Below, in pieces: positions 1 to 64,000 of a DNA stretch of 64,000 nucleotides. Within the stretch, counting starts at the first letter, position 1. Each line of letters opens with the position of its first letter. Both the position numbers and the translations under genes were made by a program. Under the pieces are notes generated by a model. It did not search any database. It saw only the letters and a program-made list of their open reading frames with translations, and was not told where the DNA came from. The stretch spans positions 46,247,680 through 46,311,679 of the forward strand of contig NC_064841.1 of the NCBI RefSeq assembly GCF_024166365.1. Reading direction: 5' to 3'. The DNA comes from Elephas maximus. Taxonomy: Eukaryota.

Positions 1-1936
1 CATCCCATTGCCTTCTTGCCTGTATGGTTTCTGCTGAGTAGTCTGAACTTATTCTTATTGATTCTCCCTTGAAGAAGACCTTTCTTTTATCCCTGGCTGC
101 TTTTAAAATTTTCTCTTTATCTTTGGTTTTGGCAAGTTTGATGATAATATGTCTTGGTGTTTTTCTTTTTGGATCAATCTTAAATGGGGTTCGATGAGCA
201 TCTTGGATAGATATCCTTTCATCTTTCACGATGTCAGGGAAGTTTTCTGCCAGCAGATCTTCAACTATTCTCTCTGTGTTTTCTGTTTTCCCTCCCCATT
301 CTGGGACTCCAATCACATGCAAGTTATCCTTCTTGATAGAGTCCCACATAATTCTTAGGGTTTCTTCATTTTTTTAATTTCTTTTATCTGATTTTTTTTT
401 CCGGCTATATTGGTGTTAATTCCCTGGTCCTCCCGATTTCCCAGTCTGCATTCTAATTGCTTGAGTCTGCTCCTCTGACTTCCTATTGAGTTGTCTAATT
501 CTGTAATTTTATGTTAATCTTTTGGATTTCTGAATGCTGTCTCTGTATGGATTCTTGCAACTTATTAATTTTTCCACTATGTTCTTGAATAATCTTTTTG
601 ATTTCTTCAACTGCTTTATCAGTGTGTTCCTTGGCTTTTTCTGTAGCTTGCCTTATTTCATTTCTGAGGTCATCCCTGATGCATTGAAGCATTCTGTAAA
701 TTAGTTTTTTATATTCTGTATCTGATAATTCCAGGATTGTATGTTCATTTTGGGAAAGATTTTGATTCTCTAGTTTGGGGGGTTGTAGAAGCAGTCATAG
801 TCTGCTTCTTTATATGGTTTGATATCAACTGCTGTCTCCGAGCCATCACTAACATACTGTAGTGATTTATTCTATATTTGCTCACTGAGTCTTATCTTGT
901 TTTGTTTTCTTTCAATATACGTAGATGGGCTACTGGATTGCGCTGTCTTGATTGTTGTAGCCCTTGAATCACTTATGACCTATTACCAGCTGGTTTGGGC
1001 TGTTACCAGATATATATGCCTGAGTCCATTCACTATTCTTGAGTAGAATCTGATTTTGGGTCATCAAGTGTGTGATGCAGACTGTCACCTATCCACCTAG
1101 AGAAGTAGTGGTGAGAGTTGTGTGCACCAGATTCTACTAGCAGCTGGGGTTCACACTCTGGGGGGGGCAGGATGCTGACAGGCTTCCCCCAATGTCAGTG
1201 AGGTAGGTGTGTCTCTATTCCTAAAGCACCTTAGTGGGTGGGCTCTGCAGGTGTACCTTAGGCCCCCAATGCAAGTACCTCTACAGATTGGTAGGTGTCA
1301 CCCTCCTTAGACCCCTAAGGCAGGGTGCTAGGTGGTCTGGGGGGAGCTTCAGCCCTCAGTTCCCTGTTGTGGGTCAGTGAGGTCTCTGTTGAATATGCAG
1401 AGATATCAGACCTGGGAAACTTGTTTTTCCAGTAAATCCGCTAAAACAATTGCAGTCAGATCCCTATCAGAAATGCCTTTGCATTATAATAGCCACCTTG
1501 TTCCCTGTAGGGATGAAAGCCGGAGACTGTGGATCACACATGCTTGGCTGGAGCTGGTTCTGTGTTTTTAGTCCAAGTAGGGAAGGATTTTTGGTCCCTG
1601 GGTTTTTTGTGGTTGCTTCTCTCAGGCCAGAAGAATGGGCTAGGAAAAGACCAAAAAAAAAAAAGGAAAAGAAAAACCACGGAGCAGTTCTCCCTCTGGC
1701 TCAGGAAATTCCAATGTTAATGAAGCCGCCTGGGAAAGGGAGGGGAGGGTTCAGAAAAACAGCAGAGAGTAGCACCCCGGAATATAAACAAAGTTACTTA
1801 TCTTGCTTGGGATGACTGTTTTATCTGAGATTCCCGAGGGGCACGTCGACTGTGTGTGCTGGCTGGGTAGAGATTGCCCCCGAGGGTCAGGCCCGAGTCC
1901 ATTGCTTGTGCTGTCTCAGAAGCCGCAGTTAGTTCC

Positions 1937-2497
1937 TCTGCTCCCAGTCCAAAGCCCAGCGTCAAGGTTTCCCCCCGGGACGCTGCACTCCCAGCTCCAA
2001 AACCAGTCGCTGCCTCCCAGCGACCTCTCCTCCCACCAGTCGCGTCACCGCACTGCCCGCGCGGACTGGCAGGGTCCCCTCCCCATGCACACTGGCTGGG
2101 CTTCCCCGAGTTCAGTTCAGGGGGCTGGGGCTGCTCCCCGTGTTTGCACTGTCACAGGATGTCGTGCTCAGGTCCCCTGCACCGAGTCCAAAGCCCCAGG
2201 CCAAGTTTCCCTGGCTGGGAAGCCGCACTCCTGGCTCCAAAACCAGTCGCTGCCTCCCGGCGACCTCTCCTCCCACCAGCTGTATCGCCCTGCTGCTCGC
2301 GCGGAGTGGCTGGGCCCCCTCCCGAGGTCAGTTCAGGGGGGTAGGGCTGTGCCCCATGTTTGTGCCGTCACAGGATGCCGTGCTCAGCTCCCCTGCACCC
2401 AGTCCAAAGCCTGGCGCCAAGGTTTCCTGACTGGGACGCTGGCTCCAGGCTCCAAAAACAGTTGTTGCTTCCCCGTGGTTGTTCATTCTCAGTCTCT
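1937..2497 (-). repeat. CpG-rich tandem monomers (~220-240 bp, ~2.4 copies) inside the L1 5'UTR
   Basis: Direct repeats 1937-2180, 2181-2398 and 2399-2497 share CCAGTCCAAAGCC...GGCTCCAAAACCAGTCGCTGCCTCCC...GTCACAGGATG. They are locally CpG-rich (CCGCGCGG). This is the promoter-monomer architecture known from mouse L1. Confidence 0.6.
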
Positions 2498-2627
2498 GTT
2501 ACTCAGGTCAACTCTTTAAATCTGTGTTTGTTGGTCATGGTTCGTAAATTGTCATGTATGTGATCGATTCACTTGTTTTTCCGAGTCTTCGTTGCAAGAG
2601 GGATCCGAGATAGCGTCTAGCTAGTCA

Positions 2628-2640
2628 GCCATCTTGGCCC
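2628..2640 (-). promoter_or_regulatory. YY1-type initiator motif (rc GCCAAGATGGC) at the L1 5' terminus
   Basis: Identical core to the YY1 site at the start of the human L1 5'UTR (GGAGCCAAGATGGCCG). It recurs at the 5' ends of the other two complete L1s here. Confidence 0.4.
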
Positions 2641-2966
2641 TGCTGATGTCAATTCTTTATTTCACCAGTTTGTCTAGTTAAAGTAGGACCAACCAACCAG
2701 CTTCTTTGTACTTCTCATTATGACAAAACTGTAGAAAGGTATCACACATGTATTCACCCAGATCCCTGGCTTTCACCAATACCTGATCTATTGGTGGTGA
2801 TATTTTGTGTATTTGTATTGCCACCTCATGCCATGGATTAGCAGTGCCTTCTTTACTACTGGAGGCAGAGTCATCATCTTTAAGACTAACTGAATTTGAG
2901 AACCAATTTGGAAAAGTCATCCTTACAATTTGTTTCCTTAGAACAACTCTTGGTACCAAATGTCTT

Positions 2967-3600
2967 AGGCTGGTTTCCCTAGAGAAGCAAAACCAGTAAA
3001 GCATATAAATATGTATAGAGAAAGATTTATATCAAGGAAATGGCTCCCCTAGTAGTAGAGGCTGGAAGGTCCCAAGTCCATGAATCAGAATAGAAGCTTC
3101 TCCTTATTCACGTAGCTGCAGGGGCTGGTGAAGCCAAGAGGGGAAGGTCAGAAAACAGGGCTCTTGTTCACAGGCTATGAAGACTGACAAATTCCAGGAT
3201 GAGCAGGAAAGACAACAAGGTTTCTTTTGATTTATGTAGCTGCAGGGGCTGGTGAACCCAAGATCAGCAGATGAGAGAGCAGGGCTGGTGCTCATAGGCT
3301 ATGAAGATTGACAAATCCCAAGGTTGGCAGGAAGACTGTAGGTAAGCTGCTAGCTCAAGTCTCAAGAACAGAAGACAGATGAACAGGAGCCAGCTGCAGA
3401 ATCCAGTGCTGGCAAAAGCAAGAATGTCCTCTTATATTAGGATGCAGGCACACGCCAAAGAAAACTCCCTTTCAACTGATTGGCTACTCACAACAGATTC
3501 TATCATAGCAGTGATCACATATCAAATCTCAACATGGAAGCAATCACAACATTATGAGACTACCAAAAACACTGAGAATCATGGCCCAGCCAAGCTGACA
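2967..3600 (+). repeat. Unclassified interspersed repeat R (begins TGTCTTAGG), containing an internal ~105-bp tandem duplication (3108-3215 / 3236-3335)
   Basis: A second partial copy in the same orientation lies at 5762-5855. The internal duplication reads GTAGCTGCAGGGGCTGGTGAA(G/C)CCAAG...GGCTATGAAGA(C/T)TGACAAAT(T/C)CCA. It ends GGCCCAGCCAAGCTGACACACAA directly before the hexamer array. The family could not be named from sequence alone. Confidence 0.4.
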
Positions 3601-4612
3601 CACAATCTTAACCAACACACTAACCCTATTGCTAATTCTAGCAATAGCTGTTGTGCTAATTCTAACCCTACTCCTAATCCCATTGTGCAACCCTAACCCT
3701 ATTTCTAATGAAAAAATTAACCAAAACCCTTTCATTAACCTCAATCCTAAACTCAACCCCAAACATAAACTTAAACCTAGCTTTAATCATAAAAAAATAA
3801 CCATAACTATAATCCTAATCTGAGCCATAACCTTATATCTAACCCTAACATGAATCCTAACCCTGTGTGTCACCCAAATCCTATCCATAACCCTAAACCT
3901 AACCCTACACCTACCCATAAACATAACCATAACCCTCACCCTAACACTCAGCCTATCCCTACCTTAAATAACAATAACACAAGCCCAAATTCTATGTTTA
4001 ACTCTAAATCAAGTTATAACCATAACTCGAGCCCTAATTCAAAGTTTAACATGAGTCCTAACACTATTCCTAACATTAACCCTAAAACAAGCCCTAAACT
4101 TATGTTTAACCCTAGCCTGAGCGTTAACTCTAACCCTAGTCCTAACACTAACCCTGACATTAAGCCTAACAAGCAGCACTAACTCTGCCATGAGCCATAA
4201 CCTTATGTTTACTCCTAACTGGAGCCTTAACCTGAGCCATAAACTTACCTCATTCATAAATATAACCATAACTTCTTTCTTTACTCTAACATCAACTCTA
4301 ACCAGAGCCCTAATCTATGTTTAAACTAAACATTAAGTTTAATGCTTAAAGTTAACTATTACTAAGCATAAACCTAACCTTAACACTAACTCTAACATGA
4401 GCCTGAATACTGTTTAACCATAAATCTAGCCCTAATGATAACATGAACCCTAATTCTAACCTGAGCCTGAGCCCTAACCCTAACTTTTATTTAACCCTAA
4501 TTTGAGCCCTAATGCTAATTTGAGTACTAACCCTAAGCCTAACAGAAGCCCTATGTTTAACTTTAACTGTAGAGCTAACCCTAAGATGAACTCTATGCCT
4601 CCCAATAACACT
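3600..4612. repeat. Degenerate telomere-like hexamer array, (CCCTAA)n-derived on the + strand (= TTAGGG on the - strand)
   Basis: Continuous run of hexamer variants: AACCCTAA, CCTAACCCTAA, CTAATCCTAA, CTAACCATAA, CTAAGCCTAA. The resulting PNPNP-type ORFs are artefacts. Confidence 0.85.
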
Positions 4613-5159
4613 GAGTAAGTGCAAGTAAACTGAGGCACTTGACTAAAGTAAAATGGCTGCTTTAGAGTTTGGGGCCCAACTCCATCTTGTCTTTCTTTTA
4701 ATATATAAAAATTCTTTCACAGGAGCTATCAAGAATTCTTCCTGAAACAATGTATCAGGAAGAAGACCTTGATACTGCCTCTTATCTAGGTCTCCTACGT
4801 AACTACTGGCAAGGAAATTTTCACTTGAGCAAGCTGTTTCTAAGAGAGAGATGTCCTGTAACCTTCCCCACCCTAGCCCCACTTCCAGTAACCTGCCTTG
4901 TATTAATCTAAGTCTGTAATGCCCAATCAAAAAAGCACATCTCAAGTCCTTTGTTCTCACCATTTGAAAGGTCTCCACAGCATTGCCATTTTGGAAACAT
5001 TCGTTCTGTCTGTAAATTTAGACATTTTCCCCAGGCTGGACTGTTATAAAATCAACAATAAATACCACTGCTTTACTAAGCAGAGTAAGTCCTTATTACT
5101 CTTAGACAACTCAAGCAATGAACCTAAATCAAGCTTTAGCCATGTGAGTAAACAATATC
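4613..5159. other. 547-bp non-repetitive segment splitting the telomere-like array
   Basis: The hexamer periodicity stops at ~4612 (CTGAGTAAGTGCAAGTAAACTG) and resumes at ~5160 (CTAGCCTAACCAAACCCACATCCTAATCCTAACC). No TE hallmark is recognisable in between. Confidence 0.5.
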
Positions 5160-5758
5160 CTAGCCTAACCAAACCCACATCCTAATCCTAACCTGAGCTC
5201 TAATGCTAACCCTAACATTAATCCTAAACATAACTCTACCCCAACCACAATTCTAACCTTAAGCCTAACCCTAACCATAACACTAAACCTAAACACAACC
5301 CCAACCTCACTCCTAGTCATATAATAAAGCCCAGACCTAATCATAACCATAATTTTTACCCCAGCTATAAACATAAAGTTAAACCTAACTGAAATAAACA
5401 CTACCCTTAACATAAGATTTAACCCATGTTTAAACCTAAACCCTTAAATCTAACCTGAGCCCTAACCTCATACCTAATCATGACCATAACCATGAACAAA
5501 AACCTAGCCCCAGTACTAAACATAAACTTAACACTAATCCTCACACTAATCCTAAAGTGAACCTGAATCCTATGTTAAACCTTCATATGGTCCTAAACTT
5601 AACCTGAGGCATATCCCCAGCTCTAACCCTAACCTGAGCCATAGCCTCACCCATCCGTAACAGTACTCCTAAGCCAAAGCCTAGTCCTAATAAAAAAAAA
5701 AACCAAAATGAGTTTATAACCATAATCCTAGCCATAACATTACCTTGAGCACTGTCTT
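5160..5758. repeat. Degenerate telomere-like hexamer array (continuation)
   Basis: Same C-rich hexamer family as 3600-4612, ending near ...ACCATAATCCTAGCCATAACATTACC. Confidence 0.85.
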
Positions 5759-5761
5759 AGG

Positions 5762-5855
5762 CCCTTAGAAGCAAAACCAGTTTCAGCTATAAATATATAT
5801 ACAGACAGAGAAATTTATATAAATGAAATGGGTCACACAGTTGTAGAGGCTGCAG
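5762..5855 (+). repeat. Second, partial copy of repeat R (first ~95 bp), same orientation as 2967-3075
   Basis: TGTCTTAGGCCCTTAGAAGCAAAACCAGT...ATAAATATATATACAGACAGAGAAATTTATATAAATGAAATGGGTCACACAGTTGTAGAGGCTGC is ~75% identical to 2967-3075. It is truncated where satellite A begins. Confidence 0.45.
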
Positions 5856-8600
5856 TTTGCAAAGGCAAAGTTACCGGATATATTCCACGAAAGAGAACCC
5901 AAAATAAAGTTTCTTCCTTTCTACTTGATTATGTCAGAGGGTTTGATTAAGTCAGAGGGTTTATTTCTCTTATTGAAAAACGTGCACCCTAATGTTGCCT
6001 CTGCAGTCTCTTAGTTGGAAAAGAATGTGAAATTATTCCCATTCAAATACATGCAAACACTTGTGTGTTATAGGTTTTCATTATGCACTTTGTTTTACTA
6101 GTGCATGAATGTGCATTAACAATCTCTTAATGAGAACACAATACCGTTTCTCCTGTGCAAGAACAGGGGCTATAGCAATGTGGTTTTACTGAGTAAACCT
6201 TGTGTTTGCAAGAGGCAGTTATCAAATTCATTGCACGAAAGAGAAACCAAAATAGAGTTTCTCTCATTCTACTTGCTTAAGTCAGAGGATTTAAGTCTGA
6301 GGTTTTTTTTCTCTTATTGAAAAACATGCAAACTAAAGTTGGCCCTGCAGTCTCTCAGTTGGAAAAGGATGGAAAGTTACTCCCATTCAAATACACACAG
6401 ACACTGGGTTTTATAGGTTTTCATATTATATGCACTTTGCTTTACCTGGGGATGAATGTGGATTAACGATCTCTTAATGAGAACACAATGCAATTGTTCC
6501 TGTGCAAAAACAAGTGATGTAGTTTTGCTCAGTAAACTTTGTGTTTGCAAGGGACAAACTTATCAAATTCATTGCATGAAAAAGAAGCCAAAATACATTT
6601 TATCTCATTCTACTTGATTAAGCCAGAGGATTTGATCAAGTCAGAGGGTTTTCTCTCTTACTGAGAAACAGACAAGCTAATGTCATCTCTGCAGTCTCTT
6701 ACTTGGAAAAGAATGTAAAGTTACTCCAACTTAAAGTTGCAGTGTTACTCCCATTCAAATACTAGCAGACATTTAGGTTTTATAGGTTTTCTATACACAC
6801 TTTGTCTTACCTGGGTGTGAACGTGCATTAACAATCCCTTAACAAGAACATAATAACGTTTCTTCTGTCCATTAACAGTGGTTATTGCGATGTAGTTTTG
6901 CTGAGTAAACGTTGTGTTTGCAAAAGCCAAAGTTACCTAATTCATTGCATGAAAGAGAAATCAAAATAGAGTTTATCTCATTCCACTGGATATCAGAGGG
7001 TTTGATTACTTCAGAGGGTTTTTTTCTCTTATTGAAAAACATGCAAGCTAATGTTGCCTCTGCAGACTCTTGGTTGGAAAAGACAGTAAAGCTACTCCCA
7101 TTAAAATATACGCAGACACTTAGCTTTGACAGGTTTCCTATATGCACTGTTTTACCTCCGAGTGAATGTGAACTAACAATCTATTTATGAGAACACAATG
7201 AACTTTTCCTGTGCATAAACACTCCCTATAGAGATGTAGTTTTACTGAGGAAATCTTTGTTGCAAGAGGCAGAGTTCCCAAAATCATTGCGTGAAAGTGA
7301 AACCAAAATACAGTTTATCTCATTCTACTTGATTAAGCCAGAGGATTTGATCAAGTCAGAGGGTTTTCTCTCCTACTGAGAAACAGACAAGCTAATGTCG
7401 CCTCTGCAGTCTCTTAGTTGGAAAAGAGTGTAAAGTTACTCCAGCAGACACTTAGGTTTTACAGTTTTTCTATATGCACCTTGTTTTACCTGGGCGTGAA
7501 TGTGCATTAACCATCTGTTAACAAGAACACAATGACGGTTTTCCTGAGCATAAACAGCAGCTATAGCGATGTAGTTTTGCTAGGTAAACCTTGTGTTTGC
7601 AAGAAGCAAAGTTCCCTAATTCATTGCATGAAAGAGTAACCAAAATGCACTTTCTCTCGTTTTACTTGATTAAGTCGGAGTGTTCGATTAAGTCAGAGGG
7701 TTTTTCTCTTACTGAAAATCATGAAAGATAAAGTTGCCTCTGCCTTCTTTTAGTTGGAAGAGAATGTAAAGTTATTCCTACCAAAATACTTACAGAAATG
7801 TAGTTTTCATAGGTTTTCTATATGTACTTTATGCTTACCTTGGAGTAATGTGCATTAACAATCTCTTAACAGGAACAAAATTACATTTTTCCTGTGTATT
7901 AACAGTGCCTGTAAAGATATAGTTTTGCTGAGTAAACCTTATGCTTGCAGGAGGCAAAGTTTCCAAATTCAATGCATGAAAAGAGTAACCAAAATACAGT
8001 TTCTTTTGTTATACTTCATTAAGTCAGAGTGTTTGATTAAGGCTTTTTTCTCTTACTGAAAATCATAAAACATAAAGTTATCTCTGCCTTCTCTTAGTTG
8101 CAAGAGAATGTCAAGTTACTCCTATTCAAATACGTACAGACACTTGGGTTTTACAGGTTTTCAGTATGTACTTTCTCTTATCCAGGCGTGAAGGCACATT
8201 AACAATCTCTTAATGAGATCACTAAGCAGTTTGTGCTGTGCAGGAACAGCGCTAGCTATCGCTATGTAGTTTTGCTGAGTAAACCTTGTATTTTCCAGAG
8301 GCAAAGTTACCAAGTTCACTGCATGAGAGAAACCAAAACACTTTCGCTCATTCTACTTAAGTCAGAGGTCTTGATCAAGTCAGAGGTTTTTCTCTCTTAT
8401 TGAAGAACATGCAGGGTAATTTTGCCTCTGCAGGAACTTAGTTGGATAAGAATGTAAAGTTCCTCCCATTCAAATACGAGCAGACACGTAGGTTTTATAG
8501 GTTTTTTATGTACACTTTGTTTTCACTGGGCGTGAAGGTGCATTAGGAATCTCTTAACAAGAATAGTCAGAGAGTTCTTTCTTTCACCGAGAAACATGCA
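5855..8600. repeat. Satellite A, domain S1: ~345-bp units (three diverged ~115-bp sub-monomers), ~8 units
   Basis: The marker AAACATGCAAGCTAATGTTGCCTCTGCAGTCTCTTAGTTGGAAAAGAATG recurs at ~5975, 6320, 6670, 7030, 7390, 7720, 8070 and 8400. Within the unit, GTTTCTCTCATTC, GTTACTCCCATTC and CAGTTTTTCCTGTGC segments lie ~115 bp apart. Confidence 0.85.
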
Positions 8601-11600
8601 AGCTGATGTTGCCTCTGAGCTCTCTTATTTGGAAAAGAGTGTGTAGTTACACACTTTGAGCTGTCGAAAGGCACTTGGATTGGTTAGGATTTCACCATGC
8701 ACTTTGTTTTCCCTGGGCAACAGTGTACATTCACAATCTCTTAACGCTAACACTGTGAATTTGCTCCTTGCCAGCATAGCGCTATGGCGATGTAGATTTT
8801 CAAAGAAACCTTGCATTTCCAAGAGCAAATTACCGACTTCATTGCAGGAAAGAGAAAAGAGAAGACAGTGTCTCTCATACATCCTTACTTTTGTCAAAGG
8901 ACTGGATGAAGTCAGGGAGATCTTTCTATCACTGAGAAATATGCCAGCTGATGTTGCCTCTGAGCTCTCTTATTTGGAAAAGAGTGTGTAGTTACACATT
9001 CTGAACTGTGGAAAGACACTTGGGTTGGTTATGATTTCACCATGCACTTTGTTTCCCCTGGGCAACAATGTGCTCTCACAAGCACTTAACGCTAACACTA
9101 CGGACTTGTTCCTCCTCAAAGAACACGGCTACCACAGTGTAGTTTTCCTGAGGAAAGCTTCATTTGCAGGGCCAAATTTGCCGAGCTCATTGTAGGAAAG
9201 AGAAACGAAATGACGGTTTTCTCATTCTGACTGATTTTGTCAGAAGGCTGGATGAATTCGAGAATTATTTCTTTTACCGAGAAGCACGCAAGCTGATGTT
9301 GCTCTGAGCTCTGTTCTTTGGAAATAATGTAAACTGACATGCAATAAACTGAGGAAGGACACGAGTTTGCTAGGATTTCACTATGCACTGTGTTTCCCCT
9401 AGGCGTCAGTGTGCTCTCAGGATCTCTTAACGGTAACAATATGTACTTTTTTCCTACAGGAAGAGATGTTACTGGTTTGTACTTTGGCCTAGGAAACCTT
9501 GCTTCTGCAAGTGCAAAGTTAAAAGAGTTTCTGCAGGAAAGAGAATACAAAAGGCCGTTTTCTCCCTTGGCATCAGTGAGCTTTCACAATCTCTTAACGC
9601 TAACTCTATAAAGTTGCTCCTCTGCAAGCATAGCACTATGGAGATGTAGATTTTCAAAGAAACCTTGCATTTGCAAGAACAAACTACTGAGATCATTGCA
9701 GGAAAAAGAAAAAAGAAGACAGTTTCTCTCATACACCCTTCCTTATCTCAGAGGACTGAATGAAGTCAGGGAGTTCTTTCTTTCACTGAGAAACATGCAA
9801 GCTAATGTTGCCTCTGAGCTCTCTTATTTGAAGATAAGTGTGGCATTACACACTTTGAACTGTGGAAAGACACTTGGGTTGGTTTGGATTTCACCATGCA
9901 GTTTGTTTCCCCTGGGCAAGAACATGCATTCACAATCTCTTAAGGCTAACACTATGTAGTTGCTTGTCTACAAGGTTAGTGCTACCGCAATGTAGTTTCT
10001 CAGAAGAAACCTTGCATTCGCAAGAGCAAATTACCGAGCTCATTGCAGGAAAAAGAAAACAAAAGACAGTTTCTCTCATACTGCCTCCTTTTATCAGAAG
10101 ACGGGATGGGGTCAAGGAGCTCTTTCTCTTGCTGAGAAACATGCAAGCTGATGTTGCCTCTGAGCTCTCTTATTTGGAAAATATTGTGTAGTTACACACT
10201 TTGAACTGTGGAAAGACACTTCTTTGGTTAGGATTTCACCGTGCACTTTGTTTCCTCTGGGTGGCAGCAACGTGCTTTCACAACCATTTAACACTAACAC
10301 TATGAACTTGTTCCTCTTCAAAGAACACGGCTACTGCAGTGTAGATTTCCCGAGGAAACCTTGCGTTTGCAAGTGCCAAATTTGCTGAGTTCATTGTAGG
10401 AAAGAGAAACTAAATGACGGTTTTCTCATTCTGACTGGTTTCGACAGAAGACTGGACAAATTCAGAGAGTTCTTTCTTTCACTGAGAAACATCCAAGCTG
10501 ATGTTGCCTCTGCTCTGTTCTTTGGAAATAACGTAAAACTGGGGAAAGACACGGGTTTCCTAGGATTTCACTATGCACTGTGTTTTCCCTGGGCATCAGT
10601 GTGCTCTCAGGATTTCTTAACGGTAACAATATGTAGTTGTTTCTCTGCAGGAAGAGATGTTACTGGTTTGTAGTTTGGCCTAGGAAACCTTGCTTTTGCA
10701 AGTGCGAAGTTACCGAGTTCCTTCAGGAAAGAACACAAAACATGGTTCTAACCCTGGGCGTCAGTGTGCTTTCACAATGTCTTAACGCTAACACTTGAAG
10801 TTGCTCCTTGTAAGCACAGCATTACGGCGATTTAGATTTTCAAAGAAACCTTGCGTTTGCAAGAGCAAATTACCGACTTCACTGCAGTAAAGAGAAAAGA
10901 GAAGACAGTTTCTCTCATATAGCCTTGCTTTTCTCAGAGGACTGGATGAAGACAGGGAGATCTTTGTATCACTGAGAAATATGCAAGCTGATGTTGCCTC
11001 TGAGCTCTTTTATTTGGAAAAGAGTATGAAGTTACACACTTTGAACTGTAGAAAGACACAGGTTGGCTAGGATTTCACCATGCATTTTGTTTCCCCTGGG
11101 CAACAACGTGTTTCACAAGTTCTTAACACTAACACTACGGACTTGTTCCTCTTCAAAGAACAGGGCTATCGCAGTGTAGTTTTCCAGAGAAAAGCTTATG
11201 CTTGCAAGGGCCAAAATTGCAAAGCTCATTGCAGGAAATTGAAACCAAAAAATGGTTTCCAATTCTGACTGCTCCATCAGAGGACTGGACGAACTCAGAG
11301 AGTCTTTTCTTTCACAGAGAAACATGCAAGCAGAATTTTCCTCTGACCTCTGTTCTTTGGAAATAACATAAATTGTCATGATTAAACTATTGAAAGACAC
11401 AGGTTTGCTAGGATTTCACTATGCACAGGGTTTTCCTTGGGCACCTGTGTGTTCTCAGGATATCTTAACGCTAACACTACATAGTTGTTTTTCCACAGGA
11501 AGAGATGTGACTGGTTTGTAGTTTGGCCTAGGAAATCTTGCTTCTTCAAGTACAAAGTTAAAGAGTTCCTGCAGGAAAGAGAATATAAAAGGCCGTTTTC

Positions 11601-14600
11601 TCCCTGGGCATAAGTGTGCTTTCACAATCTCTTAACGCTAGCTTCTCTGCAAGCATAGTGCTACGGAGATGTAGATTTTCAAAGAAACCTTGCATTTGCA
11701 AGAGCAAATTATTGAGATCATTGCAGGAAAGAGAAAAGAGGAGACAGTTTCTCTCTTACAGTCTTGCTTTTCTCAGAGGACTGAATGAAGTCAGGGAGTT
11801 CTTTCTTTCACTGAGAAACATGCAAGCTAATGTTGCCTCTGAGCTCTCTTATTTGGAGACGAGTGTGGCATTCCACACTTTGAACTGTGGAAAGACACTT
11901 GGGTTGGTTAGGATTTCACCATGCACTTTGTTTCCCGTGGGCAACAAAGAGCTTTCACAACCACTTAACACTAACACTACGGGCTTGTTCCTCCAAATAA
12001 CACAGCTACCGCAGTGCAGTTTTCCTGAGGAAACCTTGCGTTTGCAAGGGCCAAATTTGCTGAGCTCACTGGAGGAAAGAGAAACTAAACGATGGTTTTC
12101 TCCTTCTGACTGGTTTCGTCAGAAGACTGGATGAAGTCAGAGTTATTTCTATCACTAAGAAACATGGAAGCTGATGTTGCCTCTGCTCTGTTCTTTGGAA
12201 ATAATGTAAATTGACATGCATTAAACTGCGGAAGGACACGGGTTTTGTAGGATTTCACTATGCACTGTGTTTTCCCTGGGCGTCAGTGTGCTCTAAGGAT
12301 TTCTTAACGGTTACAATATGTAGTTGTTTCTCTGCAGGAAGAGATGTTATTGGTTTGTCGTTTGGCCTAGGAAACCCTGCTTTTACAAGTGTAAAGTTAC
12401 CAAGTTCCTTCAGGAAAGAGAATACAAAAGGCGGTTTTCTCCCTGGGCATCACCGTGCTTTCAGAATCTCTTAACGCTAACACTATGAAGTTGCTCCTTG
12501 CAAGCATAGCTCTACGGCGGTGTAGTTTTTCATGGAAACCTTACATTTGAAAGAGCAAATTCCCAACTTCATTGCAGAAAAGAGAAAGAAGAAGACAGTT
12601 TCTCTCATACAGCCTTGCTTTTCTCAGAGCACTGGATGATGTCAGGGACATCTATCACTGAGAAATATGCAAGCTGATGTTGCCTCTGAGCTCTCTTCTT
12701 TGGAAATAACATAAATTGACATGCCTTAAACTGGGGAAGTACACGGGTTTCCCAGGATTTCTCTATGCACTGTGTTTTCCCTGGACATCAGTGTTCTCTC
12801 AGGATCTCTTAACGGTAACAATACGTAGTTGTTACTCCACAGGAAGAGATGTTACTGGGTTGTTGTTTGGCCTAGGAAACCTTGTGTGCAAGTGCAAAGT
12901 TACGAGTTCATGTAGGAAAGAGAGAGAATACAAAAGAACATTTTCTCTCTGGGTGTCAGTGTGCTTTCACAATCTCTTAACGCTAACACTGTGTAGTTGT
13001 TCCTCTTGAAGGATGGTGCTACGGCGATGTAGAATTTCAAAGAAGCCGTGCGTTTGCAAGAGCAAATTACCGACTTCATTGCAGGAAAGAGAAAAGAGAA
13101 GACAGTTTCTCTCATACGGCCTTGCTTTTCTCAGAGGACTGAATGAAGTCAGGGAGTTCTTTCTTTCACTGAGAAACAAGCAAGTTGATGTTGCCTCTGA
13201 GCTCTCTTATTTGGAGATGCGTGTGGCATTCCACACTTTGAACTGTGGAAGGATACCCGGGTTAGTTAGGATTTCACCATGCACTTTGTTTCCCCTGGGC
13301 AACAACGTGCTTTCACAACCACTAACACTACGGACTTGTTCCTCTTTAAAGAATATGGCTACTGCAGTGTAGTTTTCCTGAGGAAACCTTGCATTTCTGA
13401 GGGCCAAATTTCCTGAGCTCTTTGTAGGAAAGAGAAACCAAACAACAGTTTCTCATTCTGACTGCTTTCATCAGAGGACTGAACGAATTGAGAGAGTTCT
13501 TTCTTTCACTGAGAAACATGCAAGCTGATGTTTCCTCTGAGCTGTGTTCTTTGGAAGCAATGTAAATTATCACGCAGTAAACTACTGAAAGACACGGGTT
13601 TGAGTGGATTTCACTATGCACTGTATTTTCCCTGAGTGTCAACGTGCTCTCAAGATCTCTTCACAGTAACAATACGTACTTGTTTCTCTGCAGGGAGAGA
13701 TGTTACTGGTTTCTAGTTTGGCCTAGGAAACCTTGCATTGCAAGTGCAAAGTTACCGAGTTCCTGTGGGAAAGAATACAAAAGACCATTTTCTCCCTGGG
13801 TGTCAGTGTGCTTTCGCAATCTCTTAAGGCTAACACTCTGTAGTTCCTCTGGAAGGATAGTGCTATGGCGATGTAGATTTTCAGAGAAACCTTGCATTTG
13901 CAAGAGCAAATTACCAAGATCACTGCAGGGAAAAGAGAAGACAGTTTCTCTCATACTGCCTCCTTTTCTCAGAGCACTGAGTGAAGTCAGGGAGTTCTTT
14001 CTTTCCCTGAGAAACATGCAAGCTGATGTTGCCTCTGCTCTGTTCTTTGAAAATCACACAAATTGTCATGCATTAAACTGCTGAAAGACAAGGGTTTGCT
14101 AAGATTTTGCTATGCATCTTGTTTTCCCTGGGCATCTGTGTGCTCTCAGGATATCTTAATGGTACCACTACATAGTTGTTTCTCTGCAGGGACAGATATG
14201 ATGGCTTTGTAGTTTGGCCTAGGAAACCTTGCTTCTGCAAGTGCAAAGTTAAAGAGTTCCTGCAGCTAAGAGAATACAAAAGGCCGTTTTCTCCCTGGGC
14301 ATCAGTGTGCTTTCACAATCTCTTAACGCTAACTCTATAAAGTTGCTCCTACATAAGCATACCACTAAGGCGATGTAGATTTTCAAAGAAGCCTTGTGTT
14401 TGCAAGAGCAAATTACCGACTTCATTGCAGGAAAGAGAAAAGAGAAGACAGTTTCTCTCATACAGCCTTGCTTTTCTCAGAGGACTGAATGATGTCAGGG
14501 AGTTCTTTCTTTCACTGAGAAACATGCAAGTTGATGTTGCCTCTGAGCTCTCTTATTTGGAGACGAGCGTGCCTTTCCACACTTTGAACTGTGGAAAGAC

Positions 14601-16600
14601 ACTGGGTTGCTTAGGATGTCACCATGCACTTTGTTTCCCCTGGGCAACAACGTGCTTTCACAACCACTTAACGCTAACACTACGGACTTGTTCCTCTTCA
14701 AATAACACAGCTACCACAGTGTAGTTTTCCTGAGGAAACCTTGCATTTGCAATGGACAATTTTGCCGAGCTCATTGTGGGCAAGAGAAACCAAACAACGG
14801 TTTTCTCATTCTGACTGGTTTCCACAGATGACTGGACGAATTCTGAGAGTTCTTTCTTTCATTGAGAAACATGCAAGCCGATGTTGCCTCCGAGCTCTCT
14901 TCTTTGGAAATAATGTAAATTTACATGCCTTCAACTGGGGAAGTACACAGGTTTCCTAGGATTTCTCTATGTACTGTGTTTTCCCTGGGCGTCAGTGTTC
15001 TCTCAGGATCTAATGGTAACAATAGGTAGTTGTTACTCCACAGGAAGAGATGTTACTGGTTTGTAGTTTGGCCTAGGAAACCTTGCATTGCAAGTGCAAA
15101 GTTACTGAGTTCATGTAAGGAAGAGAATACAAAAGACCGTTTTCTCCCTCGGTGTCAGTGTGCTTTCACAATCTCTTAAGGCTAACACTGTGTAGTTCCT
15201 CTGGAAGGATAATGCTACCATGATGTAGATTTTCAAAGAAGCCTTGCATTTGCAAGAGCAAGATACCCAGATCACTGCGGGGAAGAGAAAAGACAGTTTC
15301 TCTCATACTGCCTCCTTTCCTCAGAGGACTAGATGAAGTCAGGGAGTTCTTTCTTCAACTGAGCAATATGCAAGCTGATGTTGCCTCTGAGCTCTCTTTT
15401 TTGGAAAAGAGTATGAAGATACACACCTTGAAGTGTGGAAAGACACTTGGGTAACTTAGGATTTCACTATGCACTTTAGTTTCCCTGGGCAAAAATGTGC
15501 TTTCACAATCTCTTTTCCTTAACACTACATTCATGTTCCTCTTTAAAAAACAGGGCTACCGCAGTGTAGTTTTCCTGTGGAAAGTTTGCGTTTGCAAGGG
15601 CCATATTTGCTGAGCTTATTGTAGAAAGAGAAACCAAACAACTGTTTCCCATTCTGACTGCTTTCGTCAGAGGACTGGACGAAGTCAGAGTTCTTTCTTT
15701 CACTGAGAAACATGCAAGCTGGTGTTTTCTCTGAGCTCTGTTCTTTGCAAGTAATGTAAGTTGTCACACATTAAACTACTGTAAGACACGGGTTTGCTTG
15801 GATTTCACTATGCACTGTGTTTTCCCTGGGGTGTCAATGTGCTCTCAGGGTCTCTTAACGGTAACAATACGTAGTTGTTTCTCTGCAGGGAGAGATGTTA
15901 TTGCTTTGTAGTTTGGCCTAGGAAACCTTTCTTTTGCAAGTGCAAAGTTACTGAGTTCCTGCAGGAAACAGAATACAAAAGACCCTTTTCTCCTTGGGCT
16001 TCAGTGTGCTTTCACAATCTCTTAGCACCAACACTGTTTCCTTGCAAGGGTAGCGCCACCGTGTTGCCATTTTTCGGAAGAAACCTTGCTTTTGCAAGAG
16101 CAAATTACCTAGTTCATTGCAGGAAAGAGAAAAGAAAGTTTCTCTCATACTGCCTGCTTTTCTCAGAGGACTGGATAAAGTCAAGGAGTTCTTTTTTTCA
16201 CTGAGAAACATGCAAGCTTGTTGCCTCTGAGCTCTTTTATTTGGAAAAGAGTGTGTAGTTACACACTTTGACCTGTGGATAGACATCTGGGTTGTTTAGG
16301 ATTTCACCATGCACTTTGTTTTCCCTGAGTGACAACGTCCTTTCACAAGCTCTTAATGCTAACACTACAGATTTGTTCCTCTTCAAAGAACACGGCTACT
16401 GCCGTGTAGTTTTCCTGAGGAAACTTTGGGTTTTCAAAGGCCACATTTGCCAAGCTCTTTGTAGGAAAGAGAAACCAAATGAGAGTTTCCCATTCTGACT
16501 GCTTTCATCAGAGGACTGGATGAAGCCAGAGAGTTCTTTCTTTCACTGAGAAACATGCAAGCTGATGTTGCCTCTGAGCTCTGTTCTTTGTAAATAACAT
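8600..16600. repeat. Satellite A, domain S2: ~845-bp higher-order repeat (~2.5 x 345 bp), ~9.5 units
   Basis: The marker (C/T)ATTAAACTG(C/G)GGAAGGACACGGGTTTGCTAGGATTTCACTATGCACTG recurs at 9348, 10540, 11385, 12222, 12727, 13590, 14075, 14930, 15775 and 16610. Spacings are mostly 835-863 bp, with deletion variants (485, 505) and one expanded unit (1192). Units 845 bp apart are ~85-92% identical by eye; adjacent sub-units are much more divergent. Confidence 0.8.
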
Positions 16601-18190
16601 AAATTGGCATGTGTTAAATTGGGGAAAGACATGGATTTGCTAGGATCAAATTACAGAGTTCATTGCAGGAAAGAGAAAAGACAATTTCTGTCATACTGCC
16701 TGCTTTTCTCAGAGGACTGGATGCAGTCAGAGAGTTTTTTCTTTTACTGAGAAACATGCAAGCTGATGTGGCCTCTGGGCTCTCTTAATTGAAAATGAAT
16801 GCAAGGTTACATCCATTGGTGTGCAGGGAGATACTTGGGGTGGCTAGGGTTTCAAAATTCAGTTTGTATTCCCTGGCGTCACTGCTTGCTGACAACATCT
16901 TAATGCTAAATCTATGTGTTAGTTCCTTTGCAAGGAGAGCAGCTACCGCGACGTTGTTTTTCTGAGGAAGCCTTGCAGTTGCAAGAACCAAAGTTACCTC
17001 GTTTATTGCAGGAAAAAGTAACCAAAAGACAGATTCCCTTATTCTACCTGCTTTCGTCAGAGGACTGGTTGAAGGCAGAGATTTTTTCTCTTTGTGAGAA
17101 ACATGCAGTTGTTGACTGCGCTCTCTTCCTTAGAAAAGAATGGAAAGTTATACCCTTTGAATAGTGGTTAATGTGCTTTCACAAAATCTTAACATTAACA
17201 CTACATATTTGTTCCTCTGCAAGAACAGGGGCTACCGCGATTCAGTCTTACTGGGGAAACCTTGCTTTTGCAAGAGCCAAAGTTACTGAGCTCTTTGCAG
17301 GAAAGAGAAACCAAAAGGCAGTTTTCCCACTCTCCCTGCTTTCCTCAGAAGACTGGATGAAGTCAGAGTGTTCTTTTGCTGATAAACATGCAAGCAATGT
17401 TGACTTTGCTCTCTCGTATTAGAAAAACAGTGGAAAGTTACCAAGTTTCATGCCAGAAAGAGAAACCAAAGGACAGTTTCTCTCATTCTGCCTGTTTTCA
17501 TTACAGGACTGGATGAAGTCAGAGAGTTTTTTCTCTTACTGAGAAACATGCAAGCTGATGTTGCCTCTGTGCTCTCTTCCTTGGAAAAGAATGGAAAGTT
17601 ACACCTATTGAACAGTGGGCATACATTGGGTTTGCTAGGATTTCTACATGCACATTTTTTTATCGTGGATGTTAAGGTGCTTTCACAAAATCTTAAGGCT
17701 AACTCTATGTTGTGTTCCTCTGCAAGAACAGGGGCTACCATGATGTAGTCTTGCTTAGGAAACCTTGTGTTTCCAAGAGCCAAACTTACCAAGTTTAATG
17801 CCAGAAAGAGAAACCAAAAGACAGTTTTTCTCATTCTGCCTGCTTTCCTCCGAGGACAGGATGAAGTCAGAGAGTTCTTTGTCTTACTTAGAAACATGCA
17901 AGCTGATGTTGCCCCTGTGCTCTCTTCCTTGGAAAAGAATGGAAAGTTACACTCATTGAACTGCAGGCAGACACGGGTTTCAATATGCACATTATTTTGC
18001 TTGGTGTCAATATGTTTTCACAATATCAACGCCGACACTAAGTAGTTGCTCCTCTGCAAGAACAGGGGCTTCCATGATGGAGATTTGCTGAGGAAACCTT
18101 GCATTTGCAAGAGCCAATGTTACCGAGTTCATTGCCAGAAAAAGAAACCAAAAGAGTTTCTCTCATTCTGCCTGCTTTCTTCAGAGGAGT
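16600..18190. repeat. Satellite A, domain S3: divergent ~345-bp units at the array edge
   Basis: Recognisably the same family (GAAACATGCAAGCTGATGTTGCC(T/C)CTGTGCTCTCTTCCTTGGAAAAGAATGGAAAGTTACAC) with ~345-bp spacing (17540, 17885), but not homogenised with S2. Confidence 0.7.
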
Positions 18191-21100
18191 TTTCTTTAGG
18201 CCTCTGAATTACTTCATAAATTTTTGAGAGGTTTTTCTGGTTTTGTACCCCAGTTTAAGGCCTTTTAGAAACTACTTTCTATAATGCCTCAGCCTATTCA
18301 TGCCCTCCTTTGAATAGTAGTCCCACTCTGGATCAATTCCCGGGACTGCATTATCGGCTGGCAATTTGTCAGGATTCTGGGGGTTTTATTGGTCGAACAA
18401 ATTTTCTGTTTACTAAATGCTAATAGAAAAAAGATAAGAGTGGAAAATCTTTTGTGTTCTCTTTGATTGGCTTTATATGAAAAGTTCTTTAAAAGAATTT
18501 TCAGGATTTTCTCATCTATTGTCTTTATCTCAGGGCTCAGTCAATGTTTCTTTCTGAGTCCTTGTGAGTCCTTGTTATCCCAGCTCCAGCTAGGTTACAT
18601 TTTCTATGCTCAAGGACAGGGAACACATCGATGATCAATACCTGGACTTTGTTGAGCTCCTAGATGGCAGCCATTTCAGGCTCTTTAAACTGATGGTGCT
18701 GGCCTTCCTCCGGATACCATCTGGTTCTTCACCAGGGTCTTGTAAGAGCAAAGTTCTCATCAATTGCAGACTTAGTGTACATCAACATTTTAGCCCTATG
18801 CTTCTCTTTTGCCTTTTAAATATGTAAGACAATAGAGGATAAATTTTATTATGTCTAATACTATCAGGACTATCCCTTGCAGTAGTGACCTAGCTCATGT
18901 ACTTATTCTTGATAGTAACCAACTCAATAAATCTGGTGTTTGTAAGGGTGTTACATTGTATAACCAAGTAGCTTGTTGTCTAATTCTATGTGTTCTACTT
19001 TACTTGTGTTATTTAACAAGAGGTATTTGTTACAGCAGAGACTACACTTTTCTTGGACCAATAAATAAAAATCTAAGGCTATTCTGTTATGTCATGTCAT
19101 CTTGGCTTAATGAGGCCAGAGATCACTGTGGTGTTTTCACCCCACTAGCAACTTAGTCTGTTATTTATCCCATAGTGATTGATAAATTTCTTAAAGATTT
19201 CTCCAACTCAAATATACTATTTTACAATGGGTAACAAATTTAACATGACCTTTCTAATATTTACCATGGATATCTAAAGAAAATCTTAAAGTTCCCAAAG
19301 TGTACTGTCTATGTATTTATCAGGAATTTAAACAAGAATTGTCTTCATAAATTCACTATCAATTGGAAATTAGTATAGGTGAATATATCACATAAAAACG
19401 TATCTAGAAGGAACAAAGCTTGTCCAGAGAGAACAGAAAATATAGAAAAACTTACATATGTCAACTAAGTTTTCATTACAGAATTTATGATTAACAAGAT
19501 AATACAGGATGGACTTCTCATGTTGGAGGTCTCTAGTTAATCTGTCTGAAACTTAGTAAGTGTTCTCCCTGAGGGCAAGCTGCCCCTCCTTGGTTTACCT
19601 ATTAACAGTCATGGGTCAGTTTCTCAGAAGCAGAAGTGGAATCTAAGACGAAATGGAGCCTGACTCAAGAGATCGATCTCTTTGAGAACCTGATTTTCTT
19701 AAGGTACATAATTTTCTGTACAGCAAGGGGGTGAGGGTTTGATTATAAACATTAGACAGGTATTTTATACAATATTGTCTTGCAGACTGATTAAACCAAT
19801 AACTGATTTACCCTAAACATAACTCTTATTTACTGATCTTGGGAATCATTTTCTAAAAACAGACTGAATTCTTTTTAAAAAAAAAACAAAACACAACATT
19901 CAGAGAAAAAAATAATCTTGTTAGTTTATCTGGACAATTGTTTACCTCAAAGTGGCTTCAGGAATCAGTTTTTTTTTTTTTCCTTCAAAATTTGAGGTTC
20001 AAAAGGACATCCAAAGGCAATGGCCTGTGTGGGTTGCCCCAACCTCTATGAAAGCCAGAAATCTGGATTCTGGGAGAATTACATACAACTATCTCACGGT
20101 TTTCTCTTTTGGATCTTGACCTTTTTATAGAATCTTTGATCAAAAATGCTCAATCACTATCTGTTTTTAAGATCTCAGGCACCATACAGCAAATCAGGAG
20201 GTAGGATAGAACACACTAATGTTAGGCCAATTGTTTGAAATAACCAATGAAACCATGATCCAAATGTCTTTGAACCAAGGAAACAAATCTCATGAGGTGT
20301 TTGTACATAAACAGCATCAGTAACTGCTTTTCATGTGCCTCAGCATTCTGCCAAACCTGTTAACTCAAGAGTTACAATATCTAAACCCACTAGTTAGATA
20401 ATTTAGGAGAAGAGGAATATGGTTTCTTATCTCTAGAAAGTAGGACCTTAAAGCATTTCTTATTTCCAGAAAGAAAAACCTTAAAACGTCTGTAATATTC
20501 CCACATAAAACCCATAGCATCATATCATTTACTCAGCCTTATGTAGTTAACTTCTGTTCCATGTGATACTGGGTCAACCACAGTCTGTGAACCCATCAGC
20601 ATTTGCATAAGAATTTTGGAAATTTCTGTTGAGTCTAGTCACACTCCCTTTCATAAGTCCAACATAGCCCATCTTTTTTTGTTGAGCTATTCTGGTCAAA
20701 TGTTTGCAGAAAGTAAAAACTTATCTGTAGATGACAAAACTTAATATGGTCATGATTAATTTATAAACATAATTCCTACTGGTGAAAGACATGATAGAAA
20801 TTAATTACAAGCACAAACAAAGACCAAATAAAATCAGTTAAAAAAAAAGTTTTAGAACCGTATTTTTAAAGAACTTCAGATGTAACACATAATAATCTTC
20901 AGACATAATACCATGTAGTCAGGGTGTATGAAGAATATACCAAGGCCATCAAGTCTCCAAAATACCTGAACAGCAACAATAACTTCATAGGTAAATGATG
21001 TGAATTCTCCAAACTATTGATTTTAATGATGCTAAAAAATCTATAAATACGTTTGCAACCAAGTTAGCAATTAAGATGACATAATATTATGTATTAGTTG

Positions 21101-23824
21101 TCTAATATCAGACAAAAACACAAGAGGAAATACTAACATAAATTTTAAACCAAAGAGAAAGAATCAGGCACTTCTCATGATTTTAACAACACGTCCTATA
21201 CAATTTATAACATGTTAAATAAACCTTTTTTAGCACTTTTTCTTTACAAAAATTGTCGAGGCTTTCAAACTTTGTCAGAAGTTTATCATAAGTTACCAAG
21301 AAACAATACTTTAGTTATTTAACACAAAGATCTTAAAATAAAAACTTTAGCTTTTTCCTTAAAGCCATGTGGCTTGGTTTTTGACTCAGGAATCTTATTC
21401 TAATGACAGACTGAACCTTTGTCTTTGAAGCAGATTCAATTTAACATCAATAATTACCTAAAAGATCTTATGAATTATTTTAAGGCTGTATACGTAAAAC
21501 ATAACTAATTAAAATTTCTTTAAATATTCTAAATTTTCACTTGACTTTTTCTCATATTTTTCAATCTAATTTTATCAACTGGCTTTGGAAATCACCAGAT
21601 TTCTGTTCAACTGACTAAACATTTCTCCAGGCCATTTCATTGTGATTTCTATTTGACCTTGGCATCTGAGGGCTGGGGGCTAAGGAGGCTTGATTTTGCC
21701 TGACTCTACCTATCTCTTAACTCAAGGTAGAAGACAAAATTAGCCCACTCTGATTCATTTGCATACAGAGACATTTTGAAAACCTATCTACCCAGTAAAT
21801 ACCAAAGTCCTTTAGCAATTTTGTAAATGAATCCAATTCTTAGCTAGGGAGACTGGAGACTGGACATTTTGAAAGGCAAAAGATAACAATTTCTCTTTTG
21901 CTGTTCTGGAACTGTTACTTTTCTTTTAAGACAAAATTATCTTCTTTCTCTAAACCATCTAGAGCAAAAGATGACCAATTGTTCAGTAAACAGCCCAATC
22001 AATAAATTCTCAGGAGTCTCCACAAGCCTGAATTCAACCTGAATTTCTCTTCACCAATTAGTTTCTATGCAACACACACATTACACATAAGACACAGGCA
22101 TAGGTGACTGAGATAATCTCACAGTCTCAATCTTCCCAGACAGCTCTGGTCACATATCAGACAAACAAACAGAGAGCACTCAAACCGGACAAGTTAGGAA
22201 GGGCTTAGTGAGGTCTAACACATTACTAGCAATATCTGAATCTCCACTTCGATCTTCTAGATACCTCTTATCTCCAATACCAAACAGAGGGGCTTCAATC
22301 CTCAATCTAAACAGAGACCTCTACTTCCATTCCTCAGAAGCAGGGTGCATCAACCAGAGACAGACAACATCCAGACACACAAAAACAATGGCCGCCACAC
22401 ACTCATATGCCTGCCAAAAAAGTCTAGAGTCACCAAGACCAAGAATAGTTTAAAAATGAAAGGAAAGAAGAAGAAAAAAAAAAGTCAGGGAAGTAGACTA
22501 TCGGAGTGCTCTCTGCAACCTCTCTCTAGGGGTATGCGACCCTCTCTGGAGCATTCTCCATGGCCTCCTCTTATCGGAGGCTCATGAACCTCTCAATTTA
22601 CTGAGTGCTCTCCGTGAACCTGTGATGGGGTTCGAGACCCGCTCAGTGGGAGCTCTCCACAGCTCTGTCCAAGGTCCGCTACCCACCCTTCAGATATGGG
22701 GTGATCAGCCCCTAACAAGGACTCACTCCTTGTCCCCAAACTTTCTTTTGTGAAAGCCAAATGACCGGAGTACTCTTGGCAAACCCCCCTTCATTGGGGC
22801 TTGTGACCCATTTGGTGGAGAGAAGAAGAGAGAGAGAAAAAAAGAAATGGAGACAAGGTAGGCAGAAAACAAAAAGAGGATAATAAAGGTTGTTGAAGGG
22901 GGAAGGAGAACTGAGTGGGAGAGTCACCCAAACTTACCATTCAAAGAGACACCAGACAAAAAGGTCCGGGCAGCCACTTGTCTCTGAGTAGAGGTCTGTT
23001 CCAGAGGCTCGATCTCTCTGGTCTGCATCCTCTAACCAGGGGCTAATTTGAGCCCCTAGTCTCCTGGCTGGCTCACCAAATTTTGTTACCAATTTCCAAT
23101 CTGACAGAAAGGTCTCTTGTCTTTTTCCAAGTAAGAATACACATGAAAGACAAACTTTATCTTCAGCAAGCTTTATTTTGCTTGAGTCAAGCAAAAGAAG
23201 TTAGCAGGGATCTAAGCCTCTCCAAAAGACTGACTCAAAAAGCGAAACAAGGCCAGGGCTTATATGGGTTTGGTGGAGGCAATAGAGTAATGAATATTTA
23301 GTGGGCTTCTTTCAAGCAACAGAAACCCTGGTGGCGTAGTGGTTAAGTGCTAAGGCTGCTCACCAAGAGGTCGGCAGTTCAAATCCACCAGGTGCTCCTT
23401 GGAAACTCTATGGAGCAGTTCTACTCTGTCCTATAGGGTCACTATGAGTCAGAATCGACTCTACAGCAGCGGGTTTTTGGGTTTTTTGTTTCAAGCAGCA
23501 CGTACTTCTCAGAATGGCAGCGCATGCTAATTAGGTTGCGTGCGCATCTGGAATCCAAGATGGAACCTGCTGATATTCAAGCTGGAGTCCTCTTGGCAGC
23601 CCTTGGCATCACTTATTATGGGATATAGTACAAGCACACTGACCTTTGACACTACATCACCATCTTCAGAGGGCTAAGGAAGGTTAAATAGCAGTCACAC
23701 TTTGTTCTGAGCATGCAGGAGCCTGTAAAGGGGGAAGGGACTAGAAAAACACTAAGAAGGAGGTAGTAGTTCACCGGTTGTTTCAGCCCTATCTCATGTT
23801 GACAGGGTGTGATTCCTTCTAGAT
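18191..23824. other. Non-satellite, AT-rich island between the two satellite A blocks; no recognisable gene
   Basis: Satellite periodicity stops at 18190 and restarts at 23825, out of monomer phase. Only short ORFs with no TE or protein hallmarks. Contains one AfroSINE (23323-23492). Confidence 0.5.
23323..23492 (+). mobile_element. AfroSINE (tRNA-derived SINE specific to Afrotheria)
   Basis: AAACCCTGGTGGCGTAGTGGTTAAGTGCTAAGGCTGCTCACCAAGAGGTCGGCAGTTCAAATCCACCAGGTGCTCCTTGGAAACTCTATGGAGCAGTTCTACTCTGTCCTATAGGGTCACTATGAGTCAGAATCGACTC: a tRNA-like head with A and B boxes, plus the diagnostic AfroSINE core. Confidence 0.85.
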
Positions 23825-26715
23825 GGGAATCTCTTAACAGCTCTTTTGTTCCACCAACACAGTTCACCCTATCTGTCTCAGTTTTGCTGAGGAAATCTTG
23901 TGTTTGCAAGAGCCAAAGCTACCAAATTCATTTCATGAAAGAGAAACCAAAATACATTTTCTCTCATTCTGCCTGATTGAGTCAGACGATTTGATGAAGT
24001 CAGAAAGCTTTCTCTCTTACTGAAAAACATGCACACTAATGTAGCCTCTGCATTCTCTTAGTTGGAAAAGAATATAAAGTTACACCCATTGAACTCAGGG
24101 CAGACACTTGGGCTTTATAGGATAGCAATATGCACTTTGTTTTACCTTGGAGTGATTGTGCTTTAGCAATCTCTTAACAATAACACTACGAAGTTATGCC
24201 TCTGCAAGTACAGGGGCCACCGCGATGTTCTTTTGCTGAGGAAACAAGAGCCAAAGTTAGTGAATTCATTGCATGAAAGAGAAACCAAAATACAAACTCT
24301 TTCATTCTGTCTGGATCAGTCAGAGGATTTGAGGAAGTCAAAGTCTTTTACTCTTACTGAAAAACATGGAAGCTCATGTTCCTTCTGCATTCTCTTAGTT
24401 ATAAAAGAAAGGAAAGTTACACCCATTGAACAACGTGCAGACACCTGGGCTTTATAGGATTTCAATACACACTCTGATTAATCTGGATGTGAATGTGCTT
24501 TAACAATCTCTTAACGATAATACTACGTAGATATTCCTCTGCAAGTACATGAACTACCGCAATGTAATTTTGCTGAGTAAACCTCCTGTTTGCAAGAGCC
24601 AAAGTTACCGAATTCATTCCATGAAAGAGAAACCAAAATACATTTTTTCTCATTCTGCCTGATTGAGTCAGAAGATTTGATGGTCAGAAAGATTTTATTC
24701 TTACTTAAAAACATGCAAGCTAATGTGGATTCTGAATTTTCATAGTTGGAAAACAATGTATATTTACACTCATTGAACTACGTGCAGACACTTGGGCTTT
24801 ATAGGATATCAATATGCACTTTGTTTTACCTGGGCATGAAATTGCTTTAACAATCTCTTGACAACAACACTACAAAGTTATGCCTCTGCAAGTACAGGGG
24901 CTACTGCGATGTACTTTTGCTGAGGAAACCTTGTGTTTGCAAGAGCCAAAGTTACTGAAGTTATTGCATGAAAGAGAAACCAAAATACAGTTACTCTCAG
25001 TCTGCCTGAATGAGTCAGAGGATTTGAAGAAGTCAGAAAGTTTTTTTCTTACTGAAAAAGTTGCAAGCTCATGTTCCCTCTGCATTCTATTAGTTGTGAA
25101 AGAATGGAAAGTTATACCCATTGAACAAAGTGCAGGCACTTGGGCTTTATCGGATTTCAGTGTGCACTTTGATTAACCTGGATGTGAATGTGCTTTAACA
25201 ATCTCTTTATGATAACACTACGTAGTTATACGTAGGTATTCCTTTGCAAGTACAAGGGCTACCGTGATGTAGTTTTGCTGAGGAAACCTTGTGTTTGCAA
25301 TTGCAAAAGTTACCGAATTCATTGCATGAAAGTGAAATCAAAATACATTTTCTCTCATTCTGCCTGATTGAGTCAGATGATTTGATGAAGTCAGAAAGTT
25401 TTTATTCTTACTTAAAAACATGCCAGCTAATGTAGACTCTGCGTTTTCTTATCTGGAAAAGAACTTAAATTTACACCCATTGAATTACATGCAGACACTT
25501 GGGCTTTATAGGATTTCAATATGTACTTTGTTTACCTGGGTGTGAATGTGCTTTAACAGCCTCTTAATGATACCACTATGTAGTTATTCCTCTGCAAGTA
25601 CAGGGGTTACTGCGGTGTAGTTTTGCTGCATAAACATCATGTTTTCCAGAGGCAAAGTTACTGAGTTCACTTATGAAAGAGAAACCAAAATAGTTTCTCT
25701 GGTTCTACTTAAGTCGAGGAGTTTAAGTCAGACAGATCTCTCTCTCTTATTGAAAAACATGCATGTTAATTTTGCCTCTGCCATCTCTTAGTTGGAAAAG
25801 AATGTAAAGTTACTCCTATTCAGATACGCAAATACACTTGGGTTATAGGTTTCCAATATGCACTTTGTCTTACCTGGGTAAGAACGTACTTTAACAGTCT
25901 CTTAACAAGAACACTGTTCAATTCATCCTATGGAGGAAGAGTGGCTATCGCTATATAGTTTTGCTGAGTAAACTTTGTCTTTGCAGAAGGCAAAGCTTCT
26001 GAATTCACTGCATGAAAGAGAAACCAGAATACAATTTCTCTCATTCTACTGGATAAAGTCAGAGTGTTTTCTCTCTTATTGAAAAACATGCAAGCTAATG
26101 TAGCCTCTGTGGTATCTTAGTCGGATAAGAATGTAAACTTACATCTGTTCATATATGTGCAGACACTTGGGTTTTATAGGTTTTCAAGGTGTACTTCCTT
26201 TTACTTCCTTTTACCCGGGTGTAAATGTATATTAACAGTCTCTTAAAGAGAACACTATGCAGTTTGTCCTGTGCAGAAACTATGGTTTAGCAATGCAGTT
26301 TTGCTAACTAAACCTTGTGTTTGCAAGAGCCAAAGTTACCGAATTCATTGCATGAAAGAGAAAACAAAATAGAGTTTATCTCATTCTACATGGTTATGTC
26401 ACAAGGTTTGATTAAGTCAGAAAGTTTTTACTCTTACTGAATATCGTGAAAGCTAAAGTTGCCTCTCCCTTCTCTTAGCTGGAAAAGAATGTCAAGTTAC
26501 TCCTACTCAAACATGTGCAGACACTTAGGTTTTATAGGTTCTCAATGCCGCTTTGTTTTACCCAGGTGGGAATGTTCTTTAACAATCTCTTAACGAGAAC
26601 ACTATGCAGTTTGTCCTGTGCAGGATCCATGGCTTAGGGATGTAGTTTTGCTGTGTAAACTTTGTGTTTGCAAGAGGCAAAGTTACTGAATTCATTGCAT
26701 GGAAGAGAAACCGAA
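23825..26715. repeat. Satellite A, S1-like ~345-bp units (~8.5 units), second block
   Basis: CATT(G/C)CATGAAAGAGAAACCAAAATACA...TTGGAAAAGAATGTAAAGTTAC(A/T)C...CAATCTCTTAAC periodic at ~345 bp, same orientation as the first block. The array is cut at 26715 by an L1. Confidence 0.85.
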
Positions 26716-28833
26716 GTTGGTTCTTTGAACAAATTAACAAAATTGATAAACCATTGGCCAAACTGACAAAAGAAAAACAGGAAATGGAGCAAATAACCAG
26801 AATAAGAAATGAGATGGGCAATATCACAACAGATCCAACTGAAATTAAAAGACTTAGAATACTACAAAAAATTGTACTCTAACAAATCAGAAAATCTAGA
26901 AGAAATGGATGAATGTCTAGAAACACACTACCGACCTAAACTGACACAAACAGAGGTAGAACAGCTAAATAAACCAATAACAAAAGAAGAGATTGAAAAG
27001 GTAATTTTAAAACTCCTAACAGAAAACAAGCCTTTGCCCAGATGGCTTCACCGCAGAGTTCTACCAAACTTTCGGAGAATCATTAACATCATTACTACTA
27101 AAGATATTTCAGAGCATAGAAAAGAAAGGAGATGGGCGATATCACAACAGACCCAGCTGAAATCAAAAGAATTATATCAGATTACTATGCAAAAACTCAA
27201 CAGCAAAAAGACAAATAACCCCATTAAAAAATGGGCAAAGGATATGAACAGGCACTTCACCAAAGAAGACATTCAGGAGGCTACAGATACATGAGAAAAT
27301 GCTCATTATCATTAGCCATTAGAGAAATGCAAATCAAAAATACAATGAGATACATTGCACCCCAGCACAGCTGGCATTAATTCAAAAAACACAAAATAAT
27401 AAATGTTGGAGATGATGTGGAGAGACTGGAACACTTATACACTGCTGGTGGGAATGTAAAATGGTACAACCACTTTGGAAATCAATTTGGCGCTTCCTTA
27501 AAAAGCTAGAAATAGAACTACCATACCATCCACCAATCCCACTCCTTGGAATATTTCCTAGAGAAATAAAAGCCCTCACTCAAACAGATATATGAGCACC
27601 CATGTTCATAGCAGCACTGTGTACAATATCAAAAAGATGGAAGGAACCAAGGTGCTCATCAATGGATGAATGGATAAATAAATTATGGTATAGTCACATA
27701 ATGGAATACTACACAACAATTAAGAACAACAAGAAATCTGTGAAACATCTCAAAACATGGAGGAATCTGAAAGGCATTATGCTGCATAAAATTAGTCAGT
27801 TGCAAAAGGACAAATACTGTATGAGACCACTATTATAAGACCTTAAGAAATAGTTTAAACACAGAAGAAAATATTCTTTGATGGTTAGAGGGTGGGGAGG
27901 GAGGGAGGGGGTAGTCACTAATTATATAGTAGACAAGAACTATTTTTAGTGAAGGGAAAGACAACACACAATACAGGAGAGGTCAGCAAAACTGGACTAA
28001 ATCAAAAGCAAAGAAGTTTCCTGAATACTACAAAACGCTTTGAAGGCCAGATGAGCAGGGACAAGGGTCTGGGGACCATGGTTTCAGGGGACAACTAGGT
28101 CAACTGACATAATAAAATGTAATTAAAAAACGTTCTGCATCCCCCTTTGGTGAGTGGCTTCTGGGGTATTAAACACTAGGAAGTGGCTATCTAAGAAGCA
28201 TCAATCATTCTCAACCCAGCTGGAGCAAAGGAGAATGAAGAACATGGAAGACACAAGACAAATATGAGCCCAAGAGAAAGAAAGAGTCACATAAAGCAGA
28301 GATTCCATCAGCCTGAGACCAGAAGAACTAGATGGTGCCCGACTACCACCAATGACTGCCCTAAACAGGAAAATCAACAGAGAATTCTTGATGGAGCAGA
28401 ATAGTGGGATGCAGACCTCAAATTTTCACAAAAACATCAGACTTAATGATCTGACTGAGACTGGAGGGACCCCAGAAGTGATGGCCCCTGGACCCTCTGT
28501 TAGCCCAAGACTGGAACAATTCCCGGAGCCAACTCTTCAGACAGGGATCAGGCTGGACTATAAGACAGAAAATGATGCTGGTGAGGAGTGAGCTTCTTGG
28601 TTCAAGTAGACACATGAGACTATGCGGGCAGCTCCTGTCTGGAGGCAAGAAAGAAGAGGTGGACAGGAGCTTGTTGAGTGGAAACGGGAAATACAGGGTG
28701 GAGAGGAGGTGTGTGCTGGGATATTAGTGGGAGAGCTCCCAGGGTACATAGCAAGGTGTGTATAAGTTTTCATATGAGAGACTGACTTGATTTGTAAACT
28801 TTCACTTAAAGCTCAATAATAAAAAAAAAAAAG
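26716..28833 (+). mobile_element. L1 3' fragment: ORF2 spacer region joined to the ORF2 C-terminus (RT core deleted), ~1-kb 3'UTR, poly(A) 28821-28833
   Basis: Translation reads [24 protein letters not shown]...[14 protein letters not shown]...LFQSIEK, then jumps to [21 protein letters not shown]...MRYHxxP...GNVKWYNHFGN...MEYYTTIKNNKKSVKHLKTWRNLKGIMLHKISQLQKDKYCM. The ~1-kb 3'UTR ends ...TGTAAACTTTCACTTAAAGCTCAATAAT(A)13. Confidence 0.8.
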
Positions 28834-29101
28834 ACATAAAATGATACTGCAGAGGAGTGAGCTTCTTAGCTCAAGTAGACATATGAGACTAAGTGGGCAG
28901 CTCTTGTCTGGAGGTGAGATGAGAATGCAGAGGGATACAGGAGCTGGTTGAATGGACATAGGGAATACAGGGTGGAGAGGAGAAATGTGCGGTCACATTA
29001 TAGGGAGAGCAACTAGAGTCGCTTTACAATGGGTGTTTAAGTTATTGTGTGAGAAACTGACGTGAATTGTAAACTTTCACTTAGAATGAAATAAAAAAAA
29101 A
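28834..29101 (+). mobile_element. Second copy of the last ~260 bp of the L1 3'UTR plus poly(A) (29093-29101): a severely 5'-truncated L1 inserted into the preceding poly(A), or a tail duplication
   Basis: 28834-29101 parallels 28564-28833 (GACA(G/T)AAAATGAT(G/A)CTG...GAGTGAGCTTCTT(G/A)G(T/C)TCAAGTAGACA(C/T)ATGAGACTA...GTAAACTTTCACTTA(A/G)A...(A)n). Confidence 0.55.
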
Positions 29102-30957
29102 GACAGGAGAGAAAGAAAAGACCTAAATGGGTATCAGAAGAGACTCTGAAACTTGTTCTTGAATGTCAAGTAGCTAAAGGAAAAAAGAAAAAATGATGAA
29201 GTAAAAAAGCTGAACAGAAGACTTCAAAGGGTGGCTGGAAAAGACAAAGTAAAGTATTATGATATGTGCAAAGAGCTGGAGATAGAAAACCAAAAGGGAA
29301 AAACATGCTCAGCATTTCTCAAGCTGAAAGAACTGAAGAAAAAATTCAAGCCTCGAGTTGCAATACTGAGGGGTTCCACGGGAGAAATATTAAATGACAA
29401 AGGAAAAATCAAAAGAAGATGGAATAAATACACAGAGTCACTGTACCAAAAAGAAGTGGTCGACCTTCAACCATTTCAGGAAGTAACATATGATTGGGAA
29501 CCAATGGTACTAAAGGAAGAAGTGCAAGCTGCACTGAAGGCATTGGATTAAAACAAGGCTCCAGGAATTGATGGAATACCAACTGAGATGTTTCAACAAA
29601 CAGCTACCTGGCCAAACGACAGGAAGAGATCCATATTTATGCCTATTCCCAGGAAAGGTGATCCCACTGAATGCAGAAATTATTGAACAATATCATTAAT
29701 ATCACATGCAAGCAAAATTTTGCTGAAGATCATTCAAAAGCAGCTACAGCAGTGCATCGATCGGCAACTACCAGAAATTCAAGCTGGATTTAGAAGAGGA
29801 CATCGAACCAGGGATATCATTGTTGATGTCAGATGGATCCTGGCTGAAAGCACAGAATACCAGAAAGATGTTTTCCTGTGTTTTATTGACTATGCTAAGA
29901 CATTCGACTGTGTGCCCCATAACAAATTATGGGTAACGTTGCGGAGAATGAGAATTCCAGAACACTTAACTGGGCTCATGAGGAATCTATACCTGGATCA
30001 AGAGGCAATCATTCATACAGAACAAGGGGATACTGCATAATTTAAAGTCAGGAAAGGTGTGCATCAGGGTTACATCTTTCACCATACCTATTCAATCTAT
30101 ATGCTGAGCATATAATCTGAGAACCTGGACTCAATGAAGAAGAACGGGAAATCAGGATTGGAGGAAGACTCATTAACAATCTGCATTATGCAGATGACAG
30201 AACCTTTGTTGCTGAAAGCGAAGACAATTTGAAGCACTTACTGATAAAGATCAAAGATCACAGCCTTCAGTATGGATGACACCTCAACATAAACAAAAAT
30301 CCTCACAGCAGTAACAATAAGCAATATTACGATAAATGGAGAAATTTAAAATTCTTGAAGTTGTCAAGAATTTCTTTTCACGTGGATCCACAATCAACAC
30401 CCACTGAAGAAGCATCAAGAAATAAAACAACACATTAAATTGGAAAATTCTGCTGCAAAAGACCTCTTTAAAGTGTTGAAAAGCAAAGATGTCTCTGAGA
30501 ACTAAGGTGCATCTGACTCAGGCCATGCTGTTTTCAATCTCCTTATGTGCATGCAAAAGCTGGATAGTGAATAAGGAAGACTGAATAAAAATCAACACCT
30601 TTGAATTGTGGTCTTGGTGAAGAATATTGAAGATATCATGGTATGCCAAATGAATGAACAAATCTGTCTTGGAATAATGCTCCTTAGAAGCAAGGATGGC
30701 AAAACTATGTCTCACATACTTTGGACATGTTATCAGGAGGGGCCAGTCCCTGGAGAAGGACGTCATGCTTGGTAAAGTAGAAGATCAGCGAAAAAGAGGA
30801 AGACCCTCAACGAGGTTGATTAACCCAGTAGCTGCAACAATGGGCTCAAGCGTAGCAACAATTGAGAGGACGGCACAGGGCTGGGCAGTGTTTCATTCTG
30901 TTGTGCCTAGAGTTGCTTACAGTCCAAACCAAGTCTACGACATCAAACAACAACTCC
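29102..30957 (+). mobile_element. RTE (BovB-like) LINE, 5'-truncated: RT domain and C-terminal domain, frameshifted
   Basis: ORFs 29231-29551 and 29720-30040 encode ...ALKALD*NKAPGIDGIPTEMFQ...ILLKIIQKQLQQCIDRQLPEIQAGFRRGHRTRD...FIDYAKTFDCVPHNKLW. ORF 30696-31022 encodes LTYFGHVIRRGQSLEKDVMLGKVEDQRKRGRPSTR...VAATMGSSVATIERTAQGWAVFHSVVPRVA, the RTE/BovB C-terminal signature. Confidence 0.8.
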
Positions 30958-32889
30958 AGTGCTCCCAGAATCATCCATGTTGTGAGATGCTTCGCAGACT
31001 CATCATTGTTCTTTATGGTTGAGTAGTACTCCATTGTGTGTATGTTCCACAGTTTGTTTATCCATTCATTTGTTCATGGGCATCTAGGAGGTTGCTATCT
31101 TTTGCTATTGTGAACAAGGCCGCAATGAACATGGGTGGCATATGTCTATTTGTGTGATGGCTCTTATTTCTCTAAGATACATTCCTAGGCTGAAGGATTC
31201 CTGGATCATACGATATTTCTATTTCTAGCTTTCTAAGAAAGCAACATACAGTTTTCCAAAATGGCTGTACCATTTTCCATTCCCACCAGCAGTGCTCAAG
31301 AGTTCCAGTCTCCCTGCAGCCTCTCCAACATTTGTATTTCCTGTTTTTTTGATTCGTGCCAGTAATGCTGGGGTGAGATGGTATCTCATTGTGGTTTTGA
31401 TTTGCATTTCTCTAATGGCTGGTGATCACAAGCATTTCCTCATGTGTCTGCTAGCCACTTGAATGTCTTCTTTGATGAAGCGTCTGTTCATTTCCTTTGC
31501 TCGTTCTTTAACTGGATTACTTGTCTTTTTCTTCTAGAGCTGTCAGATTTTCTTGTAGATTTTAGAGACTAGACCTTTGTTGAATTTCTAGTAGCCAAAA
31601 TTTTTTCTCAGTATGTAGGTTCTCTTTTTACTCTTTTGGTGAAGTCTTTTGATGAGCATAAGTGTTTAATTTTTAGAATATCCTAGTTATCTAGCTTATC
31701 TCCTGGAGTTTTTGTGTGGTTAGTTATGGTTTGTATCTTGTCAGTGCAGTGTATCAGGGCCTCTGGCTTTAATTCTAATTTTTCTTCTGTAATCATTAGA
31801 GTTTTTGGTTTTGTACTTAGGTCTTTGATCCAACTTGAATTAGTTTTTTTGTATGTTGTGAGGAATCGGTCCTGTTTTCATTTTTTTACAGATGAACGTG
31901 CAGTTTTGCCAAGCACCATTTGTTAAGAACACTGTCTTTTTCCCATGTGATGGATTTTGGCCCCTTGTGACGATCAGGTGACCAAAGGTGGATGGGTACA
32001 TCTGGGTTCTCAATTAGGTTCCATTGGTCAGTGTAACTGCCATTGTGCCAGTACCAGGATGTTTTGACTACTGCAGCTGTACAGCAGGTTCTGAGGTCAA
32101 GTAGTCTGAGTCCTCCTACATTATTCTTCTTCAAAAATGCTTTACTTATCCATGGCCTCTTTCCTTTCCATATAAGGTTAAAAATTGTTTTTTCCATCTC
32201 TTCAAAGACAGTTGTTGGTATTTTGATTGGGATTGCATTGTATTTGTAATTGCTTTGGGTAGAATTGTCATTTTTACAATGTTGAGTCTCCCTGTCCATG
32301 AGCATGGCATGTTTTTCAATTTACATAAATCTCTTTGGGTTTCTTGCAGTAGTGTTTTGTAGTTTTCTTTGTAAAGATCTTTTACATCCCTGGTTATATT
32401 TATTTCTAAGTATTTTATTTTGGGGGGGTATTATTTTTTTTATTATTATGGTATAATATGGTATTATTTTCTGATGTTCTCTTTGTAGTTCTCTGTATTG
32501 GTTTATAGGAATTCAACTGACTTTTGTATGTTTACCTTGTACTCTGCTACTCTGCTGAGTCTTTTTAATACCTCCAGTAAATTTCTAGTAGAGTCTTTTG
32601 GGTTTTTGTATGTGTAGTATCATATCATCTGCAAATAGGGACAGTTTTACTTCTTCAGTACCCGTTTGGATGCTCTTTATTTCTTTTTCTTGCCTTACTG
32701 CTCTAACCAGGACTTCCAGCACAATGTTAAATAGGAGTGGTGATAAAGGGCATCCTTGTCTTGTTCCTGTTCTCAAGGGGAATGTTTTCAGTCTCGCTCC
32801 ATTAAGAATGATGTTAGCCATTGTATAGACACCCTTTATTATGTTGAGGAATTTACTGGGATTTGGTTTGTTTGTTTTGGCTGTGAATC
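30958..32889 (-). mobile_element. Older L1, ORF2 fragment A (RT region to ORF2 end, no 3'UTR)
   Basis: Minus ORFs: 32585-32821 [37 protein letters not shown]...[11 protein letters not shown] (RT); 31886-32305; 31225-31407 [23 protein letters not shown]...[11 protein letters not shown]; 30846-31034 MEYYSTIKNNDESAKHLTTWM. Confidence 0.75.
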
Positions 32890-33908
32890 TTTTTTAATTG
32901 AACTTTAGATGAAGGTTTACAGAACAAACTAGTTTCTCATCAAACAGTACACACATTGTTGTAAGACATTGGCTAACAAACCCACAACTTGTCAACACTC
33001 TCTCTTCTCGACCCTGGTTCACTATTACCTGCTTTCGTGTTCCATCCTGCCTTCCAGTCCATGCCCTAGGGCTGGTGTGCCCCTTTAGTCTTGTTTTGTT
33101 ATATGGGCCTGTTCAATCTTTGGCTGAAGGGTGAACCTCAGGAGTGACCTCATTACAGAGCTGAAAGGTTGTCCAGGAGCCATACGCTCAGGATGTCTCC
33201 AGTCTCTGTCAGGCCAGCAAATCTGGTCTTTCTTTTTGAGTTAGAATTTGGTTCTACATTTTTCTCCAGCTCTGTCAGGGACCCTGTAAGTGGTGGTAGC
33301 TGGGCACCATCTACTTGTACTGGACTCAGTCTGATGGGGTCCACGGTAGATGTGGTCCATTGGTCCTTTGGATTAATCTTTCACTTGTGTCTTTAGTTTT
33401 CTCCATTCTTCCTTGCTCCCGAAGGGATGAGACCAGTGGAATATCCTAGATGGTGGCTCACAGGCTTTTAAGACTCCAGACTACTCACCAAAGTAGAATG
33501 TAGAACATTTTCTTTATAAACTATGTTATGACAGTTGAGCTAGATGTTCCCCAAGACCATGGTCCCCACAGTCCTCAGCCCAGCAAGTCGGTCCCTCAGG
33601 GAGTTTGGATGTGTCTATGTAGCTATCATGACCTTGCCTTGCACAAGTTGTGTTGGCTTCCCCAGTATTGTGCACTGTCTTTCTCTTCACCAAAGTTGCC
33701 ACCTATCTATTGTCTATTTAGAGTTTGTCCATTCAACCCCTCCACAGGGATCCCTGGTAACCATCAAAGATTGTTTCTTTTTTTGTGTAAAACTTTTCAT
33801 GAGTTTTTACAGTAATGGTCTCATAAAATATTTATCCTTTTGTGATTGACTTATTTCACTCAGAATAATGTCCTCCAGATTTATCCATATTATGAGATGC
33901 ATCACAGA

Positions 33909-36900
33909 TTAGTCGTTCTTTATAGTTGCATAATACTCCATTGTATGTATGTACCACAGTTCGTTTACCCATTCTTCTGTTGATGGACATCTAGATTGTT
34001 TCCATCTTTTTGCTATTGTGAGCAATGCTGCAATGAACAGGGATGTGCATATATCTCTTCGTGTGACTACTTTTATTTCTTTAGGATATATTCCTAGAAC
34101 TGGGATTGCTGGATCATGTGGTATTTCTGTTTCTAACTTTCTAAGGAAGTGCCATATCATTTTCCAAAATGGTTGCATCATTTTGCAGTCTCACCAGCAG
34201 TCCGTAAGAGTTCTGATCTCCCCACAGCCTCTCTAACATTTATTATTTTCTGTTTTATTGATTCATGCCAGTAATGCCAGGGTGAGATAGTATCTCATGG
34301 TGGTTTTGATTTGCGTTTCTCTAATGGCTAGAGATCGTGAGCATTTCCTCATGTGTCTGTTGGCCACTTGAATGTCTTCTTTGGTGAAGTGTCTGTTTGT
34401 TTCCTTTGTCCATTTTTTAATTGGATTATTTGTGTTTTTGTTGTAGAGGTTTTGAATTTTCTTGTAGATTTTAGAGATTATACTTTTGTCTGATTTGTAA
34501 TAGCCAGATTTTTTTCCTAGTCTGTAGCTTCTCTTTTTACTCTTTTGGTGAGATCTTTTGATGAGCGTGTTTAATTTTTAGAAAATCCCAATTATGTACC
34601 TTATCCTCTGTAGCTTGTGTGTTGTTCGTTGTAGTTTGTATCCTGTTAATGGTGTATATTAGGGCCTCTACCTTTGATCCTATTTTTTTCATCTATGAGC
34701 TTCATAGTTTTTGACTTTATATTTAGGTCTTTGATCCATTTTGAGTTAGTTTTTATATATGCTGTGAGGTATGGGTCCTGTTTCATATTTTTGCTGATTG
34801 GCATCCAGTTTTGCCAGCGCCATTTGTTAAAAAGACTGTCTTTTCTCCATTTAATGGACTTTGGGCCCTTGTCGAAGATCAAGTGGCCATAGGTGGGGGG
34901 ATTTACATCTGGGCTCTCAATTCTGTTCCATTGGTCAATGTATCTGTCGTTATACCACTAGCAGGCTGTTTTGACTACTGTAGCTGTACAGTATGTTCTG
35001 AGGTCACATAGTGCAAGTCCTTCTACTTTGTTCTTCTTCAATAGTGCTTTATTTATCTGGGGCTCTTCCCTTTCCATGTAAAGTTAATGATAAGTTTTTA
35101 CCATCTCTTTAAAGAATGTTGTTACTTGGATCGGTATTGCATTGTATTTGTAAATCGCTTTGGGTAGAATTTCCACACTGTTGAGTCTACCTTTCCATGA
35201 GCATGATAAGTTTTTCCATTTATGTAGATCTCTTTTGGTTTCTTGCAGTCGTGTTTTGTAGTTTTTTTTTTTTTTTTTTTGTATAGGTCTTTTACATCCC
35301 TGGTTAGATATACTCCCAAATATTTTATTTTTTTAAGGGCTATTATAAATGATATTGTTTTCCTGATTTCTTTTTCATTGTTCTCTTTATTAGTGTATAG
35401 GAATCCAACTGATATTTTATGTTTACCTTGTATTCTGCAACTCTACTGAATCTTTCTATTAGTTCCAGTAGTTTTCTCATGGAGTCTTTTGGGTTTTGTA
35501 TGTGTAGTGTCATATCATCCACAAATAGGGAGAGTTTAACTTCTTCATTACCAATTTGGATGTCCATTATTTCTGTTTTTTGCCTTACTGCACTAGCTAG
35601 GACTTCCAGCACAATGTTAAATAGGAGTGGTGATAAAGGGCATCCTTGTCTTTTTCCTGTTCTCAAGGGGAATGTGTTCAGCCTCTCTCCATTAAGAATG
35701 ATATGCCACTTGTTTTGCACAGACACTGTTTATTATGTTGAAAAATTTCCCTTCTATACATATTTTATTGAGAGTTTTTATAAGGAATGGTTGTTGGACT
35801 TTGTGGATGCCTTTTCTGCATCAGTTGAGTTGATCATGTGATTCTTTTCTTTCCTTTTATTTATGTGGTGGATTACGTTGATTGATTTTCTAATGTTGAG
35901 CCATCCTTGCATACCTGGTATGAATCTTACATGGTCACAGCGTATTATTTTTTTTGATATGTTGCTGAATTTTATTGGCTAGAATTTTGTTGAGAATTTT
36001 TGCACCTATATTCATGAGAGATAATTGGTCTGTAACTCTTTTTTTGTGGCGTCTTTGCCTGGTTTTGGTGTCAGAGTTATGCTGACTTCATAGAATGTTT
36101 TTGGAAGTATCGCTTCCTTTTCTGTGTTCTGAAACAGTTTAAGTAGTACTGCTGTAAGCTCTTCTCTGAATGTTTGGTATAATTCTCCAACGAAGCCATC
36201 TGGGCCAGGGCTTTTTTTGGTTGGGATTTTTTTTTATTACCTTTTCTACCTCTTCTCTTGTTATGGGTCTGTACAGATTTTCAACATCATTTTGTGTTAA
36301 TTTGGGTAGGTAGTAGTTTTTTGTTTTTTTTTTAGTGTGTCTCTAGAAATTTGTCCATTTCCTCTAGGTTTTCAAATTTGTTGGAGTATTGTTTTTCATA
36401 ATACTCTGTCATGATCCTTTTTATTTCAGTGGGGTCTGTTGTAATATCTGCCATTTCATTTCTTATGTGGGTTATTTGTATTCTTTCAAAGCACCAACTT
36501 CTGGTTTTGTTGGCTCTTTCTATTGTTTTTCTATTCTCTATTTCATTTATTTCTGCTCTGACCTTTATTATTTCCTTTATTCTGGTGGCTGTGGGCTTCT
36601 TTTACTGTTCTCTTTCTATTTGTTCAAGTTGTGTAGACTATGTTTTGATGTTGTCTCTTCTTTTGTGATGTGTGCATCTATTGCTATAAATTGACCCCCG
36701 AGGACTGCCTTTGCTGTGTCCCAAAGGTTTTGGTGTGATGTGTTTTCATTCTCATTTGATTCTAAGAATTTTTTTTTAATTCCATCTTTGATTTCTTCTA
36801 TTACCCTGTGGTTTTTAAGCAGGATGTTATTCAGTTTCCATGTAATTGATTCTTTTTTCTTCATTCTTCCTGTTGTTAAATTTCTACTTTGATGGCATTG

Positions 36901-37601
36901 TGGCCAGGGAAGGTACTTAGTATTATCTCACTGTTTTGGATTTTGTTGAGGGTTGCTCTGTGGCCTAAAATGTGGTCTGGTCTGGAGAATGTTCAGTGCT
37001 TTGGAAAAGAACATGTACTTTTCAGTCGTTGGGTGGAATGTTTTATATATGTCTATGATTTTTTTTTTTTTTTATGATGTCAAGTTGGCTTACTGTGCTT
37101 TTTAGCTCTTCTGTATCTTTGTTGAGTTTCTTTGTAGATGTCTTGTCCTTTACTGGGAGTGGTGTGTTGAAGCTTCCCACTGTTATTGTAGAACTGTCAA
37201 TTTCTCTTTTCAGTGCTGTTAGTTTTATGTATTTTGGAGCCCTGTTTTTGTCATTTGGTGCATAGATGTTTATTATGGTTAAGTCTTCATGATAGATCAT
37301 CCCTTTAATCATTATATAATGCCCTTCTTTGTCTTTTATGGTGGATTTTGTTTAAAGTCTATTTTATCTGAGATTAGTATTGCCACTCCTGCTTTTTTTG
37401 GTAGTTATTTGCTTGATTTTTTTTCAACCCTTTAATTTTTAATAAATTTATGTCTTTGTTTCTAAGGTGTGTCTCTTGTAGACAGCATATTGATGGATCC
37501 TGGTTTTTTATCCATTCTGTCACTCTGTGTCTCTTTATGGGCACATTTAGGCCCTTTACATTCAGTGTAATTATTGATAGGTGTGAGTTTATTGCTGCCA
37601 T
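33909..37601 (-). pseudogene. L1 ORF2 (endonuclease + reverse transcriptase) remnants of the full-length minus-strand L1
   Basis: Six-frame pieces 37374-37601 (LSIITLNVKGLNVPIKRHRVTEWIKNQDPSICCLQETHL), 37043-37312, 36616-36864, 35343-35726, 34646-34882 and 33909-34181 lie in the correct order but in different frames. Confidence 0.8.
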
Positions 37602-37903
37602 TTTGTAGCACTTTTTTTTGTGGTGTTAACATTTTCTTTATTCCTCTTACTCTCCTCTGCTGAGTTTCTTTTTTGGGGATTTCTTTTGTTTTTGTAGATT
37701 TTGTTTTTATTGAGACTTTATGTTTTTCTTCTTTATTTGGTGAGTAGGTTTGTTAACTCTCTTTGTGGTTACCTTGAAATTTATCCTTATTTTCCTATGT
37801 TTGAACCAGTCTATTATTACTTGGTATCGCCCTGCCTTCTTCTCCATTAGGAAGTTCTATACCTATACTGTTTATTCCCTCTTTTATTGTTCTGATGTTG
37901 TTG

Positions 37904-39131
37904 TTATTTACAGATTAACCTCTCTGGTTCCCTGTTGCAATTGTTTTTGTTTGGATAGTCCTTGAGAGTACATTTACTAGGTTGGTATCTGGCTGGTAAA
38001 ATTTTGCATCCTAGATTCAGGCTGTGGTCTGATGTTGTTTGTTCTCCTTTTAATAATTCTTGTAAATTTGGTATGGTTTTTACATATTCCCTCAATTTTT
38101 GTTTATCTGGAAATGTCCTTATTTCACCATCATATTTGAATGAAAGTTTTGCAGGATATATTATTCTTGGTTGGCAATTTTTTTCTTTCAAGGTTTTGTA
38201 TATGTCATCCCATTGCCTTCTTGCCTGCAGTGTTTCTGCCAAATAGTCAGAGCTTAGTCTTATTGTTTCTCCTCTGTATGTGACTTTTTGTTTTCCTTGA
38301 GCTGCTCTCAGGATTTTTCTTTGTCTTTGGTTTAGCAACTGTGATTATGATATACCTTGGTGTTTTTCTTTTGGGGTCTATCTTATATGGGGTTCATTGA
38401 GCTTCTTGGGTGGTCAGCTTTTCATCTTTCATGATATTAGGGACGTTTTCTGTCGACAATTCTTCAGTGATCCTCTCTGTGTTTTCTGTTTTCTCTCCCT
38501 GCTCTGGGCCACCAATCACTCACAAATTTTTCCTTTTGATTGTATCCCACGTAATTCTCAGGGTTTCTTCATTTGTCTTCATTCTTTTTTCTGATTTCTC
38601 CTCAAACAGAGTTGTATCCAACTGTTTGTCCTCCACTTTGCTGATCCTTTCTTACATCATTTCAAACCTGCCCTTCAGTCCTTTGATGACATTGTCCATT
38701 TCTGAAATCTCGTTGTTTATGCTTTGGATGTCTAATTGTTTTTGTATTATTTCTAGTGTGAATTTATTTTGGCATTTTTTTTCCTGAATTCTTCCATTTT
38801 TTAATCATTTTTTCCATGAATATTTCTGCCTTTTCTGTAAATTTGTCTATTTTTTTCCCTCATTTTTGCCTGCTTTTTGCTTTACCTCTTGGATTACTCT
38901 GAATATTAGAGATTTGAATTCCCTGTCAGGTAGTCCCAGTGTGTTTTCTTCTACTGGAAGGTCATCTGGTGTTTTATTTTGGACACCTGCTGGAACCATC
39001 CTGTCCTTTTTTTTAAAATATGTTTTTATATTGTCTGTTGTCTCTGGGACATTCAGTAGTTGTTCATTCATTGATTGTAGATTTGTTTGTTTCACCCTGC
39101 TTTTTTGTTTTATCTTGTTATGTCTGAGCAA
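37904..39131 (-). pseudogene. L1 ORF1 remnants (C-terminal RRM/CTD region and N-terminal coiled-coil)
   Basis: ORFs 37904-38338 and 38847-39131 (...KKKDRMVPAGVQNKTPDDLPVEENTLGLPDREFKSLIFRVIQEVKQK); antisense to the + strand ORFs 38397-38787. Confidence 0.75.
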
Positions 39132-39559
39132 GCAGATTGTGCATTCTTTGTTGTTTGCTCATCTGTAATCACAGTACTTTTCAACTCCTTTTCCAATGGG
39201 CAGGGCCAGTCACTCAGCTATGGGTCAGCTGAAAAGGAGGGGCTGGGATGGGTTGTTTGTGGCACCTGCTAGGGCAGACAGGGTGGGCCAGGAATCAGTG
39301 CTCGGCAGGTTCCGGTAGGCCATGTCCATGCTGCTCAGGGGTGTGATGTTCCACGCAAGGTGCAGTTAGGCAGGAAAGGGGGAAGTTTGTAATGTGTGGA
39401 GCTAATTGGGGTATGGAAAGAGGAGAGAGGATAGAGAAACAAGAGCCAAAAACAAACAAAGGAAAAAAATGAAGAGCACTAAGGGAGCTTTCCATTGGAG
39501 TGGGGAGATGAGAAACCAAGAAAAGCCGAAAGGTAAAATCGTGGAAAAAATGAAAAAGA

Positions 39560-40530
39560 AAAAATAACTAGATAAAAATTTGGAAAAGATAGGAAAAAAA
39601 AGTCCCCAGGAGTCCCACCAGTGGGTCCAGGAAGGCTTGGGAAGTGGCTCCCAGTCTGCACAGTATAGGCTTGCTAGAGGGGTATAGATGTCACACAGCA
39701 CTGGGTATCCAGGAGACAGGAAAAGAAGCTAAGTATAAAGAGGTGAGAACTGAGAAATGAAGAAAGATAGAAAGGGAAAAATAGAAAAGAAAGAAAAAGA
39801 GAAATGCCCCCAGAGATCCCAGCTACATGGCTGCACAGATTGGTGAACTGGCTCCTAAGCCATGCAGTGCAGCTTGGCTAAAAGAGTCTCCCAAGCCATG
39901 AAAAGAAAGAGAAAACAAGAGAAGGGGGGTAAATCCCCAGGGATTCCACTAGTGTGGTGTCCTGGGCCAGGGGAGTGGTTCCCTAGTCAAGCCGGGCTTC
40001 ACAGTCTTTCAAGAGGAAGCAAAGATGGCACACAGAACAAGGTGCTCAAGGGAGGAGGTGGATGTGCTGGGAGGAATGCGAGAAACCAAAAGAAATGGAA
40101 AAAACCAACACCAGCTCAGGGGGCTGCCCAGTGTGGGCAGGGTGAATCCAAGTGGCCTGAGGCCAAAGCAGTTGCCTCCCGGCCAAGAGACTGCAGCATG
40201 TGGGAACAGAGGAGGCCAAAGCGAGGAGGTGAAGAAGGGTGGGAGTTAGGAAAGCATATATCACTCATTACCAGGTGCTCTGTCTCCTGCTGGGAACTTT
40301 GTGAAGCTGCTTTCCCATACTCCCTGTCTGCTGATCGCTGATGTGAGTGGGGTGAATCCAAGCGGCATGGACACTACACTTCCCAGCTGATTGAGCCACC
40401 ACAGCAAGCCAGGAAGCTCAGAGGTAGAGCAGCAGGGAGAGGAGGGGGTGAGAAAGCATGTATCACTGGTTACCAGGTGCTTTGTCTACTGCTGGGAGCT
40501 CCACGAAGCTGCTTTCCTGTGCTGCCTGTC
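39560..40530 (-). repeat. Tandem monomers in the L1 5'UTR (three ~100-110-bp units 39590-40010; ~90-bp pair 40250-40340 / 40440-40530)
   Basis: Repeated AAAGTCCCCAGGAGTCCCACCAGTGGGTCCAGGAAGGCTTGGGAAGTGGCTCCCAGTCTGCACAG, ATGCCCCCAGAGATCCCAGCTACATGGCTGCACAGATTGGTGAACTGGCTCC and AATCCCCAGGGATTCCACTAGTGTGGTGTCCTGGGCCAGGGGAGTGGTTCCC. Second pair: (A/G)AAAGCATATATCACT(C/G)(A/G)TTACCAGGTGCT(C/T)TGTCT(C/A)CTGCTGGGA(A/G)CT. Confidence 0.5.
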
Positions 40531-40769
40531 CACCTATCCCCGATAGGAGTCTGAGATGGCAGATCCTTCCTGTGTTAGCTGATAGGGGCCCTCCACACGT
40601 ATCTCTCCTTGCTCTCTGTCCTCTGTCAGTTTCTTATTCCATTCAGTGTTTGGGTGAGTTCTTTATGTCTTCATTTGACACTTCAGGTTCCAGGAATGAC
40701 GTTTGTCTGTTTTACTTAGTTTATGGGGTCTTTGTTGTGGAGGGACGGCCTATTGTTTCTGTCTTTGGT

Positions 40770-40781
40770 GCCATTTTGGCC
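40770..40781 (-). promoter_or_regulatory. YY1-like motif (rc GGCCAAAATGGC) at the 5' terminus of the full-length minus-strand L1
   Basis: Positional homologue of the motifs at 2628-2640 and 48683-48693. It overlaps the putative target-site duplication, so the exact L1 5' end is ambiguous by a few bp. Confidence 0.35.
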
Positions 40782-40788
40782 TGAAGTC

Positions 40789-41708
40789 ATTATTGAGAGT
40801 TTTTATCAGGTATGTGTGTTGGACTTTGTCAAATGCCTCTTCTGCGTCAATTGAGATGATCATGTGATTCTTTTATTTATGTGGAGAATTACATTGAATA
40901 AATTTCTAATTTTGAATCATCCTTGTATACCTGCTATGAATCCTACTTTGTCGTGGTGTATTTTTTGTGATATAATTCTGAATTCTATTGGCTAGAATTG
41001 TGTTGACAATTTTTGCATCTATATTCTTTAGAGATATTGGTCTCTAATTCTCTTCTTTCATGGTGTCTTTGCTTAGTTTTGGTATTAGGGTTTTGCTGGC
41101 TTCATAGAGTGAATTCAAAAGTATCCCTTCCTTTTCTATGTTATGAAAGAGTTTCAGTAGTGCTGGTGTAAGCTCTTCTCTAAATAATTCAGAGAATTCT
41201 CCAGTGAAGCAATCTGGGCTGGGTTTTTTTTTGGTTGTTGTTTGGAGGTTTTTTAAATTAACTTTTTGATCTCTTCTCTAGTTATGGGTGTGTTCAGATT
41301 CTCAACATCATTTTGCATTAGTTTGGGTAGTTAGTGTGTTTCTAGAAATTTGTCTATTTCCTCTAGGTTTTCAAACTTGGTGGGGTATAGTTTTTTCATA
41401 GTACTCTGTTATGATCCTTTTTATTTCAGTTGGATCTGTTGCAATGTCACTCATTTCATTTCTTATTTGGGTTATTTGTGTCTTCTCCTATATTTCTTTT
41501 TGTCAGTTTGGCCAGTGGTTTGTCGAGTTTGTTGATCTTTTCAAAGAACCAACTTTTAGTTTTGTTGATTCTATTGTTTTTCTATTCACTATTTCATTTA
41601 CTTCTGCTCTGATCTTTATACTTTCCTTTTTTCTTTTGCTGTTCTCTTTGTATTTCCTTGAGTTATGTAGCTAATGTTTTGATTTTGTCCCTTTTTTCTT
41701 TTTTGATG
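40789..41708 (-). mobile_element. Older L1, ORF2 fragment B (region N-terminal to the RT core); continues fragment A across the nested full-length L1
   Basis: 40790-41700 is colinear with 35760-36690 of the full-length L1 at ~80% identity. Its low-coordinate end (rc ...DAEKAFDK...) and the high-coordinate end of fragment A (...TLNKLGI...YIKAIYDKPTANIILNG) are adjacent positions in L1 ORF2. Confidence 0.75.
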
Positions 41709-44700
41709 TAACACAATGTTTTTATAACAGGTCAAATTCTGTTGTCTTAATCTACTTGAATGAAAGCAACTGTATATTGATTTCTCTTGTCTGATTGGGG
41801 GAACTTGTGCATTCTTGCTAGCCAAGGTTACTTTGAAAACCTGAAATGCTTTTGTAGACATGTACTTAAATGAGTAAAGTCTTATTTTCTCTGTGTGAAA
41901 ACTTGTAAGGAATATGCCCACCCATGTAGGACAAAGTACAGTGTGAAAACAAGAAAAACTCTGGTGGCTTCACGTGCTCAAACAGGAGAAAGGGTTCATC
42001 CTTTTCTCAACCAAATAATGTATAAGGAACATTCCTCAGCATATAACACAAAGTGTTTTTTGATAACAAGGAAAATGTGACTTCATCTACTTGAATATGA
42101 GAAACTGTATGTTTGTTTCTCTTTCATGTAATGTCTTAGGAATGTTTGCATCATTGAAGGCCAAGGCTTACTTTGAAAACCTAAAAGCATTTTGACATTC
42201 TCTGCTTGCACAAGCGAAATTCTACATCATTTTCTCTTTCCGTGTAACACAAAGCACAGTTTGAAACCAATAAGCTCTGATGGCTTCGCACACTTGAATG
42301 GCAGAAATTGTCCATTCTTTTCTGAATCAGAGAATGAATAGGGAACATTCCTGTTCATGTAACACAGTGCTTTAATAACTTTCGTCTTAATATTCTTGAA
42401 AGAAAGGAACAATATTGGCTTCTCTTTCTTGCATGGTTTGGGAACTTTTGAGTGTTTTACACCATGCTTTACTTTGAAAACCTAAAGCGCTTTTGCCGTC
42501 ATGTGCTTGAATGAAGAAAACGCTACATTGTTTTCTTCGCAGAATATATAGGGAGCAATTATGTCCGTGTAACACACATGCAGATTGAAAACAATAAAAC
42601 TCTAATGGCTTAATGTACTCAAATGGAAGAAAGTTTACACTGTTTTCTCAATCAGAGAACCTGTAGAGAACATTCCTGTGCATGTAACATACAGTGTTTT
42701 TGGATAACAGGCAAAAGGCTTGTGGCTTCATCTACTTGAGTGAGAAAACTGTATATTTGTTTCTCTTTCATTCAAAATATTGTGAACCTTCATGCCATTG
42801 TAAGTCAAGGTTTACTTTGAAAACCTACAACAATTTTAACCTCCTGGACTTAAATGGGAGAAACTGTACCTTATTTTACCCTCAGAGAATGTCTTGAGCA
42901 TTCCTGTCCTTGTAAAACAAAGTGTGCTTTGGAAATGAGTAAAGCTCTGGGGTCTTCATATACTTGCATGAGAGTATCAGCACAGTCTTTTTGCAGTCAG
43001 GGAATATATATGGAACATTCACATGTAACACGATTGGGCTTTTTTTAAAAAACAGGTAAAATACCTATGACTTCCTCTACTTCGATGAGAGAAACAGTAC
43101 ATTGATATTGGGAATTTAGTGCTCCTGAAAACTGAAGTTTATTTTGAAAAGCTAAAACACTTTGCTGTCATGTACTTGAATGGGAGAAACTCAACACTGT
43201 TTTCTCCTTCAGGGAATGTGTAGGGGACATTCACGTCAGTGTAACACAAAGTAGAGTTTGAAAAGTTGTCAAACCCTAGTGGCTTCACATACTTGAATAG
43301 GAGAAACTGAACATTGTTTTCTCAAGCAGGGAATGTATAAGGAACATTCCCATCCTTGTAAGTGTACTTCGAAAAGAAGTAAAACTCTGGTGGTTTCATG
43401 TACCTGAATTGGAGAAATCGAACATGCTTTTTGAAATCAGAGAATGTATAGGTAACATTCTCGTGCCTAGAACACACACTGTGTTCTTTGATAATAGGTA
43501 AAACCCTTGTGAATTTATCTACTTGAATGAGAGAAACTACATTTTCTTCTCTTTCATTTACTGGGAACTTTTCCATCCTTTTAAATCAAGATTTACTTGG
43601 CAAACCTAAAACTCTTCTGCCATCCTGAACTTGAGTGGAAGAAACTACCTCATTTTCTCCATCAGAAAATATAGTGCGAACTTTCAGGTCCTTGCAACAA
43701 GAGGTGTACTTAGAAAACAAAACGGGTGGCATGCATGTGGAGTGGGGAGGACCTGTACATTATATTCTCATTCACAGAATGTAAAGACAACATCCTCATG
43801 CACATAACACAAAGTGTTTTTATATAACAGGTAAAATGCTTTTGATTTTCTGAACTTGAAATCGAGTTGGGAACTTGGTTTCCCGTTCAAACAACATATT
43901 GGTAACTTTCGATTCTTGTAAGCCAAGTTTTGCTTTGAACACCTAAAACGCCTTTGATGTCATGTACCTGAAATGGAGAAACTGTCCATTGTTTTCTCCT
44001 TTAGAGAATGCAGTGTGAACTTTCCAGTAATGGATACACAAGAGTACTTTGAACACAAACCAATCTTTGATGGCTTCATGGACTGGAACGGGAGGAGCTG
44101 TACTTTCTTTTCTCAATCATAAACTGCAAAGGGAACATTCCAGGGCATGTATCACAAAGCAATTTATACAACAGATAAAACGCTTGTTACTTTATCTACT
44201 TGAAGGAGAGAAACTATTTACTGGTTAATCTTTCCTGCAACGTATTGGGAACATTTGCATTTTTGTAATTCACGGTTTGGTTGAAAACCTAAAATGATTT
44301 TTCTGTCATGTACTCAAACAGGTGAAACTCCACACTGTTTTCTCCTTCAGAGAATATATAGAGAACATCACTTCCGTGTAACACAGGTGCAGCTTGAAAA
44401 CAAGTAAATGACTGGTATCTTCATGTATCTGAGTGGGAGGAACTGTGCATTCTTTTCTCAATCACAGAATACATAGGGCACATTCCCATGCATGTAACTC
44501 AAAGTGACTTTTGATAACAGATGACTTCATCTACTTGAATGAGAGCAACCATACTGGTTTCTCTTTCAGGCAGTGCAGTGGGAGCTTTTGTGCTCCTGTA
44601 GACCAAAGTGTACTTTGAAAAGCTAAAGCATTTTGCCATCACGCACTTCAACTGGAAAACCTCTACACTGTTTTCTCCTTCAGAGAATGTGTAGGGAACA

Positions 44701-47700
44701 TCATTTCTGTGTAACACAAAGTGCAGTTTCAAAACAAGTAAATCACTGATGGCTTCACATATTTGAATGGGAGGAACAGTGCAATCTTTCTGCAATCACA
44801 GAAGGTATAGGGTACATTCTCGTGCATGTACCACAAAGTGCTTTTTCATAAGAGATGACTTCATCTACTTGAATGAAAGGAACCATACTGGTTTCTCTTT
44901 CATGCAATGTATTGGGAACTTTTGCGTTCTTGTAAACCAAGTTTTACTTTGAAAATCTAAAATGCTTTTGCCATCATGCAATTGGACAAAAAACACCCTA
45001 CACTGCTTCTGCCTTCAGAGATTGTATAGGGAACTTTCAAGTCTGTGGATGACAAACTGCAGTATGAAAATAAGTAAAACTGTATTGGCTTCACGTGAAA
45101 GGGAGGAACTGTCTGTCCACCACTTTCTCAAATAATGTTTAATGAACATTCCCCAGTGTGTAGCACAAATAGTATTTTGATAACAGGTGAAACACCTATG
45201 ACTTTATCCACTTGAATGGAAGAAAGCATATGTTGCTTTCACTTTCCTGAAACATATTTGGAATTTTCACATCCTTCTAAGCCAAGTTTTAAATGGAAAA
45301 TCTAAATGACTTTTGTCATCAAAGACTTGAACAGGAGAAACTTTACATTGTTTGCTCCATCAGAAAATGTAGTGTCACCCTTCCAGTCCTTACCACACCA
45401 AGTATACTTTGAAAACAAGTAAAACTCTGGTGGCTTCGCGTACTTCAACGGGAGAACCTCTCAATTCTTTTCTGAATCTGAAAATGTATATGGAACATAC
45501 CTGTCCATGTAACACAGTGATTTTATAACTTTTGTCTTAGTCTGCTTGAATGAAAGCAACTGTATATTGGTTTGTCTTTCTTGTTTGGAGAACTTGCGTG
45601 TCCTTATTGGCTAAGGTTTGCTTTGAAAACCTGAAATGCTTTTGCTATCATGTACTGAAATGGATACTGTCTACATTGTTTTCCCTTTGTGAAAATGTGT
45701 GAGGAATATGCCCGTCTGCCTAAGACAAAGTGCGGTAAGAAAGCAAGTACAACTCAGTTGGCTTCATGTACTCGAACGGGAAAAAGTGTTCATCCTTTTC
45801 TCAACCAAATAATGTATAAGGAACATTCCCAAGCATGCAACACAGAGTGTTTTTTGATAACATTAAAATGCTTGAGTATGAGAAACTGTATGTTTCTCTT
45901 TCATGTAGTGTCTTGGGAACGTTTGCATCCTTGAAGGCTAAGGTTTACTTTGAAAACTTAAAAGTGTTTTGACATCATCTGCTTGCACAAGGGAAATTCT
46001 ACATCATTTTCTTTTTCTGAGGATATATAGGAAACAATCACTTCCGTGTAACACAAAGCACAGTTTGAAACCAATAAACTCTGGTGGCTTCATACACCTA
46101 AATGGCAGAAACTGTCCATTCTTTTCTGAATCAGAGGATGAATGGGGAGCATTCCCATCCGTGTCGCACAGTGTTTTAATAAATTTTGTCTTAATATTCT
46201 TGAATGAAAGAAATGATATTGGCTTCTCTTTCTTCCGTTGTCTGGGACCTTTCACATGCCTTACACCATGCTTCTCTTTGAAAACCTAAAAAGCTTTTGC
46301 TGTCATGTATTTGAAGGAAGAAAACTCTACCTTGTTATCTTCTTCAGAGAATATACAGGGAACAATTATGTCCTTGTAACACACGTGCAGACTGAAAACA
46401 GTAAAACCCTGGTGGCTTCATGTCCTCAAATGGGAGAAAGTTTACATGATTTTCTCAATCAGAAAACTTATATGGAACATTCCTGTGCATGTAACATGGG
46501 ATAACAGGCAAAAAATACTTATGACTTCATTTACTTGAGTGAGAGAAACTCTATATTGGTTTCTTTTTCATTCAAAATATTCTAAACTTTCACATCGTTC
46601 TAGGCCAAGCTTTACTTTGAAAGCCTGCACCACACTTTTACCCTCCTGGACGTAAACGGGAGAAACTCTACCGGGTTTTTACCTTCAGAGAATATGTCTT
46701 GAGCATTCCCATGCTTCTAACACAAAGTCCACTTTGAGAACAAGTAAAGCTCTGGGGGCTTCATATACCTGTATGAGAGTATCTGCACAATCTTTTTCGC
46801 AATCTGAGAATATATATGGAACATTTATGTTCAACATGTAACATGACTAGTTTTTCTTGCGGAACAAGTAGAAGGCCTGTGACTTCCTCTACTTCACTGA
46901 GAGAAACTGTATGTTGGTACTGGGAATTTTGCGTTCTTGAAAGCCAAGGTTTATATTGAAAAGTTAAAAAGCTTTGCTGTCATGTACCTGAACGGGAGAA
47001 ACTTGACACTTTTTCCTCCTTCACAGAATGTGTAGGGAACATTCCTGTCCTTGTAACACAAAGTATACTCTATACAAGTAAAACTCTGGTGGCTTCAAAT
47101 ACCTGAACTTGAGAAACTGTGCGTGCCTTTCACAATAAAAATGTACAGGCAACATTCCTGTGCCTGGAACACACACAGTGTGCTTGTGAATTTATCTACT
47201 CGAGTGAGAGAAATTTATCTACTCAAGTGAGAGAAACTGTACGTTTTCTTCTCTTTCAAATAGTTCTTGGGAGCTTTCCCATCCTACTAAACAAGATTTA
47301 CGTGGAAAACCTACAACGTTTCTGCTGTCTTGAGCTTGAACAGAAGAAATAAATGACTTTGTTTCTCCCTGAGAAAATGTACTGCAAACTTTCAGGTCCC
47401 CGCAATACAAAGCTTACTTTGAAAACAAGTGAAACTGGAGGCTTCATGTATGGAATGGAAGGAACTGTACATTTATTTCTCAATTGGAGAATGCAAAAGT
47501 AACACTCCTGTGCATGTAACACAATGTTTTTATATAACAGGTAAAATGATTTTGGCTTTCTCTACTTGAATGTGAGAAACTACATATTGCTTTCTTGTTC
47601 AAACTTTCAATTTTTGTAAGCCAAGTTTTATTTTGAACACGTCAAACACCTTTGCCATCGTGTACTTGAAAGGAGAAACTTTCCATCCTTTTCTCAATCA

Positions 47701-47997
47701 GATAATGTATAAGGAACATTCCCCAGTGTGTAACACAAAGTGTTTTTTGATAACAGGGAAAACATTTGTGACTTTATCTACTTGATTGGGAGAAAGCTTT
47801 CTCTTTCCTGCAATGTGTATGGAATTTTCGTGTCCTTGTAAACCAAGGTTTAAATGGAAAATCTAAATGTCTTTTGCCGTCACGGCCTTGAATGGAAGAA
47901 GCTCTGCATAGTTTGCTCCTTCAGAAAATGTAGTGCCAACCTTCTAGTCCTTATAGCGCCAAGTATAGTTTGAAAACAAATAAAACTGTCCTAAGCT
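41709..47997. repeat. Satellite B: ~115-bp monomers in ~345-bp trimers; ~3.8-kb higher-order repeat, ~1.65 copies; inverted relative to satellite A
   Basis: Monomer: GTAACACAAAGTG(C/T)A(G/C)TTTGAAAACAAGTAAAACTCTGGTGGCTTCA(T/C)GTACTTGAATGGGAGAAACTGTACATTGTTTTCTC(C/A)(T/A)TCAGAGAATGTATAGGGAACATTCCTGTCCAT. Trimer period, e.g. 44478 to 44820, is 342 bp. Long-range markers repeat at 41705/45520, 42705/46502, 43040/46850 and 42960/46790, i.e. every ~3.80-3.83 kb, at ~85-90% identity. Confidence 0.85.
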
Positions 47998-48674
47998 TTC
48001 AAATTTAGAAAACAGATTTTGGAAGGTGTTTGGGTGTCTCTGAAGAGAATCTGTAGTTGTGTCTTTAATGGAGATATAGCCTGTCCACACATATCTGTAT
48101 TTACACATATACAACCTCTTCTCACATATAAATACTCCTGCACCTACCTATATAAGTATATGCCTATACCAATATTTTATTAGTTTCCTATATATGTCAA
48201 ATTCTTTGGTACAGGCATTCTTTTCTCATGAATGTTTCTCAGCAGCATCATTTACTTTGGTTGTTCTGCACTCACTACATCCACATTCAGTGCCTCTTTT
48301 CCCATCACCAACAAGAGCATACTTCTGCCTTCATCCCTTCCCCGCCCTTGGAAACCACCATGAAAATTGGTTTCTTTATATATGTCTATTTTTGTCTTCT
48401 TATAAAAGAGAGATCATACAGTATTGGTGCTTATGTGCTTGACTTACCCACTCATCTGTCAGTTTGTTGCACTGGGGAAGTGTTGTTTCCTCAAAGTAGA
48501 GTCACTCTTAATGACATGGATGGAATAAAGCATTCAGGACCTACATTTGCTGATGTGGCATGAATCAAAATTAGAAGAAACAACTGCAAACATCTGTTTT
48601 TAATTGGAACATGGAATTTATGAAGTATGAACCTAGGAAAATTGGAAAAAATGAAAGTTGTCAAAAGTGAAATG
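47998..48674. other. Short non-satellite spacer between satellite B and the next L1
   Basis: No periodicity; contains small ORFs only (48194-48442, 48228-48563), with no recognisable domain. Confidence 0.4.
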
Positions 48675-48682
48675 GAGATGAG

Positions 48683-48693
48683 GCCAAGGTGGC
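48683..48693 (+). promoter_or_regulatory. YY1-like initiator motif GCCAAGGTGGC at the L1 5' terminus
   Basis: Within the first 20 bp of the element; same position as the motifs at 2628-2640 and 40770-40781 (both minus strand). Confidence 0.4.
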
Positions 48694-50145
48694 AGAATAG
48701 TCACACACTTCATGTCATCCCTCTAACAACAAAAAACCTGAAAAAACAAGTGAATTGGATATACGTGACAATCTAGGAACTCTAATCATCAAATACAAAA
48801 CAAAAAATCCAAATGAGTGGCAGGTAGAAAGAAAGACAATTCAAAAACAGCAGAAATAGGGAATTATGGATTGCTGGATTGCTGGTGTCCTGCTAGCTGA
48901 ATCTGCACTGCAGTCTGAAGAAAGCAGCAACATCCCAAGCTGAAAATCCACCCCATCTGGTGCAGCCAAGCAGCAGCAAATCCACGTGCACCTCCAGAAC
49001 CAAACAGGAGGGACACCAGACCTGAGGAAGTTAAGTGTAAGGTCCCAAACTACTGCATGCACGACATAACCCTACCCCTAACGGAGCTCCATGGCTGAGG
49101 GGTACTGCCTTCTCCTCGTCTATCCCCCTTCCTGCTCTAACACTAGTCCCACAATATTTAACACTGCCACACCACCTAAGCCAAGAACTCATGGCTGGGA
49201 CCAGAGGCACCCGCTCCTTGACCCAGCTACTGGCGCAGGGAGTCCACAGACTTGCAGCACCCTTCACTGCCACCAATCACCAGTGCCAGGGCCTTGCTGG
49301 CTGATTCAGCATGGCATACCCTCATTAGGAAAAAATGGGCAGCCCATCCACCTGAATCACATTTTTACATGCAGCAGCCAAGAGGGCACTGAAAATTTGT
49401 GACATTTAACACCACCTAAGAAGGGACCTCACCCACCCACACCAGGGGCCTGAGGGCCACCCACAACAGGGAACTGAGAATTAGTGGCGCCTCCCAATTC
49501 CTCCAGTCAATGGCACTGGAAGCCCAAGGACTGGCTGCAGTACCCTTTTCCAACTATGTGCTCAAGCAAACAGGCACAAGCCCTCCAGCTAGACACTTGG
49601 GAGCAGTTGTGAACCCCCTACCTTGCCCCTCACATAGCTTCCCAGCTGCAACCAGAGACCTGTGCCTGCTCCAAACTCCACACAGCTCTGCTCACCCAGG
49701 ACAGTAGGTGAGAATCTCCACACCACACACTTGGTTACTGACAATCTTGCCACCTGCACCCTGAACAATTGATAAGCATACACATAACACCCAAGCCACA
49801 TAACACCCAAACCAACAACCAGGAAGAACACCCCCTGCACCATAGGCCAGGTGAAAAGTAGGACAGATTCATCACTTCACCAAAAATCTCTGGCAACATC
49901 ATCAGCACCCCTGCAAGAACAGTGAACATACTCCCAGCCACACATGAAGTAGCTTCTGTTTTGACCACCTGGAGAGAGGAGGTGACAGTTTCAGTGATGC
50001 CAATGACCAAAGCAGCATGCACACCCAGCTTACTAGGACATAGCAAAACAAAACAAAATACAGGATGCAGTAAACAAAAATACAATAAATAAATAAAATA
50101 TAATAACATATTGATGGCTTGAAGGTAGCAAAAACAAACCATTGC

Positions 50146-50292
50146 AGTTGACTCAATTCCAACAGATAGCGACCCTAGAGGACAGAATAGGACTGTCCTA
50201 TAGGATTTCCAGGGAGCGGCTGGTGGATTTGAACTGCCAATATTTTCGTTAGCAGCGGTATCACTTCACCACTGTACCACCAGGGATAACAG
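50146..50292 (-). mobile_element. AfroSINE-like tRNA-derived SINE nested in the L1 5'UTR
   Basis: rc reads GCTGTTATCCCTGGTGGTACAGTGGTGAAGTGATACCGCTGCTAACGAAAATATTGGCAGTTCAAATCCACCAGCCGCTCCCTGGAAATCCTATAGGACAGTCCTATTCTGTCCTCTAGGGTCGCTATCTGTTGGAATTGAGTCAAC. Confidence 0.7.
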
Positions 50293-50319
50293 CTAATATC
50301 AAATCACATAAAGAAGCAG

Positions 50320-51076
50320 AACAAGATGGCTCCAGGAAGCAACCAAAATAAAGAACCAGAAAATCTTCCAGAGGAAGAAAAGGCAATAGAACTACCTGAA
50401 CAAGAATTCAAAAGACTAATAGAGATTTCATAAATATCAAGAAGGAGATCAGGCAAAACTCAGACCAAACTAAGCAACACAGAGACAAAGCAATAGAAAA
50501 TTCAGGAAAGCTATACAAGAACAAAATGACAGAACGAACAGCTTTAGAAACCATACAGAGACAGCAACTAGAAATCCAAAAGGTTAACATCAGACAACTC
50601 AATAGAAGGTCATAGAACAGAACTGAGACAATGGAAGTCAGAATCAGTAAGACTGAAGATAAATCACTTGACAACAAGTTGAGGAAAAATCAGAAAAAAG
50701 AATGAAAAAAATGAAGAAAGCCTAAGAATTATGTGGGATATTATCAAGAGAAAAGCCTATGAATGATCACAGGACCAGAACAGGGGAAGATAACAGAAAA
50801 TACAAAGAGAATTGTTGAAGATTTGCTGGCAGAAAACTTCCCTAATATTGTGAAAGATGAGAAGATATCTATCCAAGAAGCTCAATGAACCCCATATAGG
50901 ACAGACCACAAAAGAAAGTCACCAACACATATCAAAACCAAACTTGCCTAAACCAAAGGCAAAGAAAGAATCCTTAGAGTGACTAGGGATAAACAAAAAG
51001 CCACCTACAAAGGAGAACCAATAAGCCTAAGCTCTGACTACCCACCAGAAACCATGCAGGCAAGAAGGCAATGGGA

Positions 51077-51140
<64 letters not shown>

Positions 51141-51300
51141 CCTTGAAGGAAAGAAATTCCCAGCTGAGAATTATATATCCAGCAAAATTGTCTCTCAAAT
51201 ATGATGGCAAATTCCATCATTTTCAGATAAACAGAAACTAAGGGAATTTGTAAAAACCGGCCCAAGTTACAAGAAATATTAAAGAGAGGCCTTTGACTCG
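50320..51300 (+). pseudogene. L1 ORF1 remnant (internal stops; interrupted by an (AT)n microsatellite)
   Basis: MAPGSNQNKEPENLPEEEKAIELPEQEFKRLIEIS*...QARRQWDD-(AT)30-KALKERNSQLRIIYPAKLSLKYDGKFHHFQINRN*. Confidence 0.75.
51078..51137. repeat. (AT)30 microsatellite inside L1 ORF1
   Basis: Perfect AT dinucleotide run. It generates the IYIYIY ORFs on the minus strand (50983-51210, 51038-51265). Confidence 0.95.
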
Positions 51301-53216
51301 AGAACCAACAACATCAGACAACAATCCAAGACTAGGACACAGTCCAGATCAACCAGATCCTGACCCATATAGGGAATTCACAAAAATAAAACAAAGCTAA
51401 AAGACTGAAAATAAGGAATCAGAGACATAATATGTAAACAACAGAATCATCAAAACAAAAAAGATGGAATAAAGAGTATAGTCATAGAACTGCCATAAGG
51501 AGAGGAAGTCAAGACAATATCAAGAAATAAAATACTGGTTTAAACTTAGGAAAATAAAGGTAAATTTTAAGCTACCCATCAAAATTCAAAAAAAAAAAAA
51601 ACTCAGCAAACACAAAATCAACAATAATGAAAATAAAATATATAAAGAAAAACATATCAGCACAAAAAAATTAAGTGGAAAAAAGAAACTGTCAAAACCA
51701 CAAAAAAAAAAAAGACAGCAGTAAACTCATACCTATCAATAACTACAGTGAATGCAAATGGACTAAATGCACCAATAAAGAGACAGAGAGTGGTAGAATG
51801 GATTAGAAAAAAAACACAATCCATCTATATGCTGCCTACGAGAGACACGCCTTACACTGAAAGACACAAACAAAAACTCAAATAATGGAAAAAAATTTAT
51901 CAAGCAAACAACAACCGAAAAAGAGCAGAAGTAGCAATATCAATCTCTGACAAAATAGACTTTAAACAAAATCCACCACAAAGGATAAGGAAGGAAACTA
52001 TACAATGATTAAAGTGTCAGTACACCAGGAGGACATAACCATAGTAAATAGGTATGCACCCAATGAAAAGGCTCCAAAATACATAAAGCAAACTGACAGC
52101 ATTGAAAAGAGAAATACACTTCTCCACAATAATAGTAGGAGACTCCAATACACCACTTTGGTGAAGGACAGAACATCTAGAAAGAAACTTAGTAAAGATA
52201 CAGAAGATCTAAATGCCACAATCAATTTGATCTTGTAGACATATACAGAACACTCCACCCAACAGCAACCAAGTACACATTATTTTCCAACACTCATGGA
52301 ACATTCTCAAGAATAGAATAGACCACATATTAGGCCATAAAGCTACCCTTAACAGAATCCAAAACATTGAAATATTACAAAGCATCTTCTCTGCTCATAA
52401 TACCATAGAAGTAGAAACTAATAACAAAAACAGCAAGAAAAAAAATTGAATATATGAAAACTGAGCAACACCTTGCTTAAAAACTACTGAGTGATAGAAG
52501 AAATCAAGGATGGAATTTAAAAATTTATAGAATCAAATGAAAATGAAAACACATCTTACCAAGTTCTTTAGACATGGCAAAAGCAGTCCTTAGAGGCAGA
52601 TTTATAACAATAAACACACACACCAAAAAAGAAGAAATGGCCAAAATCAAGACATTAATGCTACAACTTGAACAAATAGAAAGAGAGCAGCAAAAGAAGC
52701 ACTCAGGCACCAGAAAAAAGGAAATAATAAAAATCAGAGCAGAAAAAATGCAATAGAGAACAGAAAAACAATTGAAAGAATCAACAAAACTGAAAGCTGG
52801 TTCTTTGAAAAGATCAACAAAATTGACAAATCATTGGCCAAACTGACAAAAAAAAAAAAAAAAACAGGAGAGGAAGAAAATAACCCAAATAAAAAAAGAG
52901 ATGGGCAATATCACAACAGACCCAACTGAAGTAAAAAGCATTGTAACAGAATATTATGAAAAATTGTACTCCAACAAATTTGAAAACATAGAGGAAAAGG
53001 GCAAATTTCTAGAAACTCACTACATACCTAATTAACACAAAATGAGGTAGAAAAACTAAACATAACAAAAGAAGAGATTGAAGAGGTAATAAGAAAAAAA
53101 AAAAACTCCCAACAAAATAAAGCCCTGGTCAGCTTCACTGGAGAATTCTACCAAACTTTCAGAGAAGAGCTAACACCAATACTACTCAAACTTTTTCAGA
53201 GCATAGGAAAGGAAGG

Positions 53217-53973
<757 letters not shown>

Positions 53974-54153
53974 TAGAAAACCAGTCAACATAATCCACCA
54001 CATCAATAAAACATAAGAACCACATGACCTTATCAATCAACAGAGAAAAGGCATTTGACAAAATCTAACTCCCATTACAGGTAAAAACTCTTAACAAAAT
54101 AGGAATAGATGGGAAATCCCTTGACATAATAAAGAGTGTCTACACAAAACCAG

Positions 54154-54320
54154 AAAAACCCTGGTGGCATAGTGGTTAAGAGCCATGACTGCTAACCAAA
54201 AGGTCAGCTGTTCGAATCCACCAGGCGCTCCTTGGAAACCCTATGGGGAAGTTCTACTCTGTTCTCTAGGGTTGCTATGAGTCGGAATCAACTTGATGGC
54301 AATGGGGTTTTTTTTGGTTT
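54154..54320 (+). mobile_element. AfroSINE, first of a tandem pair
   Basis: AAAAACCCTGGTGGCATAGTGGTTAAGAGCCATGACTGCTAACCAAAAGGTCAGCTGTTCGAATCCACCAGGCGCTCCTTGGAAACCCTATGGGGAAGTTCTACTCTGTTCTCTAGGGTTGCTATGAGTCGGAATCAACTTGATGGCAATGGGG(T)n. Confidence 0.85.
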
Positions 54321-54332
54321 ATACAAAACCAG

Positions 54333-54500
54333 GAAACCCTGTTGGAGTAGTGGTTAAGAGCTACAACTGCTAACCAAAATGTCAGCAGTTTGAATCCACC
54401 AGGCACTCCTTGGAAACTCTATGGGGCAGTTCTACTCTATCCTATAGGGTAGCTATGAGTCAGAATTGATTCAACAGCAATGGGTTTGGTTTTGGTTTTT
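54333..54500 (+). mobile_element. AfroSINE, second of the tandem pair
   Basis: GAAACCCTGTTGGAGTAGTGGTTAAGAGCTACAACTGCTAACCAAAATGTCAGCAGTTTGAATCCACCAGGCACTCCTTGGAAACTCTATGGGGCAGTTCTACTCTATCCTATAGGGTAGCTATGAGTCAGAATTGATTCAACAGCAATGGG. Confidence 0.85.
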
Positions 54501-56894
54501 ATACAAAACCAACAGCGAATATCATTCTAAATTGAGAGAGACAAAACTTTCCCCTTGAGAAGGGAAACCAGACGAGGATGCCTTTAAAACCATTCTTATT
54601 CAGTATTGTGCTGGAAGTCCTAGCTAGAGCAATAAGGCAAGAAAAAAAAAAAGGCATCCAAACTGATGAAGAAGAGGTAAAATTATCCCTATTCAGAGAT
54701 GATATGATCTTATACAGAGAAAACCCCAAAGAATCCACAAGAAAGTTACTGGAACTAACAAAAGATTTCAGCCAAGTACCATGATAAAAGATTAACATAC
54801 AAAAATCAGTTGGATTCCTCAACACCAAAAAGAAAACTTCAAAAATCACCAATTCAATACCATTTACAATAGCCCCCAAGATGATAAAGTACTTAGAAAT
54901 AAATCTAACCAGCTTCATAAAAGACATATACAAAGAAAACAATAAAACTGTACTGCAAGAGACCAAAAGAGATCTACATAATTGGAAAAACATGCCATGA
55001 TTGTGTATTGGAAGACTGAACATTGTGAAAATGTCAATTCTACCCAAAGTGATCTACAGACACAATGCAATACTGATCCCAATTCCAACTGTACTCTTTA
55101 ATGAGATGGAGAAGCAAATCACCAACTTTATATGGAAAGAGAAGAGGCCCTGGGTAAGTAAACCATTACTGAAGATGAACAAAGTGGGAGGCTTCACATT
55201 ACCTTCCTTTAGGACCTATAATACAGCCACAGTAGTCAAAACAGCCTAGTACTGATACAACAGACCAATGGAACAGAATAGAGAACTTGGAGGTAAATCC
55301 ATCCATATATAAGCAGTTGATATTTGACAAAGGGCCAAAGTCAGTTAAGTGGGGAAGACAGTCTCTTTAATAAATGGTGCCAGCATAACTGGGTATCCAC
55401 CTGCAAAAAAGTGAACAAGATCCATACCTCACACTGTACACAAAAACTAACTCAAAATACTTCAAAGACCTAAATATAAACTGATAAAGATCATGGAAGA
55501 AAAAATAGGGACAAGGCTATGGGCCATAACACATGGAATAAATAGTATATAAGCCATAACTAACAATGCACAAACACCAGAAGATAAACTAGATAACTGG
55601 GAGCTCCTAAAAATTAAATATTTATGCTCATCAAAATACTTCACCAAAAGAGTAAAAAAAGAACCTACAGAATGGGAAAAATTTTGGGCTACAGCACATC
55701 CAACAAGGGTATAATCTTTAAAATCTAGAAAATGCTTCAACACCTCAATAACGAAAAGACAAGCTGATTTAAAACTGGGCAAATGATCATTATGCTGAGT
55801 GAAATTAGTCAGTCGCAAAAGGACAGATATTGTATAACACCACTATGATAAGAACTGGAGAAATAAACAGAGAAGAAAATATTCTTTGATGGTTACAAGA
55901 AGGGGGAGGGAGGGAGGGAGAGGGGTATTCACTTATTAGATAGTAGATAAGTTTTTAATTTTAGGTGAAGGGAAAGACAACACACAATACAGGAGAGGTC
56001 AACACAAGTGGACTAAACCAAAAGCAAAGAAGTTTCCTGAATAAACTGAACTCCTCATAGGCCAGCATAGGGGTGGGGGTTTGGGGACCATGGTTTCAGG
56101 GTCCATCTAAGTCAATTGGCATAATAAAATCTATTAAGAAAACATTCTGCATTCCACTTTGGAGAGTGGCATCTGGGGTCTTAAAAGCTAGCAAGCATCC
56201 AAGATGCATCAATTGGCCTTAACCCACCTAGAGCAAGAAAGAATGAAGAACACCAAAGACACAAGGTAATTATGAGCCTAAGAGACAGAAAGGACCACTT
56301 AAACCAGAGGCTACGTCTGCCTGAGACCAGAAGAACTAGACGGTGCCCAGCCACAACCTATGGCTGCGCAGACAGGGAACTTAACAGAGAACCCCTGAGG
56401 GAGCAAGAGAGCAGTGGGGTGCAGACCCCAAATTCTAGTGAAAAGACAAGACTTAATGGTCAGACTGGGACTACAAGGACCCCGGAGGCCATGGTCCCCA
56501 GACCTTCTGTTAGCCCAAAACAGGAGTCATTCCCAAAGCCTACTCTTCAGACAGGGATTGGACTGGAATATGGGATGGAAAATGATACTGGTGAAGAACG
56601 AGCTTCTTGGATCAAGTAGACACATGAGACTATGTTGCATCTTCTGTTTCGAGGGGAGGTAAGAGGGCAGAGGAGGCCAGAAGCTACCCAAATGGACACA
56701 AGGAGAGAGAGTGGAGGGGTGAACTGTGCTATCTCATTAGAGGGAGAGCAATTAGGAGTGTATGGCAAGGTGTTGTAAATTTTTGTAAGAGAGTGACCTG
56801 ATTTGTAAGTGAAATTTAAAGCACAATAAAAACTAAATTTAAAAAAAAAAAAAAGAATGAAAGGGGACATCACTGCAGATCCCACGGGCACTGA

Positions 56895-57224
56895 AAAGAT
56901 GAGAGATTAGTATGCTACATATAATATTGTACAGCCAGAATGCTCCTCAGAAGCAAAGATGGCAAGACTCTGTTTCATGTACTTTGGACATGTTATCACG
57001 AAGGACCAGTCCCTGGAGAAGGACATCATGCCTGGCAGAGTGGAGGATCAGCAAAAAAGAGGAAGACCCTCAATAACATGAATGACACAGTGGCTACAAC
57101 AATGTGTTCAATCATAACAATGATTGCAAGGATGGTGCAGGACTGAATAGTGTTTCATTCTATTGTACATAGGGTTGCTATGAGTTGGAACTGACTCAAT
57201 GGCACCTAACAGCAACATGTTTCA
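56895..57224 (+). mobile_element. RTE (BovB-like) 3' fragment (C-terminal ORF region and tail)
   Basis: ...VQPECS*EAKMARLCFMYFGHVITKDQSLEKDIMPGRVEDQQKRGRPS...VATTMCSIITMIARMVQD*IVFHSIVHRVAMSWN*L; ends ...CACCTAACAGCAACATGTTTCA. Confidence 0.7.
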
Positions 57225-58897
57225 TATGCCAGTACATCTGACACCATAAAGGAATTGGACAAATTTCTTAAAAAGCAAAACTGACACAAAATAAACAAGA
57301 AAATCTGAAAAATAAAAATGGGCAAATGATATGAACAACCACTCACTAAAGAAGACATTCAGGTCACCAACAGACATATGAGGAAATGCTCACGATCATT
57401 AGCCATTAAAGAAATGCAAATCAAAACTATGATGACATACAATCTCATTCAAACAAAAATGGTGCTAATCCAAAACACACAAAATAACAAATATTGAAGA
57501 AATTGCAGGGAGATTGGAACACTTATGCACTGCTGTTGGGAATGCAAAATAGTACCACCACTTTGGAAAATGATGTGGCTCTTCCTTAAAAAACTAGAAA
57601 CAGACATATCATATGATTCAGCAATCCCACTCCTAGGAATACACCCTAGAGAAATAAGAGCTGTCACATGAGTATACGTATGCACAAGCATGTTCACTGG
57701 TGCAATATTCACAATAACAAAAATAGAGACAACCTAAATGCCCATCAACAGAGGAATGGATAAACAAATTATGGTACATTCACACAATGAAATATTATGC
57801 AACAATAAAGAACAATGATGAATCTGTGAAACATCTCACAACTTGGATGAATCTGGAGGGCATTATGTTGAATGAAATAAGTCAGTCACAAAAGGACAAA
57901 TACTGTATGAAACCACTATTATAAGAATTCAAGAAAAGGTTTACACACAGAAATAAACAATCTTTGATGGTTATGGATGAGGGGAGGGAGAGAGAGGGGA
58001 AATCACTAACTAGATAGTAGACAAATGTCAACTCTGGTGAAGGGAAGAACAACACACAATATAGGTGATGTCAGCACAAGTGGACAAAAGCAAAAGCATA
58101 GAGGCTTCCTAGACACACCCAAACACTTTTAGGGGCCAAGTAGCAAGGGTTAGGTGCTGGAGACCATAGTCTGCAGGGACATCTAGTTCAATTGCCATAA
58201 CATAGTTCATAAAGAAAATGTTCTACATTCCACTTCAGTGAGTAGTGTCTGGGGTTTTAAAAGCTTGGGAGCAGCAATCTAAGATACAATCTATTGGTCC
58301 TATCACATCTGTATCAATGGAGAATGAAGGAAACTTTGCAAAGACACAGGGAAAATATTAGCCCAAAGGACTAAGAGACCACATGAAGGAGAGAATCCAC
58401 CAGCCTGAGACAAGAAGAACTAGGTGATGCCTGACTACCAATAACCGCTCTGACAGAGATCACAACAGAGAGTTCCCAAGAGAAGAGCAGAAAAATGTAG
58501 AACAGAATTAAAGTCCACAAAAAAAGACCAGATTTACTGGTCTGACAGAGACTGGAGGAACCCCTGAGACTATGGCCCCCAGACACTCTGCTTTCCTGAA
58601 GCCTACTTTTCAAAGTTAGAGAACCCTATAAAACAAAAAAAATAATACAAGTGAGGAACATGCTTCTTAGTTCAATCAAATATATGAGACCAAATAGGCA
58701 ACTCCTGTCCAGAAGCAAGAGAAGGCAGAAAGGGACAGAAACTGGACAAATGGGCACAGGGAACCCAGGGTAAAAAAGGGGAGCTTGCTGGCACATTGTG
58801 GTGATTGCAATCAATGTCACAAAACAACATGTGTAAAAATTTTTGAATGAGAAATTAACTTGAGCTGTAAACTTTCACCTAAATAAAATAAAATTGT
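57225..58897 (+). mobile_element. L1 3' fragment (internally deleted ORF2 joined to ORF2 C-terminus, ~1-kb 3'UTR)
   Basis: ...ELDKFLKSKTDTK | ...KWANDMNNHSLKKTFRSPTDI...MTYNLIQTKMVLIQNTQNNKY...[41 protein letters not shown], then a 3'UTR colinear with 27840-28820 that ends ...GTAAACTTTCACCTAAATAAAATAAAATTG. Confidence 0.8.
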
Positions 58898-60147
58898 AGA
58901 AAAATGAAATGAGATCCTTCAAGATCGACATCTTAGGCATTAGTGAGCTGAAATGCACTGGTATTTTGAATTGCACAGACATATAGTCTACTATGGTGGG
59001 AATGACAAATTGAAGAGGAACGGCATTGCATTCATGTCAAAAAGACCATTCAAGATCTACCCTGAAGTACAACTCTGTCAATGATAGGTTTATATCCATA
59101 TGCCTACAGGGAAGGCTAATCAATACGACTATTATTCAAATAGTCGCACCAACCACTAAGGCCAAAGGTGAAGAAATTGGAAGATTTTTACCAACATCTG
59201 TAGTCCGAAATTGATCAAACATGTAATCAAGATGAATTGATAATTGCTAGCGATTGAAATGCAAAAGTTGGAAACAGAGAAGAAGGATCAGTAGATGAAA
59301 AAGACAGCCTTGGTGACAGAAACGACACTGGAGATCACATGATAGAATTTTGTCAGACCAGCAACTTATTCACAGCAAATACCTTTTGTCAACATGAACA
59401 GTGACTATACACATGGACTTTGCCAGATGGAATACACAGTAACCAAATTAACTACATTTGTGGAAAGAGATGACTGAGAAGCTCGATATCATTAGTCAGA
59501 ACAAGGCCAGGGGCCAACTGTGGAACAGACCATCAAATGCTTGTATGCAAGTTCAAGTTGAAGCTGAAGAAAATGAAAACAAGCCCATGGGTCCAAAGTA
59601 GGACCTTGAGCATATCCCACCGGAATTTGGAGACCATCTCAAGAATAGATTTGGTGCACTGAACATTAATGACCAAAGACCAGAAGACTTGTGGGATGAC
59701 ATCAAGGACTTCATGTATGTAGCAAGAAAAAGGTTATTAAAAAGACAGCAAGGAAAGAAAAAAAAAAAAAAAAGATTGCAGAAGAGACTTGGAAACTTGC
59801 TCTTGAACATAGAGTAGCTAATGTGAATAGAAGAAATGATGAAGTAGAAGAGCTTTACAGAAGACTTTAGAGGGCAACTTGAGAAGAAAAATTATTATAA
59901 TGAAATGTGCAAAGACACGGAGTTAGAAAACCAAAAGGTAAGAACATGCTCAGCATTTCTCAGGCTGAAAGAACTGAAGGAAAAATTCAAGCCTTGAGTT
60001 GCAATACTGAAGGATTCTATGGGCAAAAAACTGAACAATGCAGGAAGCATCAAAAGAAGATGGAAGGAATACACAGAGTCACTGTACCAAAAAGAACTGG
60101 TCGACATTCAGCCATTTCAGGAGACAGCATGTGATCAAGAACCAATG

Positions 60148-60618
60148 ATGTCATGGGCTGAATTATGTCGCTCCAAAATGTGTGTATTGATTTGTCTGGG
60201 CCATGATTCCCAGTATTGTGTGGTTGTCCCCTATTTTGTGATTGTAATTTTATGTTAAAGAGGATTGGAGTGGGATTTTAACACCCTTACTAAGGTCACA
60301 TCACTGATCCAATATAAAGTGAGTTTTCCTGGGGTGTGGCCTGCACCACCTTTTATCTTACAAGAGTTAAAAGGAAAAGAAAGCAAACAAAGATTTGGGG
60401 GACTTCATACCACCAAGAAGGCAGCACCGGGAGCAGAGCGAGTCCTTTAGATCCGGGGTCACTGCACAGAGGAGCTCCTAGTTTGAGGGAAGACCAGTGA
60501 GAAGACTTACAGAGGAGAAAGCCTTCCCCTGGAGCTGACACCCTGAATTTGGACTTTTAGCCTACCTTACTGTGGTGTTTGTGGTATTTCTGTTATAGCA
60601 GCACTAGATAATTAAGAC
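60148..60618 (+). mobile_element. MaLR-type solo LTR nested in the RTE, with a 5-bp target-site duplication CAATG/AAATG
   Basis: The RTE copy at 29480-29530 is uninterrupted at this point (CCAATGGTACTAAAGGAAG). Here the insert lies between CCAATG and GTATTGAAGGAAG. The insert ends ...GGTATTTCTGTTATAGCAGCACTAGATAATTAAGACAAATG and is ~75% identical to the LTR at 53217-53733. Confidence 0.65.
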
Positions 60619-60664
60619 AAATGGTATTGAAGGAAGAAATCCAAGTTGCAACGAAGGCATTGGC

Positions 60665-60683
60665 AAAAAAAAAAAAAAAAAAA
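60665..60683. repeat. (A)19 homopolymer, expanded from the ATTAAAA present in the other RTE copy
   Basis: GGCATTGGCA(A)19CAAGGCTCCAGG here versus GGCATTGGATTAAAACAAGGCTCCAGG at 29545-29572. Confidence 0.9.
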
Positions 60684-62078
60684 CAAGGCTCCAGGAATTG
60701 ATGGAATACCAACTTAGATGTTTCAACAAACAGATGCCCTTCTGGAAGCCATCACTCATCTATGCCAAGAAATTTGAGAGACAGTTACCTAGCCAATCTA
60801 CTGGAAGAGAGCCATACTTGTGCCCATTCCAAAGAAAGGTGATCCAACAAAATGCAGAAATCACCAATGTCATTAATATCACAAGTAAGTAAAATTTTGC
60901 TGAAGATAATTCAAAAATGGTTGCAGCAGTACATAGACAGGGAGCTACCAGAATTTCAAACCAGATTCAGAAGAGGAGAGGAAACAAGGGATAACATTGC
61001 TGATGTCAGATGAATCTTGACTGAAAGCAGAGAATACCAGAAAGATGTTTATCTGTGTTTTATTGACTATGCAAAGACATTTGACTGTGTGGATCATAAC
61101 AATTATGGATAATATTGTGAAGAACGGGAATTCCAGAACACTTAACTGTGCTCATGAGGAACCTGTACATAGACCAAGATGCAATCTTTCGTACAGAACA
61201 AGAGGGTACTGTGTGGTTTAAAGTCAGTAAAGATGTGTCAGGTTTGTATCTTTTCACCATAGTTATTTTGTCTGAATGTTAAGCAAATAATCCAAGAAGC
61301 TGGACTATATAAAGAAGAATGTGGCATCAGTATTGGAGCAAGACTCATTAACAACCTGTGATATGCATATGACACAAATTTGTTTGCTGAAAGTGAAGAT
61401 TACTTGAAGCAGTTACTGATGAAAAAAACTACAGCCTTCAGGATGGATTACACCTCGACATTAAAAAAAAGAAATCCTCACAACTGGACCAATAAGCACC
61501 ATCGTGATAAACAAAGATTGAAGTTGTCAAGGATTTCATTTTACATGGATGAACAATCAATGCCCATGAAAGCAGCAGTCAAGAAATCAAACACATTGGG
61601 CAAATCTGCTGCAAAAGATCTCTTTAAAGTGTTAAAGAGCAAAGATGTCACTATTTTAAATCACCCCATATGCATGCAAAGCCTGGACAATGAATAAGGA
61701 AGATGGAAGAAGAATTGATGCCTTTGAATTGTCGTGTTGGTGAAGAATATTGAATACACAATGGACTGCAGAAGAATGAATAAATCTATCTTGCAAGAGG
61801 TACAGCCAGAATGCTCCTTGGAAGCAAGGATGTCAAGACTTCACCTTATATACTTTGGACATGTTATCAGGAGGGACCAGTTCCTAGAGAAGGGCATCAT
61901 GCTTGGTAAAGGAGAGGATCAGTGTAAAACAGATGGACCCTCAACCAGAAAGACTGACACAGTGGCTGCAACAAGGTGCTCAAACATAGCAACGATTGTG
62001 AGGCTAGCACAGGACTGGGCTGTTGTACCTAGGGTTGCTGTGAGTCTGAACTGACTGGACAGCACCTAACAACAATGT

Positions 62079-62340
62079 GCTTGACTTATTTCACTTAGCA
62101 TTATGCCCTCCAGGTCCATCCATGTTATAGTATGTTCTTTATAGTTTTGTAGTATTCCACTGTATGTATGTACCATGTTTTGCTTATTCATTCATTTGCT
62201 GATGGGCACTTCCCTTGTTTCCATTTTTTTTGCTATTGCAAATAAAGCTGCAATCAACAAAAGAGTGCATATATCTGTTTGTGTCACTACTTTTAGATCT
62301 CTAGTGTACATCATTAGGAGTGGGATTGTTGGATCAATGT
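62079..62340 (-). mobile_element. L1 ORF2 C-terminal fragment in antisense orientation, abutting the RTE 3' end
   Basis: Colinear with the antisense text of the full-length L1 at 33840-34110 (TGACTTATTTCACT...CATCCATGTTAT...TTCTTTATAGTT...ACTCCATTGTATGTATGTACCA...GCTATTG(T/C)(G/A)A...GCTGCAAT(G/C)AAC). Confidence 0.6.
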
Positions 62341-62815
62341 CCGTTGTAGCACTTTTCACAATAGCCAAAAGTTGGAAACAACATAAATGTCAATAAACAG
62401 ATGAATGGATAAACAAAATATGATATACGATCAAATACCTTTCAGCCAAAAATAAAAATCATGTCCTGATATAAGCCGCAACATAGATGAACCTTGAAAA
62501 CTTTACACTGAGTTGAAGTCAAACATAAAAGGACAAATACTGTATGAACTCACTTATATGAAATAAGTAAATATATAGAAACCAAAGCTTATTAGAGGTT
62601 TCCAGAGGTTGGAGAGAGGGAGGAGGAAAGGAGAAGATTTTGCTTAGAGGGCACTGAGTTTATGTTAATGGTGGTGGAAGAATTAGGAAAAAGATAAGGG
62701 CATGAGTTGTGCAACATGAGGAGTGTAATCAATGTCCTTGAATTGTACACATAGAAACTGTTGAATTGGTGAATGTTTTGTTGTGTATATTTTCACCACA
62801 AAAATATATATATGC
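62341..62815 (+). mobile_element. L1 ORF2 C-terminus plus short 3'UTR, sense orientation (older subfamily)
   Basis: VVALFTIAKSWKQHKCQ*TDEWINKI*Y...KDKYCMNSLI...; the 3'UTR ends ...GTATATTTTCACCACAAAAATATATATATG, typical of older L1 3' ends. Confidence 0.6.
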
Positions 62816-62819
62816 AATG

Positions 62820-63308
62820 AAATAGATGAGATAACTTCAGATAATGATAAGTGCTATAAAAAAAATCCCAACACAGTTCTTCAAAAAATTAAACATAGAA
62901 TTACTATATGATCCAGCAATTACCCTCCGATATATACCCAAAAGAATCGAAAGCAGGAATGCAAACAGATACTTGTACACCTATGCTCACTGTAGCACTA
63001 TTCACAGTAGCCAAAATATGGAAACAGTCTAAGTGTTCATCAGCACTTAAAATGTGGTACATATATATAATGGAATATTAAAATATATATAATGGAATAT
63101 TACTCAGTCATAATGAGAAATGAAGTCCTGATGCATTCTACGACATGGATGAACCTTGAAAACGTTGTTGTTAAATAGGTAGGTAGGTAGTTGCTGTAAT
63201 ATAATAGCATCGGAAGCCATCTATCTTCAGAAGGGAGAATGAGAAGAACCATCAGCCCAAAGCTGATTCCTATGAAGTGGAAGTCAGACATACCTCCATT
63301 CTCCAAAC
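62820..63308 (+). mobile_element. L1 ORF2 C-terminal/3'UTR fragment (older subfamily)
   Basis: ORF 62844-63032 reads IPTQFFKKLNIELLYDPAITLRYIPKRIESRNANRYLYTYAHCSTIHSSQNMETV, the L1 ORF2 region ...LPYDPAIPLLGIYPKE...FIAALFTIAK... Confidence 0.55.
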
Positions 63309-64000
63309 TTTTTTTTTTTCATAATAGATTTTTTTTAATTCTTTTCATTTATTTATTTAAATTGTACTTTAGATGAAGGTTTACAGAACAAACTAGCTTC
63401 TCATCAAATATTTAGTGCACACATTGTTCTATGACATTTGTTAACAACCCCCCAACATGTCAACATTCTCCCTTCTCAAGCCTGGATTCCCTATTACCAG
63501 CTTTCCTGTTCCCTCCTGCCTTCCAGTCCCTGCTCCGCTCCAGGGCTGGTGCACCCCTTTAGTCTTATTTTGTTCCATGGGCCTGTTCAATCTTTGCTGA
63601 AGGATGAACCTCAGGAGTTACCTCATTACGGAGCTGAAAGAGTGTCCAGGGGCCATACACTCAGGGTTTCTCTAGTCTCCGCCAGGCCAGCAAATCTGGT
63701 CTTTTTTTTTTTTTTTTTTAGTTAGAATTTTGTTCTATATATTTCTCCAGCTCTCTCTGGGATCCTCTACTCTGATCCCTGCCAGAGCAGTCAGTAGTGG
63801 TAGCCAGGCACCTTCTAGTTGTACTGGACTCTGGTGGTCCATTCCCCAAACTTTTTACCAATTCTGACACCAGCTGTTCCTCCCATGGCACTCTCTACTT
63901 CTTGGCTGGGTTCCATAATTTGTTACAATGGCCACAGAGAACTCACAGACCATACTCACAGTTATGGTGTTTATTAAAGATGTAACAGGTTACAATTCAG
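63309..64000 (-). mobile_element. L1 3'UTR (poly(A) seen as the T-run at 63309-63319); the body continues beyond the window end
   Basis: 63340-64000 is colinear, at ~80% identity, with 32900-33560, which is the 3'UTR of the full-length minus-strand L1. Confidence 0.75.

Follow-up and report, generated by a model that had tools for sequence, protein, structure and literature searches.

In the AAV P5 promoter, a YY1-dependent initiator, the transcription start is set without a TATA box by a YY1 site located at +1 or immediately downstream of it. The concept is the same for L1 retrotransposons, with the differences that P5 is a viral promoter, that its site has another orientation and spacing, and that no retrotransposon life cycle is involved. 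The promoters of mouse L1s (A, Gf and Tf) are built of monomers, each of which contains a YY1 site. The human L1 box near the 5' end is bound by YY1, and accurate initiation depends on it, according to Becker 1993 and Athanikar 2004 as cited in PMC5381506, PMC8535693 and PMC5860796. The review PMC8535693, citing Athanikar 2004, describes the YY1 site as the most conserved in L1s and as needed for proper initiation; the same review also gives it a role in methylation-based repression. Boissinot & Sookdeo 2016 (PMC5381506) assembled full-length L1s of 14 mammals, among them elephant, hyrax, armadillo and opossum. A terminal YY1 box was present in nearly all of them, opossum too, and the pan-mammalian L1 5' consensus was given as G2-6(A/C)G2AGNCAAGATGGCGGA. 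The exceptions were mouse and rat, whose L1s have no terminal box and still retrotranspose. The same study reported that 5'UTRs are frequently replaced, and that there are tandem duplications in elephant and hyrax 5'UTRs. Conservation of the box across mammals, elephant and hyrax included, was thus already published in 2016. It is at least 100 Myr old and predates the Afrotheria split; because opossum has the box too, ~100 Myr is if anything an underestimate. An earlier note on the DNA described here had argued for ~100 Myr of conservation from three L1 copies. The survey of 14 mammals came to the same conclusion (PMC5381506), so the claim is sound and was known already. For elephant and hyrax, the survey has in effect supplied the genome-wide check of L1 5' ends that the note proposed.

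The window, by which we mean the whole 64-kb stretch of DNA analysed, has the composition of mammalian DNA (39% GC, CpG observed/expected 0.22) and is rich in LINE fragments; over 20 kb of it is satellite built of ~345-bp units. L1s were mapped by tblastn with human ORF1p and ORF2p as queries. The query ORFs come from what we take to be the L1HS sequence, in which both are intact (338 and 1275 aa). Its 5' end agrees from nt 7 with the published primer "L1.3 5'UTR 7-99 Sense GGAGCCAAGATGGCCGAATAGGAACAGCT" (PMC5860796), which serves as a check on the human sequence and its numbering. In the 64-kb window, 5' ends are present for three L1s, here called L1-A, L1-B and L1-D (Table 1), and Pfam finds Transposase_22 (PF02994), RVT_1 (PF00078) and Exo_endo_phos (PF03372) in translated L1 fragments. 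The ORFs of all three are full of stops and frameshifts, and the elements are therefore old fossils. ORF1-ORF2 spacers of ~355-365 nt and 3'UTRs of ~930-960 nt fit elephant L1, for which a long spacer and a 994-bp 3'UTR are reported (PMC5381506). Together with an AfroSINE-like SINE (Table 1), this architecture makes an Afrotherian source plausible. We consider it highly probable that L1-A, L1-B and L1-D preserve the fossil 5' termini of three different, long-dead, Afrotheria-like L1 subfamilies. The earlier note had counted three complete L1s. This is correct for L1-B and L1-D, which are full-length, but L1-A is incomplete in the window, since its ORF1 passes off position 1 at the left edge.

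Table 1. Positions of the three L1 elements, their 5' features and neighbouring repeats in the window.
Feature	Position	Strand	Remarks
L1-A	1..2651	-	5'UTR ~1.85 kb and N-terminal two thirds of ORF1 (Pfam Transposase_22)
Probable first 13 nt of L1-A, TGACATCAGCAGG	2639..2651	-	upstream of box
L1-A terminal YY1-type box GCCAAGATGGC	2628..2638	-	sole exact match in window
L1-A extended block GCCAAGATGGCTGACTAG	rc 2638-2621	-	box plus continuation
L1-A leader block GAAAAACAAGTGAAT	2567..2581	-	common to L1-D; 57 nt downstream of box start
L1-A 5'UTR tandem monomers	1903..2473	-	~66% GC; 2473-2259, 2258-2019, partial 2018-1903
L1-B	32853..40789	-	full-length fossil, ~7.9 kb; 5'UTR ~1.8 kb; ORF1 ~38996-37958; spacer ~355 nt; ORF2 37601-~33800; 3'UTR ~930 nt
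L1-B terminal box GCCAAAATGGC	40770..40780	-	1 mismatch, AANATGGC core intact
L1-B ORF2 start context CAAAATGGCAGC	37594-37605	-	
L1-D target-site duplication, 5' copy TTGTCAAAAGTGAAATGGAGAT	48658..48679	+	
L1-D	48680..58893	+	full-length fossil, ~10.2 kb including later insertions (SINE 50129-50285; SINE dimer 54144-54511; other repeats ~55693-57342)
L1-D terminal box GCCAAGGTGGC	48683..48693	+	A-to-G change destroys ATGG/CCAT core
L1-D extended block GCCAAGGTGGCAGAATAG	48683-48700	+	
L1-D leader block AAAAAACAAGTGAAT	48741..48755	+	58 nt downstream of box start
L1-D ORF1 start context CAAGATGGCTCC	50322-50333	+	
(TA)n microsatellite in L1-D ORF1	51081-51138		~58 bp
L1-D target-site duplication, 3' copy TTGTAGAAAAATGAAATGAGAT	58894..58915	+	
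LINE fragments, presumably RTE/BovB-like	~48560-48679, 58894-59400, ~56900-57340		
ORFs antisense to L1-A and L1-B 5'UTR bodies	1803-2519, 1874-2344, 39862-40341	+	156-238 aa
tRNA-derived SINE copies	54144-54511, 50129-50285, 23326-23479		core GGTTAAGAGC...GCTAACCAAAAGGTC.GCAGTTCGAATCCACCAG
Satellite arrays	5855-8563, 8565-16646, 23880-26712, 41706-47800		unit ~345 bp

Two of the 5' ends, those of L1-B and L1-D, are set independently by older repeats that these elements interrupt. L1-B is nested in an older L1 ORF2, whose homology ends at 40790 (…AAAACTCTCAATAA) and restarts at ~32847-32852. Given the host break at 40790, L1-B starts TGACTTCAGGCCAAAATGGC, with GCC at +10; its box therefore begins at element nt +10, which is the register of human L1.3. 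At this junction (40790/32847-32852), ~18-23 nt of the host ORF2 are lost, and there is no significant target-site duplication around L1-B. This pattern points to deletion at the target site, or to heavy decay, and not to a standard duplication. L1-D splits an RTE-like LINE and is flanked by a 22-nt target-site duplication, the score of which was reached in 0 of 1000 shuffles. This duplication places the L1-D start at 48680, or as far as 5 nt upstream (48675) should GAGAT be microhomology at the junction. The insertion point, and thus the source of the duplication, is the endonuclease N-terminus of the interrupted LINE, which we take to be RTE/BovB-like from its protein motifs, as we do the fragment at ~56900-57340. 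Within L1-D, ORF2 is interrupted by an RTE/BovB-like piece and an L1 3'-end fragment (55788-56854, 76% to 27775-28841), and the microsatellite in ORF1 is a local expansion. For L1-A, BLAST homology to L1-D begins at the box itself. The 13 nt that precede the L1-A box are similar to the 9 nt with which L1-B begins (TGACTTCAG), as is the L1-A upstream sequence TGACATCAG. The exact L1-A terminus is probably 2651; its 3' end is beyond the window, as any target-site duplication would be. The host break of L1-B, the target-site duplication of L1-D and the homology between L1-A and L1-D from the box onward bear out the earlier placement of the shared block at true L1 5' termini.

At all three 5' ends there are GCCAAGATGGC-like boxes in sense orientation, starting at +4 to +14 of the elements and lying 4-23 nt from the L1 termini. 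The strings quoted in the earlier note were all located, in sense orientation, although the coordinates needed adjustment for two of them: GAGATGAGGCCAAGGTGGCAGAATAG lies exactly at 48675-48700, CAGCAGGGCCAAGATGGCTGACTAG corresponds to rc 2645-2621, of which the range given covers 18 of 25 nt, and CTTCAGGCCAAAATGGCACC is present at rc 40786-40767, not at 40770-40788. With at most one mismatch, GCCAAGATGGC has nine matches in the window, where 0.81 are expected. Three are the L1 termini, two (27036 and 36195) fall in the conserved "PGPDG" codons of ORF2, and the other four are not L1 5' ends, three of these having been judged in context and the fourth by location; this fourth match (40019-40029) is on the antisense strand of the L1-B 5'UTR. 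A longer probe is the 18-mer GCCAAGATGGCNGAATAG, which represents nt 10-27 of human L1.3 and has 17 specified bases. L1-A and L1-D each match it at 16 of these 17, with one mismatch, and a search of both strands (128 kb) found only these two sites. Similarity to the human 5'UTR ends after ~20 nt. It follows from these matches that the core had rightly been equated with the human L1 YY1 site. The description of the three blocks as near-identical holds less well: the box is exact only in L1-A, whereas L1-B is more diverged (13/18 identical to the human block) and L1-D has lost the ATGG core.

Could three A-rich sequences resemble each other in this way by chance? Chance would account for the lack of enrichment of the short YY1 core in the window. 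It would leave unexplained the excess of 11-mer matches, three of them sense-oriented and close to L1 termini, and the restriction of the 18-mer to the termini of L1-A and L1-D. On these grounds, and because of the target-site duplication of L1-D, chance was rejected, and we regard it as extremely improbable. A second alternative is that Afrotherian and primate L1s gained the box convergently, as opposed to inheriting it continuously for ~100 Myr. YY1 sites are short and readily evolved, any L1 promoter benefits from a YY1 initiator, and 5'UTRs are often replaced (PMC5381506). Convergence would, however, have to reproduce a 16/17 match to human that includes GAATAG, outside the YY1 core, and an equal register, with the box at +10 in both L1-B and L1.3; one consensus in nearly all sampled mammals, including opossum (PMC5381506), also speaks against it. 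Hence, independent gain is very unlikely.

The likeness to human L1 extends beyond the core. The human L1.3/L1HS box (nt ~+12 to +20), GCCAAGATGGCCGAATAG, is matched in core and extension by the extended blocks of L1-A and L1-D. As in human L1, the box is in sense orientation, its register from the first nucleotide is equal in L1-B, and the GC-rich 5'UTR downstream of it is otherwise unrelated. There are also differences. Unlike in human L1, the first 9-13 nt of the window copies are not G-rich, and an A-rich leader of ~150 nt, dissimilar to the human 5'UTR, comes after the box. Moreover, the window copies are mutated fossils, for which no present function is claimed.

Motif scores are a poorer guide than position. 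Scoring here means matching to published YY1 consensus forms, not a PWM. The form CAAGATGGC (YY1 core AANATGGC / CCATNTT) is matched 9/9 by L1-A, 8/9 by L1-B (CAAAATGGC), with the core intact, and 8/9 by L1-D (CAAGGTGGC), with the core broken by one transition. In the window as a whole, AANATGGC is not enriched (12 matches versus 10.2 expected). The 12-mer CAAGATGGCGGC with at most two mismatches picks out L1-A alone among the boxes, tied with six unrelated sites, while L1-B and L1-D have three mismatches, no better than background. The expectation that YY1 scores at these sites would exceed background was thus not borne out. The tied sites include ORF1 and ORF2 start-codon contexts, and since these score equally, motif score alone is not discriminating. 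Two such contexts, at L1-D ORF1 and L1-B ORF2 (Table 1), fit the YY1 12-mer as well as the terminal boxes do. The arguments for a putative L1 YY1 box are its position and orientation, its register and the match over 18 nt. Judged by these features of the sequence, the 5' block of L1-A, L1-B and L1-D is very probably the pan-mammalian L1 terminal YY1 box.

Like the pan-mammalian consensus (PMC5381506), the window copies carry, at their extreme 5' ends, CAAGATGGC and then (C)GGA-type sequence. Where the consensus reads GGCGGA, they have TGA, AGA and ACC variants, as expected from CpG decay. After GGC, the CpG has lost its G in three of three copies, which through decay have T (L1-A) or A (L1-D and L1-B) there. 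T and A after GGC are both products of CpG deamination, and the consensus has GGCGGA; the ancestral sequence was therefore presumably GCCAAGATGGCGGAATAG, with …GGTGGCAGA… and …AAAATGGCACC… as its decayed variants, and the GGC(T/A)GA forms would be compatible with decay of GGCGGA. A further departure from the consensus is upstream: the G-run (G2-6) of the extended form ...AGNCAAGATGGCGGA is missing, the copies reading TGACTTCAG (L1-B), TGACATCAGCAGG (L1-A) and GAG there. The published consensus derives from young, recently active families (PMC5381506), whereas the window copies belong to older, diverged subfamilies. A present-day putative YY1 binding site is credible in L1-A only. Decay of the boxes is compatible with neutral evolution after insertion, and conservation concerns the active source lineages, not the L1-A, L1-B and L1-D copies, all of which are dead.

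What would such a box do for an L1? The RNA polymerase II promoter of an L1 is understood to sit inside its own 5'UTR, and transcription would have to begin at the very first nucleotide, or new copies would lose promoter sequence. In the proposed mechanism, YY1 would bind the box (GCCATCTTG on the antisense strand) at ~+12 to +20, and the bound YY1 would direct transcription to start roughly twelve nucleotides further upstream, at nt +1 of the element. With the box at the extreme 5' end, a lineage would then yield full-length, promoter-competent progeny, which would explain why the box and the ~150-nt leader survive while the GC-rich body is swapped. After insertion, neutral decay would set in, with the CpG of GGCGGA turning into TG in L1-A and into CA in L1-D and L1-B, and L1-D would additionally have lost its ATGG core. 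Beyond the observed sequence and orientation of the boxes, their position at mapped termini, their homology to the human box and the non-homology of the UTR bodies, we infer by analogy that YY1 binding and +1 initiation took place in the Afrotherian source elements, with somewhat less confidence than we attach to the identity of the box. The promoters of these source elements most likely worked as in human L1. The implications are threefold. First, a YY1 box explains how successive generations of copies can each retain a whole promoter although it is part of the transcript. Second, persistence of the box through repeated 5'UTR replacement is textbook selection on a selfish element, and is published for mammals. 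Third, the window adds a small illustration, in which three older subfamilies at one locus have the same box and a common leader.

The terminal block may also have been kept for a reason other than YY1, with the YY1 match partly incidental. It could be an RNA or cDNA element on which the completion of reverse transcription or second-strand synthesis depends, act in RNP packaging or cap-proximal translation control, or bind another factor. Such roles would fit the observation that conservation exceeds the YY1 footprint, with GAATAG common to human, and that the leader is common to the three local subfamilies. An essential role in RNA or cDNA is hard to reconcile with mouse and rat L1s, which retrotranspose without the box (PMC5381506), and there is no sign of RNA structure in the window. 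In addition, YY1 binding to the human box, and a need for the box in accurate initiation, are described by Becker 1993 and Athanikar 2004, as cited in the papers named above. Taken jointly, the non-YY1 options are unlikely, and retention for YY1-directed initiation is the preferred reading.

Downstream of the box, the three copies first agree and then diverge completely. The leader of ~150 nt common to L1-A, L1-B and L1-D is A-rich and contains the box, ATCCCTC, AAAAACAAGTGAAT and GACAAT... The AAAAACAAGTGAAT block was correctly noticed before in two copies; in L1-A and L1-D, it comes 57-58 nt after the box. Counted from the box start, identity over nt 0-30 is 22/30 for L1-A and L1-D (z 7.7), 19/30 for L1-B and L1-D (z 4.0) and 18/30 for L1-A and L1-B (z 3.7). 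Over nt 30-150, the corresponding z values are 17, 5.5 and 1.8, and from nt 150 to ~1500 there is no similarity in any pair. BLAST among the three copies likewise gives no match between ~+150 and the ORF1-proximal part. The ORFs of L1-B and L1-D are nonetheless ~73% identical. Unalignable bodies downstream of a common box and leader thus indicate three subfamilies with unrelated GC-rich UTR bodies. Non-homologous UTR bodies, like the elephant-type long intergenic spacer and ~1-kb 3'UTR, agree with the published survey (PMC5381506). The module retained in Afrotherian L1s may be larger than the YY1 box and include the A-rich leader, a possibility that we put forward tentatively and consider less likely than not to hold. 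If true, 5'UTR turnover would consist of exchanging the body behind a constant "initiator-leader" cassette, and the leader could carry extra start-site or RNA-level signals undescribed in other mammals. The presence of this leader across subfamilies with unrelated UTR bodies is the sole mildly new element of the locus, and a genome-wide survey of the leader could modestly refine models of how L1s acquire new 5'UTRs.

How were the bodies replaced? The earlier note attributed replacement to lineage-specific monomers, which is true of one copy out of the three. L1-A has ~2.5 tandem units of 215-240 bp with pairwise identities of 75-77%; they are evident in BLAST self-alignment, and TRF makes no call of them. 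The L1-B 5'UTR has one 79-bp duplication at a spacing of ~200 bp, but the L1-D 5'UTR has neither tandem monomers nor a duplication. The mismatch of the bodies beyond ~+150 would therefore fit 5'UTR turnover in general, not specifically turnover by monomers. The L1-A unit is also longer than the 70-100 bp motifs reported in the survey of 14 mammals (PMC5381506). L1-A resembles mouse L1 in having tandem GC-rich units of ~200 bp in its 5'UTR. Unlike in mouse L1, the YY1 box is single and terminal, outside the monomers, and the YY1 core AANATGGC is absent from them (1903-2473); mouse and rat L1s are without a terminal box.

Searches outside the window were made in metagenome and genome contigs, collections essentially without Afrotherian DNA, and a pattern of box plus leader block had no match there. 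A motif-independent leader pattern gave two chance matches in genome contigs, in genuine prokaryotic DNA. The 18-mer GCCAAGATGGCGGAATAG occurs at 30 loci in metagenomes. Most of these (27 of 30) are prokaryote-like, having no L1 protein match and being for the most part GC-rich without CpG depletion; the other three represent a single primate L1 locus, in which the box is again at the L1 start. A protein search with the L1-A ORF1 fragment, in collections likewise essentially devoid of Afrotherian DNA, returned only short contaminant contigs. The best match was a 97-aa "hypothetical protein" (P0004), 80% identical and with a Transposase_22 domain, on a 322-bp contig of Pseudomonas sp. MOB-449. 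This contig almost certainly reflects contamination of a bacterial assembly by mammalian (Afrotheria-like) DNA. Three longer contigs from other mammals (L003-L005) carry pieces of ORF1, upstream of which there is no box on the sense strand; the L1 starts in them are undefinable, and the copies are probably truncated or old. Literature text searches for the box sequence had no relevant match.

Several other features of the window were recorded. The ORFs on the + strand of the L1-A and L1-B 5'UTRs were rejected as genes: they are antisense and lie in GC-rich or T-rich, stop-poor stretches, and are thus explained by composition. L1-D has the tRNA-derived SINE twice, as a head-to-tail dimer in ORF2 and as an antisense copy in the 5'UTR; a third copy lies at 23326-23479. 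At gathering thresholds, Rfam has no match in the window, the SINE included, and literature text searches for the SINE core had no relevant match. From the copies at 54144-54511, we take the SINE to be AfroSINE-like. The ~345-bp satellite arrays were considered as L1 monomers and rejected, as they lie outside the three elements and their 5'UTRs. The first three arrays are related, with 66-73% identity between arrays, and the second shows a higher-order periodicity at ~80% identity. The fourth, in inverted orientation, is only weakly related to them. Two of the arrays directly abut 5'-truncated L1 ORF2 fragments, at 26709 (+) and 41704 (-).

Follow-up and report, generated by a model that had tools for sequence, protein, structure and literature searches.

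Background

Interstitial telomeric sequences (ITS) have been described in several classes. In heterochromatic ITS (het-ITS), telomeric repeats form large, amplified blocks visible by FISH, which can reach megabase size and lie mainly at or around centromeres, as in the pericentromeric blocks of the Chinese hamster (PMC6410037). Fusion ITS consist of head-to-head (TTAGGG)n-(CCCTAA)n repeats, such as those at human 2q13-q14, and sub-telomeric ITS have as their hallmark degenerate TTAGGG-like blocks in a single orientation (PMC6410037). Short ITS and TERC-ITS are presented as insertions that telomerase makes where double-strand breaks occur (PMC7215372, PMC8537989).

The array described here comprises 1,670 bp of telomere-type hexamers (Table 1) and lies in a window of 64 kb, i.e. 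the whole stretch of DNA analysed. It shares the consensus, unit make-up and orientation of sub-telomeric ITS, being a TTAGGG-like block with many non-canonical units, in one orientation and amid other repeats; it differs from them in being much more decayed (identity of 68%, perfect runs of 13 bp at most) and in being interrupted and bounded by LTRs. With het-ITS it has in common a telomere-type hexamer beside satellite DNA and transposons, but 1.67 kb of it survives, which would probably not be visible by FISH, and it displays neither satellite-style amplification nor homogenisation. Degenerate internal telomere repeats, read as the relic of a former chromosome end, also recall fusion ITS; in contrast with these, the array has a single orientation and no head-to-head arrangement. 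Short ITS and TERC-ITS resemble it in having telomere-type hexamers at a non-terminal site; they contain a few near-exact hexamers, in some cases beside a piece of telomerase RNA, whereas the array has some 280 degenerate units and lacks a TERC fragment.

Table 1. Features of the telomere-like array and its surroundings, in coordinates of the window
Feature	Position	Strand	Evidence and remarks
E1 internal region, start	2641-2940	-	ORF list, translation; open frame 2678-2920/3004
PBS of E1, TGGTACCAAGAGTTGTTC	2941-2958	-	complementary to tRNA-Leu(UAA) 3' end; 2 nt (TT) past LTR1 terminus
LTR1, presumed MaLR/ERV-L-type, complete, 659 bp	2961-3619	-	TG...CA termini; PBS beyond 2961
Array block A	3620-4619	+	6-bp phase map, lag-6 signal; TTAGGG-like on minus; 169 units, 16 perfect
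Solo-LTR-like TG...CA element, 463 bp	4620-5082	.	TGCAAG start, AAGCA end, 7-bp target-site duplication
Array block B	5083-5752	+	phase map, lag-6 signal; 112 units, 5 perfect
LTR2, last 100 nt (sense) of LTR	5753-5852	-	aligns to 2961-3064; LTR1 subfamily and orientation
Array junction sequences			LTR-end/GTGCTCAAGG; AATAGGGTTAG/TGTGTTGG
TMAsat-like satellite, ~36 units of ~345 bp	5853-18192	+	TRF periods 344-347, monomer map
Further TMAsat-like block	23902-26715	+	
Further TMAsat-like block	43154-47800	-	other subunit type

Composition of the array

Relative to shuffles, lag-6 self-identity was high both over positions 3600-4610 (0.49, z = 14.7) and over 5157-5758 (0.50, z = 11.6), compared with 0.27 (z = 0.5) between the blocks and 0.28 in the left flank; when the blocks were joined without the insertion (1,671 bp), z was 18.4. 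The values of the two blocks were in agreement with the initial annotation, which had reported degenerate telomere-like hexamers in two blocks. No other period-6 excess of comparable length was present in the window, other satellite borders included. The only other flagged spot, about 130 bp long (54448-54580), was at threshold level and inside a SINE dimer. Within block B, periodicity was weak at 5083-5160 and a run of 12 A occupied positions 5692-5703.

Wrap-around alignment to (CCCTAA)n gave 68% identity and about 2.6% indels. The majority base at the six positions was C-C-C-T-A-A in each block independently and AACCCT (equivalent to CCCTAA) ranked first among all 700 cyclic hexamer classes, the fit of the best period-5 and period-7 units being far worse. 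All 60-bp tiles fitted CCCTAA better than TTAGGG on the + strand, which indicated one orientation; the G content of this strand was 8%. The C-rich strand was thus + throughout, as first annotated, and the G-rich strand ran 5' to 3' toward lower coordinates, away from the TMAsat-like block. Perfect units were scarce (21/281, or 7.5%) and the longest perfect telomeric run in the array reached 13 bp. The array also held 13 YTAGGGTTR sites and all 12 AACCCTAA octamers of the window. With regard to the variants quoted in the initial annotation, CCTGAGCC-type units were present, but CTGAGCCTAA had no literal occurrence.

The same data can be read in terms of convergence, i.e. an A/C-rich, low-complexity hexamer minisatellite of the YYYTAA type that telomerase never made. 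The low share of perfect units would fit such an origin, as would the better conservation of the TAA half of the units (70-91%, vs 44-71% for the CCC half) and the nearly equal score of the near-neighbour AACCTT (0.60, vs 0.63 for CCCTAA). However, CCCTAA stood at the top of the 700 hexamers and supplied the majority base at six positions in both blocks, and a next rank for single-substitution neighbours is what decay from CCCTAA predicts. Convergence is therefore considered highly improbable, and we infer a telomeric origin of the hexamer, from its consensus only.

Adjacent array units were no more alike than remote ones and there was no higher-order repeat: among lags of 1 to 60 units, no z value exceeded 2.5 except an isolated 3.0 at lag 22. 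There was thus no sign of satellite-style evolution, which the initial annotation had put forward as one of two possibilities. A higher-order repeat hinted at by recurring TATGTTTAAC at a spacing of about 100-118 bp was rejected, since the unit-lag test revealed no significant structure. In the phase map, the repeats did not grade from degenerate to pure along the tract; the 6-bp phase persisted over tens to about 200 bp, with local shifts near the insertion junction.

Searches for vertebrate telomerase RNA found no match at the gathering threshold, nor at E <= 5 in 2400-6400, so that the array flanks contain no such fragment, and no other Rfam family was matched. A 110-aa PN-rich ORF in the array belonged to no Pfam family, the junction ORF at 3379-3693 had no homologues, and none of 10 window ORFs was present in a collection of 15 billion proteins.

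LTR elements at and within the array

Both outer edges of the array coincided with LTR termini. The 5' (sense) terminus of LTR1 met the array at 3619/3620 and the 3' (sense) terminus of LTR2 at 5752/5753, the remainder of LTR2 being replaced by satellite. We tentatively take LTR1 to be of the MaLR/ERV-L type on the basis of MLT1-type consensus sequences; a literature search with LTR consensus strings gave no useful match for naming the family. LTR1 contains an internal 124-bp tandem duplication and, on the minus strand, a TATA-like motif (TATAAGAGG) as well as a poly(A) signal in decayed form (GATATAAATC). Its first ~100 nt on the + strand match LTR2; the alignment opened exactly at TGTCTTAGG and closed at GAGGCTG, with 86% identity over 95 aligned positions (K2P 0.15), and upstream of TGTCTTAGG the neighbouring sequences of the two LTRs were unrelated. 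If both LTRs derive from one burst, this distance suggests an age of tens of millions of years. The window contains a third LTR of the MaLR type, a solo LTR with a target-site duplication of 5 bp.

Two nucleotides past the end of LTR1, TGGTACCAAGAGT matched the complement of the tRNA-Leu-TAA 3' end at 16 of 18 aligned positions; tRNA-Leu-TAA-1-1 ends in ...CCCCACTCCTGGTACCA (PMC10359600). The alignment score of this primer binding site (PBS) was 19, a value reached by none of 2000 shuffles (3.0 +/- 2.1), and the site was the sole match in the window to TGGTACCAGGAGT at one mismatch or fewer. The element to which LTR1 belongs, designated E1, thus displays the order of parts by which ERV-L/MaLR elements are recognised, a TG...CA LTR followed by a tRNA-Leu PBS; an open frame comes next. 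An L1, whose 5' end reads GGGCCAAGATGGC on the minus strand, interrupts the internal region of E1 at 2640, and the 3' end of E1 falls outside the window. The open frame matched no Pfam family and had no homologue in the protein collection. Since the tRNA-Leu PBS is on the far, minus-strand side, LTR1 is the 5' LTR of an element that extends in the direction opposite to the array, which is therefore the upstream flank of E1. The likeness to ERV-L/MaLR elements concerns the flanking elements and not the array, which is not their internal region.

The array might instead be transposon cargo, namely the internal region of a non-autonomous MaLR-type element (LTR2-array-LTR1, sense minus) spread by retrotransposition or arising through recombination inside one. 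Such an element would account for two direct LTRs of the same subfamily and orientation joined to the array exactly at their termini, and transposition of mobile elements is listed among the possible routes of ITS spread (PMC6410037). But exact termini are equally expected from two independent insertions into the array. Neither a PBS after LTR2 (score 4, vs 3.6 +/- 2.4 for shuffles) nor a polypurine tract before LTR1 was found, the 15 nt in question being only 67% purine and consisting of the repeat itself. Moreover, the PBS and open frame on the other side of LTR1 make it the 5' LTR of a different unit with a non-hexameric internal region. The canonical MaLR internal region is a single gag-like ORF (PMC10735291), whereas the DNA between these LTRs is hexamer repeat, whose 110-aa ORF matches no Pfam family, as noted above. 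No second copy exists in the window. A cargo origin is thus unlikely, and the candidate LTR-internal-LTR element suggested by the direct repeats at 2961 and 5753 was given up as the leading reading, as the PBS lies beyond LTR1, with none on the array side and no polypurine tract. Searches of the literature for telomere-like repeats inside mammalian LTR elements yielded nothing relevant, and the LTR2/array junction had no exact match among metagenome contigs.

The two blocks had been described as separated by a unique segment of 547 bp. Most of this segment proved to be the 463-bp solo-LTR-like insertion, followed by about 70 bp of very weak repeat. The insertion is bracketed by the direct repeat GAGTAAG, which forms the last 7 bp of block A (4613-4619, the target site) and the first 7 bp of block B (5083-5089, the second copy of the duplication). 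The 6-bp periodicity halted and restarted at its boundaries and was absent inside it (z = -0.02). TG...CA ends with a 7-bp direct repeat occurred in the same configuration in 28 of 20,000 shuffles, and the window contained no second copy of the element.

Satellite and surrounding DNA

The array was said to adjoin a satellite block, and the two are indeed 100 bp apart. Satellite units were 70-82% identical to a published monomer of the TMAsat family (supplement of PMC8421680), and this satellite appears to be related to manatee TMAsat, hence its designation as TMAsat-like; such a relationship would assign the source of the DNA to Paenungulata. Adjacent units were just 66-79% alike. The TMAsat PCR primers had no match within 4 mismatches, and a search for CENP-B-like boxes gave weak box-like matches only. 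Around the array, satellite, L1 and LTR sequences form a mosaic.

This neighbourhood bears on the het-ITS class to which the tract had been assigned. The array could be the remnant of a once-large amplified pericentromeric block, resulting from an ancestral fusion or from amplification within heterochromatin. The telomere-type CCCTAA consensus, that part of the assignment which held, speaks in favour of this, together with the position of the array 100 bp from a 12-kb satellite whose relatives are reported as centromeric only in sirenians (PMC8421680). Transposons and satellite DNA often flank ITS (PMC6410037), and both array ends were set by insertion or truncation, so that the original extent may have been larger. 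The large amplified block typical of this class was not observed: the tract covers 1.67 kb in 64 kb, with no other sizeable period-6 tract even at other satellite borders, and neither homogenisation nor higher-order repeats were detected. Besides, outside Sirenia the TMAsat-like arrays are not counted as satellite DNA of a typical kind (PMC8421680) and telomere FISH in the manatee gave no interstitial signal (PMC9323068). Finally, the array carries no fusion signature since no head-to-head arrays occur, every tile being CCCTAA-oriented, which did not bear out the ancestral fusion evoked in the initial annotation. A het-ITS remnant consequently appears improbable.

The polarity of the array could also point to a former chromosome end, i.e. 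terminal or sub-telomeric repeats of an acrocentric-like arm that were located on the distal side of a centromere-type satellite and became internal later. The G-rich strand directed away from the TMAsat-like block and the hallmark of sub-telomeric ITS given above would both be expected in this case, but E1 and the L1, together 3.6 kb or more of non-telomeric DNA, now occupy the 'distal' side and a gradient from degenerate to pure repeats is lacking. We consider this origin quite improbable.

Origin and history of the array

Taken together, our data favour, with a probability of roughly two-thirds for the whole reading, a remnant of an old, single-orientation tract of the TTAGGG/CCCTAA type in which homogenisation stopped long ago. 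In this reading, at least three LTR elements inserted into or beside the array, which would be host DNA and today a decayed, inert relic. Decay would have proceeded chiefly by point substitution, mainly with loss of the C/G runs; the 6-bp phase was kept over the distances given above because changes were mostly substitutions, with few indels. The strong decay and old age put forward in the initial annotation are supported. As for the original class, the tract may have been an internalised sub-telomeric or telomeric one or an amplified interstitial one; we lean toward a degenerate tract of the sub-telomeric type.

From then on, the tract would have served as ordinary host DNA for retroelements. 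E1 may have inserted with its 5' LTR at the left edge, its tRNA-Leu PBS and its internal region leftward, and have later been struck by the L1; a second LTR of the LTR1 subfamily would have inserted at the right edge, where the TMAsat-like satellite now truncates it, and the 463-bp solo-LTR-like element within the tract, with duplication of its target site. As the array would be the host DNA that the LTRs entered, we infer that it is older than their insertions, and it was presumably already degenerate when they arrived. Its present shape would have been made by transposon insertions, since one insertion splits the blocks and both outer edges are LTR termini.

Several observations stand against this relic reading. 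Same-subfamily LTRs in the same orientation around 2.1 kb resemble one LTR-internal-LTR element, and two independent insertions of the same type represent a coincidence of about 1% or a few percent, as an order-of-magnitude estimate. Furthermore, at 68% identity, about 0.42 substitutions per site would separate the tract from a pure array; as this exceeds what neutral decay plausibly gives in the time available, the tract would never have been pure or would mutate unusually fast. C-to-A changes were nearly as frequent as C-to-T in the array units, which simple decay does not explain.

A mechanistic link between array and LTRs, either a MaLR-type cargo dispersing telomere-like DNA or an LTR family with a preference for telomere-like repeats, is doubtful. 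With respect to such a preference, three LTR insertions lie in or at a tract of 1.7 kb, two of them of one subfamily and orientation. If the array were cargo after all, a MaLR-type element could disperse interstitial telomere-like DNA.

The tract is an ordinary decayed telomere-like relic, one more in a paenungulate repeat-rich region, and is of little importance beyond annotation. To judge from its sequence, it is without present mechanism or function, its decay being too advanced for it to seed a telomere or to provide more than a few TRF-type binding sites. A (TTAGGG)n FISH probe would probably miss it, given perfect runs of at most 13 bp in 1.67 kb. The nested insertions (array, LTRs, L1, satellite truncation) nevertheless provide a relative chronology and a minimum age of the tract, and the exact LTR termini at both ends illustrate how an old repeat may come to look discrete and 'two-block' through the insertion of transposons. 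Should the locus lie at an evolutionary breakpoint or by a centromere, the polarity of the tract, with its G-rich strand directed away from the TMAsat-like block, would deserve renewed attention.

The telomere-like array

The initial annotation had placed a degenerate telomere-like hexamer array at 3600-5758, and its existence was confirmed by lag-6 autocorrelation, by a CCCTAA consensus and by the AACCCTAA octamers, all 12 copies of which in the window fell in the array; its coordinates were corrected (see table). The base composition of 3600-5758 was skewed on the + strand toward C (29%) and away from G (8%), with A at 37% and T at 26%. Lag-6 self-identity was 0.49 for 3600-4610 and 0.50 for 5157-5758, respectively 14.7 and 11.6 SD over shuffles; 6-bp periodicity was absent between the two blocks (lag-6 z = 0.5) and in the left flank, and the sole other period-6 spot in a sliding scan of the 64 kb was a threshold-level stretch of ~130 bp (54448-54580) within a SINE dimer. 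Wrap-around alignment with (CCCTAA)n gave 68% identity and ~2.6% indels, the per-position majority bases spelling CCCTAA in either block taken alone. Among 700 cyclic hexamer classes compared on ungapped 30-bp tiles, AACCCT (equivalent to CCCTAA) ranked first with a fit of 0.63, followed by its single-substitution neighbours, whereas the best period-5 and period-7 units reached only 0.42-0.45.

Perfect hexamers represented 21 of the 281 parsed units, most units carrying one to three mismatches, and 13 YTAGGGTTR sites were counted in the array. CCCTAA outscored TTAGGG on the + strand in every tile, indicating a single orientation without head-to-head junction. Conservation differed between half-units (70-91% for T-A-A versus 44-71% for C-C-C), and substitutions were lopsided, the three C positions having changed 2.5-3 times more often than T-A-A. 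Over 3620-4619 and 5083-5752, C-to-A changes (158) were close in number to C-to-T changes (191), equivalent, on the G-rich strand, to a heavy loss of G to T; transition-biased simple decay does not explain this substitution pattern. Unit-order shuffling revealed neither a higher similarity of adjacent than of distant units nor a prominent higher-order period, and TRF returned only short, low-scoring patches (periods 6, 12, 18 and 24), all of which argues that the array is not being homogenised. It looks long-dead. A run of 12 A inside block B (5692-5703) may derive from the tail of a short retroposed insertion.

Comparison with interstitial telomeric sequences (ITS)

The proposal of a heterochromatic ITS (het-ITS) or fusion marker held for the telomere-type motif, common to all ITS classes compared, but not for size, homogenisation or head-to-head arrangement. 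Het-ITS are large telomeric-repeat blocks, chiefly centromeric or pericentromeric (review, PMC6410037), and the array differed from them in size and homogenisation, from fusion ITS in lacking a head-to-head arrangement, and from short ITS in not consisting of few exact repeats. No telomerase-RNA fragment was found at the array. Its likeness to sub-telomeric ITS is one of composition. Telomere FISH in manatees displayed no interstitial signals (PMC9323068); as the longest perfect telomeric run in the array was 13 bp, a signal from this locus would not be expected in any species. The array represents a decayed and inert telomere-like tract of an ordinary kind, the present outline of which is set by retroelement insertions and the adjoining satellite.

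Features of the window discussed in the text
Feature	Position	Strand	Remarks
L1 5' part	1-2640	- (sense)	full-length 5' start (GGGCCAAGATGGC...); inside E1 internal region
E1 open frame	2678-2920	-	80-108 codons, 3' of primer-binding site
LTR1	2961-3619	- (sense)	complete TG...CA element, 659 bp; 3619 end touches first array unit
Array block A	3620-4619	+	
Inserted sequence	4620-5082		463 bp; starts TG, ends CA; flanked by GAGTAAG direct repeat
Array block B	5083-5752	+	
LTR2	5753-5852	-	last 100 nt (sense) of LTR; subfamily and orientation of LTR1
Satellite block 1	5853-18192	+	~345-bp units
Satellite ORFs (144-180 aa)	9116-9550 (-), 11616-12134 (+), 13644-14084 (+), 17448-17990 (-)		through satellite
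Satellite block 2	23902-26715	+	~345-bp satellite
L1 reverse-transcriptase fragments and L1 ORF1 dsRBD-like domain	29720-30040 (+), 35343-35726 (-), 37904-38338 (-)		between satellite blocks
Satellite block 3	43154-47800	-	inverted, other subunit type
tRNA-derived SINE tandem dimer	54144-54511		178 bp x 2, 83% identity
Solo MaLR-type LTR	60149-60619		subfamily different from LTR1/LTR2; 5-bp target-site duplication CCATT / TCATT, 4/5

LTR and LTR-like elements within and around the array

Hexamer periodicity was lost near 4600 and returned weakly near 5100, and a 7-bp direct repeat, GAGTAAG, was located exactly where it stops and resumes (4613-4619 and 5083-5089). The 547-bp unique segment initially described between the two blocks is mostly a 463-bp TG...CA sequence enclosed by this repeat; the combination arose in 28 of 20,000 flank shuffles. 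The enclosed sequence displayed no 6-bp signal and had no further copy within the window. On sequence grounds, it is read as a putative solo-LTR-like insertion with its target-site duplication, and blocks A and B would formerly have been one tract of ~1,670 bp.

Sequence from 2961 onward (TGTCTTAGGC...) had a second copy at 5753-5852. Likeness between these two LTRs, LTR1 and LTR2 (86% identity over 95 aligned positions, K2P 0.15), began precisely at TGTCTTAGG, DNA upstream of each copy being unrelated, and stopped for LTR2 at GAGGCTG, the satellite start. LTR1, which we take to be an MLT1-type MaLR LTR, contained a 124-bp internal tandem duplication (3098-3209 and 3222-3333, 81% identity), and a palindrome with 9-bp arms, CTATTGCTA ATTC TAGCAATAG, lay exactly at the LTR1/array junction (3620-3641).

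On the minus strand, a tRNA-Leu(UAA) primer-binding site, TGGTACCAAGAGTTGTTC, was found two bases past the LTR1 end at 2961. Human tRNA-Leu-TAA has the 3'-terminal sequence ...CCCCACTCCTGGTACCA (PMC10359600). Its complement, TGGTACCAGGAGTGGGG, was matched at 12 of the 13 first bases, or at 16 of 18 when a single gap of 2 nt is allowed; this was the window's sole match at ≤1 mismatch and outscored 2000 of 2000 shuffles. A tRNA-Leu primer-binding site is a hallmark of ERV-L-type elements. The open frame that follows had no Pfam match and no homologue in the protein collection, and the minus strand of LTR1 carried, in the order expected, a TATA-like box and a decayed polyadenylation signal. Together, these features set the sense of LTR1 as minus, making it the 5' LTR of a leftward-running ERV-L/MaLR-type element, E1, with the array as upstream flank. 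A full-length L1 begins at 2640, beyond the E1 open frame; it comprises a CpG-rich region (GC 0.50-0.53) in which 5'UTR monomers of ~230 bp are repeated in tandem (about 1900-2450), and seems to be younger than the DNA around it.

Origin and age of the array

An LTR-internal-LTR structure with the array as internal region was dropped because the tRNA-Leu primer-binding site lies beyond the far end of LTR1. It is also opposed by the lack of a primer-binding site past LTR2 (score at shuffle level) and of a polypurine tract ahead of LTR1, which likewise speaks against the array being transposon cargo. That it is cargo, or the preferred target of an LTR family, is unlikely, even though it is otherwise a mild coincidence that LTR1 and LTR2 share subfamily and orientation; the internal region described for MaLR elements is a gag-like ORF (PMC10735291), not such an array. 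The array is best read as a stretch of host DNA that received insertions of at least three LTR elements.

The array would then be older than these insertions. Should LTR1 and LTR2 derive from a single burst, their K2P of 0.15, with 1.2-2.2 x 10^-9 substitutions per site and year commonly taken as the neutral rate in mammals, would place it tens of My ago, roughly 35-65 My. The 68% identity of the array corresponds to ~0.42 substitutions per site relative to a pure array, far beyond post-LTR accumulation, suggesting that it was already strongly degenerate when the LTRs arrived: it may never have been pure (cf. sub-telomeric variant repeats), may be much older, or may contain a fast-mutating G-run.

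Satellite and other surrounding repeats

The window is repeat-rich mammalian DNA. Strings from its satellite occurred in the supplement of the manatee TMAsat report (PMC8421680), and a monomer printed there was 70-82% identical to dozens of window units. TMAsat is centromeric in sirenians, whereas elephant and hyrax arrays are divergent, short, mostly L1-flanked and 'probably not a typical satDNA', other mammals having none (PMC8421680). Judged by these identities, the satellite blocks are divergent relatives of sirenian centromeric TMAsat. This identifies the source as a paenungulate but does not locate a centromere nearby. Manatee TMAsat has an alternating 687-bp unit, whereas here two subunit types occupied separate arrays, one of them inverted. 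Units in the window were only 66-79% alike and thus do not represent a homogenised centromere core. The sliding period-6 scan detected no hexamer repeats at the window's other satellite borders. Gaps between the blocks were occupied by L1 fragments, the reverse-transcriptase and ORF1 pieces confirming a satellite/L1 mosaic. Satellite ORFs stay open across monomers because 345 = 3 x 115; the two tested had no Pfam family, and these ORFs are probably due to chance. The SINE dimer is presumably AfroSINE-like, in line with an afrotherian source, and the solo LTR at 60149-60619 appears to sit within another interspersed repeat.

Follow-up and report, generated by a model that had tools for sequence, protein, structure and literature searches.

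In manatees and dugongs, the centromeric satellite is TMAsat, a higher-order alternation of two ~340-bp subunits; it makes up ~0.9% of the manatee genome and is placed by FISH at all manatee centromeres but the Y (Valeri et al. 2021, PMC8421680). Divergent, short, L1-flanked TMAsat-like arrays are also known in elephants and hyraxes, and the same authors consider these to be no typical satellite and possibly L1-related, with centromeric expansion in Sirenia only (PMC8421680). For the African elephant, a centromeric satellite with a 936-bp unit and a CENP-B-like motif, CTTTGCCGAGAACGGAG, is reported (Alkan et al. 2011). Active arrays in humans are highly homogeneous and 340 kb to 5 Mb long; the outer layers of human centromeres show 17-26% divergence, L1s are common in them, and inversions are frequent in diverged alpha satellite (Altemose et al. 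preprint, 10.1101/2021.07.12.452052). Layered expansion has been reported in several non-primate lineages as well, including plant centromeres; a first-pass annotation of the DNA studied here had compared its layered organisation with primate centromeres.

The window, the whole 64,000-nucleotide stretch of Elephas maximus DNA that was analysed, contains a ~345-bp tandem family that spans 5855-18191 on the + strand (TRF period 344-346; nhmmer decomposition), practically the 5855-18190 of the first-pass annotation. Its subunits lie head to tail (TRF periods 344-347 bp; nhmmer units 319-363 bp), and TMAsat-related satellite at the whole locus totals ~21 kb (Table 1). The first-pass annotation had called the family unrelated, a view that is not supported: the monomer is homologous to TMAsat (nhmmer E on the order of 1e-20), its profile matching the TMAsat2 half of the published consensus at E=1.3e-20 and the TMAsat1 half at 1.7e-11, and over 49-58 bp the conserved blocks reach 85% identity, with scores of 51-54 against a shuffle maximum of 25. 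Homology and subunit length place the window satellite in the TMAsat-related paenungulate family. TMAsat sensu stricto, the 687-bp TMAsat1/TMAsat2 unit, was considered and rejected: the window monomers match both halves about equally and weakly, and the periods here are 345 and 845 bp, not 687. Pfam returned no match for the ORFs inside the satellite, and searches for Rfam families and for tRNAs found none of either; the satellite is non-coding tandem DNA to which unequal exchange and local tandem duplication have given its form, and it most likely has no present-day function. With a probability of about 0.8, the locus is a small, old higher-order repeat (HOR) within a TMAsat-related ~345-bp satellite of paenungulates (elephants, hyraxes, sirenians); it is a decayed HOR, and no new kind of element.

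What, then, is repeated every ~845 bp? The unit of the HOR core (8565-16646; ~9.5 copies at 8600-16600 in the first-pass annotation, 9.6 when block length is divided by 845) is a-b-D: two types of 345-bp monomer, a and b, are followed by D, a monomer shortened by a 174-bp internal deletion, and full monomers alternate with this ~150-bp element. The nine D elements start at 9506, 10697, 11544, 12386, 12887, 13739, 14235, 15089 and 15935, with spacings of 1191, 847, 842, 501, 852, 496, 854 and 846 bp, and the core includes two ~500-bp and two ~1190-bp (a-a-b-D) variants. Both short variants (501- and 496-bp spacings) had been noticed before, along with a single 1192-bp one; the latter form occurs about twice, because 8565-8808 is a truncated a-type monomer (86.5% identical to the a consensus, beginning at model position 93), which makes the first unit a-a-b-D as well. 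In the second long variant, the diagnostic sites of monomers F9672 and F10020 are a-type and those of F10368 b-type; D occupies 10697-10848. The second short unit, taken with its neighbour, gives a ~1346-bp period. Both edges of the core are sharp phase breaks, at which the model position passes from 279 to 93 (8563/8565) and from 219 to 2 (16646/16639); the right breakpoint lies in the last unit, where 16436-16638 matches the b consensus at 87% identity.

Table 1. Features of the locus, in window coordinates.
Feature	Positions	Strand	Evidence
Degenerate telomere-like (CCCTAA)n tract directly left of the satellite, interrupted at ~4600-5150	3600-5700	+	hexamer counts; TRF
Layer S1: monomeric array, basal type; eight ~345-bp monomers, 7 of them full and 1 truncated	5855-8563	+	nhmmer units
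First HOR unit, 5'-truncated a-a-b-D, long variant	8565-9662	+	strong ~1190-bp 10-mer offset in the region
Long HOR variant a-a-b-D, ~1190 bp	9672-10848	+	diagnostic-site typing of monomers
Two canonical a-b-D units (10858-11687, 11697-12538)	10858-12538	+	nhmmer units and diagnostic-site typing
Short unit, ~500 bp: a/b hybrid monomer and D	12551-13043	+	diagnostic sites of F12551
Canonical a-b-D unit	13055-13889	+	nhmmer units and diagnostic-site typing
Second short unit: a/b hybrid monomer and D	13899-14389	+	diagnostic sites of F13899; switch interval the same as in 12551
Two canonical a-b-D units (14401-15239, 15251-16082)	14401-16082	+	nhmmer units and diagnostic-site typing
Last HOR unit, truncated: a monomer and b monomer cut at model position ~219	16093-16646	+	phase break 219 to 2
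Layer S3: monomers nearest type a yet outside the a and b clades, several truncated	16639-18191	+	nhmmer units; bootstrap tree
Layer S4: five monomers, distinct clade, weak dimeric pattern	23880-25640	+	clade support 95.5%
Layer S5: three basal-type, S1-like monomers	25647-26714	+	tree; ends against an L1 ORF2 fragment
M array: divergent relative of the satellite family, inverted	41738-47987	-	nhmmer minus-strand matches; clade support 100%

Among the seven canonical 845-bp units, pairwise identity is 86.1% (range 83.6-88.5; 83.1% when gaps are counted), whereas a and b within a unit share 71.8% when taken from the multiple alignment and 76.8% when aligned as a pair; units resemble one another more than their constituent monomers do, which is what makes the block a HOR. 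The outcome that would have refuted the first-pass annotation, a missing 845-bp peak or units no more alike than adjacent monomers, did not occur, and its observation is confirmed. Within types, identity is 86.1% (a-a), 83.1% (b-b) and 82.0% (D-D); 40 diagnostic columns distinguish a from b, and the two clades have supports of 99% and 100%. As the first-pass annotation had proposed, the long period is confined to the core: shared 10-mers at offsets of ~845 bp appear only in bins starting at 7855 to 15855, with 0-1 in the 5855 and 6855 bins, and S1 has no 845-bp period, its offsets being 345, 690 and 1035 bp only. The long marker that it had described at 835-863-bp spacing was recovered too (9359, 10549, 11397, 12236, 12741, 13592 and 15786; zero copies expected by chance). 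Other claims fared less well. What had been taken for a 168-bp internal sub-repeat is the 3' part of a b monomer set against the 3' part of the D that follows; and flank monomers, predicted to be 65-75% identical to their neighbours, measured 78-82%, so that the contrast with the core is modest. There is indeed a HOR core between more divergent monomeric flanks, but it is not homogenised: units stand ~14% apart (K2P 0.155) in a flat, star-like distance matrix in which all are about equidistant. The unit identity range, the K2P value and the shape of the matrix are not those of a highly homogeneous array of the active type. Units so far apart and so evenly spaced point to a single old amplification, followed by decay.

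The variants preserve traces of how the array was put together. D aligns to model positions 1-61 joined directly to 236-339; the junction is identical in 9/9 D elements, and its breakpoints show microhomology. In the hybrid monomers F12551 and F13899, a-type sites give way to b-type sites somewhere in alignment columns 101-158, an interval inside the block over which the consensuses of a and b do not differ. Ten of the first 11 diagnostic sites of F12551 are a-type (one is neither) and the following ones b-type; in F13899, the first 11 are all a-type and the rest mostly b-type. This pattern marks the hybrid monomers of the ~500-bp units as products of unequal crossover. Could mis-joined or collapsed repeat reads have produced the periodic structure instead? 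Satellite regions are prone to misassembly and the two phase breaks are abrupt, but the common deletion junction and the switching of hybrids inside an identical block make the variants biologically coherent, and the units differ by 12-16%, far more than sequencing error could account for, so that every one of them is distinct and has an unambiguous place; an assembly artefact is thus extremely improbable.

Outside the core, divergence rises by layer: K2P is 0.155 in the HOR, 0.175 in S4, 0.21 in S1 and 0.235 in S5. S1 monomers, the type closest to TMAsat, have a mutual identity of 78.4% (multiple alignment) or 81.8% (pairwise), and the layer ends at model position 279; S3 ends at position 87. 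Mutual identity in S4 is 83.5%, monomers two apart (85-88%) being more alike than adjacent ones (81-83%). S1 and S5 form a basal grade in the monomer tree and are as similar to each other (76.2%) as monomers are within S5 (76.6%) or nearly so within S1. Bootstrap support for the nested clades is 85% for a+b, 81% with 16639 added, 100% with S3 (17431/17774) and 100% with S4. On the right, this nesting repeats the physical order (HOR, 16639, 17431/17774, 23905-25629, 25647-26658), while the left flank, S1, clusters with the outermost right layer, S5. With the youngest block central and older layers outward, the arrangement is layered expansion in miniature, its nesting displayed on the right side. 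The divergence contrast between core and S4 is small, and the layers lack mirror symmetry: the intermediate S3 and S4 are present on the right only, and on the left the HOR adjoins S1, the oldest type, at a breakpoint, a juxtaposition that rearrangement could explain as readily as expansion in place. The inverted M array carries a ~3.8-kb duplication of its own (41739-43309 versus 45529-47119, ~81% identity).

These observations suggest a stepwise history. The ancestral array would have been monomeric and of the S1/S5 type, because S1 and S5 are basal in the tree and S1 is closest to TMAsat; local variants ancestral to S4, then S3, then a and b would have arisen in that order, since the clades are nested. 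Deletion between two GTTTTCYC direct repeats then removed model positions 62-235 from one monomer and so created D, as the junction common to all nine D elements shows. We infer that the three-monomer segment a-b-D was next amplified in tandem to ~9.6 copies, splitting the older array and now separating S1 from S5. Out-of-register exchange between a and b in their longest identical block (~52 bp) generated hybrid monomers and the ~500-bp units, once or twice, and other local duplications the a-a-b-D pair and the 1346-bp super-unit. Homogenisation would have ceased thereafter, leaving the units roughly equidistant. Under assumed mammalian neutral rates of 1-2.2e-9 per site per year, with CpG effects and gene conversion ignored, the HOR would be tens of millions of years old, roughly 35-80 My.

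If the family is centromeric in sirenians and here has a HOR with more divergent flanks, why should the block not be part of a currently active, homogenised and kinetochore-bound centromere core? It is only 8 kb long, beside the 340 kb to 5 Mb of active human arrays; its units are star-like at ~14% divergence; and non-satellite DNA, L1s and SINEs are at most a few kb away. The window contains no perfect copy of the CENP-B box core, NTTCGNNNNANNCGGGN, and near-sites (at least 7/9 core positions) are as dense in the HOR (0.62 per kb) as in non-satellite DNA (0.63 per kb); CTTTGCCGAGAACGGAG, the motif by which alone the 936-bp African elephant satellite was compared, has no match with up to three mismatches. 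Activity is therefore very improbable: judged by size, divergence and context, the HOR block is not a live centromere core and resembles the decayed outer layers of human centromeres instead. The primate centromere-type organisation claimed in the first-pass annotation survives as nested layering; the 8-kb core, the missing CENP-B box and the L1 and telomere-like surroundings do not fit it.

A different question is whether the locus was once centromeric. It could be the fossil of an ancient, inactive centromere or pericentromere of a paenungulate ancestor, equivalent to the human divergent-HOR and monomeric layers; this proposal concerns origin and is compatible with the array mechanism set out above. 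The family is homologous to a satellite that FISH places at manatee centromeres except the Y, the layers are nested, the divergence values (14% in the HOR, 18-20% in the flanks) and the L1-rich flanks recall human outer layers (17-26%, L1s common), and arrays lie in both orientations within 40 kb, inversions being common in diverged alpha satellite. Moreover, the array directly adjoins the degenerate telomere-like tract, whose stretches at 3600-4600 and 5150-5700 account for 128 of the 177 CCCTAA-rotation hexamers in the window, while the G strand has hardly any (TRF periods 6, 18 and 24, with 60-77% matches), and these repeats would then mark a former telocentric end or fusion point. Yet unequal exchange can build nested layers in small arrays without a kinetochore, a CENP-B box is lacking, and Valeri et al. 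regard the elephant and hyrax arrays as atypical and possibly L1-related, with the centromeric expansion being sirenian (PMC8421680). We consider a centromeric past unlikely, and its fuller version, a preserved ancestral paenungulate centromere beside a former chromosome end, slightly more doubtful.

The suggestion of Valeri et al. leads to another possibility, namely that the arrays are L1-associated tandem repeats that arose from, or spread with, L1-linked sequence, the HOR being one local expansion. L1 ORF1 and reverse-transcriptase fragments flank the satellite arrays here, as L1 flanks 9/10 African and 15/16 Asian elephant arrays (PMC8421680). Read in its own orientation, each of two arrays, the + array (end at 26714) and the inverted M array (end at ~41738), gives way to the 5' region of L1 ORF2, and the two L1 start points are only ~190 bp apart in L1 coordinates. 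However, the two array-L1 junctions differ, none of the longer L1 copies in the window contains a match to the monomer profile, and the left array end adjoins telomere-like repeats rather than L1; since L1 makes up much of the window, adjacency of arrays and L1 is expected anyway. An L1-linked origin is accordingly improbable.

An old HOR in a TMAsat-related satellite, the reading we prefer, makes the locus a fully resolved example of a tandem array changing its organisation: the third element of the unit is defined by one common deletion, unequal crossovers in the longest identical block have left hybrid monomers as their mark, and phylogeny mirrors physical order. Through it, the TMAsat-like arrays that have been poorly described in paenungulates other than sirenians are tied to HOR-type evolution, and it bears on the origin of the sirenian centromeric satellite from a pre-existing library of short arrays; as it stands, it tells nothing about centromere function. 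Were the locus a fossil centromere after all, the TMAsat family would already have been centromeric, and evolving by HOR formation and layered expansion, before the sirenian, elephant and hyrax lineages separated, and another satellite would later have taken its place at elephant centromeres, a datable case of centromere-satellite turnover in Afrotheria.

Among known systems, TMAsat and the window satellite have subunits of similar length (~332-355 bp and ~345 bp), common blocks (CATGAAAGAGAAA..CAAAATACAG and ACATGC..GTTGCCT.TGCATT) and diverged subunits in higher-order organisation, and the TMAsat-like elephant arrays are short and L1-flanked, as here. By contrast, the window monomers are only ~42-53% globally identical to TMAsat1 and TMAsat2; the HOR is a trimer with a deleted monomer, whereas TMAsat is dimeric; and the sirenian satellite, mapped to centromeres by FISH, occupies ~0.9% of the manatee genome, as against ~21 kb at a locus known from sequence alone. 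Like primate alpha satellite, the locus has a multi-monomer unit in tandem with unit-unit identity above monomer-monomer identity, structural variants attributable to unequal exchange, nested layers that diverge more away from the youngest block, and L1 in the outer parts. Unlike alpha satellite, to which it is unrelated in sequence, it has a 345-bp rather than a 171-bp monomer, extends over 8 kb rather than 0.3-5 Mb, has units that are 86% identical, like a 'divergent HOR' layer, shows partial symmetry and lacks a CENP-B box. Composite satellites such as Tcast1a/1b of Tribolium (PMC5737470) and the layered expansions of plant centromeres also alternate related but diverged subunits, with occasional homodimer or deletion variants and an origin via unequal recombination; those satellites are abundant genome-wide, whereas here one small locus was examined.

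The core of the satellite (8565-16646) is a higher-order repeat (HOR) with a three-part unit. TRF reports a 344-346-bp period at 5855-10528 and at 23880-26712, and periods above 500 bp are invisible to it, so the region was split with a ~345-bp monomer profile (nhmmer). This decomposition gives seven full monomers and one truncated monomer at 5858-8563, followed in the core by full monomers interspersed with a ~150-bp element, D, which aligns to positions 1-61 and then 236-339 of the profile (model positions). In a multiple alignment taking in all full monomers, those of the core fall into two types, a and b, which differ at 40 diagnostic alignment columns and form clades with 99 and 100% bootstrap support, respectively, in a neighbour-joining tree. 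Because a and b are separable and D is interspersed among them, the HOR unit is a-b-D. The seven canonical units are 86.1% identical in pairwise alignment (83.6-88.5; 83.1% counting gaps; K2P 0.155), with a flat distance matrix, and a and b compared by the same method are 76.8% identical (K2P 0.279); whole units are more alike than the two monomer types, and thus the HOR proposed in the first-pass annotation stands.

Satellite monomers, layers and L1 fragments (window coordinates; monomers and D elements by their starts)
Feature	Coordinates	Strand	Identity	K2P
S1, monomeric layer left of the HOR	5858-8282		78.4% (multiple alignment), 81.8% (pairwise)	0.21
Type a monomers	8820, 9672, 10020, 10858, 11697, 13055, 14401, 15251, 16093		86.1%, range 79-93 (multiple alignment)	
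Type b monomers	9165, 10368, 11203, 12043, 13402, 14748, 15593		83.1%, range 76-92 (multiple alignment)	
Type a vs type b			71.8%, range 67-77 (multiple alignment)	
D elements (n=9, nhmmer)	9506, 10697, 11544, 12386, 12887, 13739, 14235, 15089, 15935		82%	
S3, first layer right of the HOR	16639-18191		77-85% (pairwise)	
S4, second layer	23905-25629		83.5%	0.175
S5, third layer	25647-26658		76.6%	0.235
L1 ORF1 fragments	2-373, 37907-38344	minus		
L1 reverse transcriptase fragments	35346-35729, 32588-32893	minus		

Successive D elements lie 1191, 847, 842, 501, 852, 496, 854, and 846 bp apart, and these are the unit spacings that had been listed from the sequence. The long marker used there was found again at 9359, 10549, 11397, 12236, 12741, 13592, and 15786 (chance expectation, none), and 10-mers shared at an offset of ~845 bp are abundant at 8.5-16.6 kb and essentially absent in the 5855 and 6855 bins; in the left flank, the offsets are multiples of 345 bp instead. 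Indels leave ungapped autocorrelation with weak peaks only (344, 839, 1346, and 2197 bp), and self-BLAST, nhmmer decomposition, and 10-mer offsets were used in its place. The “168-bp sub-repeat” noted at 12270 and 12438 turns out to be two 3' portions matched with each other, one from a b monomer and one from the D that comes next.

How did such a unit arise, and how has it changed since? The deletion junction is the same in each of the nine D elements and lies between two GTTTTCYC direct repeats; D is therefore the descendant of a single microhomology-flanked deletion, later amplified along with its neighbours. In two ~500-bp units, the monomers (12551 and 13899) are a/b hybrids: a-type bases occupy the first 11 diagnostic sites (except one in 12551, which fits neither type), the rest are mostly b-type, and the changeover lies somewhere in alignment columns 101-158, an interval that contains a ~52-bp block identical in the a and b consensuses, GAGTTCTTTCTTTCACTGAGAAACATGCAAGCTGATGTTGCCTCTGAGCTCT. 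These hybrids are the signature of out-of-register homologous exchange, deleting one monomer length. They group together in only 55% of bootstraps and may go back to one exchange or to two. The two short units plus the unit between them produce a 1346-bp period, the longest self-alignment (82.9% across 3 kb). The ~1190-bp variant is a-a-b-D; it had been counted once, but 8565-8808 is an a-type monomer that lacks its 5' end, which brings the number to about two. That a-a-b-D could be the reciprocal product of the short-unit crossover was considered and rejected, since neither of the extra monomers is a b/a hybrid; each is a-type along its whole length. The last HOR monomer on the right, of type b, is cut off at model position ~219 (16646), and the phase breaks at both edges of the HOR.

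The monomer tree, with the M array (an inverted, divergent relative at 41738-47987) as outgroup, is comb-like: a grade of S1 and S5 monomers lies at the base, S4 branches next, then monomers 17431/17774, monomer 16639, and finally a plus b, and the nested clades, from S4 in to a plus b, have bootstraps of 100, 100, 81, and 85%. Right of the HOR, branching order is therefore physical order. The S3 monomers are closest to type a. The outermost layers on the left and right are of one and the same type, and on the left a breakpoint is all that separates the HOR from this oldest type. The layering is real, at most partly symmetric, and its divergence steps are small (K2P 0.155 in the HOR vs. 0.175-0.235 in the layers). 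The layered organisation described at first pass is thus borne out in sharper terms, as an a-b-D trimer with crossover hybrids and a nested phylogeny. A 792-bp autocorrelation peak made S3 a candidate second HOR, which was discarded: its monomers share 77-85% identity whatever their spacing. S4 is weakly dimeric, with monomers two apart 85-88% identical and adjacent ones 81-83%, and has an autocorrelation peak at 1391 bp. The M array (minus strand) belongs to the same family, is more divergent, and carries additional ~110-120-bp internal duplications (model positions ~130-259) as well as a long-range duplication, 41739-43309 vs. 45529-47119 (~81%, offset ~3.8 kb; other offsets, 70-75%).

The first-pass annotation had also called the satellite family unrelated and apparently Afrotherian. 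The window monomer profile matches the consensus of TMAsat, the manatee centromeric satellite (PMC8421680), with E=1.3e-20 in its TMAsat2 half and 1.7e-11 in its TMAsat1 half, and blocks such as CATGAAAGAGAAA..CAAAATACAG and ACATGC..GTTGCCT.TGCATT are conserved. Global identity is only 42-53%, and it is the basal S1 type that comes nearest to TMAsat. TMAsat consists of two ~340-bp subunits, 55.8% identical, in higher-order alternation; among other mammals, a divergent homologue was found in elephants and hyraxes only, in short arrays of ≤18 units, almost all L1-flanked, and was rated “not a typical satDNA” in those animals (PMC8421680). The window matches this published description; given the homology and this fit, the family is a known one with a centromeric satellite among its relatives. 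The source of the window is a paenungulate. Literature after PMC8421680 makes no mention of TMAsat in this context, and metagenome contigs scanned for exact patterns of the two best-conserved blocks of the monomer gave no match. Monomers of the S1 and M types carry a conserved dyad, AGAGAAAC-N9-GTTTCTCT, at model positions ~33-60 (e.g., 5885-5915), with folding z = -3.5 and -3.95 as single-stranded DNA; manatee TMAsat1 has a longer imperfect dyad at the homologous place (z = -3.6), and in HOR types a and b the dyad is degraded (z about -1).

Left of the satellite lie ~2 kb of highly degenerate CCCTAA-type repeats, and one could imagine the locus as the fossil of an ancestral centromere adjoining an old chromosome end; we consider this unlikely. 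A ~110-bp direct repeat (~80% identical; 2965-3075 and 5755-5865) brackets the entire telomere-like tract, and its right copy continues into the first satellite monomer; the arrangement suggests insertion or duplication of the tract as one unit. The locus is most likely a relic array moulded by unequal exchange. Farther left, a GC-rich stop-free stretch of 243 codons (1788-2516) contains a ~240-bp direct repeat (1931-2258 vs. 2170-2473, 76% identical), has a sub-threshold zinc-finger hit only, and is probably a non-coding repeat. The satellite itself contains no Rfam family at the gathering threshold and no tRNA, and Pfam matches neither of its ORFs (11616-12134 and 17448-17990).

The satellite blocks are separated by a 5.7-kb spacer (18192-23880) with one SINE copy inside, the only part similar to the remaining window; its stop-free stretches lack a Pfam match. 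The satellite leaves off at model position 87 before the spacer and resumes at ~315 after it; with the phase broken in this way, the spacer is not a simple insertion. The tRNA-derived SINE copies at 54144-54511 (a tandem pair), 23322-23476, and 50166-50285, which we take to be AfroSINE, received no call from ARAGORN or Rfam. By self-BLAST, most of the DNA at 26.7-41.7 and 50.7-63.8 kb is made up of L1 copies with 74-81% mutual identity. Two ORF2 segments, 30965-32854 and 33875-35748 (minus), are 80% identical and 2.9 kb apart, each with reverse-transcriptase fragments, a sign of tandem or nested L1 copies. An L1 ORF2 5'-region follows both satellite arrays in array orientation (26708-27140, plus; 41230-41709, minus), with start points ~190 bp apart in L1 coordinates and microhomology at the plus junction, where GAGAAACC meets GAAGTTGG. 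Since the two junctions are not identical, both coincidence and an old inverted duplication of the satellite-L1 junction are possible.

Does the locus resemble a working centromere? The window contains no perfect CENP-B box core motif, and the HOR is not enriched over background DNA in sites matching 7/9 positions. One such 7/9 motif, CTTTGTTTTACCTGGGC at model positions ~233-249 (e.g., 24819-24835 and 26204-26220), reaches 8/9 in one S5 monomer and occupies the position homologous to that of the first of the “CENP-B-like” motifs described for TMAsat; in the 7/9 form, both mismatches are C-to-T at would-be CpG sites. With a frequency not above background, its likeness to the box may be chance. 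The CENP-B-like motif of the African elephant 936-bp centromeric satellite is absent, the two satellites being compared by that motif alone. Of the centromere analogy drawn at first pass, the HOR-plus-layers architecture holds, and nothing points to present centromere function; nor is the core homogenised at present, as had been claimed, its units being ~14% divergent. With assumed neutral rates, K2P 0.155 would place the HOR at 35-80 My, a derived rather than a measured age.

HORs exist outside primates (PMC5737470), and layered expansion is reported in several plant lineages too. In the human T2T analysis, active arrays span 340 kb to 5 Mb and are highly homogeneous. The divergent HORs and the monomeric layers that border them have an intra-array divergence of 17-26%, are commonly accompanied by L1s, and are read as decayed ancestral centromeres (10.1101/2021.07.12.452052). 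The HOR block in the window is 8 kb long with units ~14% divergent, and its flanks are ~18-20% divergent. By its size and divergence, the whole locus thus resembles the outer, dead layers of human centromeres, not their core.

Follow-up and report, generated by a model that had tools for sequence, protein, structure and literature searches.

Diverged TMAsat-like satellite arrays in opposite orientation at a locus of Elephas maximus

The 64,000-nucleotide stretch of Elephas maximus DNA analysed here (contig NC_064841.1; hereafter the window) carries two tandem-repeat arrays, satellite A on the + strand and satellite B on the – strand, which appear to be diverged sub-families of one old ~345-bp repeat, reversed relative to each other. 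Their register and profile matches indicate that both belong to the TMAsat-like repeats of Paenungulata (sirenians, elephants, hyraxes), an already described family. We consider it probable that the locus is explained by a single diverged TMAsat-like trimer family with variants A and B, of which B was reversed, probably by an inversion, with LINEs inserted between the two.

Homology between satellites A and B

The reverse complement of the B consensus (B-rc) gave a Smith-Waterman score of 109 against the A consensus, compared to 18.1 ± 2.6 for dinucleotide shuffles (z = 35; 0 of 500 reached 109), while the forward B consensus scored 20 (z = 0.6). Profile HMMs gave the same strand-specific picture. 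In satellite A, the B profile had 47 matches on the – strand and a single one on the + strand, with no matches in reversed A and 0–2 in each of 20 shuffles. Conversely, the A profile had 24 – strand matches in satellite B, which together covered 5512 of its 6292 bp (88%), and neither the + strand nor any of 20 shuffles yielded a match. Both profiles had 0 matches in the non-satellite DNA of the window. The kinship in opposite orientation proposed in the initial annotation was confirmed by the comparison against shuffled controls that it called for, at the consensus and profile levels.

The similarity extended over the whole 344-bp unit rather than being confined to a single short motif. Across the unit, the consensus of the A1/A3 blocks (see below) was 72.6% identical to B-rc (z = 23 against dinucleotide shuffles), the B-rc profile tiled the A consensus as three full-length sub-monomers (E = 1.4e-6, 9.8e-21 and 1.3e-6), and single A-profile matches in B covered profile positions 2–332, 7–311, 30–343 and 3–343. 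A resemblance by chance or composition, for example through a shared A/T-rich short motif, would be in keeping with the individual BLAST cross-matches, which are short and marginal (E of 1e-4 to 1e-8). The shuffle, reversal and strand controls, together with the 88% coverage of B by the A profile, rule this reading out, and we give it practically no chance. The earlier description of A and B as distantly related was right in kind and too weak in wording, given a unit identity of 72.6% when the A sub-types themselves share 80%. Ruiz-Ruano et al. reportedly placed satellites with consensus identities of 50–80% in one 'superfamily' (2016); A1/A3 and B-rc lie within this range at 72.6%, and A1/A3 and A2 share 80.4%. 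Three of the four strings quoted in the initial annotation were found with no more than 3 mismatches, and the fourth had no match at this threshold and by eye resembles the B-rc consensus.

Layout and relative age of the arrays

Satellite A (344-bp unit, + strand) occupies two stretches, 5855–18192 and 23880–26716, as delimited by TRF and the A profile. Its start directly adjoins a degenerate telomere-like (CCCTAA)n tract (3500–5750, + strand), in which TRF detected 6-bp ACCCTA/CCTAAC arrays with 60–69% matches. Between 3801 and 5750, CCTAA occurs 44 times, compared to 12.7 ± 3.1 times in shuffles, and TTAGG is absent. Further left, the ORFs at 1450–2519 had no significant protein domain. The first block, A1 (5855–8565, + strand), consists of 8 units of ~344 bp (TRF period 344) without higher-order structure, with a mean unit identity of 75.9% and A-profile E-values of 1e-79 to 1e-103. 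At 8565 the phase leaps from profile position 284 to 97, so that the out-of-phase A1/A2 border is a junction, with no gradual passage from one type to the other.

Block A2 (8565–16430, + strand) is organised as a higher-order repeat (HOR) of ~845 bp, made up of a unit of type X, a unit of type Y and a third unit without profile positions ~60–238. Its autocorrelation peaked at lags of 839–841, and full units alternated with A-profile matches split into positions 3–59 and 239–341. Mean identity was 84.7% among X units (maximum 92.7%) and 81.4% among Y units, compared to 72% between X and Y and 65–67% between A1 and A2. These values point to A2 as the most recently homogenised part of satellite A. 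The right end of A2 consists of irregular + strand units of a type between A2 and A1/A3 (16431–18192, units 26–29), and the left stretch stops at profile position ~90 (at 18192). A non-satellite interruption without A or B profile matches follows (18193–23879), beyond which satellite A restarts ahead of a unit start at 23902. Because the phase is not resumed, the interruption is not a simple insertion. Its translated fragments, scanned up to the last ~0.6 kb on the + strand and ~3 kb on the – strand, contained no Pfam domain.

Block A3 (23880–26716, + strand), supported by A-profile matches, comprises 8.2 units of the A1 type (TRF period 347). Its first five units alternate as ~690-bp dimers up to 25.6 kb, units 30, 32 and 34 being 85–88% identical to one another and units 31 and 33 84%. 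Such a dimer pattern was found only here (23.9–25.6 kb), A1 and B repeating at ~344 bp and A2 at ~845 bp. Unit identity was 76.6% within A3 and 73.6% between A1 and A3. On reading the junction, we found the right end of A3 to be cut off by an L1 at 26716.

Satellite B (41706–47997, – strand) contains 57 monomers of ~115 bp, or about 18 trimer units, and retains a clear 115-bp periodicity. Monomers at lags 3, 6, 9 and 12 were ~66% identical (66.6% at lag 3), compared to ~61% at other lags, which bears out for B, as for A, the ~345-bp unit of three sub-monomers reported initially; the gap of ~15 kb between the arrays (26716 to ~41706) was likewise as described. Within B, monomers 1–13 paired best at lag +34 (identity 75–88%, mean 80.5%), revealing a segmental duplication whose left copy lies at 41775–43315 (– strand) and whose right copy lies 34 monomers (~3.9 kb) further on, at ~45.68–47.1 kb. 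A local – strand repeat of 334 bp, equal to three monomers (44327–45094, 2.3 copies, TRF period 334, 81% matches), showed lag-3 identities of 79–85% and contains the best A-profile matches in B (E = 7e-28 and 2e-27); it is locally younger than the remainder of B.

Ranked by identity, the arrays form an age gradient, with A2 HOR copies up to 93% identical, A1/A3 units ~76% and B 66.6% at lag 3. Judged by this divergence, B is old and decayed. The A1/A3 and B blocks have a G+C content of ~36–37%, A2 one of up to ~43%. Searches for structured RNA and tRNA genes in the window returned 0 Rfam matches at gathering thresholds and 0 ARAGORN genes, and of 22 contigs with a single match to ATTGCAKGAAAGAGAAACC in a metagenome scan, 0 matched the A or B profiles.

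An ancestral trimer and the TMAsat family

We compared the order of the sub-monomers (a, b and c) between the arrays. They were cut by alignment columns, as cutting by B-profile matches was unworkable for A2 with its too diverged 'a' sub-monomer. A and B scored 312 in the a-b-c register (72.9% identity) and 149 and 144 in the rotated registers; the register of the B trimer consensus had been set with the A profile, which could slightly favour collinearity, while the letters of that consensus came from B alone and the raw A-profile matches were equally collinear. Against TMAsat1, A scored 121 in the a-b-c register and 11 and 22 when rotated; against TMAsat2 the scores were 129, 13 and 38. Identities between counterparts were 77% for b, 75% for c and 67% for a (random expectation 50.6 ± 2.6%), and for b and c the positional counterpart was also the best match.

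[quoted passage not shown] The initial annotation had envisaged one ancestral ~115-bp monomer that gave rise to two families. The common ancestry stands; the sequence of events does not, with the trimer preceding the A/B split. Independent building of a ~345-bp trimer in each family from a free ~115-bp monomer would accord with the 115-bp periodicity kept by B, with the 67–83% likeness of its three sub-monomers and with the match of the B-rc monomer profile to all three A sub-monomers. It predicts no favoured register, however, whereas one register scored at least twice as high as the others, A-profile matches ran collinearly through nearly whole B units and both manatee TMAsat halves fitted the same register. 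We therefore regard independent trimer formation as highly improbable. The a and b sub-monomers are 83% identical in B compared to 57% in A. This likeness may reflect secondary homogenisation in B; the sequence alone also allows a retained ancestral state.

TMAsat is the centromeric satellite of manatees and dugongs, located by FISH at sirenian centromeres, with a published consensus of 685 bp; diverged TMAsat-like copies, in short arrays with LINE-1 at their flanks, have already been reported from elephants as well as hyraxes (Valeri et al. 2021, PMC8421680). An nhmmer search of the window with the TMAsat consensus gave 53 matches (E down to 3e-15), confined to A (34 on the + and 1 on the – strand) and B (18, all on the – strand), so that 52 of 53 fitted A on the + and B on the – strand. 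Alignments ran over positions 2–672, those in A covering positions 2–669 over ~690 bp, with two A units aligning to one TMAsat unit. Identity of A and B to the TMAsat consensus was ~55–61% (global z of 4.7–12.2), and neither was clearly nearer to TMAsat1 or TMAsat2. The TMAsat unit falls into two halves, of ~332 and ~355 bp (about 2 × 343), that are related to each other, and the B-rc profile found 5 of the 6 expected ~115-bp sub-monomers in it, at a spacing of 108–121 bp. Together with these matches, the shared register identifies A and B as TMAsat-like.

The ~690-bp dimer pattern of A3 resembles TMAsat, and the L1s at both facing edges of A and B agree with the reported arrangement in elephants, where TMAsat-like arrays are nearly always LINE-1-flanked (PMC8421680). 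In contrast to the 687-bp dimer of TMAsat, the basic unit at this locus is ~344 bp, and G+C content is lower (~36–37%, up to ~43% in A2, compared to 45.5%). Annotations should treat 'satellite A' and 'satellite B' as a single TMAsat-like family present in two orientations, both for masking and for naming. What is new, if modest, is the finding that units of the TMAsat type, including the manatee half-units (~340 bp), are trimers of an older ~115-bp monomer; PMC8421680, the only paper describing the TMAsat family, makes no mention of ~115-bp sub-monomers. The trimer structure moves the origin of the family one step back and could aid searches in other afrotherians. The overall significance is small, amounting to a tidier annotation and one structural detail for the TMAsat-like family.

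The tRNA-like SINE at 54144–54511 is presumably AfroSINE-like, and this SINE and the RTE-type reverse transcriptase described below form a context that fits Afrotheria. Elephant is rich in both RTE1 and AfroSINE (PMC6007223).

Origin of the strand switch and comparison with centromeric satellites

The 15-kb spacer between A and B (26716–41705) is LINE-derived, with Pfam RVT_1 domains on both strands, inverted L1–L1 matches and no satellite profile matches. Translated fragments outlined a 5'-truncated L1 starting at 26716 (+ strand), an RTE/BovB-type reverse transcriptase at ~29.2–31.0 kb (+ strand), an L1 fragment at 31.1–33.1 kb (– strand), a near full-length L1 at ~33.9–40.6 kb (– strand; Pfam L1 ORF1 dsRBD domain at 37907–38338, – strand) and an L1 fragment adjoining B at 40.9–41.7 kb (– strand); the L1 or RTE label of single fragments comes from reading these translations. 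A protein search with an L1 reverse transcriptase fragment returned thousands of RVT_1 fragments from ENA, at most 74% identical, and the contig of the best match was ~75% identical at the DNA level. Both facing edges, the right of A3 and the left of B, adjoin 5'-truncated L1s, the truncations lying at different ORF2 positions ~150 bp apart. The LINE contacts fall at unrelated satellite phases (profile position ~51 at the A3 edge and ~119 at the B edge). Derivation of the satellite from its LINE neighbours was rejected, the profiles having 0 matches in any LINE of the window.

In the history that we favour, a ~115-bp monomer would have been amplified, and three neighbouring copies would have become the 345-bp unit before the paenungulate lineages split. 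The local array may then have diversified by unequal exchange into the monomeric A1/A3 type, A2 and B, with A2, as a younger ~845-bp HOR, perhaps expanding between its A1 and A3 flanks. B was most likely reversed by an inversion, one breakpoint of which lay within the old array or next to it. It would no longer have been homogenised at the unit level and would have decayed, save for the 3.9-kb duplication and the short 334-bp repeat, while its neighbouring sub-monomers were probably partly homogenised with each other. Nested insertions of L1 and RTE elements would have followed, at the array edges and in the space between them. The inversion is not directly visible in the window, where the A and B profiles found 0 satellite remnants inside the spacer and no inverted duplication of unique flanks marked a second breakpoint. 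A large palindromic duplication with A and B as arms was rejected because the inverted matches between the outer flanks were only L1 or SINE pieces (for example 1–831 with 50290–51078), and also because the satellite/L1 junctions lie at different ORF2 positions.

Without any local inversion, A- and B-type arrays could have been seeded separately, for instance by transduction, by insertion of a segment from elsewhere or as mobile-element cargo, and have landed in opposite orientation. The truncated L1s at both facing edges agree with this account, the A1/A2 border is likewise an out-of-phase junction, and the A and B consensus sequences are 27% diverged, so that their local history need not be shared. 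The differing L1 truncation points, on the other hand, mean that the two edges have no shared satellite–TE junction, the satellite profiles match no LINE in the window, and arrays of 6–15 kb are longer than any repeat internal to a LINE could be. Since a local origin also explains related arrays 15 kb apart more simply, we hold separate seeding to be unlikely, if conceivable. Regions rich in satellites and LINEs are easily misassembled, and the strand switch could in principle be an artefact, with one block assembled the wrong way round. This is hardly credible, as the window has no N gaps, B is not a flipped copy of A but a variant in its own right that carries duplications of its own, and both B junctions run on into ordinary LINE or unique sequence.

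No canonical CENP-B box was found in the window, 0 copies matching all 9 of the 9 conserved bases. [quoted passage not shown] A functional centromeric satellite is not supported, given the lack of a canonical box and a reported elephant centromere repeat of 936 bp (PMC4053949). The locus is decaying heterochromatin with the usual marks of age, and no cellular function is implied. The (CCCTAA)n tract beside a layered array, the older inverted B nearby and the centromeric position of the family in sirenians suggest a rather doubtful further possibility, namely that the locus is what is left, in decayed form, of a centromere of the paenungulate ancestor beside a former chromosome end. If this were true, Paenungulata would have had the 115-bp trimer as their ancestral centromeric repeat, and an ancient telocentric end or a point of fusion would lie at this site.

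Among other mammals, sloths are members of Xenarthra, a group frequently regarded as sister to Afrotheria. SATCHO1, the centromeric satellite of two-toed sloths, has a monomer of 117 bp, similar in length to the ~115-bp sub-monomer (PMC7644632). Homology was rejected, the published primers (40/117 bp) scoring no higher than shuffles against the A, B and TMAsat consensus sequences, and the match in length appears coincidental.

The comparison with primate centromeres drawn in the initial annotation is a fair analogy as regards strand switches and L1 insertions in diverged alpha satellite, and does not extend to a centromere core, of which there is no sign here. Unlike the flanks of human centromeres, nothing at this locus points to an active centromere nearby. 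The repeats also have no sequence relationship to alpha satellite, whose monomer is 171 bp compared to ~115 bp and whose arrays span megabases in human compared to kilobases at this locus. In human T2T-CHM13, diverged alpha satellite gathers inversions and L1 insertions, and the younger homogenised HORs are without them (doi 10.1101/2021.07.12.452052). The strand switch, the L1 and RTE insertions and the local HORs seen here are what this work leads one to expect of old satellite layers. The likeness lies both in the strand switch and L1 insertions of the old arrays and in the layered expansion, with the youngest block, A2, placed between the older A1 and A3 of the same type.

Strand-specific homology of the two satellites

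The window consists of mammalian DNA rich in repeats and free of N gaps; Tandem Repeats Finder together with self-comparison delimited two satellite regions in it. Satellite A (unit ~344 bp) occupies 5855–18192 and 23880–26716 on the plus strand, and satellite B lies at ~41.7–48.0 kb on the minus strand, its homology to A being in reverse complement. By iterated nhmmer, B consists of 57 monomers of ~115 bp arranged head to tail (41706–47989), with a mean identity of 71.6% to their 117-bp consensus. For the blocks of A, termed A1, A2 and A3, we used a 344-bp consensus of the A1/A3 type (n = 16 units) and a 340-bp consensus of the A2 type (n = 21 units).

In Smith-Waterman alignment, the reverse-complemented B consensus (B-rc) scored 109 against the A consensus, a value that none of 500 dinucleotide shuffles reached (18.1 ± 2.6, z = 35), whereas the forward B consensus stayed at shuffle level (score 20, z = 0.6). 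On the A arrays, the B-monomer HMM gave 47 minus-strand matches and a single plus-strand match (E = 0.74); it gave none in the window's non-satellite DNA, none on reversed, non-complemented A and 0–2 per shuffle (20 shuffles). Conversely, the 24 matches of the 344-bp A profile in B were all on the minus strand and took in 5512 of the array's 6292 bp, with no plus-strand match in B and none in 20 shuffles. Along the A consensus, the B-rc profile matched three sub-monomers at full length: a (~48–169, E = 1.4e-6), b (170–283, E = 9.8e-21) and c (284 wrapping to 47, E = 1.3e-6). B itself had a three-monomer periodicity, with identity of ~66% at lags 3, 6, 9 and 12 vs ~61% at other lags. Because the shuffle, reversal, strand and profile-coverage tests agree, the A/B similarity is real, strand-specific and as wide as the whole unit, beyond one short motif. 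The initial annotation had described A and B as families of opposite polarity sharing a ~345-bp, three-sub-monomer unit, and this description holds. Three of the four strings it quoted were present at ≤3 mismatches; the fourth had no match at that threshold, and its likeness to the B-rc consensus is one seen by eye, unaligned.

Age of the trimer and kinship with TMAsat

Matches of the A profile ran collinear through almost entire B units; for example, B 44625–44936 corresponded to A-profile positions 2–332 (E = 2e-27) and B 42468–42775 to positions 30–343. Over all columns, the B-rc trimer and the A1/A3 consensus shared 72.6% identity (z = 23); the A sub-types (A1/A3 vs A2) were 80.4% identical at the consensus level. 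Rotating the B trimer by one or two sub-monomers lowered its global score against A from 312 to 149 and 144. In the sub-monomer matrix, where random pairs gave 50.6 ± 2.6%, b and c each matched their positional counterpart best (77% and 75%). By these results the common ancestry proposed in the earlier account holds, but the 345-bp trimer was in place before A and B separated, so that this account, in which a 115-bp monomer diversified into the two families, has the order of events wrong. Sub-monomers within A were only 53–57% alike, barely above random. Within B they were 67–83% alike, and B_a was about equally near to A_a (67%) and A_b (68%) and 83% identical to B_b, which suggests that neighbouring sub-monomers were partly homogenised in the B lineage.

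Manatees and dugongs have TMAsat as their centromeric satellite (PMC8421680). Its 687-bp unit falls into two related halves, ~332 and ~355 bp long (TMAsat1 and TMAsat2), which were 55.8% identical to each other. The published 685-bp consensus starts ATTCACCACATGAAAGAGAAAGCAAAATACAG, and its counterpart in the A consensus is AATTCATTGCATGAAAGAGAAACCAAAATACAG. An nhmmer search with the TMAsat consensus gave matches confined to the A (plus) and B (minus) arrays, with 52 of 53 fitting this pattern, and its alignments in A spanned TMAsat positions 2–669 over ~690 bp. Consensus identity to the TMAsat halves was 54–61% (z = 4.7–12.2). The a-b-c register scored 121 against TMAsat1 (rotated registers 11 and 22) and 129 against TMAsat2 (13 and 38), and of the six sub-monomers expected in TMAsat, the B-rc profile found five, spaced 108–121 bp apart. 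On the strength of these matches, the shared register and the sub-monomers within TMAsat itself, A and B are TMAsat-like repeats, and the trimer is older than the split of the Elephas copies in the window from the sirenian satellite. The TMAsat-like family had already been described, a fact that the interpretation in the initial annotation did not take into account. The TMAsat paper makes no mention of a ~115-bp sub-structure (PMC8421680), which is a modest novelty; what is new is limited to this sub-structure of TMAsat-type units and a further locus-level example.

The elephant centromere repeat has been reported as 936 bp (PMC4053949), so we rejected A and B as that repeat. Kinship with the 117-bp sloth satellite SATCHO1 was likewise dropped, as a comparison over 40 bp from primers gave no similarity. 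The window contained no canonical CENP-B box; the closest match, in one A3 copy, had 8 of 9 conserved bases. At the site homologous to the first CENP-B-like motif of TMAsat, the A and B consensus each had 7 of 9 (counted by hand).

Layers within the arrays

A1 (5855–8565, plus strand) has a monomeric organisation, its units being 75.9% identical to one another. In the A1 units, sub-monomer a repeatedly carries an 18-bp stretch in duplicate (TTGATTAAGTCAGAGGGT x2; 5925–5962, 6614–6651, 7329–7366 and 7668–7702), which extends this sub-monomer to ~122 bp; B lacks the duplication. At the A1/A2 boundary (8565) the phase shifts from profile position 284 to 97, which indicates that A2 begins at a junction and not by gradual passage from A1. 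[quoted passage not shown] Copies of type X reached 92.7% identity, which makes A2 the youngest layer of the locus. Irregular plus-strand units intermediate between the types follow at 16.4–18.2 kb. A non-satellite stretch (18193–23879) then interrupts satellite A; translated fragments covering most of it gave no Pfam match, and the satellite phase is not resumed across it. A3 (23880–26716, plus strand) is of the A1 type, with 73.6% identity to A1 units, and its first five units (23902–25635) alternate two types, with within-type identity of 85–88% and 84%.

B is the most decayed array (lag-3 identity 66.6%). Inside it, a segment of ~1.5 kb is duplicated (41775–43315 and 45680–47100), the two copies being displaced by 34 monomers (~3.9 kb) and ~80% identical. 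A short 334-bp repeat spans 44327–45094.

Flanks, strand switch and known systems

At 26716 an L1, recognised from a translated fragment and starting within ORF2, cuts off A3. In the ~15-kb spacer between A3 and B, elements were assigned by Pfam matches or otherwise by reading translated fragments: an RTE/BovB-type reverse transcriptase (29.2–31.0 kb, plus), an L1 3' half (31.1–33.1 kb, minus), a near full-length L1 with endonuclease, reverse-transcriptase and ORF1 regions (33.9 to ~40.6 kb, minus) and an L1 ORF2 fragment adjoining B (40.9–41.7 kb, minus). Both minus-strand fragments may derive from a single older element that the full-length L1 split. The stretch from the truncated L1 to the RTE fragment holds a 269-bp unit in 2.0 tandem copies (77% matches, 28562–29106). 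Long L1 copies at 33900–40600 (minus) and 50290–58600 (plus) are ~73% identical over several kilobases, each with many stop codons. Within the plus-strand L1, a 178-bp unit in 2.0 tandem copies (54144–54511, 83% identity) includes a tRNA-like SINE head (GGTGGAATAGTGGTTAAGAGC...GGTCAGCAGTTCGAATCCACCAG), which ARAGORN did not call as a tRNA and which we take to be AfroSINE-like. The RTE-type reverse transcriptase and this SINE fit an afrotherian host; RTE1 and AfroSINE are plentiful in elephant (PMC6007223). Rfam and ARAGORN searches found nothing.

Directly left of A1 lies a degenerate, strand-uniform (CCCTAA)n tract (~3.5–5.75 kb; 44 CCTAA and 0 TTAGG, with 12.7 ± 3.1 CCTAA in shuffles), possibly an ancient interstitial telomeric sequence or what is left of a former chromosome end. 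To its left, 1450–2519 holds overlapping ORFs of 121–238 aa (43–47% G+C) with no significant Pfam match, and 1–831 is an inverted L1-like fragment.

The L1s at the A3 and B edges are truncated ~150 bp apart in ORF2; neither junction is therefore a copy of the other, and the inverted matches of the outer flanks are L1 or SINE pieces only. No footprint of an event reversing B is left at the array junctions or among these matches. The reading we favour, at about even odds, is that part of an old array was inverted locally; separate seeding of A and B, landing in opposite orientations, is possible, and a misassembly behind the strand switch is unlikely. Diverged satellite blocks with strand switches and L1 insertions are usual in old heterochromatin (doi 10.1101/2021.07.12.452052), and by this analogy those of the window would be ordinary.

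Diverged TMAsat copies in elephants and hyraxes form short arrays of ≤18 units with LINE-1 at their edges in almost every case (PMC8421680); the window arrays fit this type in their low identity to TMAsat and their LINE-1 flanks. The ~690-bp dimer period of the first five A3 units resembles the 687-bp TMAsat unit. Although the window arrays are at kilobase scale only, the older A1 and A3 flanking the younger A2 higher-order repeat recall the layered expansion of human centromeric arrays (doi 10.1101/2021.07.12.452052).

Follow-up and report, generated by a model that had tools for sequence, protein, structure and literature searches.

Array 'B', a satellite array in the Elephas maximus window (the whole stretch of DNA that was analysed, 64,000 nucleotides), is probably a relic rather than an active higher-order repeat (HOR): it belongs to an ancient satellite family of Afrotheria that includes TMAsat, and a 3.8-kb block within it would have been duplicated once and have decayed since. 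The three nested periodicities first noticed in it (monomer, trimer and 3.8 kb) are real and statistically solid, and the message for annotation would be that of a decayed satellite relic rather than of an active or unusually long HOR.

Trimers and the repeated 3.8-kb block

An nhmmer decomposition, together with unit and monomer matrices and composition, placed array 'B' at 41706-47990 on the + strand; the initial annotation had rightly seen a satellite array here, with limits (41709-47997) that we correct. The array consists of 56 monomers of ~105-118 bp in nearly strict T1-T2-T3 order, which bears out the earlier description of ~115-bp monomers in three flavours, and these form 19 trimer units of 216-442 bp each (typically 312-360 bp, on average ~335 bp). 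In the nhmmer decomposition the order is broken at two places, by an extra T3 and by a T2/T3 hybrid (see below). The consensuses of T1, T2 and T3 share 73-81% mutual identity (z of 15-19 against shuffles), and mean identity in the monomer matrix is 65% for monomers of the same type and 56% for those of different types. The trimer (~335-345 bp) is the unit amplified in this satellite family, and is formed by the three diverged types of the ~115-bp monomer. Trimers of the array have drifted to ~66% mutual identity: background pairs in the 19x19 trimer matrix average 66.2% (sd 2.4, maximum 72), and neighbouring trimers, previously put at ~70% alike, came out at about 66-67%. GC content is 37% and the CpG observed/expected ratio 0.30. 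The array had no match in Rfam, ARAGORN found no tRNA, no ORF in the array exceeds 106 aa and its longest ORF had no homologue in a protein search; hairpin folding of the three monomer consensuses gave weak z-scores (-3.7, -1.3 and -0.6).

The 3.8-kb self-match is seen as a peak at 3790-3800 bp in the histogram of 12-mer offsets within the array, and BLAST aligned 45507-47158 with 41706-43350 (1696 columns, 78.5% identity), compared with about 65% in other registers. In the trimer matrix, units at an offset of 11 units pair at 78, 78, 83, 79, 75, 73 and 71%, and units 11 and 19 are 78% identical; seven of these eight partner pairs lie above the maximum of 160 background pairs, and of 20000 permutations of the unit order, 2 reached the off-diagonal mean that was observed. 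For 30 of the 56 monomers the best partner is 3.7-3.8 kb away. We can thus map a first block copy to 41706-45506 (+ strand; units 1-11, pairing 1-12 through 7-18 and 11-19), and a second, of about 23 monomers in units 12-19, to 45507-47990 (+ strand), which is colinear with the first over units 1-7 and 11 of the latter. Copy 1 holds 34 monomers, that is 11 trimers and one extra T3, rather than the 33 proposed, and the supposed ~1.65 copies of the large unit are two copies, the second with a 1.13-kb internal deletion and a truncated end.

Over the best 1.66 kb the copies are identical at 77-78% of alignment columns and 82.5-83% of aligned bases (MAFFT and BLAST), and over the following 0.62 kb at 67% and 73%; other unit pairs reach about 66% with indels counted and 75% on substitutions alone. 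The MAFFT control consists of the 6-unit-offset alignment; three other controls were invalid, as they overlapped or had shifted to the true partner. Identity at 3.8 kb is therefore above that between neighbouring trimers, as had been expected, but below the 85-90% claimed for the copies. The suggested alignment of 41709-44190 to 45520-47997 gave 67% and 79%, owing to the deletion carried by copy 2. Divergence between the copies amounts to a K2P of 0.195, and is uneven from unit to unit (0.11-0.28; heterogeneity chi-square p = 0.003).

Several structural differences separate the two copies. Copy 2 lacks equivalents of about 43980-45113 and breaks off within a T3 monomer, with ~77 bp of the block missing at its end. 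At the deletion joint, three-way alignment and BLAST revealed a recombinant monomer (47620-47731, + strand) whose 5' part resembles the T2 of unit 7 (from 43922) and whose 3' part resembles the tail of T3 in unit 10 (45113-45161), with the switch from T2 to T3 located at the conserved GAGAAAC...TTTTCTC core; downstream, 47679-47987 matches 45113-45426 at 79% by BLAST. Unequal homologous exchange, in which a T2 and a T3 monomer recombined at the conserved dyad core, removed 1.13 kb from copy 2. The copy-1 units without a counterpart in copy 2, units 8-10 (44150-45161, + strand), exceed the background in likeness (74% for 8 and 9, 76% for 9 and 10), and in 44327-45094 TRF finds a 334-bp repeat (81%). 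Copy 1, in turn, carries a T3-T3 tandem at 43252-43466 (+ strand; TRF period 111, 1.8 copies, 76%, also seen by nhmmer and in the monomer matrix), of which the extra T3 occupies 43362-43466; copy 2 has a single T3 at this point, so that the offset between the copies falls from about 3801 to about 3700 bp. A young 23-bp tandem microduplication lies in a T1 monomer of copy 2 (47189-47236, + strand; TRF, 2.1 copies, 96%).

Relatives of the array and its L1 flanks

A profile of the B trimer gave full-length, colinear matches to the window's 'Satellite A' on the minus strand, with E-values down to 2e-39. Together with group identities this profile delimits, all on the minus strand, subfamilies A1a (5859-8586) and A2 (8596-18168), which span 5859-18168, and A1b (23878-26714), which adjoins an L1 at 26714. 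'Satellite B' is thus not the separate satellite it was taken for, but shares one ~345-bp trimer family, on the opposite strand, with 'Satellite A'; about 21 kb of the 64-kb window belong to this family, in three subfamilies, and the profile search found no + strand members within the window outside 41706-47990.

The family extends to Sirenia. TMAsat is the centromeric satellite of manatees and dugong, with 'TMAsat-like' short arrays in elephants and hyraxes, and consists of TMAsat1 and TMAsat2 segments of 332 and 355 bp alternating in a ~687-bp unit (Valeri et al. 2021, PMC8421680). The B trimer HMM matched the published TMAsat (TAREAN) consensus with E-values of 4e-18 and 2e-14, and two genomic T. 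manatus monomers with E-values of 2e-15 to 5e-13, while none of 200 shuffles matched; plain BLAST yielded just 24-75-bp matches, so that the homology is seen only by profile searches. Array 'B' is a homologue of TMAsat, a distant relative. Each half of TMAsat aligns colinearly with one B trimer and the order T3-T1-T2 is seen in TMAsat; given this colinearity and the same cyclic order, the trimer predates the divergence of this lineage from Sirenia. Two seemingly different satellites of the window and the sirenian centromeric satellite are in this way joined in one old family. TMAsat PCR primers had no match at up to 3 mismatches, the CENP-B box-like TTCGNNNNANNCGGG, allowing up to 2 mismatches, occurs 45 times where 46.6 would be expected and is not placed periodically in the array, and satellite k-mers did not occur in the literature searched. 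Thirteen metagenome loci that matched a family-specific gapped pattern were rejected as chance matches, none of the 13 being matched by the trimer profile.

L1 elements had been placed on both sides of the array. This held for the left edge, which adjoins a 5'-truncated L1 fragment from the ORF2 region (41126-41709, minus strand; 75.7% match to 53216-52620 of a + strand L1), but not for the right one, which lies at about 47990, within a T3 monomer and beside TE-derived sequence, with L1 beginning only near 48680. The intervening spacer (47991-48675) is non-satellite by BLAST against the window, has no match to the satellite profiles and contains a small minus-strand L1 fragment at 48357-48446. 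The L1 that follows, also mapped by BLAST against the window, runs from its 5' end at 48680 to 64000 on the + strand and is broken by AfroSINEs at 50129-50285 (minus strand) and 54150-54490 (+ strand, two in tandem); the 5' end of a second L1 copy lies at 2639-2523 on the minus strand. The AfroSINEs mark the host as afrotherian. A search with the L1 reverse transcriptase matched only anonymous ENA metagenome fragments at 60-75% identity, of which the best contig is 71-76% identical at the DNA level and thus uninformative, and exact look-ups of the proteins of three ORFs in the window had no match. We also considered the A1b/L1 and L1/B junctions as arms of one inverted duplication and rejected this, since the two junctions lie at different positions and identity is lower between the satellites (59%) than between the L1 parts (73%).

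Origin of the two block copies

The arrangement of array 'B' has one feature of an HOR, in that units 1-7 and 11 recur in order as 12-19, as a fixed series repeated as a set. The copies stand above the background (77% versus 66%, or 83% versus 75% without gaps) but are far from homogenised. There are exactly two copies of the set in the window rather than three or more. Copies in active HORs are typically 95-100% identical, and calling the block an HOR was an overstatement for two copies at a K2P of about 0.20, far below the near-identity of a homogenised array. A one-off tandem duplication accounts for two diverged copies equally well as an HOR does, and two copies alone fit both a single duplication and a formerly longer HOR array reduced to its final two periods.

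For the single duplication that we favour, one unequal crossover or replication slippage would have turned the 11-trimer (3.8-kb) block into two tandem copies, perhaps tens of millions of years ago: with an assumed neutral rate of 1-2.2e-9 substitutions per site per year, the K2P of 0.195 would correspond to roughly 45-100 My. The loss of 1.13 kb from copy 2 by T2/T3 unequal exchange, leaving the hybrid monomer, was a later step, and the array would have gone without homogenisation since the duplication, presumably in inert heterochromatin of pericentromeric type. That the array stops no more than 77 bp off the block phase agrees with 'exactly two copies'. At the same time, a single event followed by neutral decay predicts uniform divergence, so that the heterogeneity of K2P between units counts against it; gene conversion or alignment error could be the cause of this unevenness.

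The most serious competitor, which we hold to be considerably less probable, is that array 'B' is the stump of a genuine multi-copy HOR array, for example a former centromere core, in which a 3.8-kb unit of 33-34 monomers would once have been homogenised over many copies and from which L1s and rearrangements removed all but two copies before decay set in. The order of eight units is kept between the copies, the family is centromeric in sirenians (PMC8421680), the window is crowded with L1s and with members of the family, in three subfamilies, much as pericentromeres are, and an L1 cuts the left array edge, all of which speaks for such a stump. Against it, the copies number just two and are 77-83% identical, no + strand array continues past either flank within the window, and random cutting of a long array would leave an end so close (<=77 bp) to the block phase in only about 4% of cases.

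We regard as unlikely, though worth stating, a broader proposal that takes the ~115-bp x 3 trimer, in which the GAGAAAC-N8-11-GTTTCTC dyad is invariant, for the centromeric satellite architecture ancestral to Paenungulata, more than 60 My old. TMAsat would then be its living centromeric descendant and array 'B' the fossil 34-monomer HOR of a former (repositioned) centromere, with the dyad in a double role, as a conserved functional element (either non-B DNA or a protein site) and as the favoured place for unequal exchange.

Still more doubtful is a tandem expansion of an internal TE segment, in which case the array would not be a satellite proper. An L1-related origin has been suggested for the TMAsat-like arrays of elephants and hyraxes, and LINE-1 flanks such arrays in 9 of 10 cases for L. 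africana and in 15 of 16 for E. maximus (Valeri et al., PMC8421680); in our window the B and A1b arrays each adjoin an antisense L1 ORF2 fragment. Yet the monomer, trimer and TMAsat profiles reached a best E-value of just 0.19 (nhmmer --max) on the window's 42 kb of non-satellite, mostly L1 sequence. Moreover, from one L1-satellite junction to the other the breakpoint is shifted by about 154 bp on the L1 side and about 70 bp on the satellite side, and these offsets, with the 59% versus 73% identities given above, indicate that the junctions are not copies of one composite element. The extent of the family, 21 of 64 kb in three subfamilies without likeness to the neighbouring L1s, argues against regarding the non-sirenian copies as merely L1-related repeats. 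Finally, chance or an assembly artefact as the source of the 3.8-kb period has next to no probability, being refuted by the partner-pair identities and the permutation test, and an assembly duplication would not give copies about 20% apart with structured indels between them.

Comparison with known satellites

Array 'B' and TMAsat agree in unit length (typically 312-360 bp in B; 332 and 355 bp in TMAsat) and in their most conserved common element, GAAAGAGAAA...TTCTC, and like the TMAsat-like arrays of elephants, array 'B' is short and flanked by L1. There are differences too: identity between B and TMAsat is just 54-57% in profile columns, B lies on the strand opposite to the published consensus, and its GC content is 37% versus 45%. 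The alternating two-unit (687-bp) organisation is absent from B, where identity is 0.672 at the 2-unit offset against 0.668 and 0.663 at offsets of 1 and 3. Conversely, the substructure of 3 x ~115 bp shown by B is not described in the original account of TMAsat (PMC8421680).

Other long-unit satellites of paenungulates can be set beside array 'B' by description rather than by sequence. These are the elephant centromeric repeat, given as 936 bp (Alkan et al. 2011, as cited in PMC4053949), and EMAM1/LAFM1, a ~2.6-kb heterochromatic repeat of elephants (OP918028 / OP918029; PMC9952010), whose 2.6 kb, compared by length alone, is near that of 8 trimers and of copy 2. No copy of the elephant CENP-B-like box CTTTGCCGAGAACGGAG occurs in the window, even with 3 mismatches allowed, and our literature search found no paper on an afrotherian T2T centromere. 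The sloth SATCHO1 monomer is similar in length (117 bp), and a comparison by eye, of the primers alone, showed no resemblance.

In primate alpha-satellite, homogenised HOR cores are bordered by old monomeric layers, which have diverged and are full of L1. Array 'B' has in common with it the nested monomer and multimer periods, a fixed order of types, hybrids from unequal exchange and the presence of L1 in old layers; it differs in its unrelated sequence and in having just two block copies, about 78-83% identical. By this analogy, array 'B' would resemble the decayed outer layer of the alpha-satellite scheme rather than its core.

Monomers, trimers and the 3.8-kb period

Reading of the sequence and decomposition with iterated nhmmer profiles, seeded with one trimer, resolved the plus-strand array called Satellite B (41706-47990) into 56 monomers of three diverged types (T1, T2 and T3) in T1-T2-T3 succession. 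Two irregularities interrupt it: an extra T3 monomer (43362-43466, +) and, near 47620-47731 (+), a hybrid monomer with a T2 5' end and a T3 3' end. The type consensuses, 115-117 bp long, share 73-81% identity pairwise (z 15-19 relative to shuffles), and real B monomers have a mean identity of 65% within a type versus 56% between types; the three flavours in ~345-bp trimers proposed in the initial annotation are therefore real. Regular trimer units measure 312-360 bp.

The monomer's best-conserved stretch, in B and in Satellite A alike, is a dyad, GAGAAA-N6-14-TTTCTC, which occurs 28 times in the window against 0.19 expected, is confined to the satellite arrays (for example, 42099-42121, 43301-43323 and 13089-13111) and is also found in TMAsat, a sirenian satellite. 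Predicted monomer hairpins are only modestly stable (z -3.7, -1.3 and -0.6).

A recurrence at ~3.8 kb had also been annotated, and several comparisons concur with it. Offsets between 12-mers in the array peak at 3790-3800 bp, and BLAST aligns 45507-47158 with 41706-43350 at 78.5% over 1696 columns, the remaining registers giving ~65%. In a 19 x 19 matrix of the trimer units, partners at 11-unit spacing are 78% (1-12), 78% (2-13), 83% (3-14), 79% (4-15), 75% (5-16), 73% (6-17) and 71% (7-18) identical, and unit 11 is partnered by unit 19 (78%). Identity at this spacing (71-83%) is thus clearly higher than that among trimers generally, the 160 non-partner pairs having a mean of 66.2% (sd 2.4, maximum 72.0), and only 2 of 20000 permutations of unit order attained the observed off-diagonal mean. 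Counting substitutions alone, partner units are 83.0% identical (K2P 0.195) versus a background of 75.3%. In global MAFFT alignment, 41706-43361 and 45507-47167 agreed in 77.8% of columns and 82.5% of aligned bases, which shows the annotated 85-90% to be overstated; the values were 67% and 73% for 43362-43985 against 47072-47690, 79% and 82% for 45113-45429 against 47679-47990, and 61% and 66.5% for a clean out-of-register control.

Two block copies and their origin

Copy 1 of the 3.8-kb block (41706-45506, +) comprises 11 trimers and the extra T3, or 34 monomers, while copy 2 (45507-47990, +) holds counterparts of units 1-7 and 11. In copy 1, one T3 monomer is doubled (TRF period 111, 76%) and units 8-10 are relatively alike (74-76%; a 334-bp TRF repeat at 81%), and TRF found a 23-bp microduplication in copy 2 (47189-47236, +, 96%). 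Array B is almost exactly two blocks long, which would be a coincidence of roughly 4% for a random cut of a longer array.

In a three-way alignment, the hybrid monomer (47620-47731) tracks unit 7's T2 as far as the conserved core (GAGAAAC...TTTTCTC) and, beyond it, matches the T3 tail of unit 10. Because copy 1 is regular across the matching interval, the simplest reading is that copy 2 suffered a 1.13-kb deletion, its joint falling at the dyad core; the mechanism would be unequal homologous exchange in which a T2 monomer paired with a T3 monomer. It would follow that the ancestral block had ~11 trimers, in keeping with the annotated ~3.8-kb unit. The annotated count of 1.65 copies has to be revised: copy 2 ends at 47990, the equivalent of 45429 and 77 bp short of the block end, and the array therefore consists of two copies rather than 1.65 periods of something longer.

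That these are two diverged block copies, afterwards remodelled by unequal exchange, is well supported. Both probably arose by one ancient tandem duplication; for an assumed rate of 1-2.2e-9 substitutions per site per year, their K2P of 0.195 corresponds to some 45-100 My. The divergence between them is moderately heterogeneous (K2P 0.11-0.28 per unit, p = 0.003). Alternatively, they could be the leftover of a long homogenised higher-order repeat array, but the array ends in near phase with the block end, which weakly favours the single duplication. Under either origin, array B is a relic of an already known kind and not an active higher-order repeat.

Flanks and other repeats

L1 had been annotated at both ends. 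On the left this holds, an L1 ORF2 fragment (41126-41709, -) being 75.7% identical to the plus-strand L1 at 52620-53216. On the right, the satellite stops inside a T3 monomer at ~47990 and is followed by a non-satellite stretch (47991-48675) that includes a small L1 piece (48357-48446, -), so that boundary was ~0.7 kb off; an L1 5' end (+) starts near 48680 and is matched by a second at 2639-2523. Subfamily A1b of Satellite A (at 26714) and B (at 41706-41709) each adjoin an antisense L1 ORF2 fragment, with similar L1 cut positions about 154-174 bp apart. We rejected one shared duplicated junction, the divergence pattern being against it. A 238-aa ORF (1803-2519, +) whose peptide motifs repeat internally is located in a GC-richer stretch that adjoins an L1 5' end, and a 269-bp tandem repeat (28562-29106; 2 copies, 77%) lies within another L1 5' region; both may be L1 5'-UTR tandem repeats. 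A plus-strand L1 contains a perfect (AT)29.5 microsatellite (51079-51137).

Two SINEs in direct tandem (54150-54490, +), both ending in tails of the (GGTTT)n type and taken to be AFROSINE, lie inside a plus-strand L1, and other AfroSINE copies are at 50129-50285 (-) and 23326-23479. Such a tail is listed for elephant AFROSINE (PMC6007223). The AfroSINEs are the ground for assigning the window to Afrotheria and, taken with the TMAsat-family satellite, indicate as the likeliest host a paenungulate of the elephant kind. The AfroSINE 5' end AAAACCCTGGTGGC (54145-54173) resembles the T3-specific motif AAAACTCTGGTGGCTTC (weak profile match, E 0.19), probably by chance.

No Rfam family matched, ORFs in array B reached at most 106 aa with no homologue for the longest, CENP-B boxes were not enriched and the elephant CENP-B-like box was absent. 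Nothing here supports the L1 origin that Valeri et al. considered for TMAsat-like repeats: across the window's 42 kb outside the satellites, mostly L1, the best profile match had an E of only 0.19.

Relation to Satellite A and TMAsat

A profile built from the 19 B trimers matches Satellite A (5859-18168 and 23878-26714, -) throughout, full-length, colinear and on the minus strand (E down to 2e-39), and for this reason the two are one family in opposite orientations. Mean identity in profile columns is 0.68 for B-B, 0.59 for B-A1, 0.54 for B-A2 and about 0.75-0.77 for A1-A1; of the subfamilies in the window, B has decayed furthest. Satellite A is much less decayed (adjacent units 75-82% identical); subfamily A1 (GC 37%) makes up its two ends and A2 (GC 42%) its middle. 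With identities of 79-82%, A2 has multi-unit offsets of its own, at ~845, 1346, 2200, 3539 and 4382 bp.

To our knowledge, TMAsat-family satellites are known from Paenungulata alone. TMAsat itself is centromeric in manatees and dugong, its consensus and monomers being printed in a supplement (PMC8421680). On the reverse strand, the B trimer profile matched both halves of that consensus (E 4e-18 and 2e-14); it also matched two genomic T. manatus monomers (E 2e-15 to 5e-13; 0 of 200 shuffles matched), and single-monomer profiles recovered T3-T1-T2 in order in TMAsat. The TMAsat halves, of 332 and 355 bp, are therefore one trimer each, and the trimer is older than the split of array B's lineage from TMAsat's. 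Valeri et al. described the two halves and no ~115-bp substructure (PMC8421680).

The region is thus well supported as a decayed, L1-bounded TMAsat-family array whose 115-bp monomers are grouped into trimers. What is new goes no further than the trimer substructure, the connection of A and B with TMAsat, and the observations that speak against an L1 origin. Array B lacks the two-unit alternation of TMAsat1 and TMAsat2. It agrees with the divergent TMAsat-like arrays of elephants and hyraxes, which have up to 18 units and are mostly flanked by L1 (PMC8421680).
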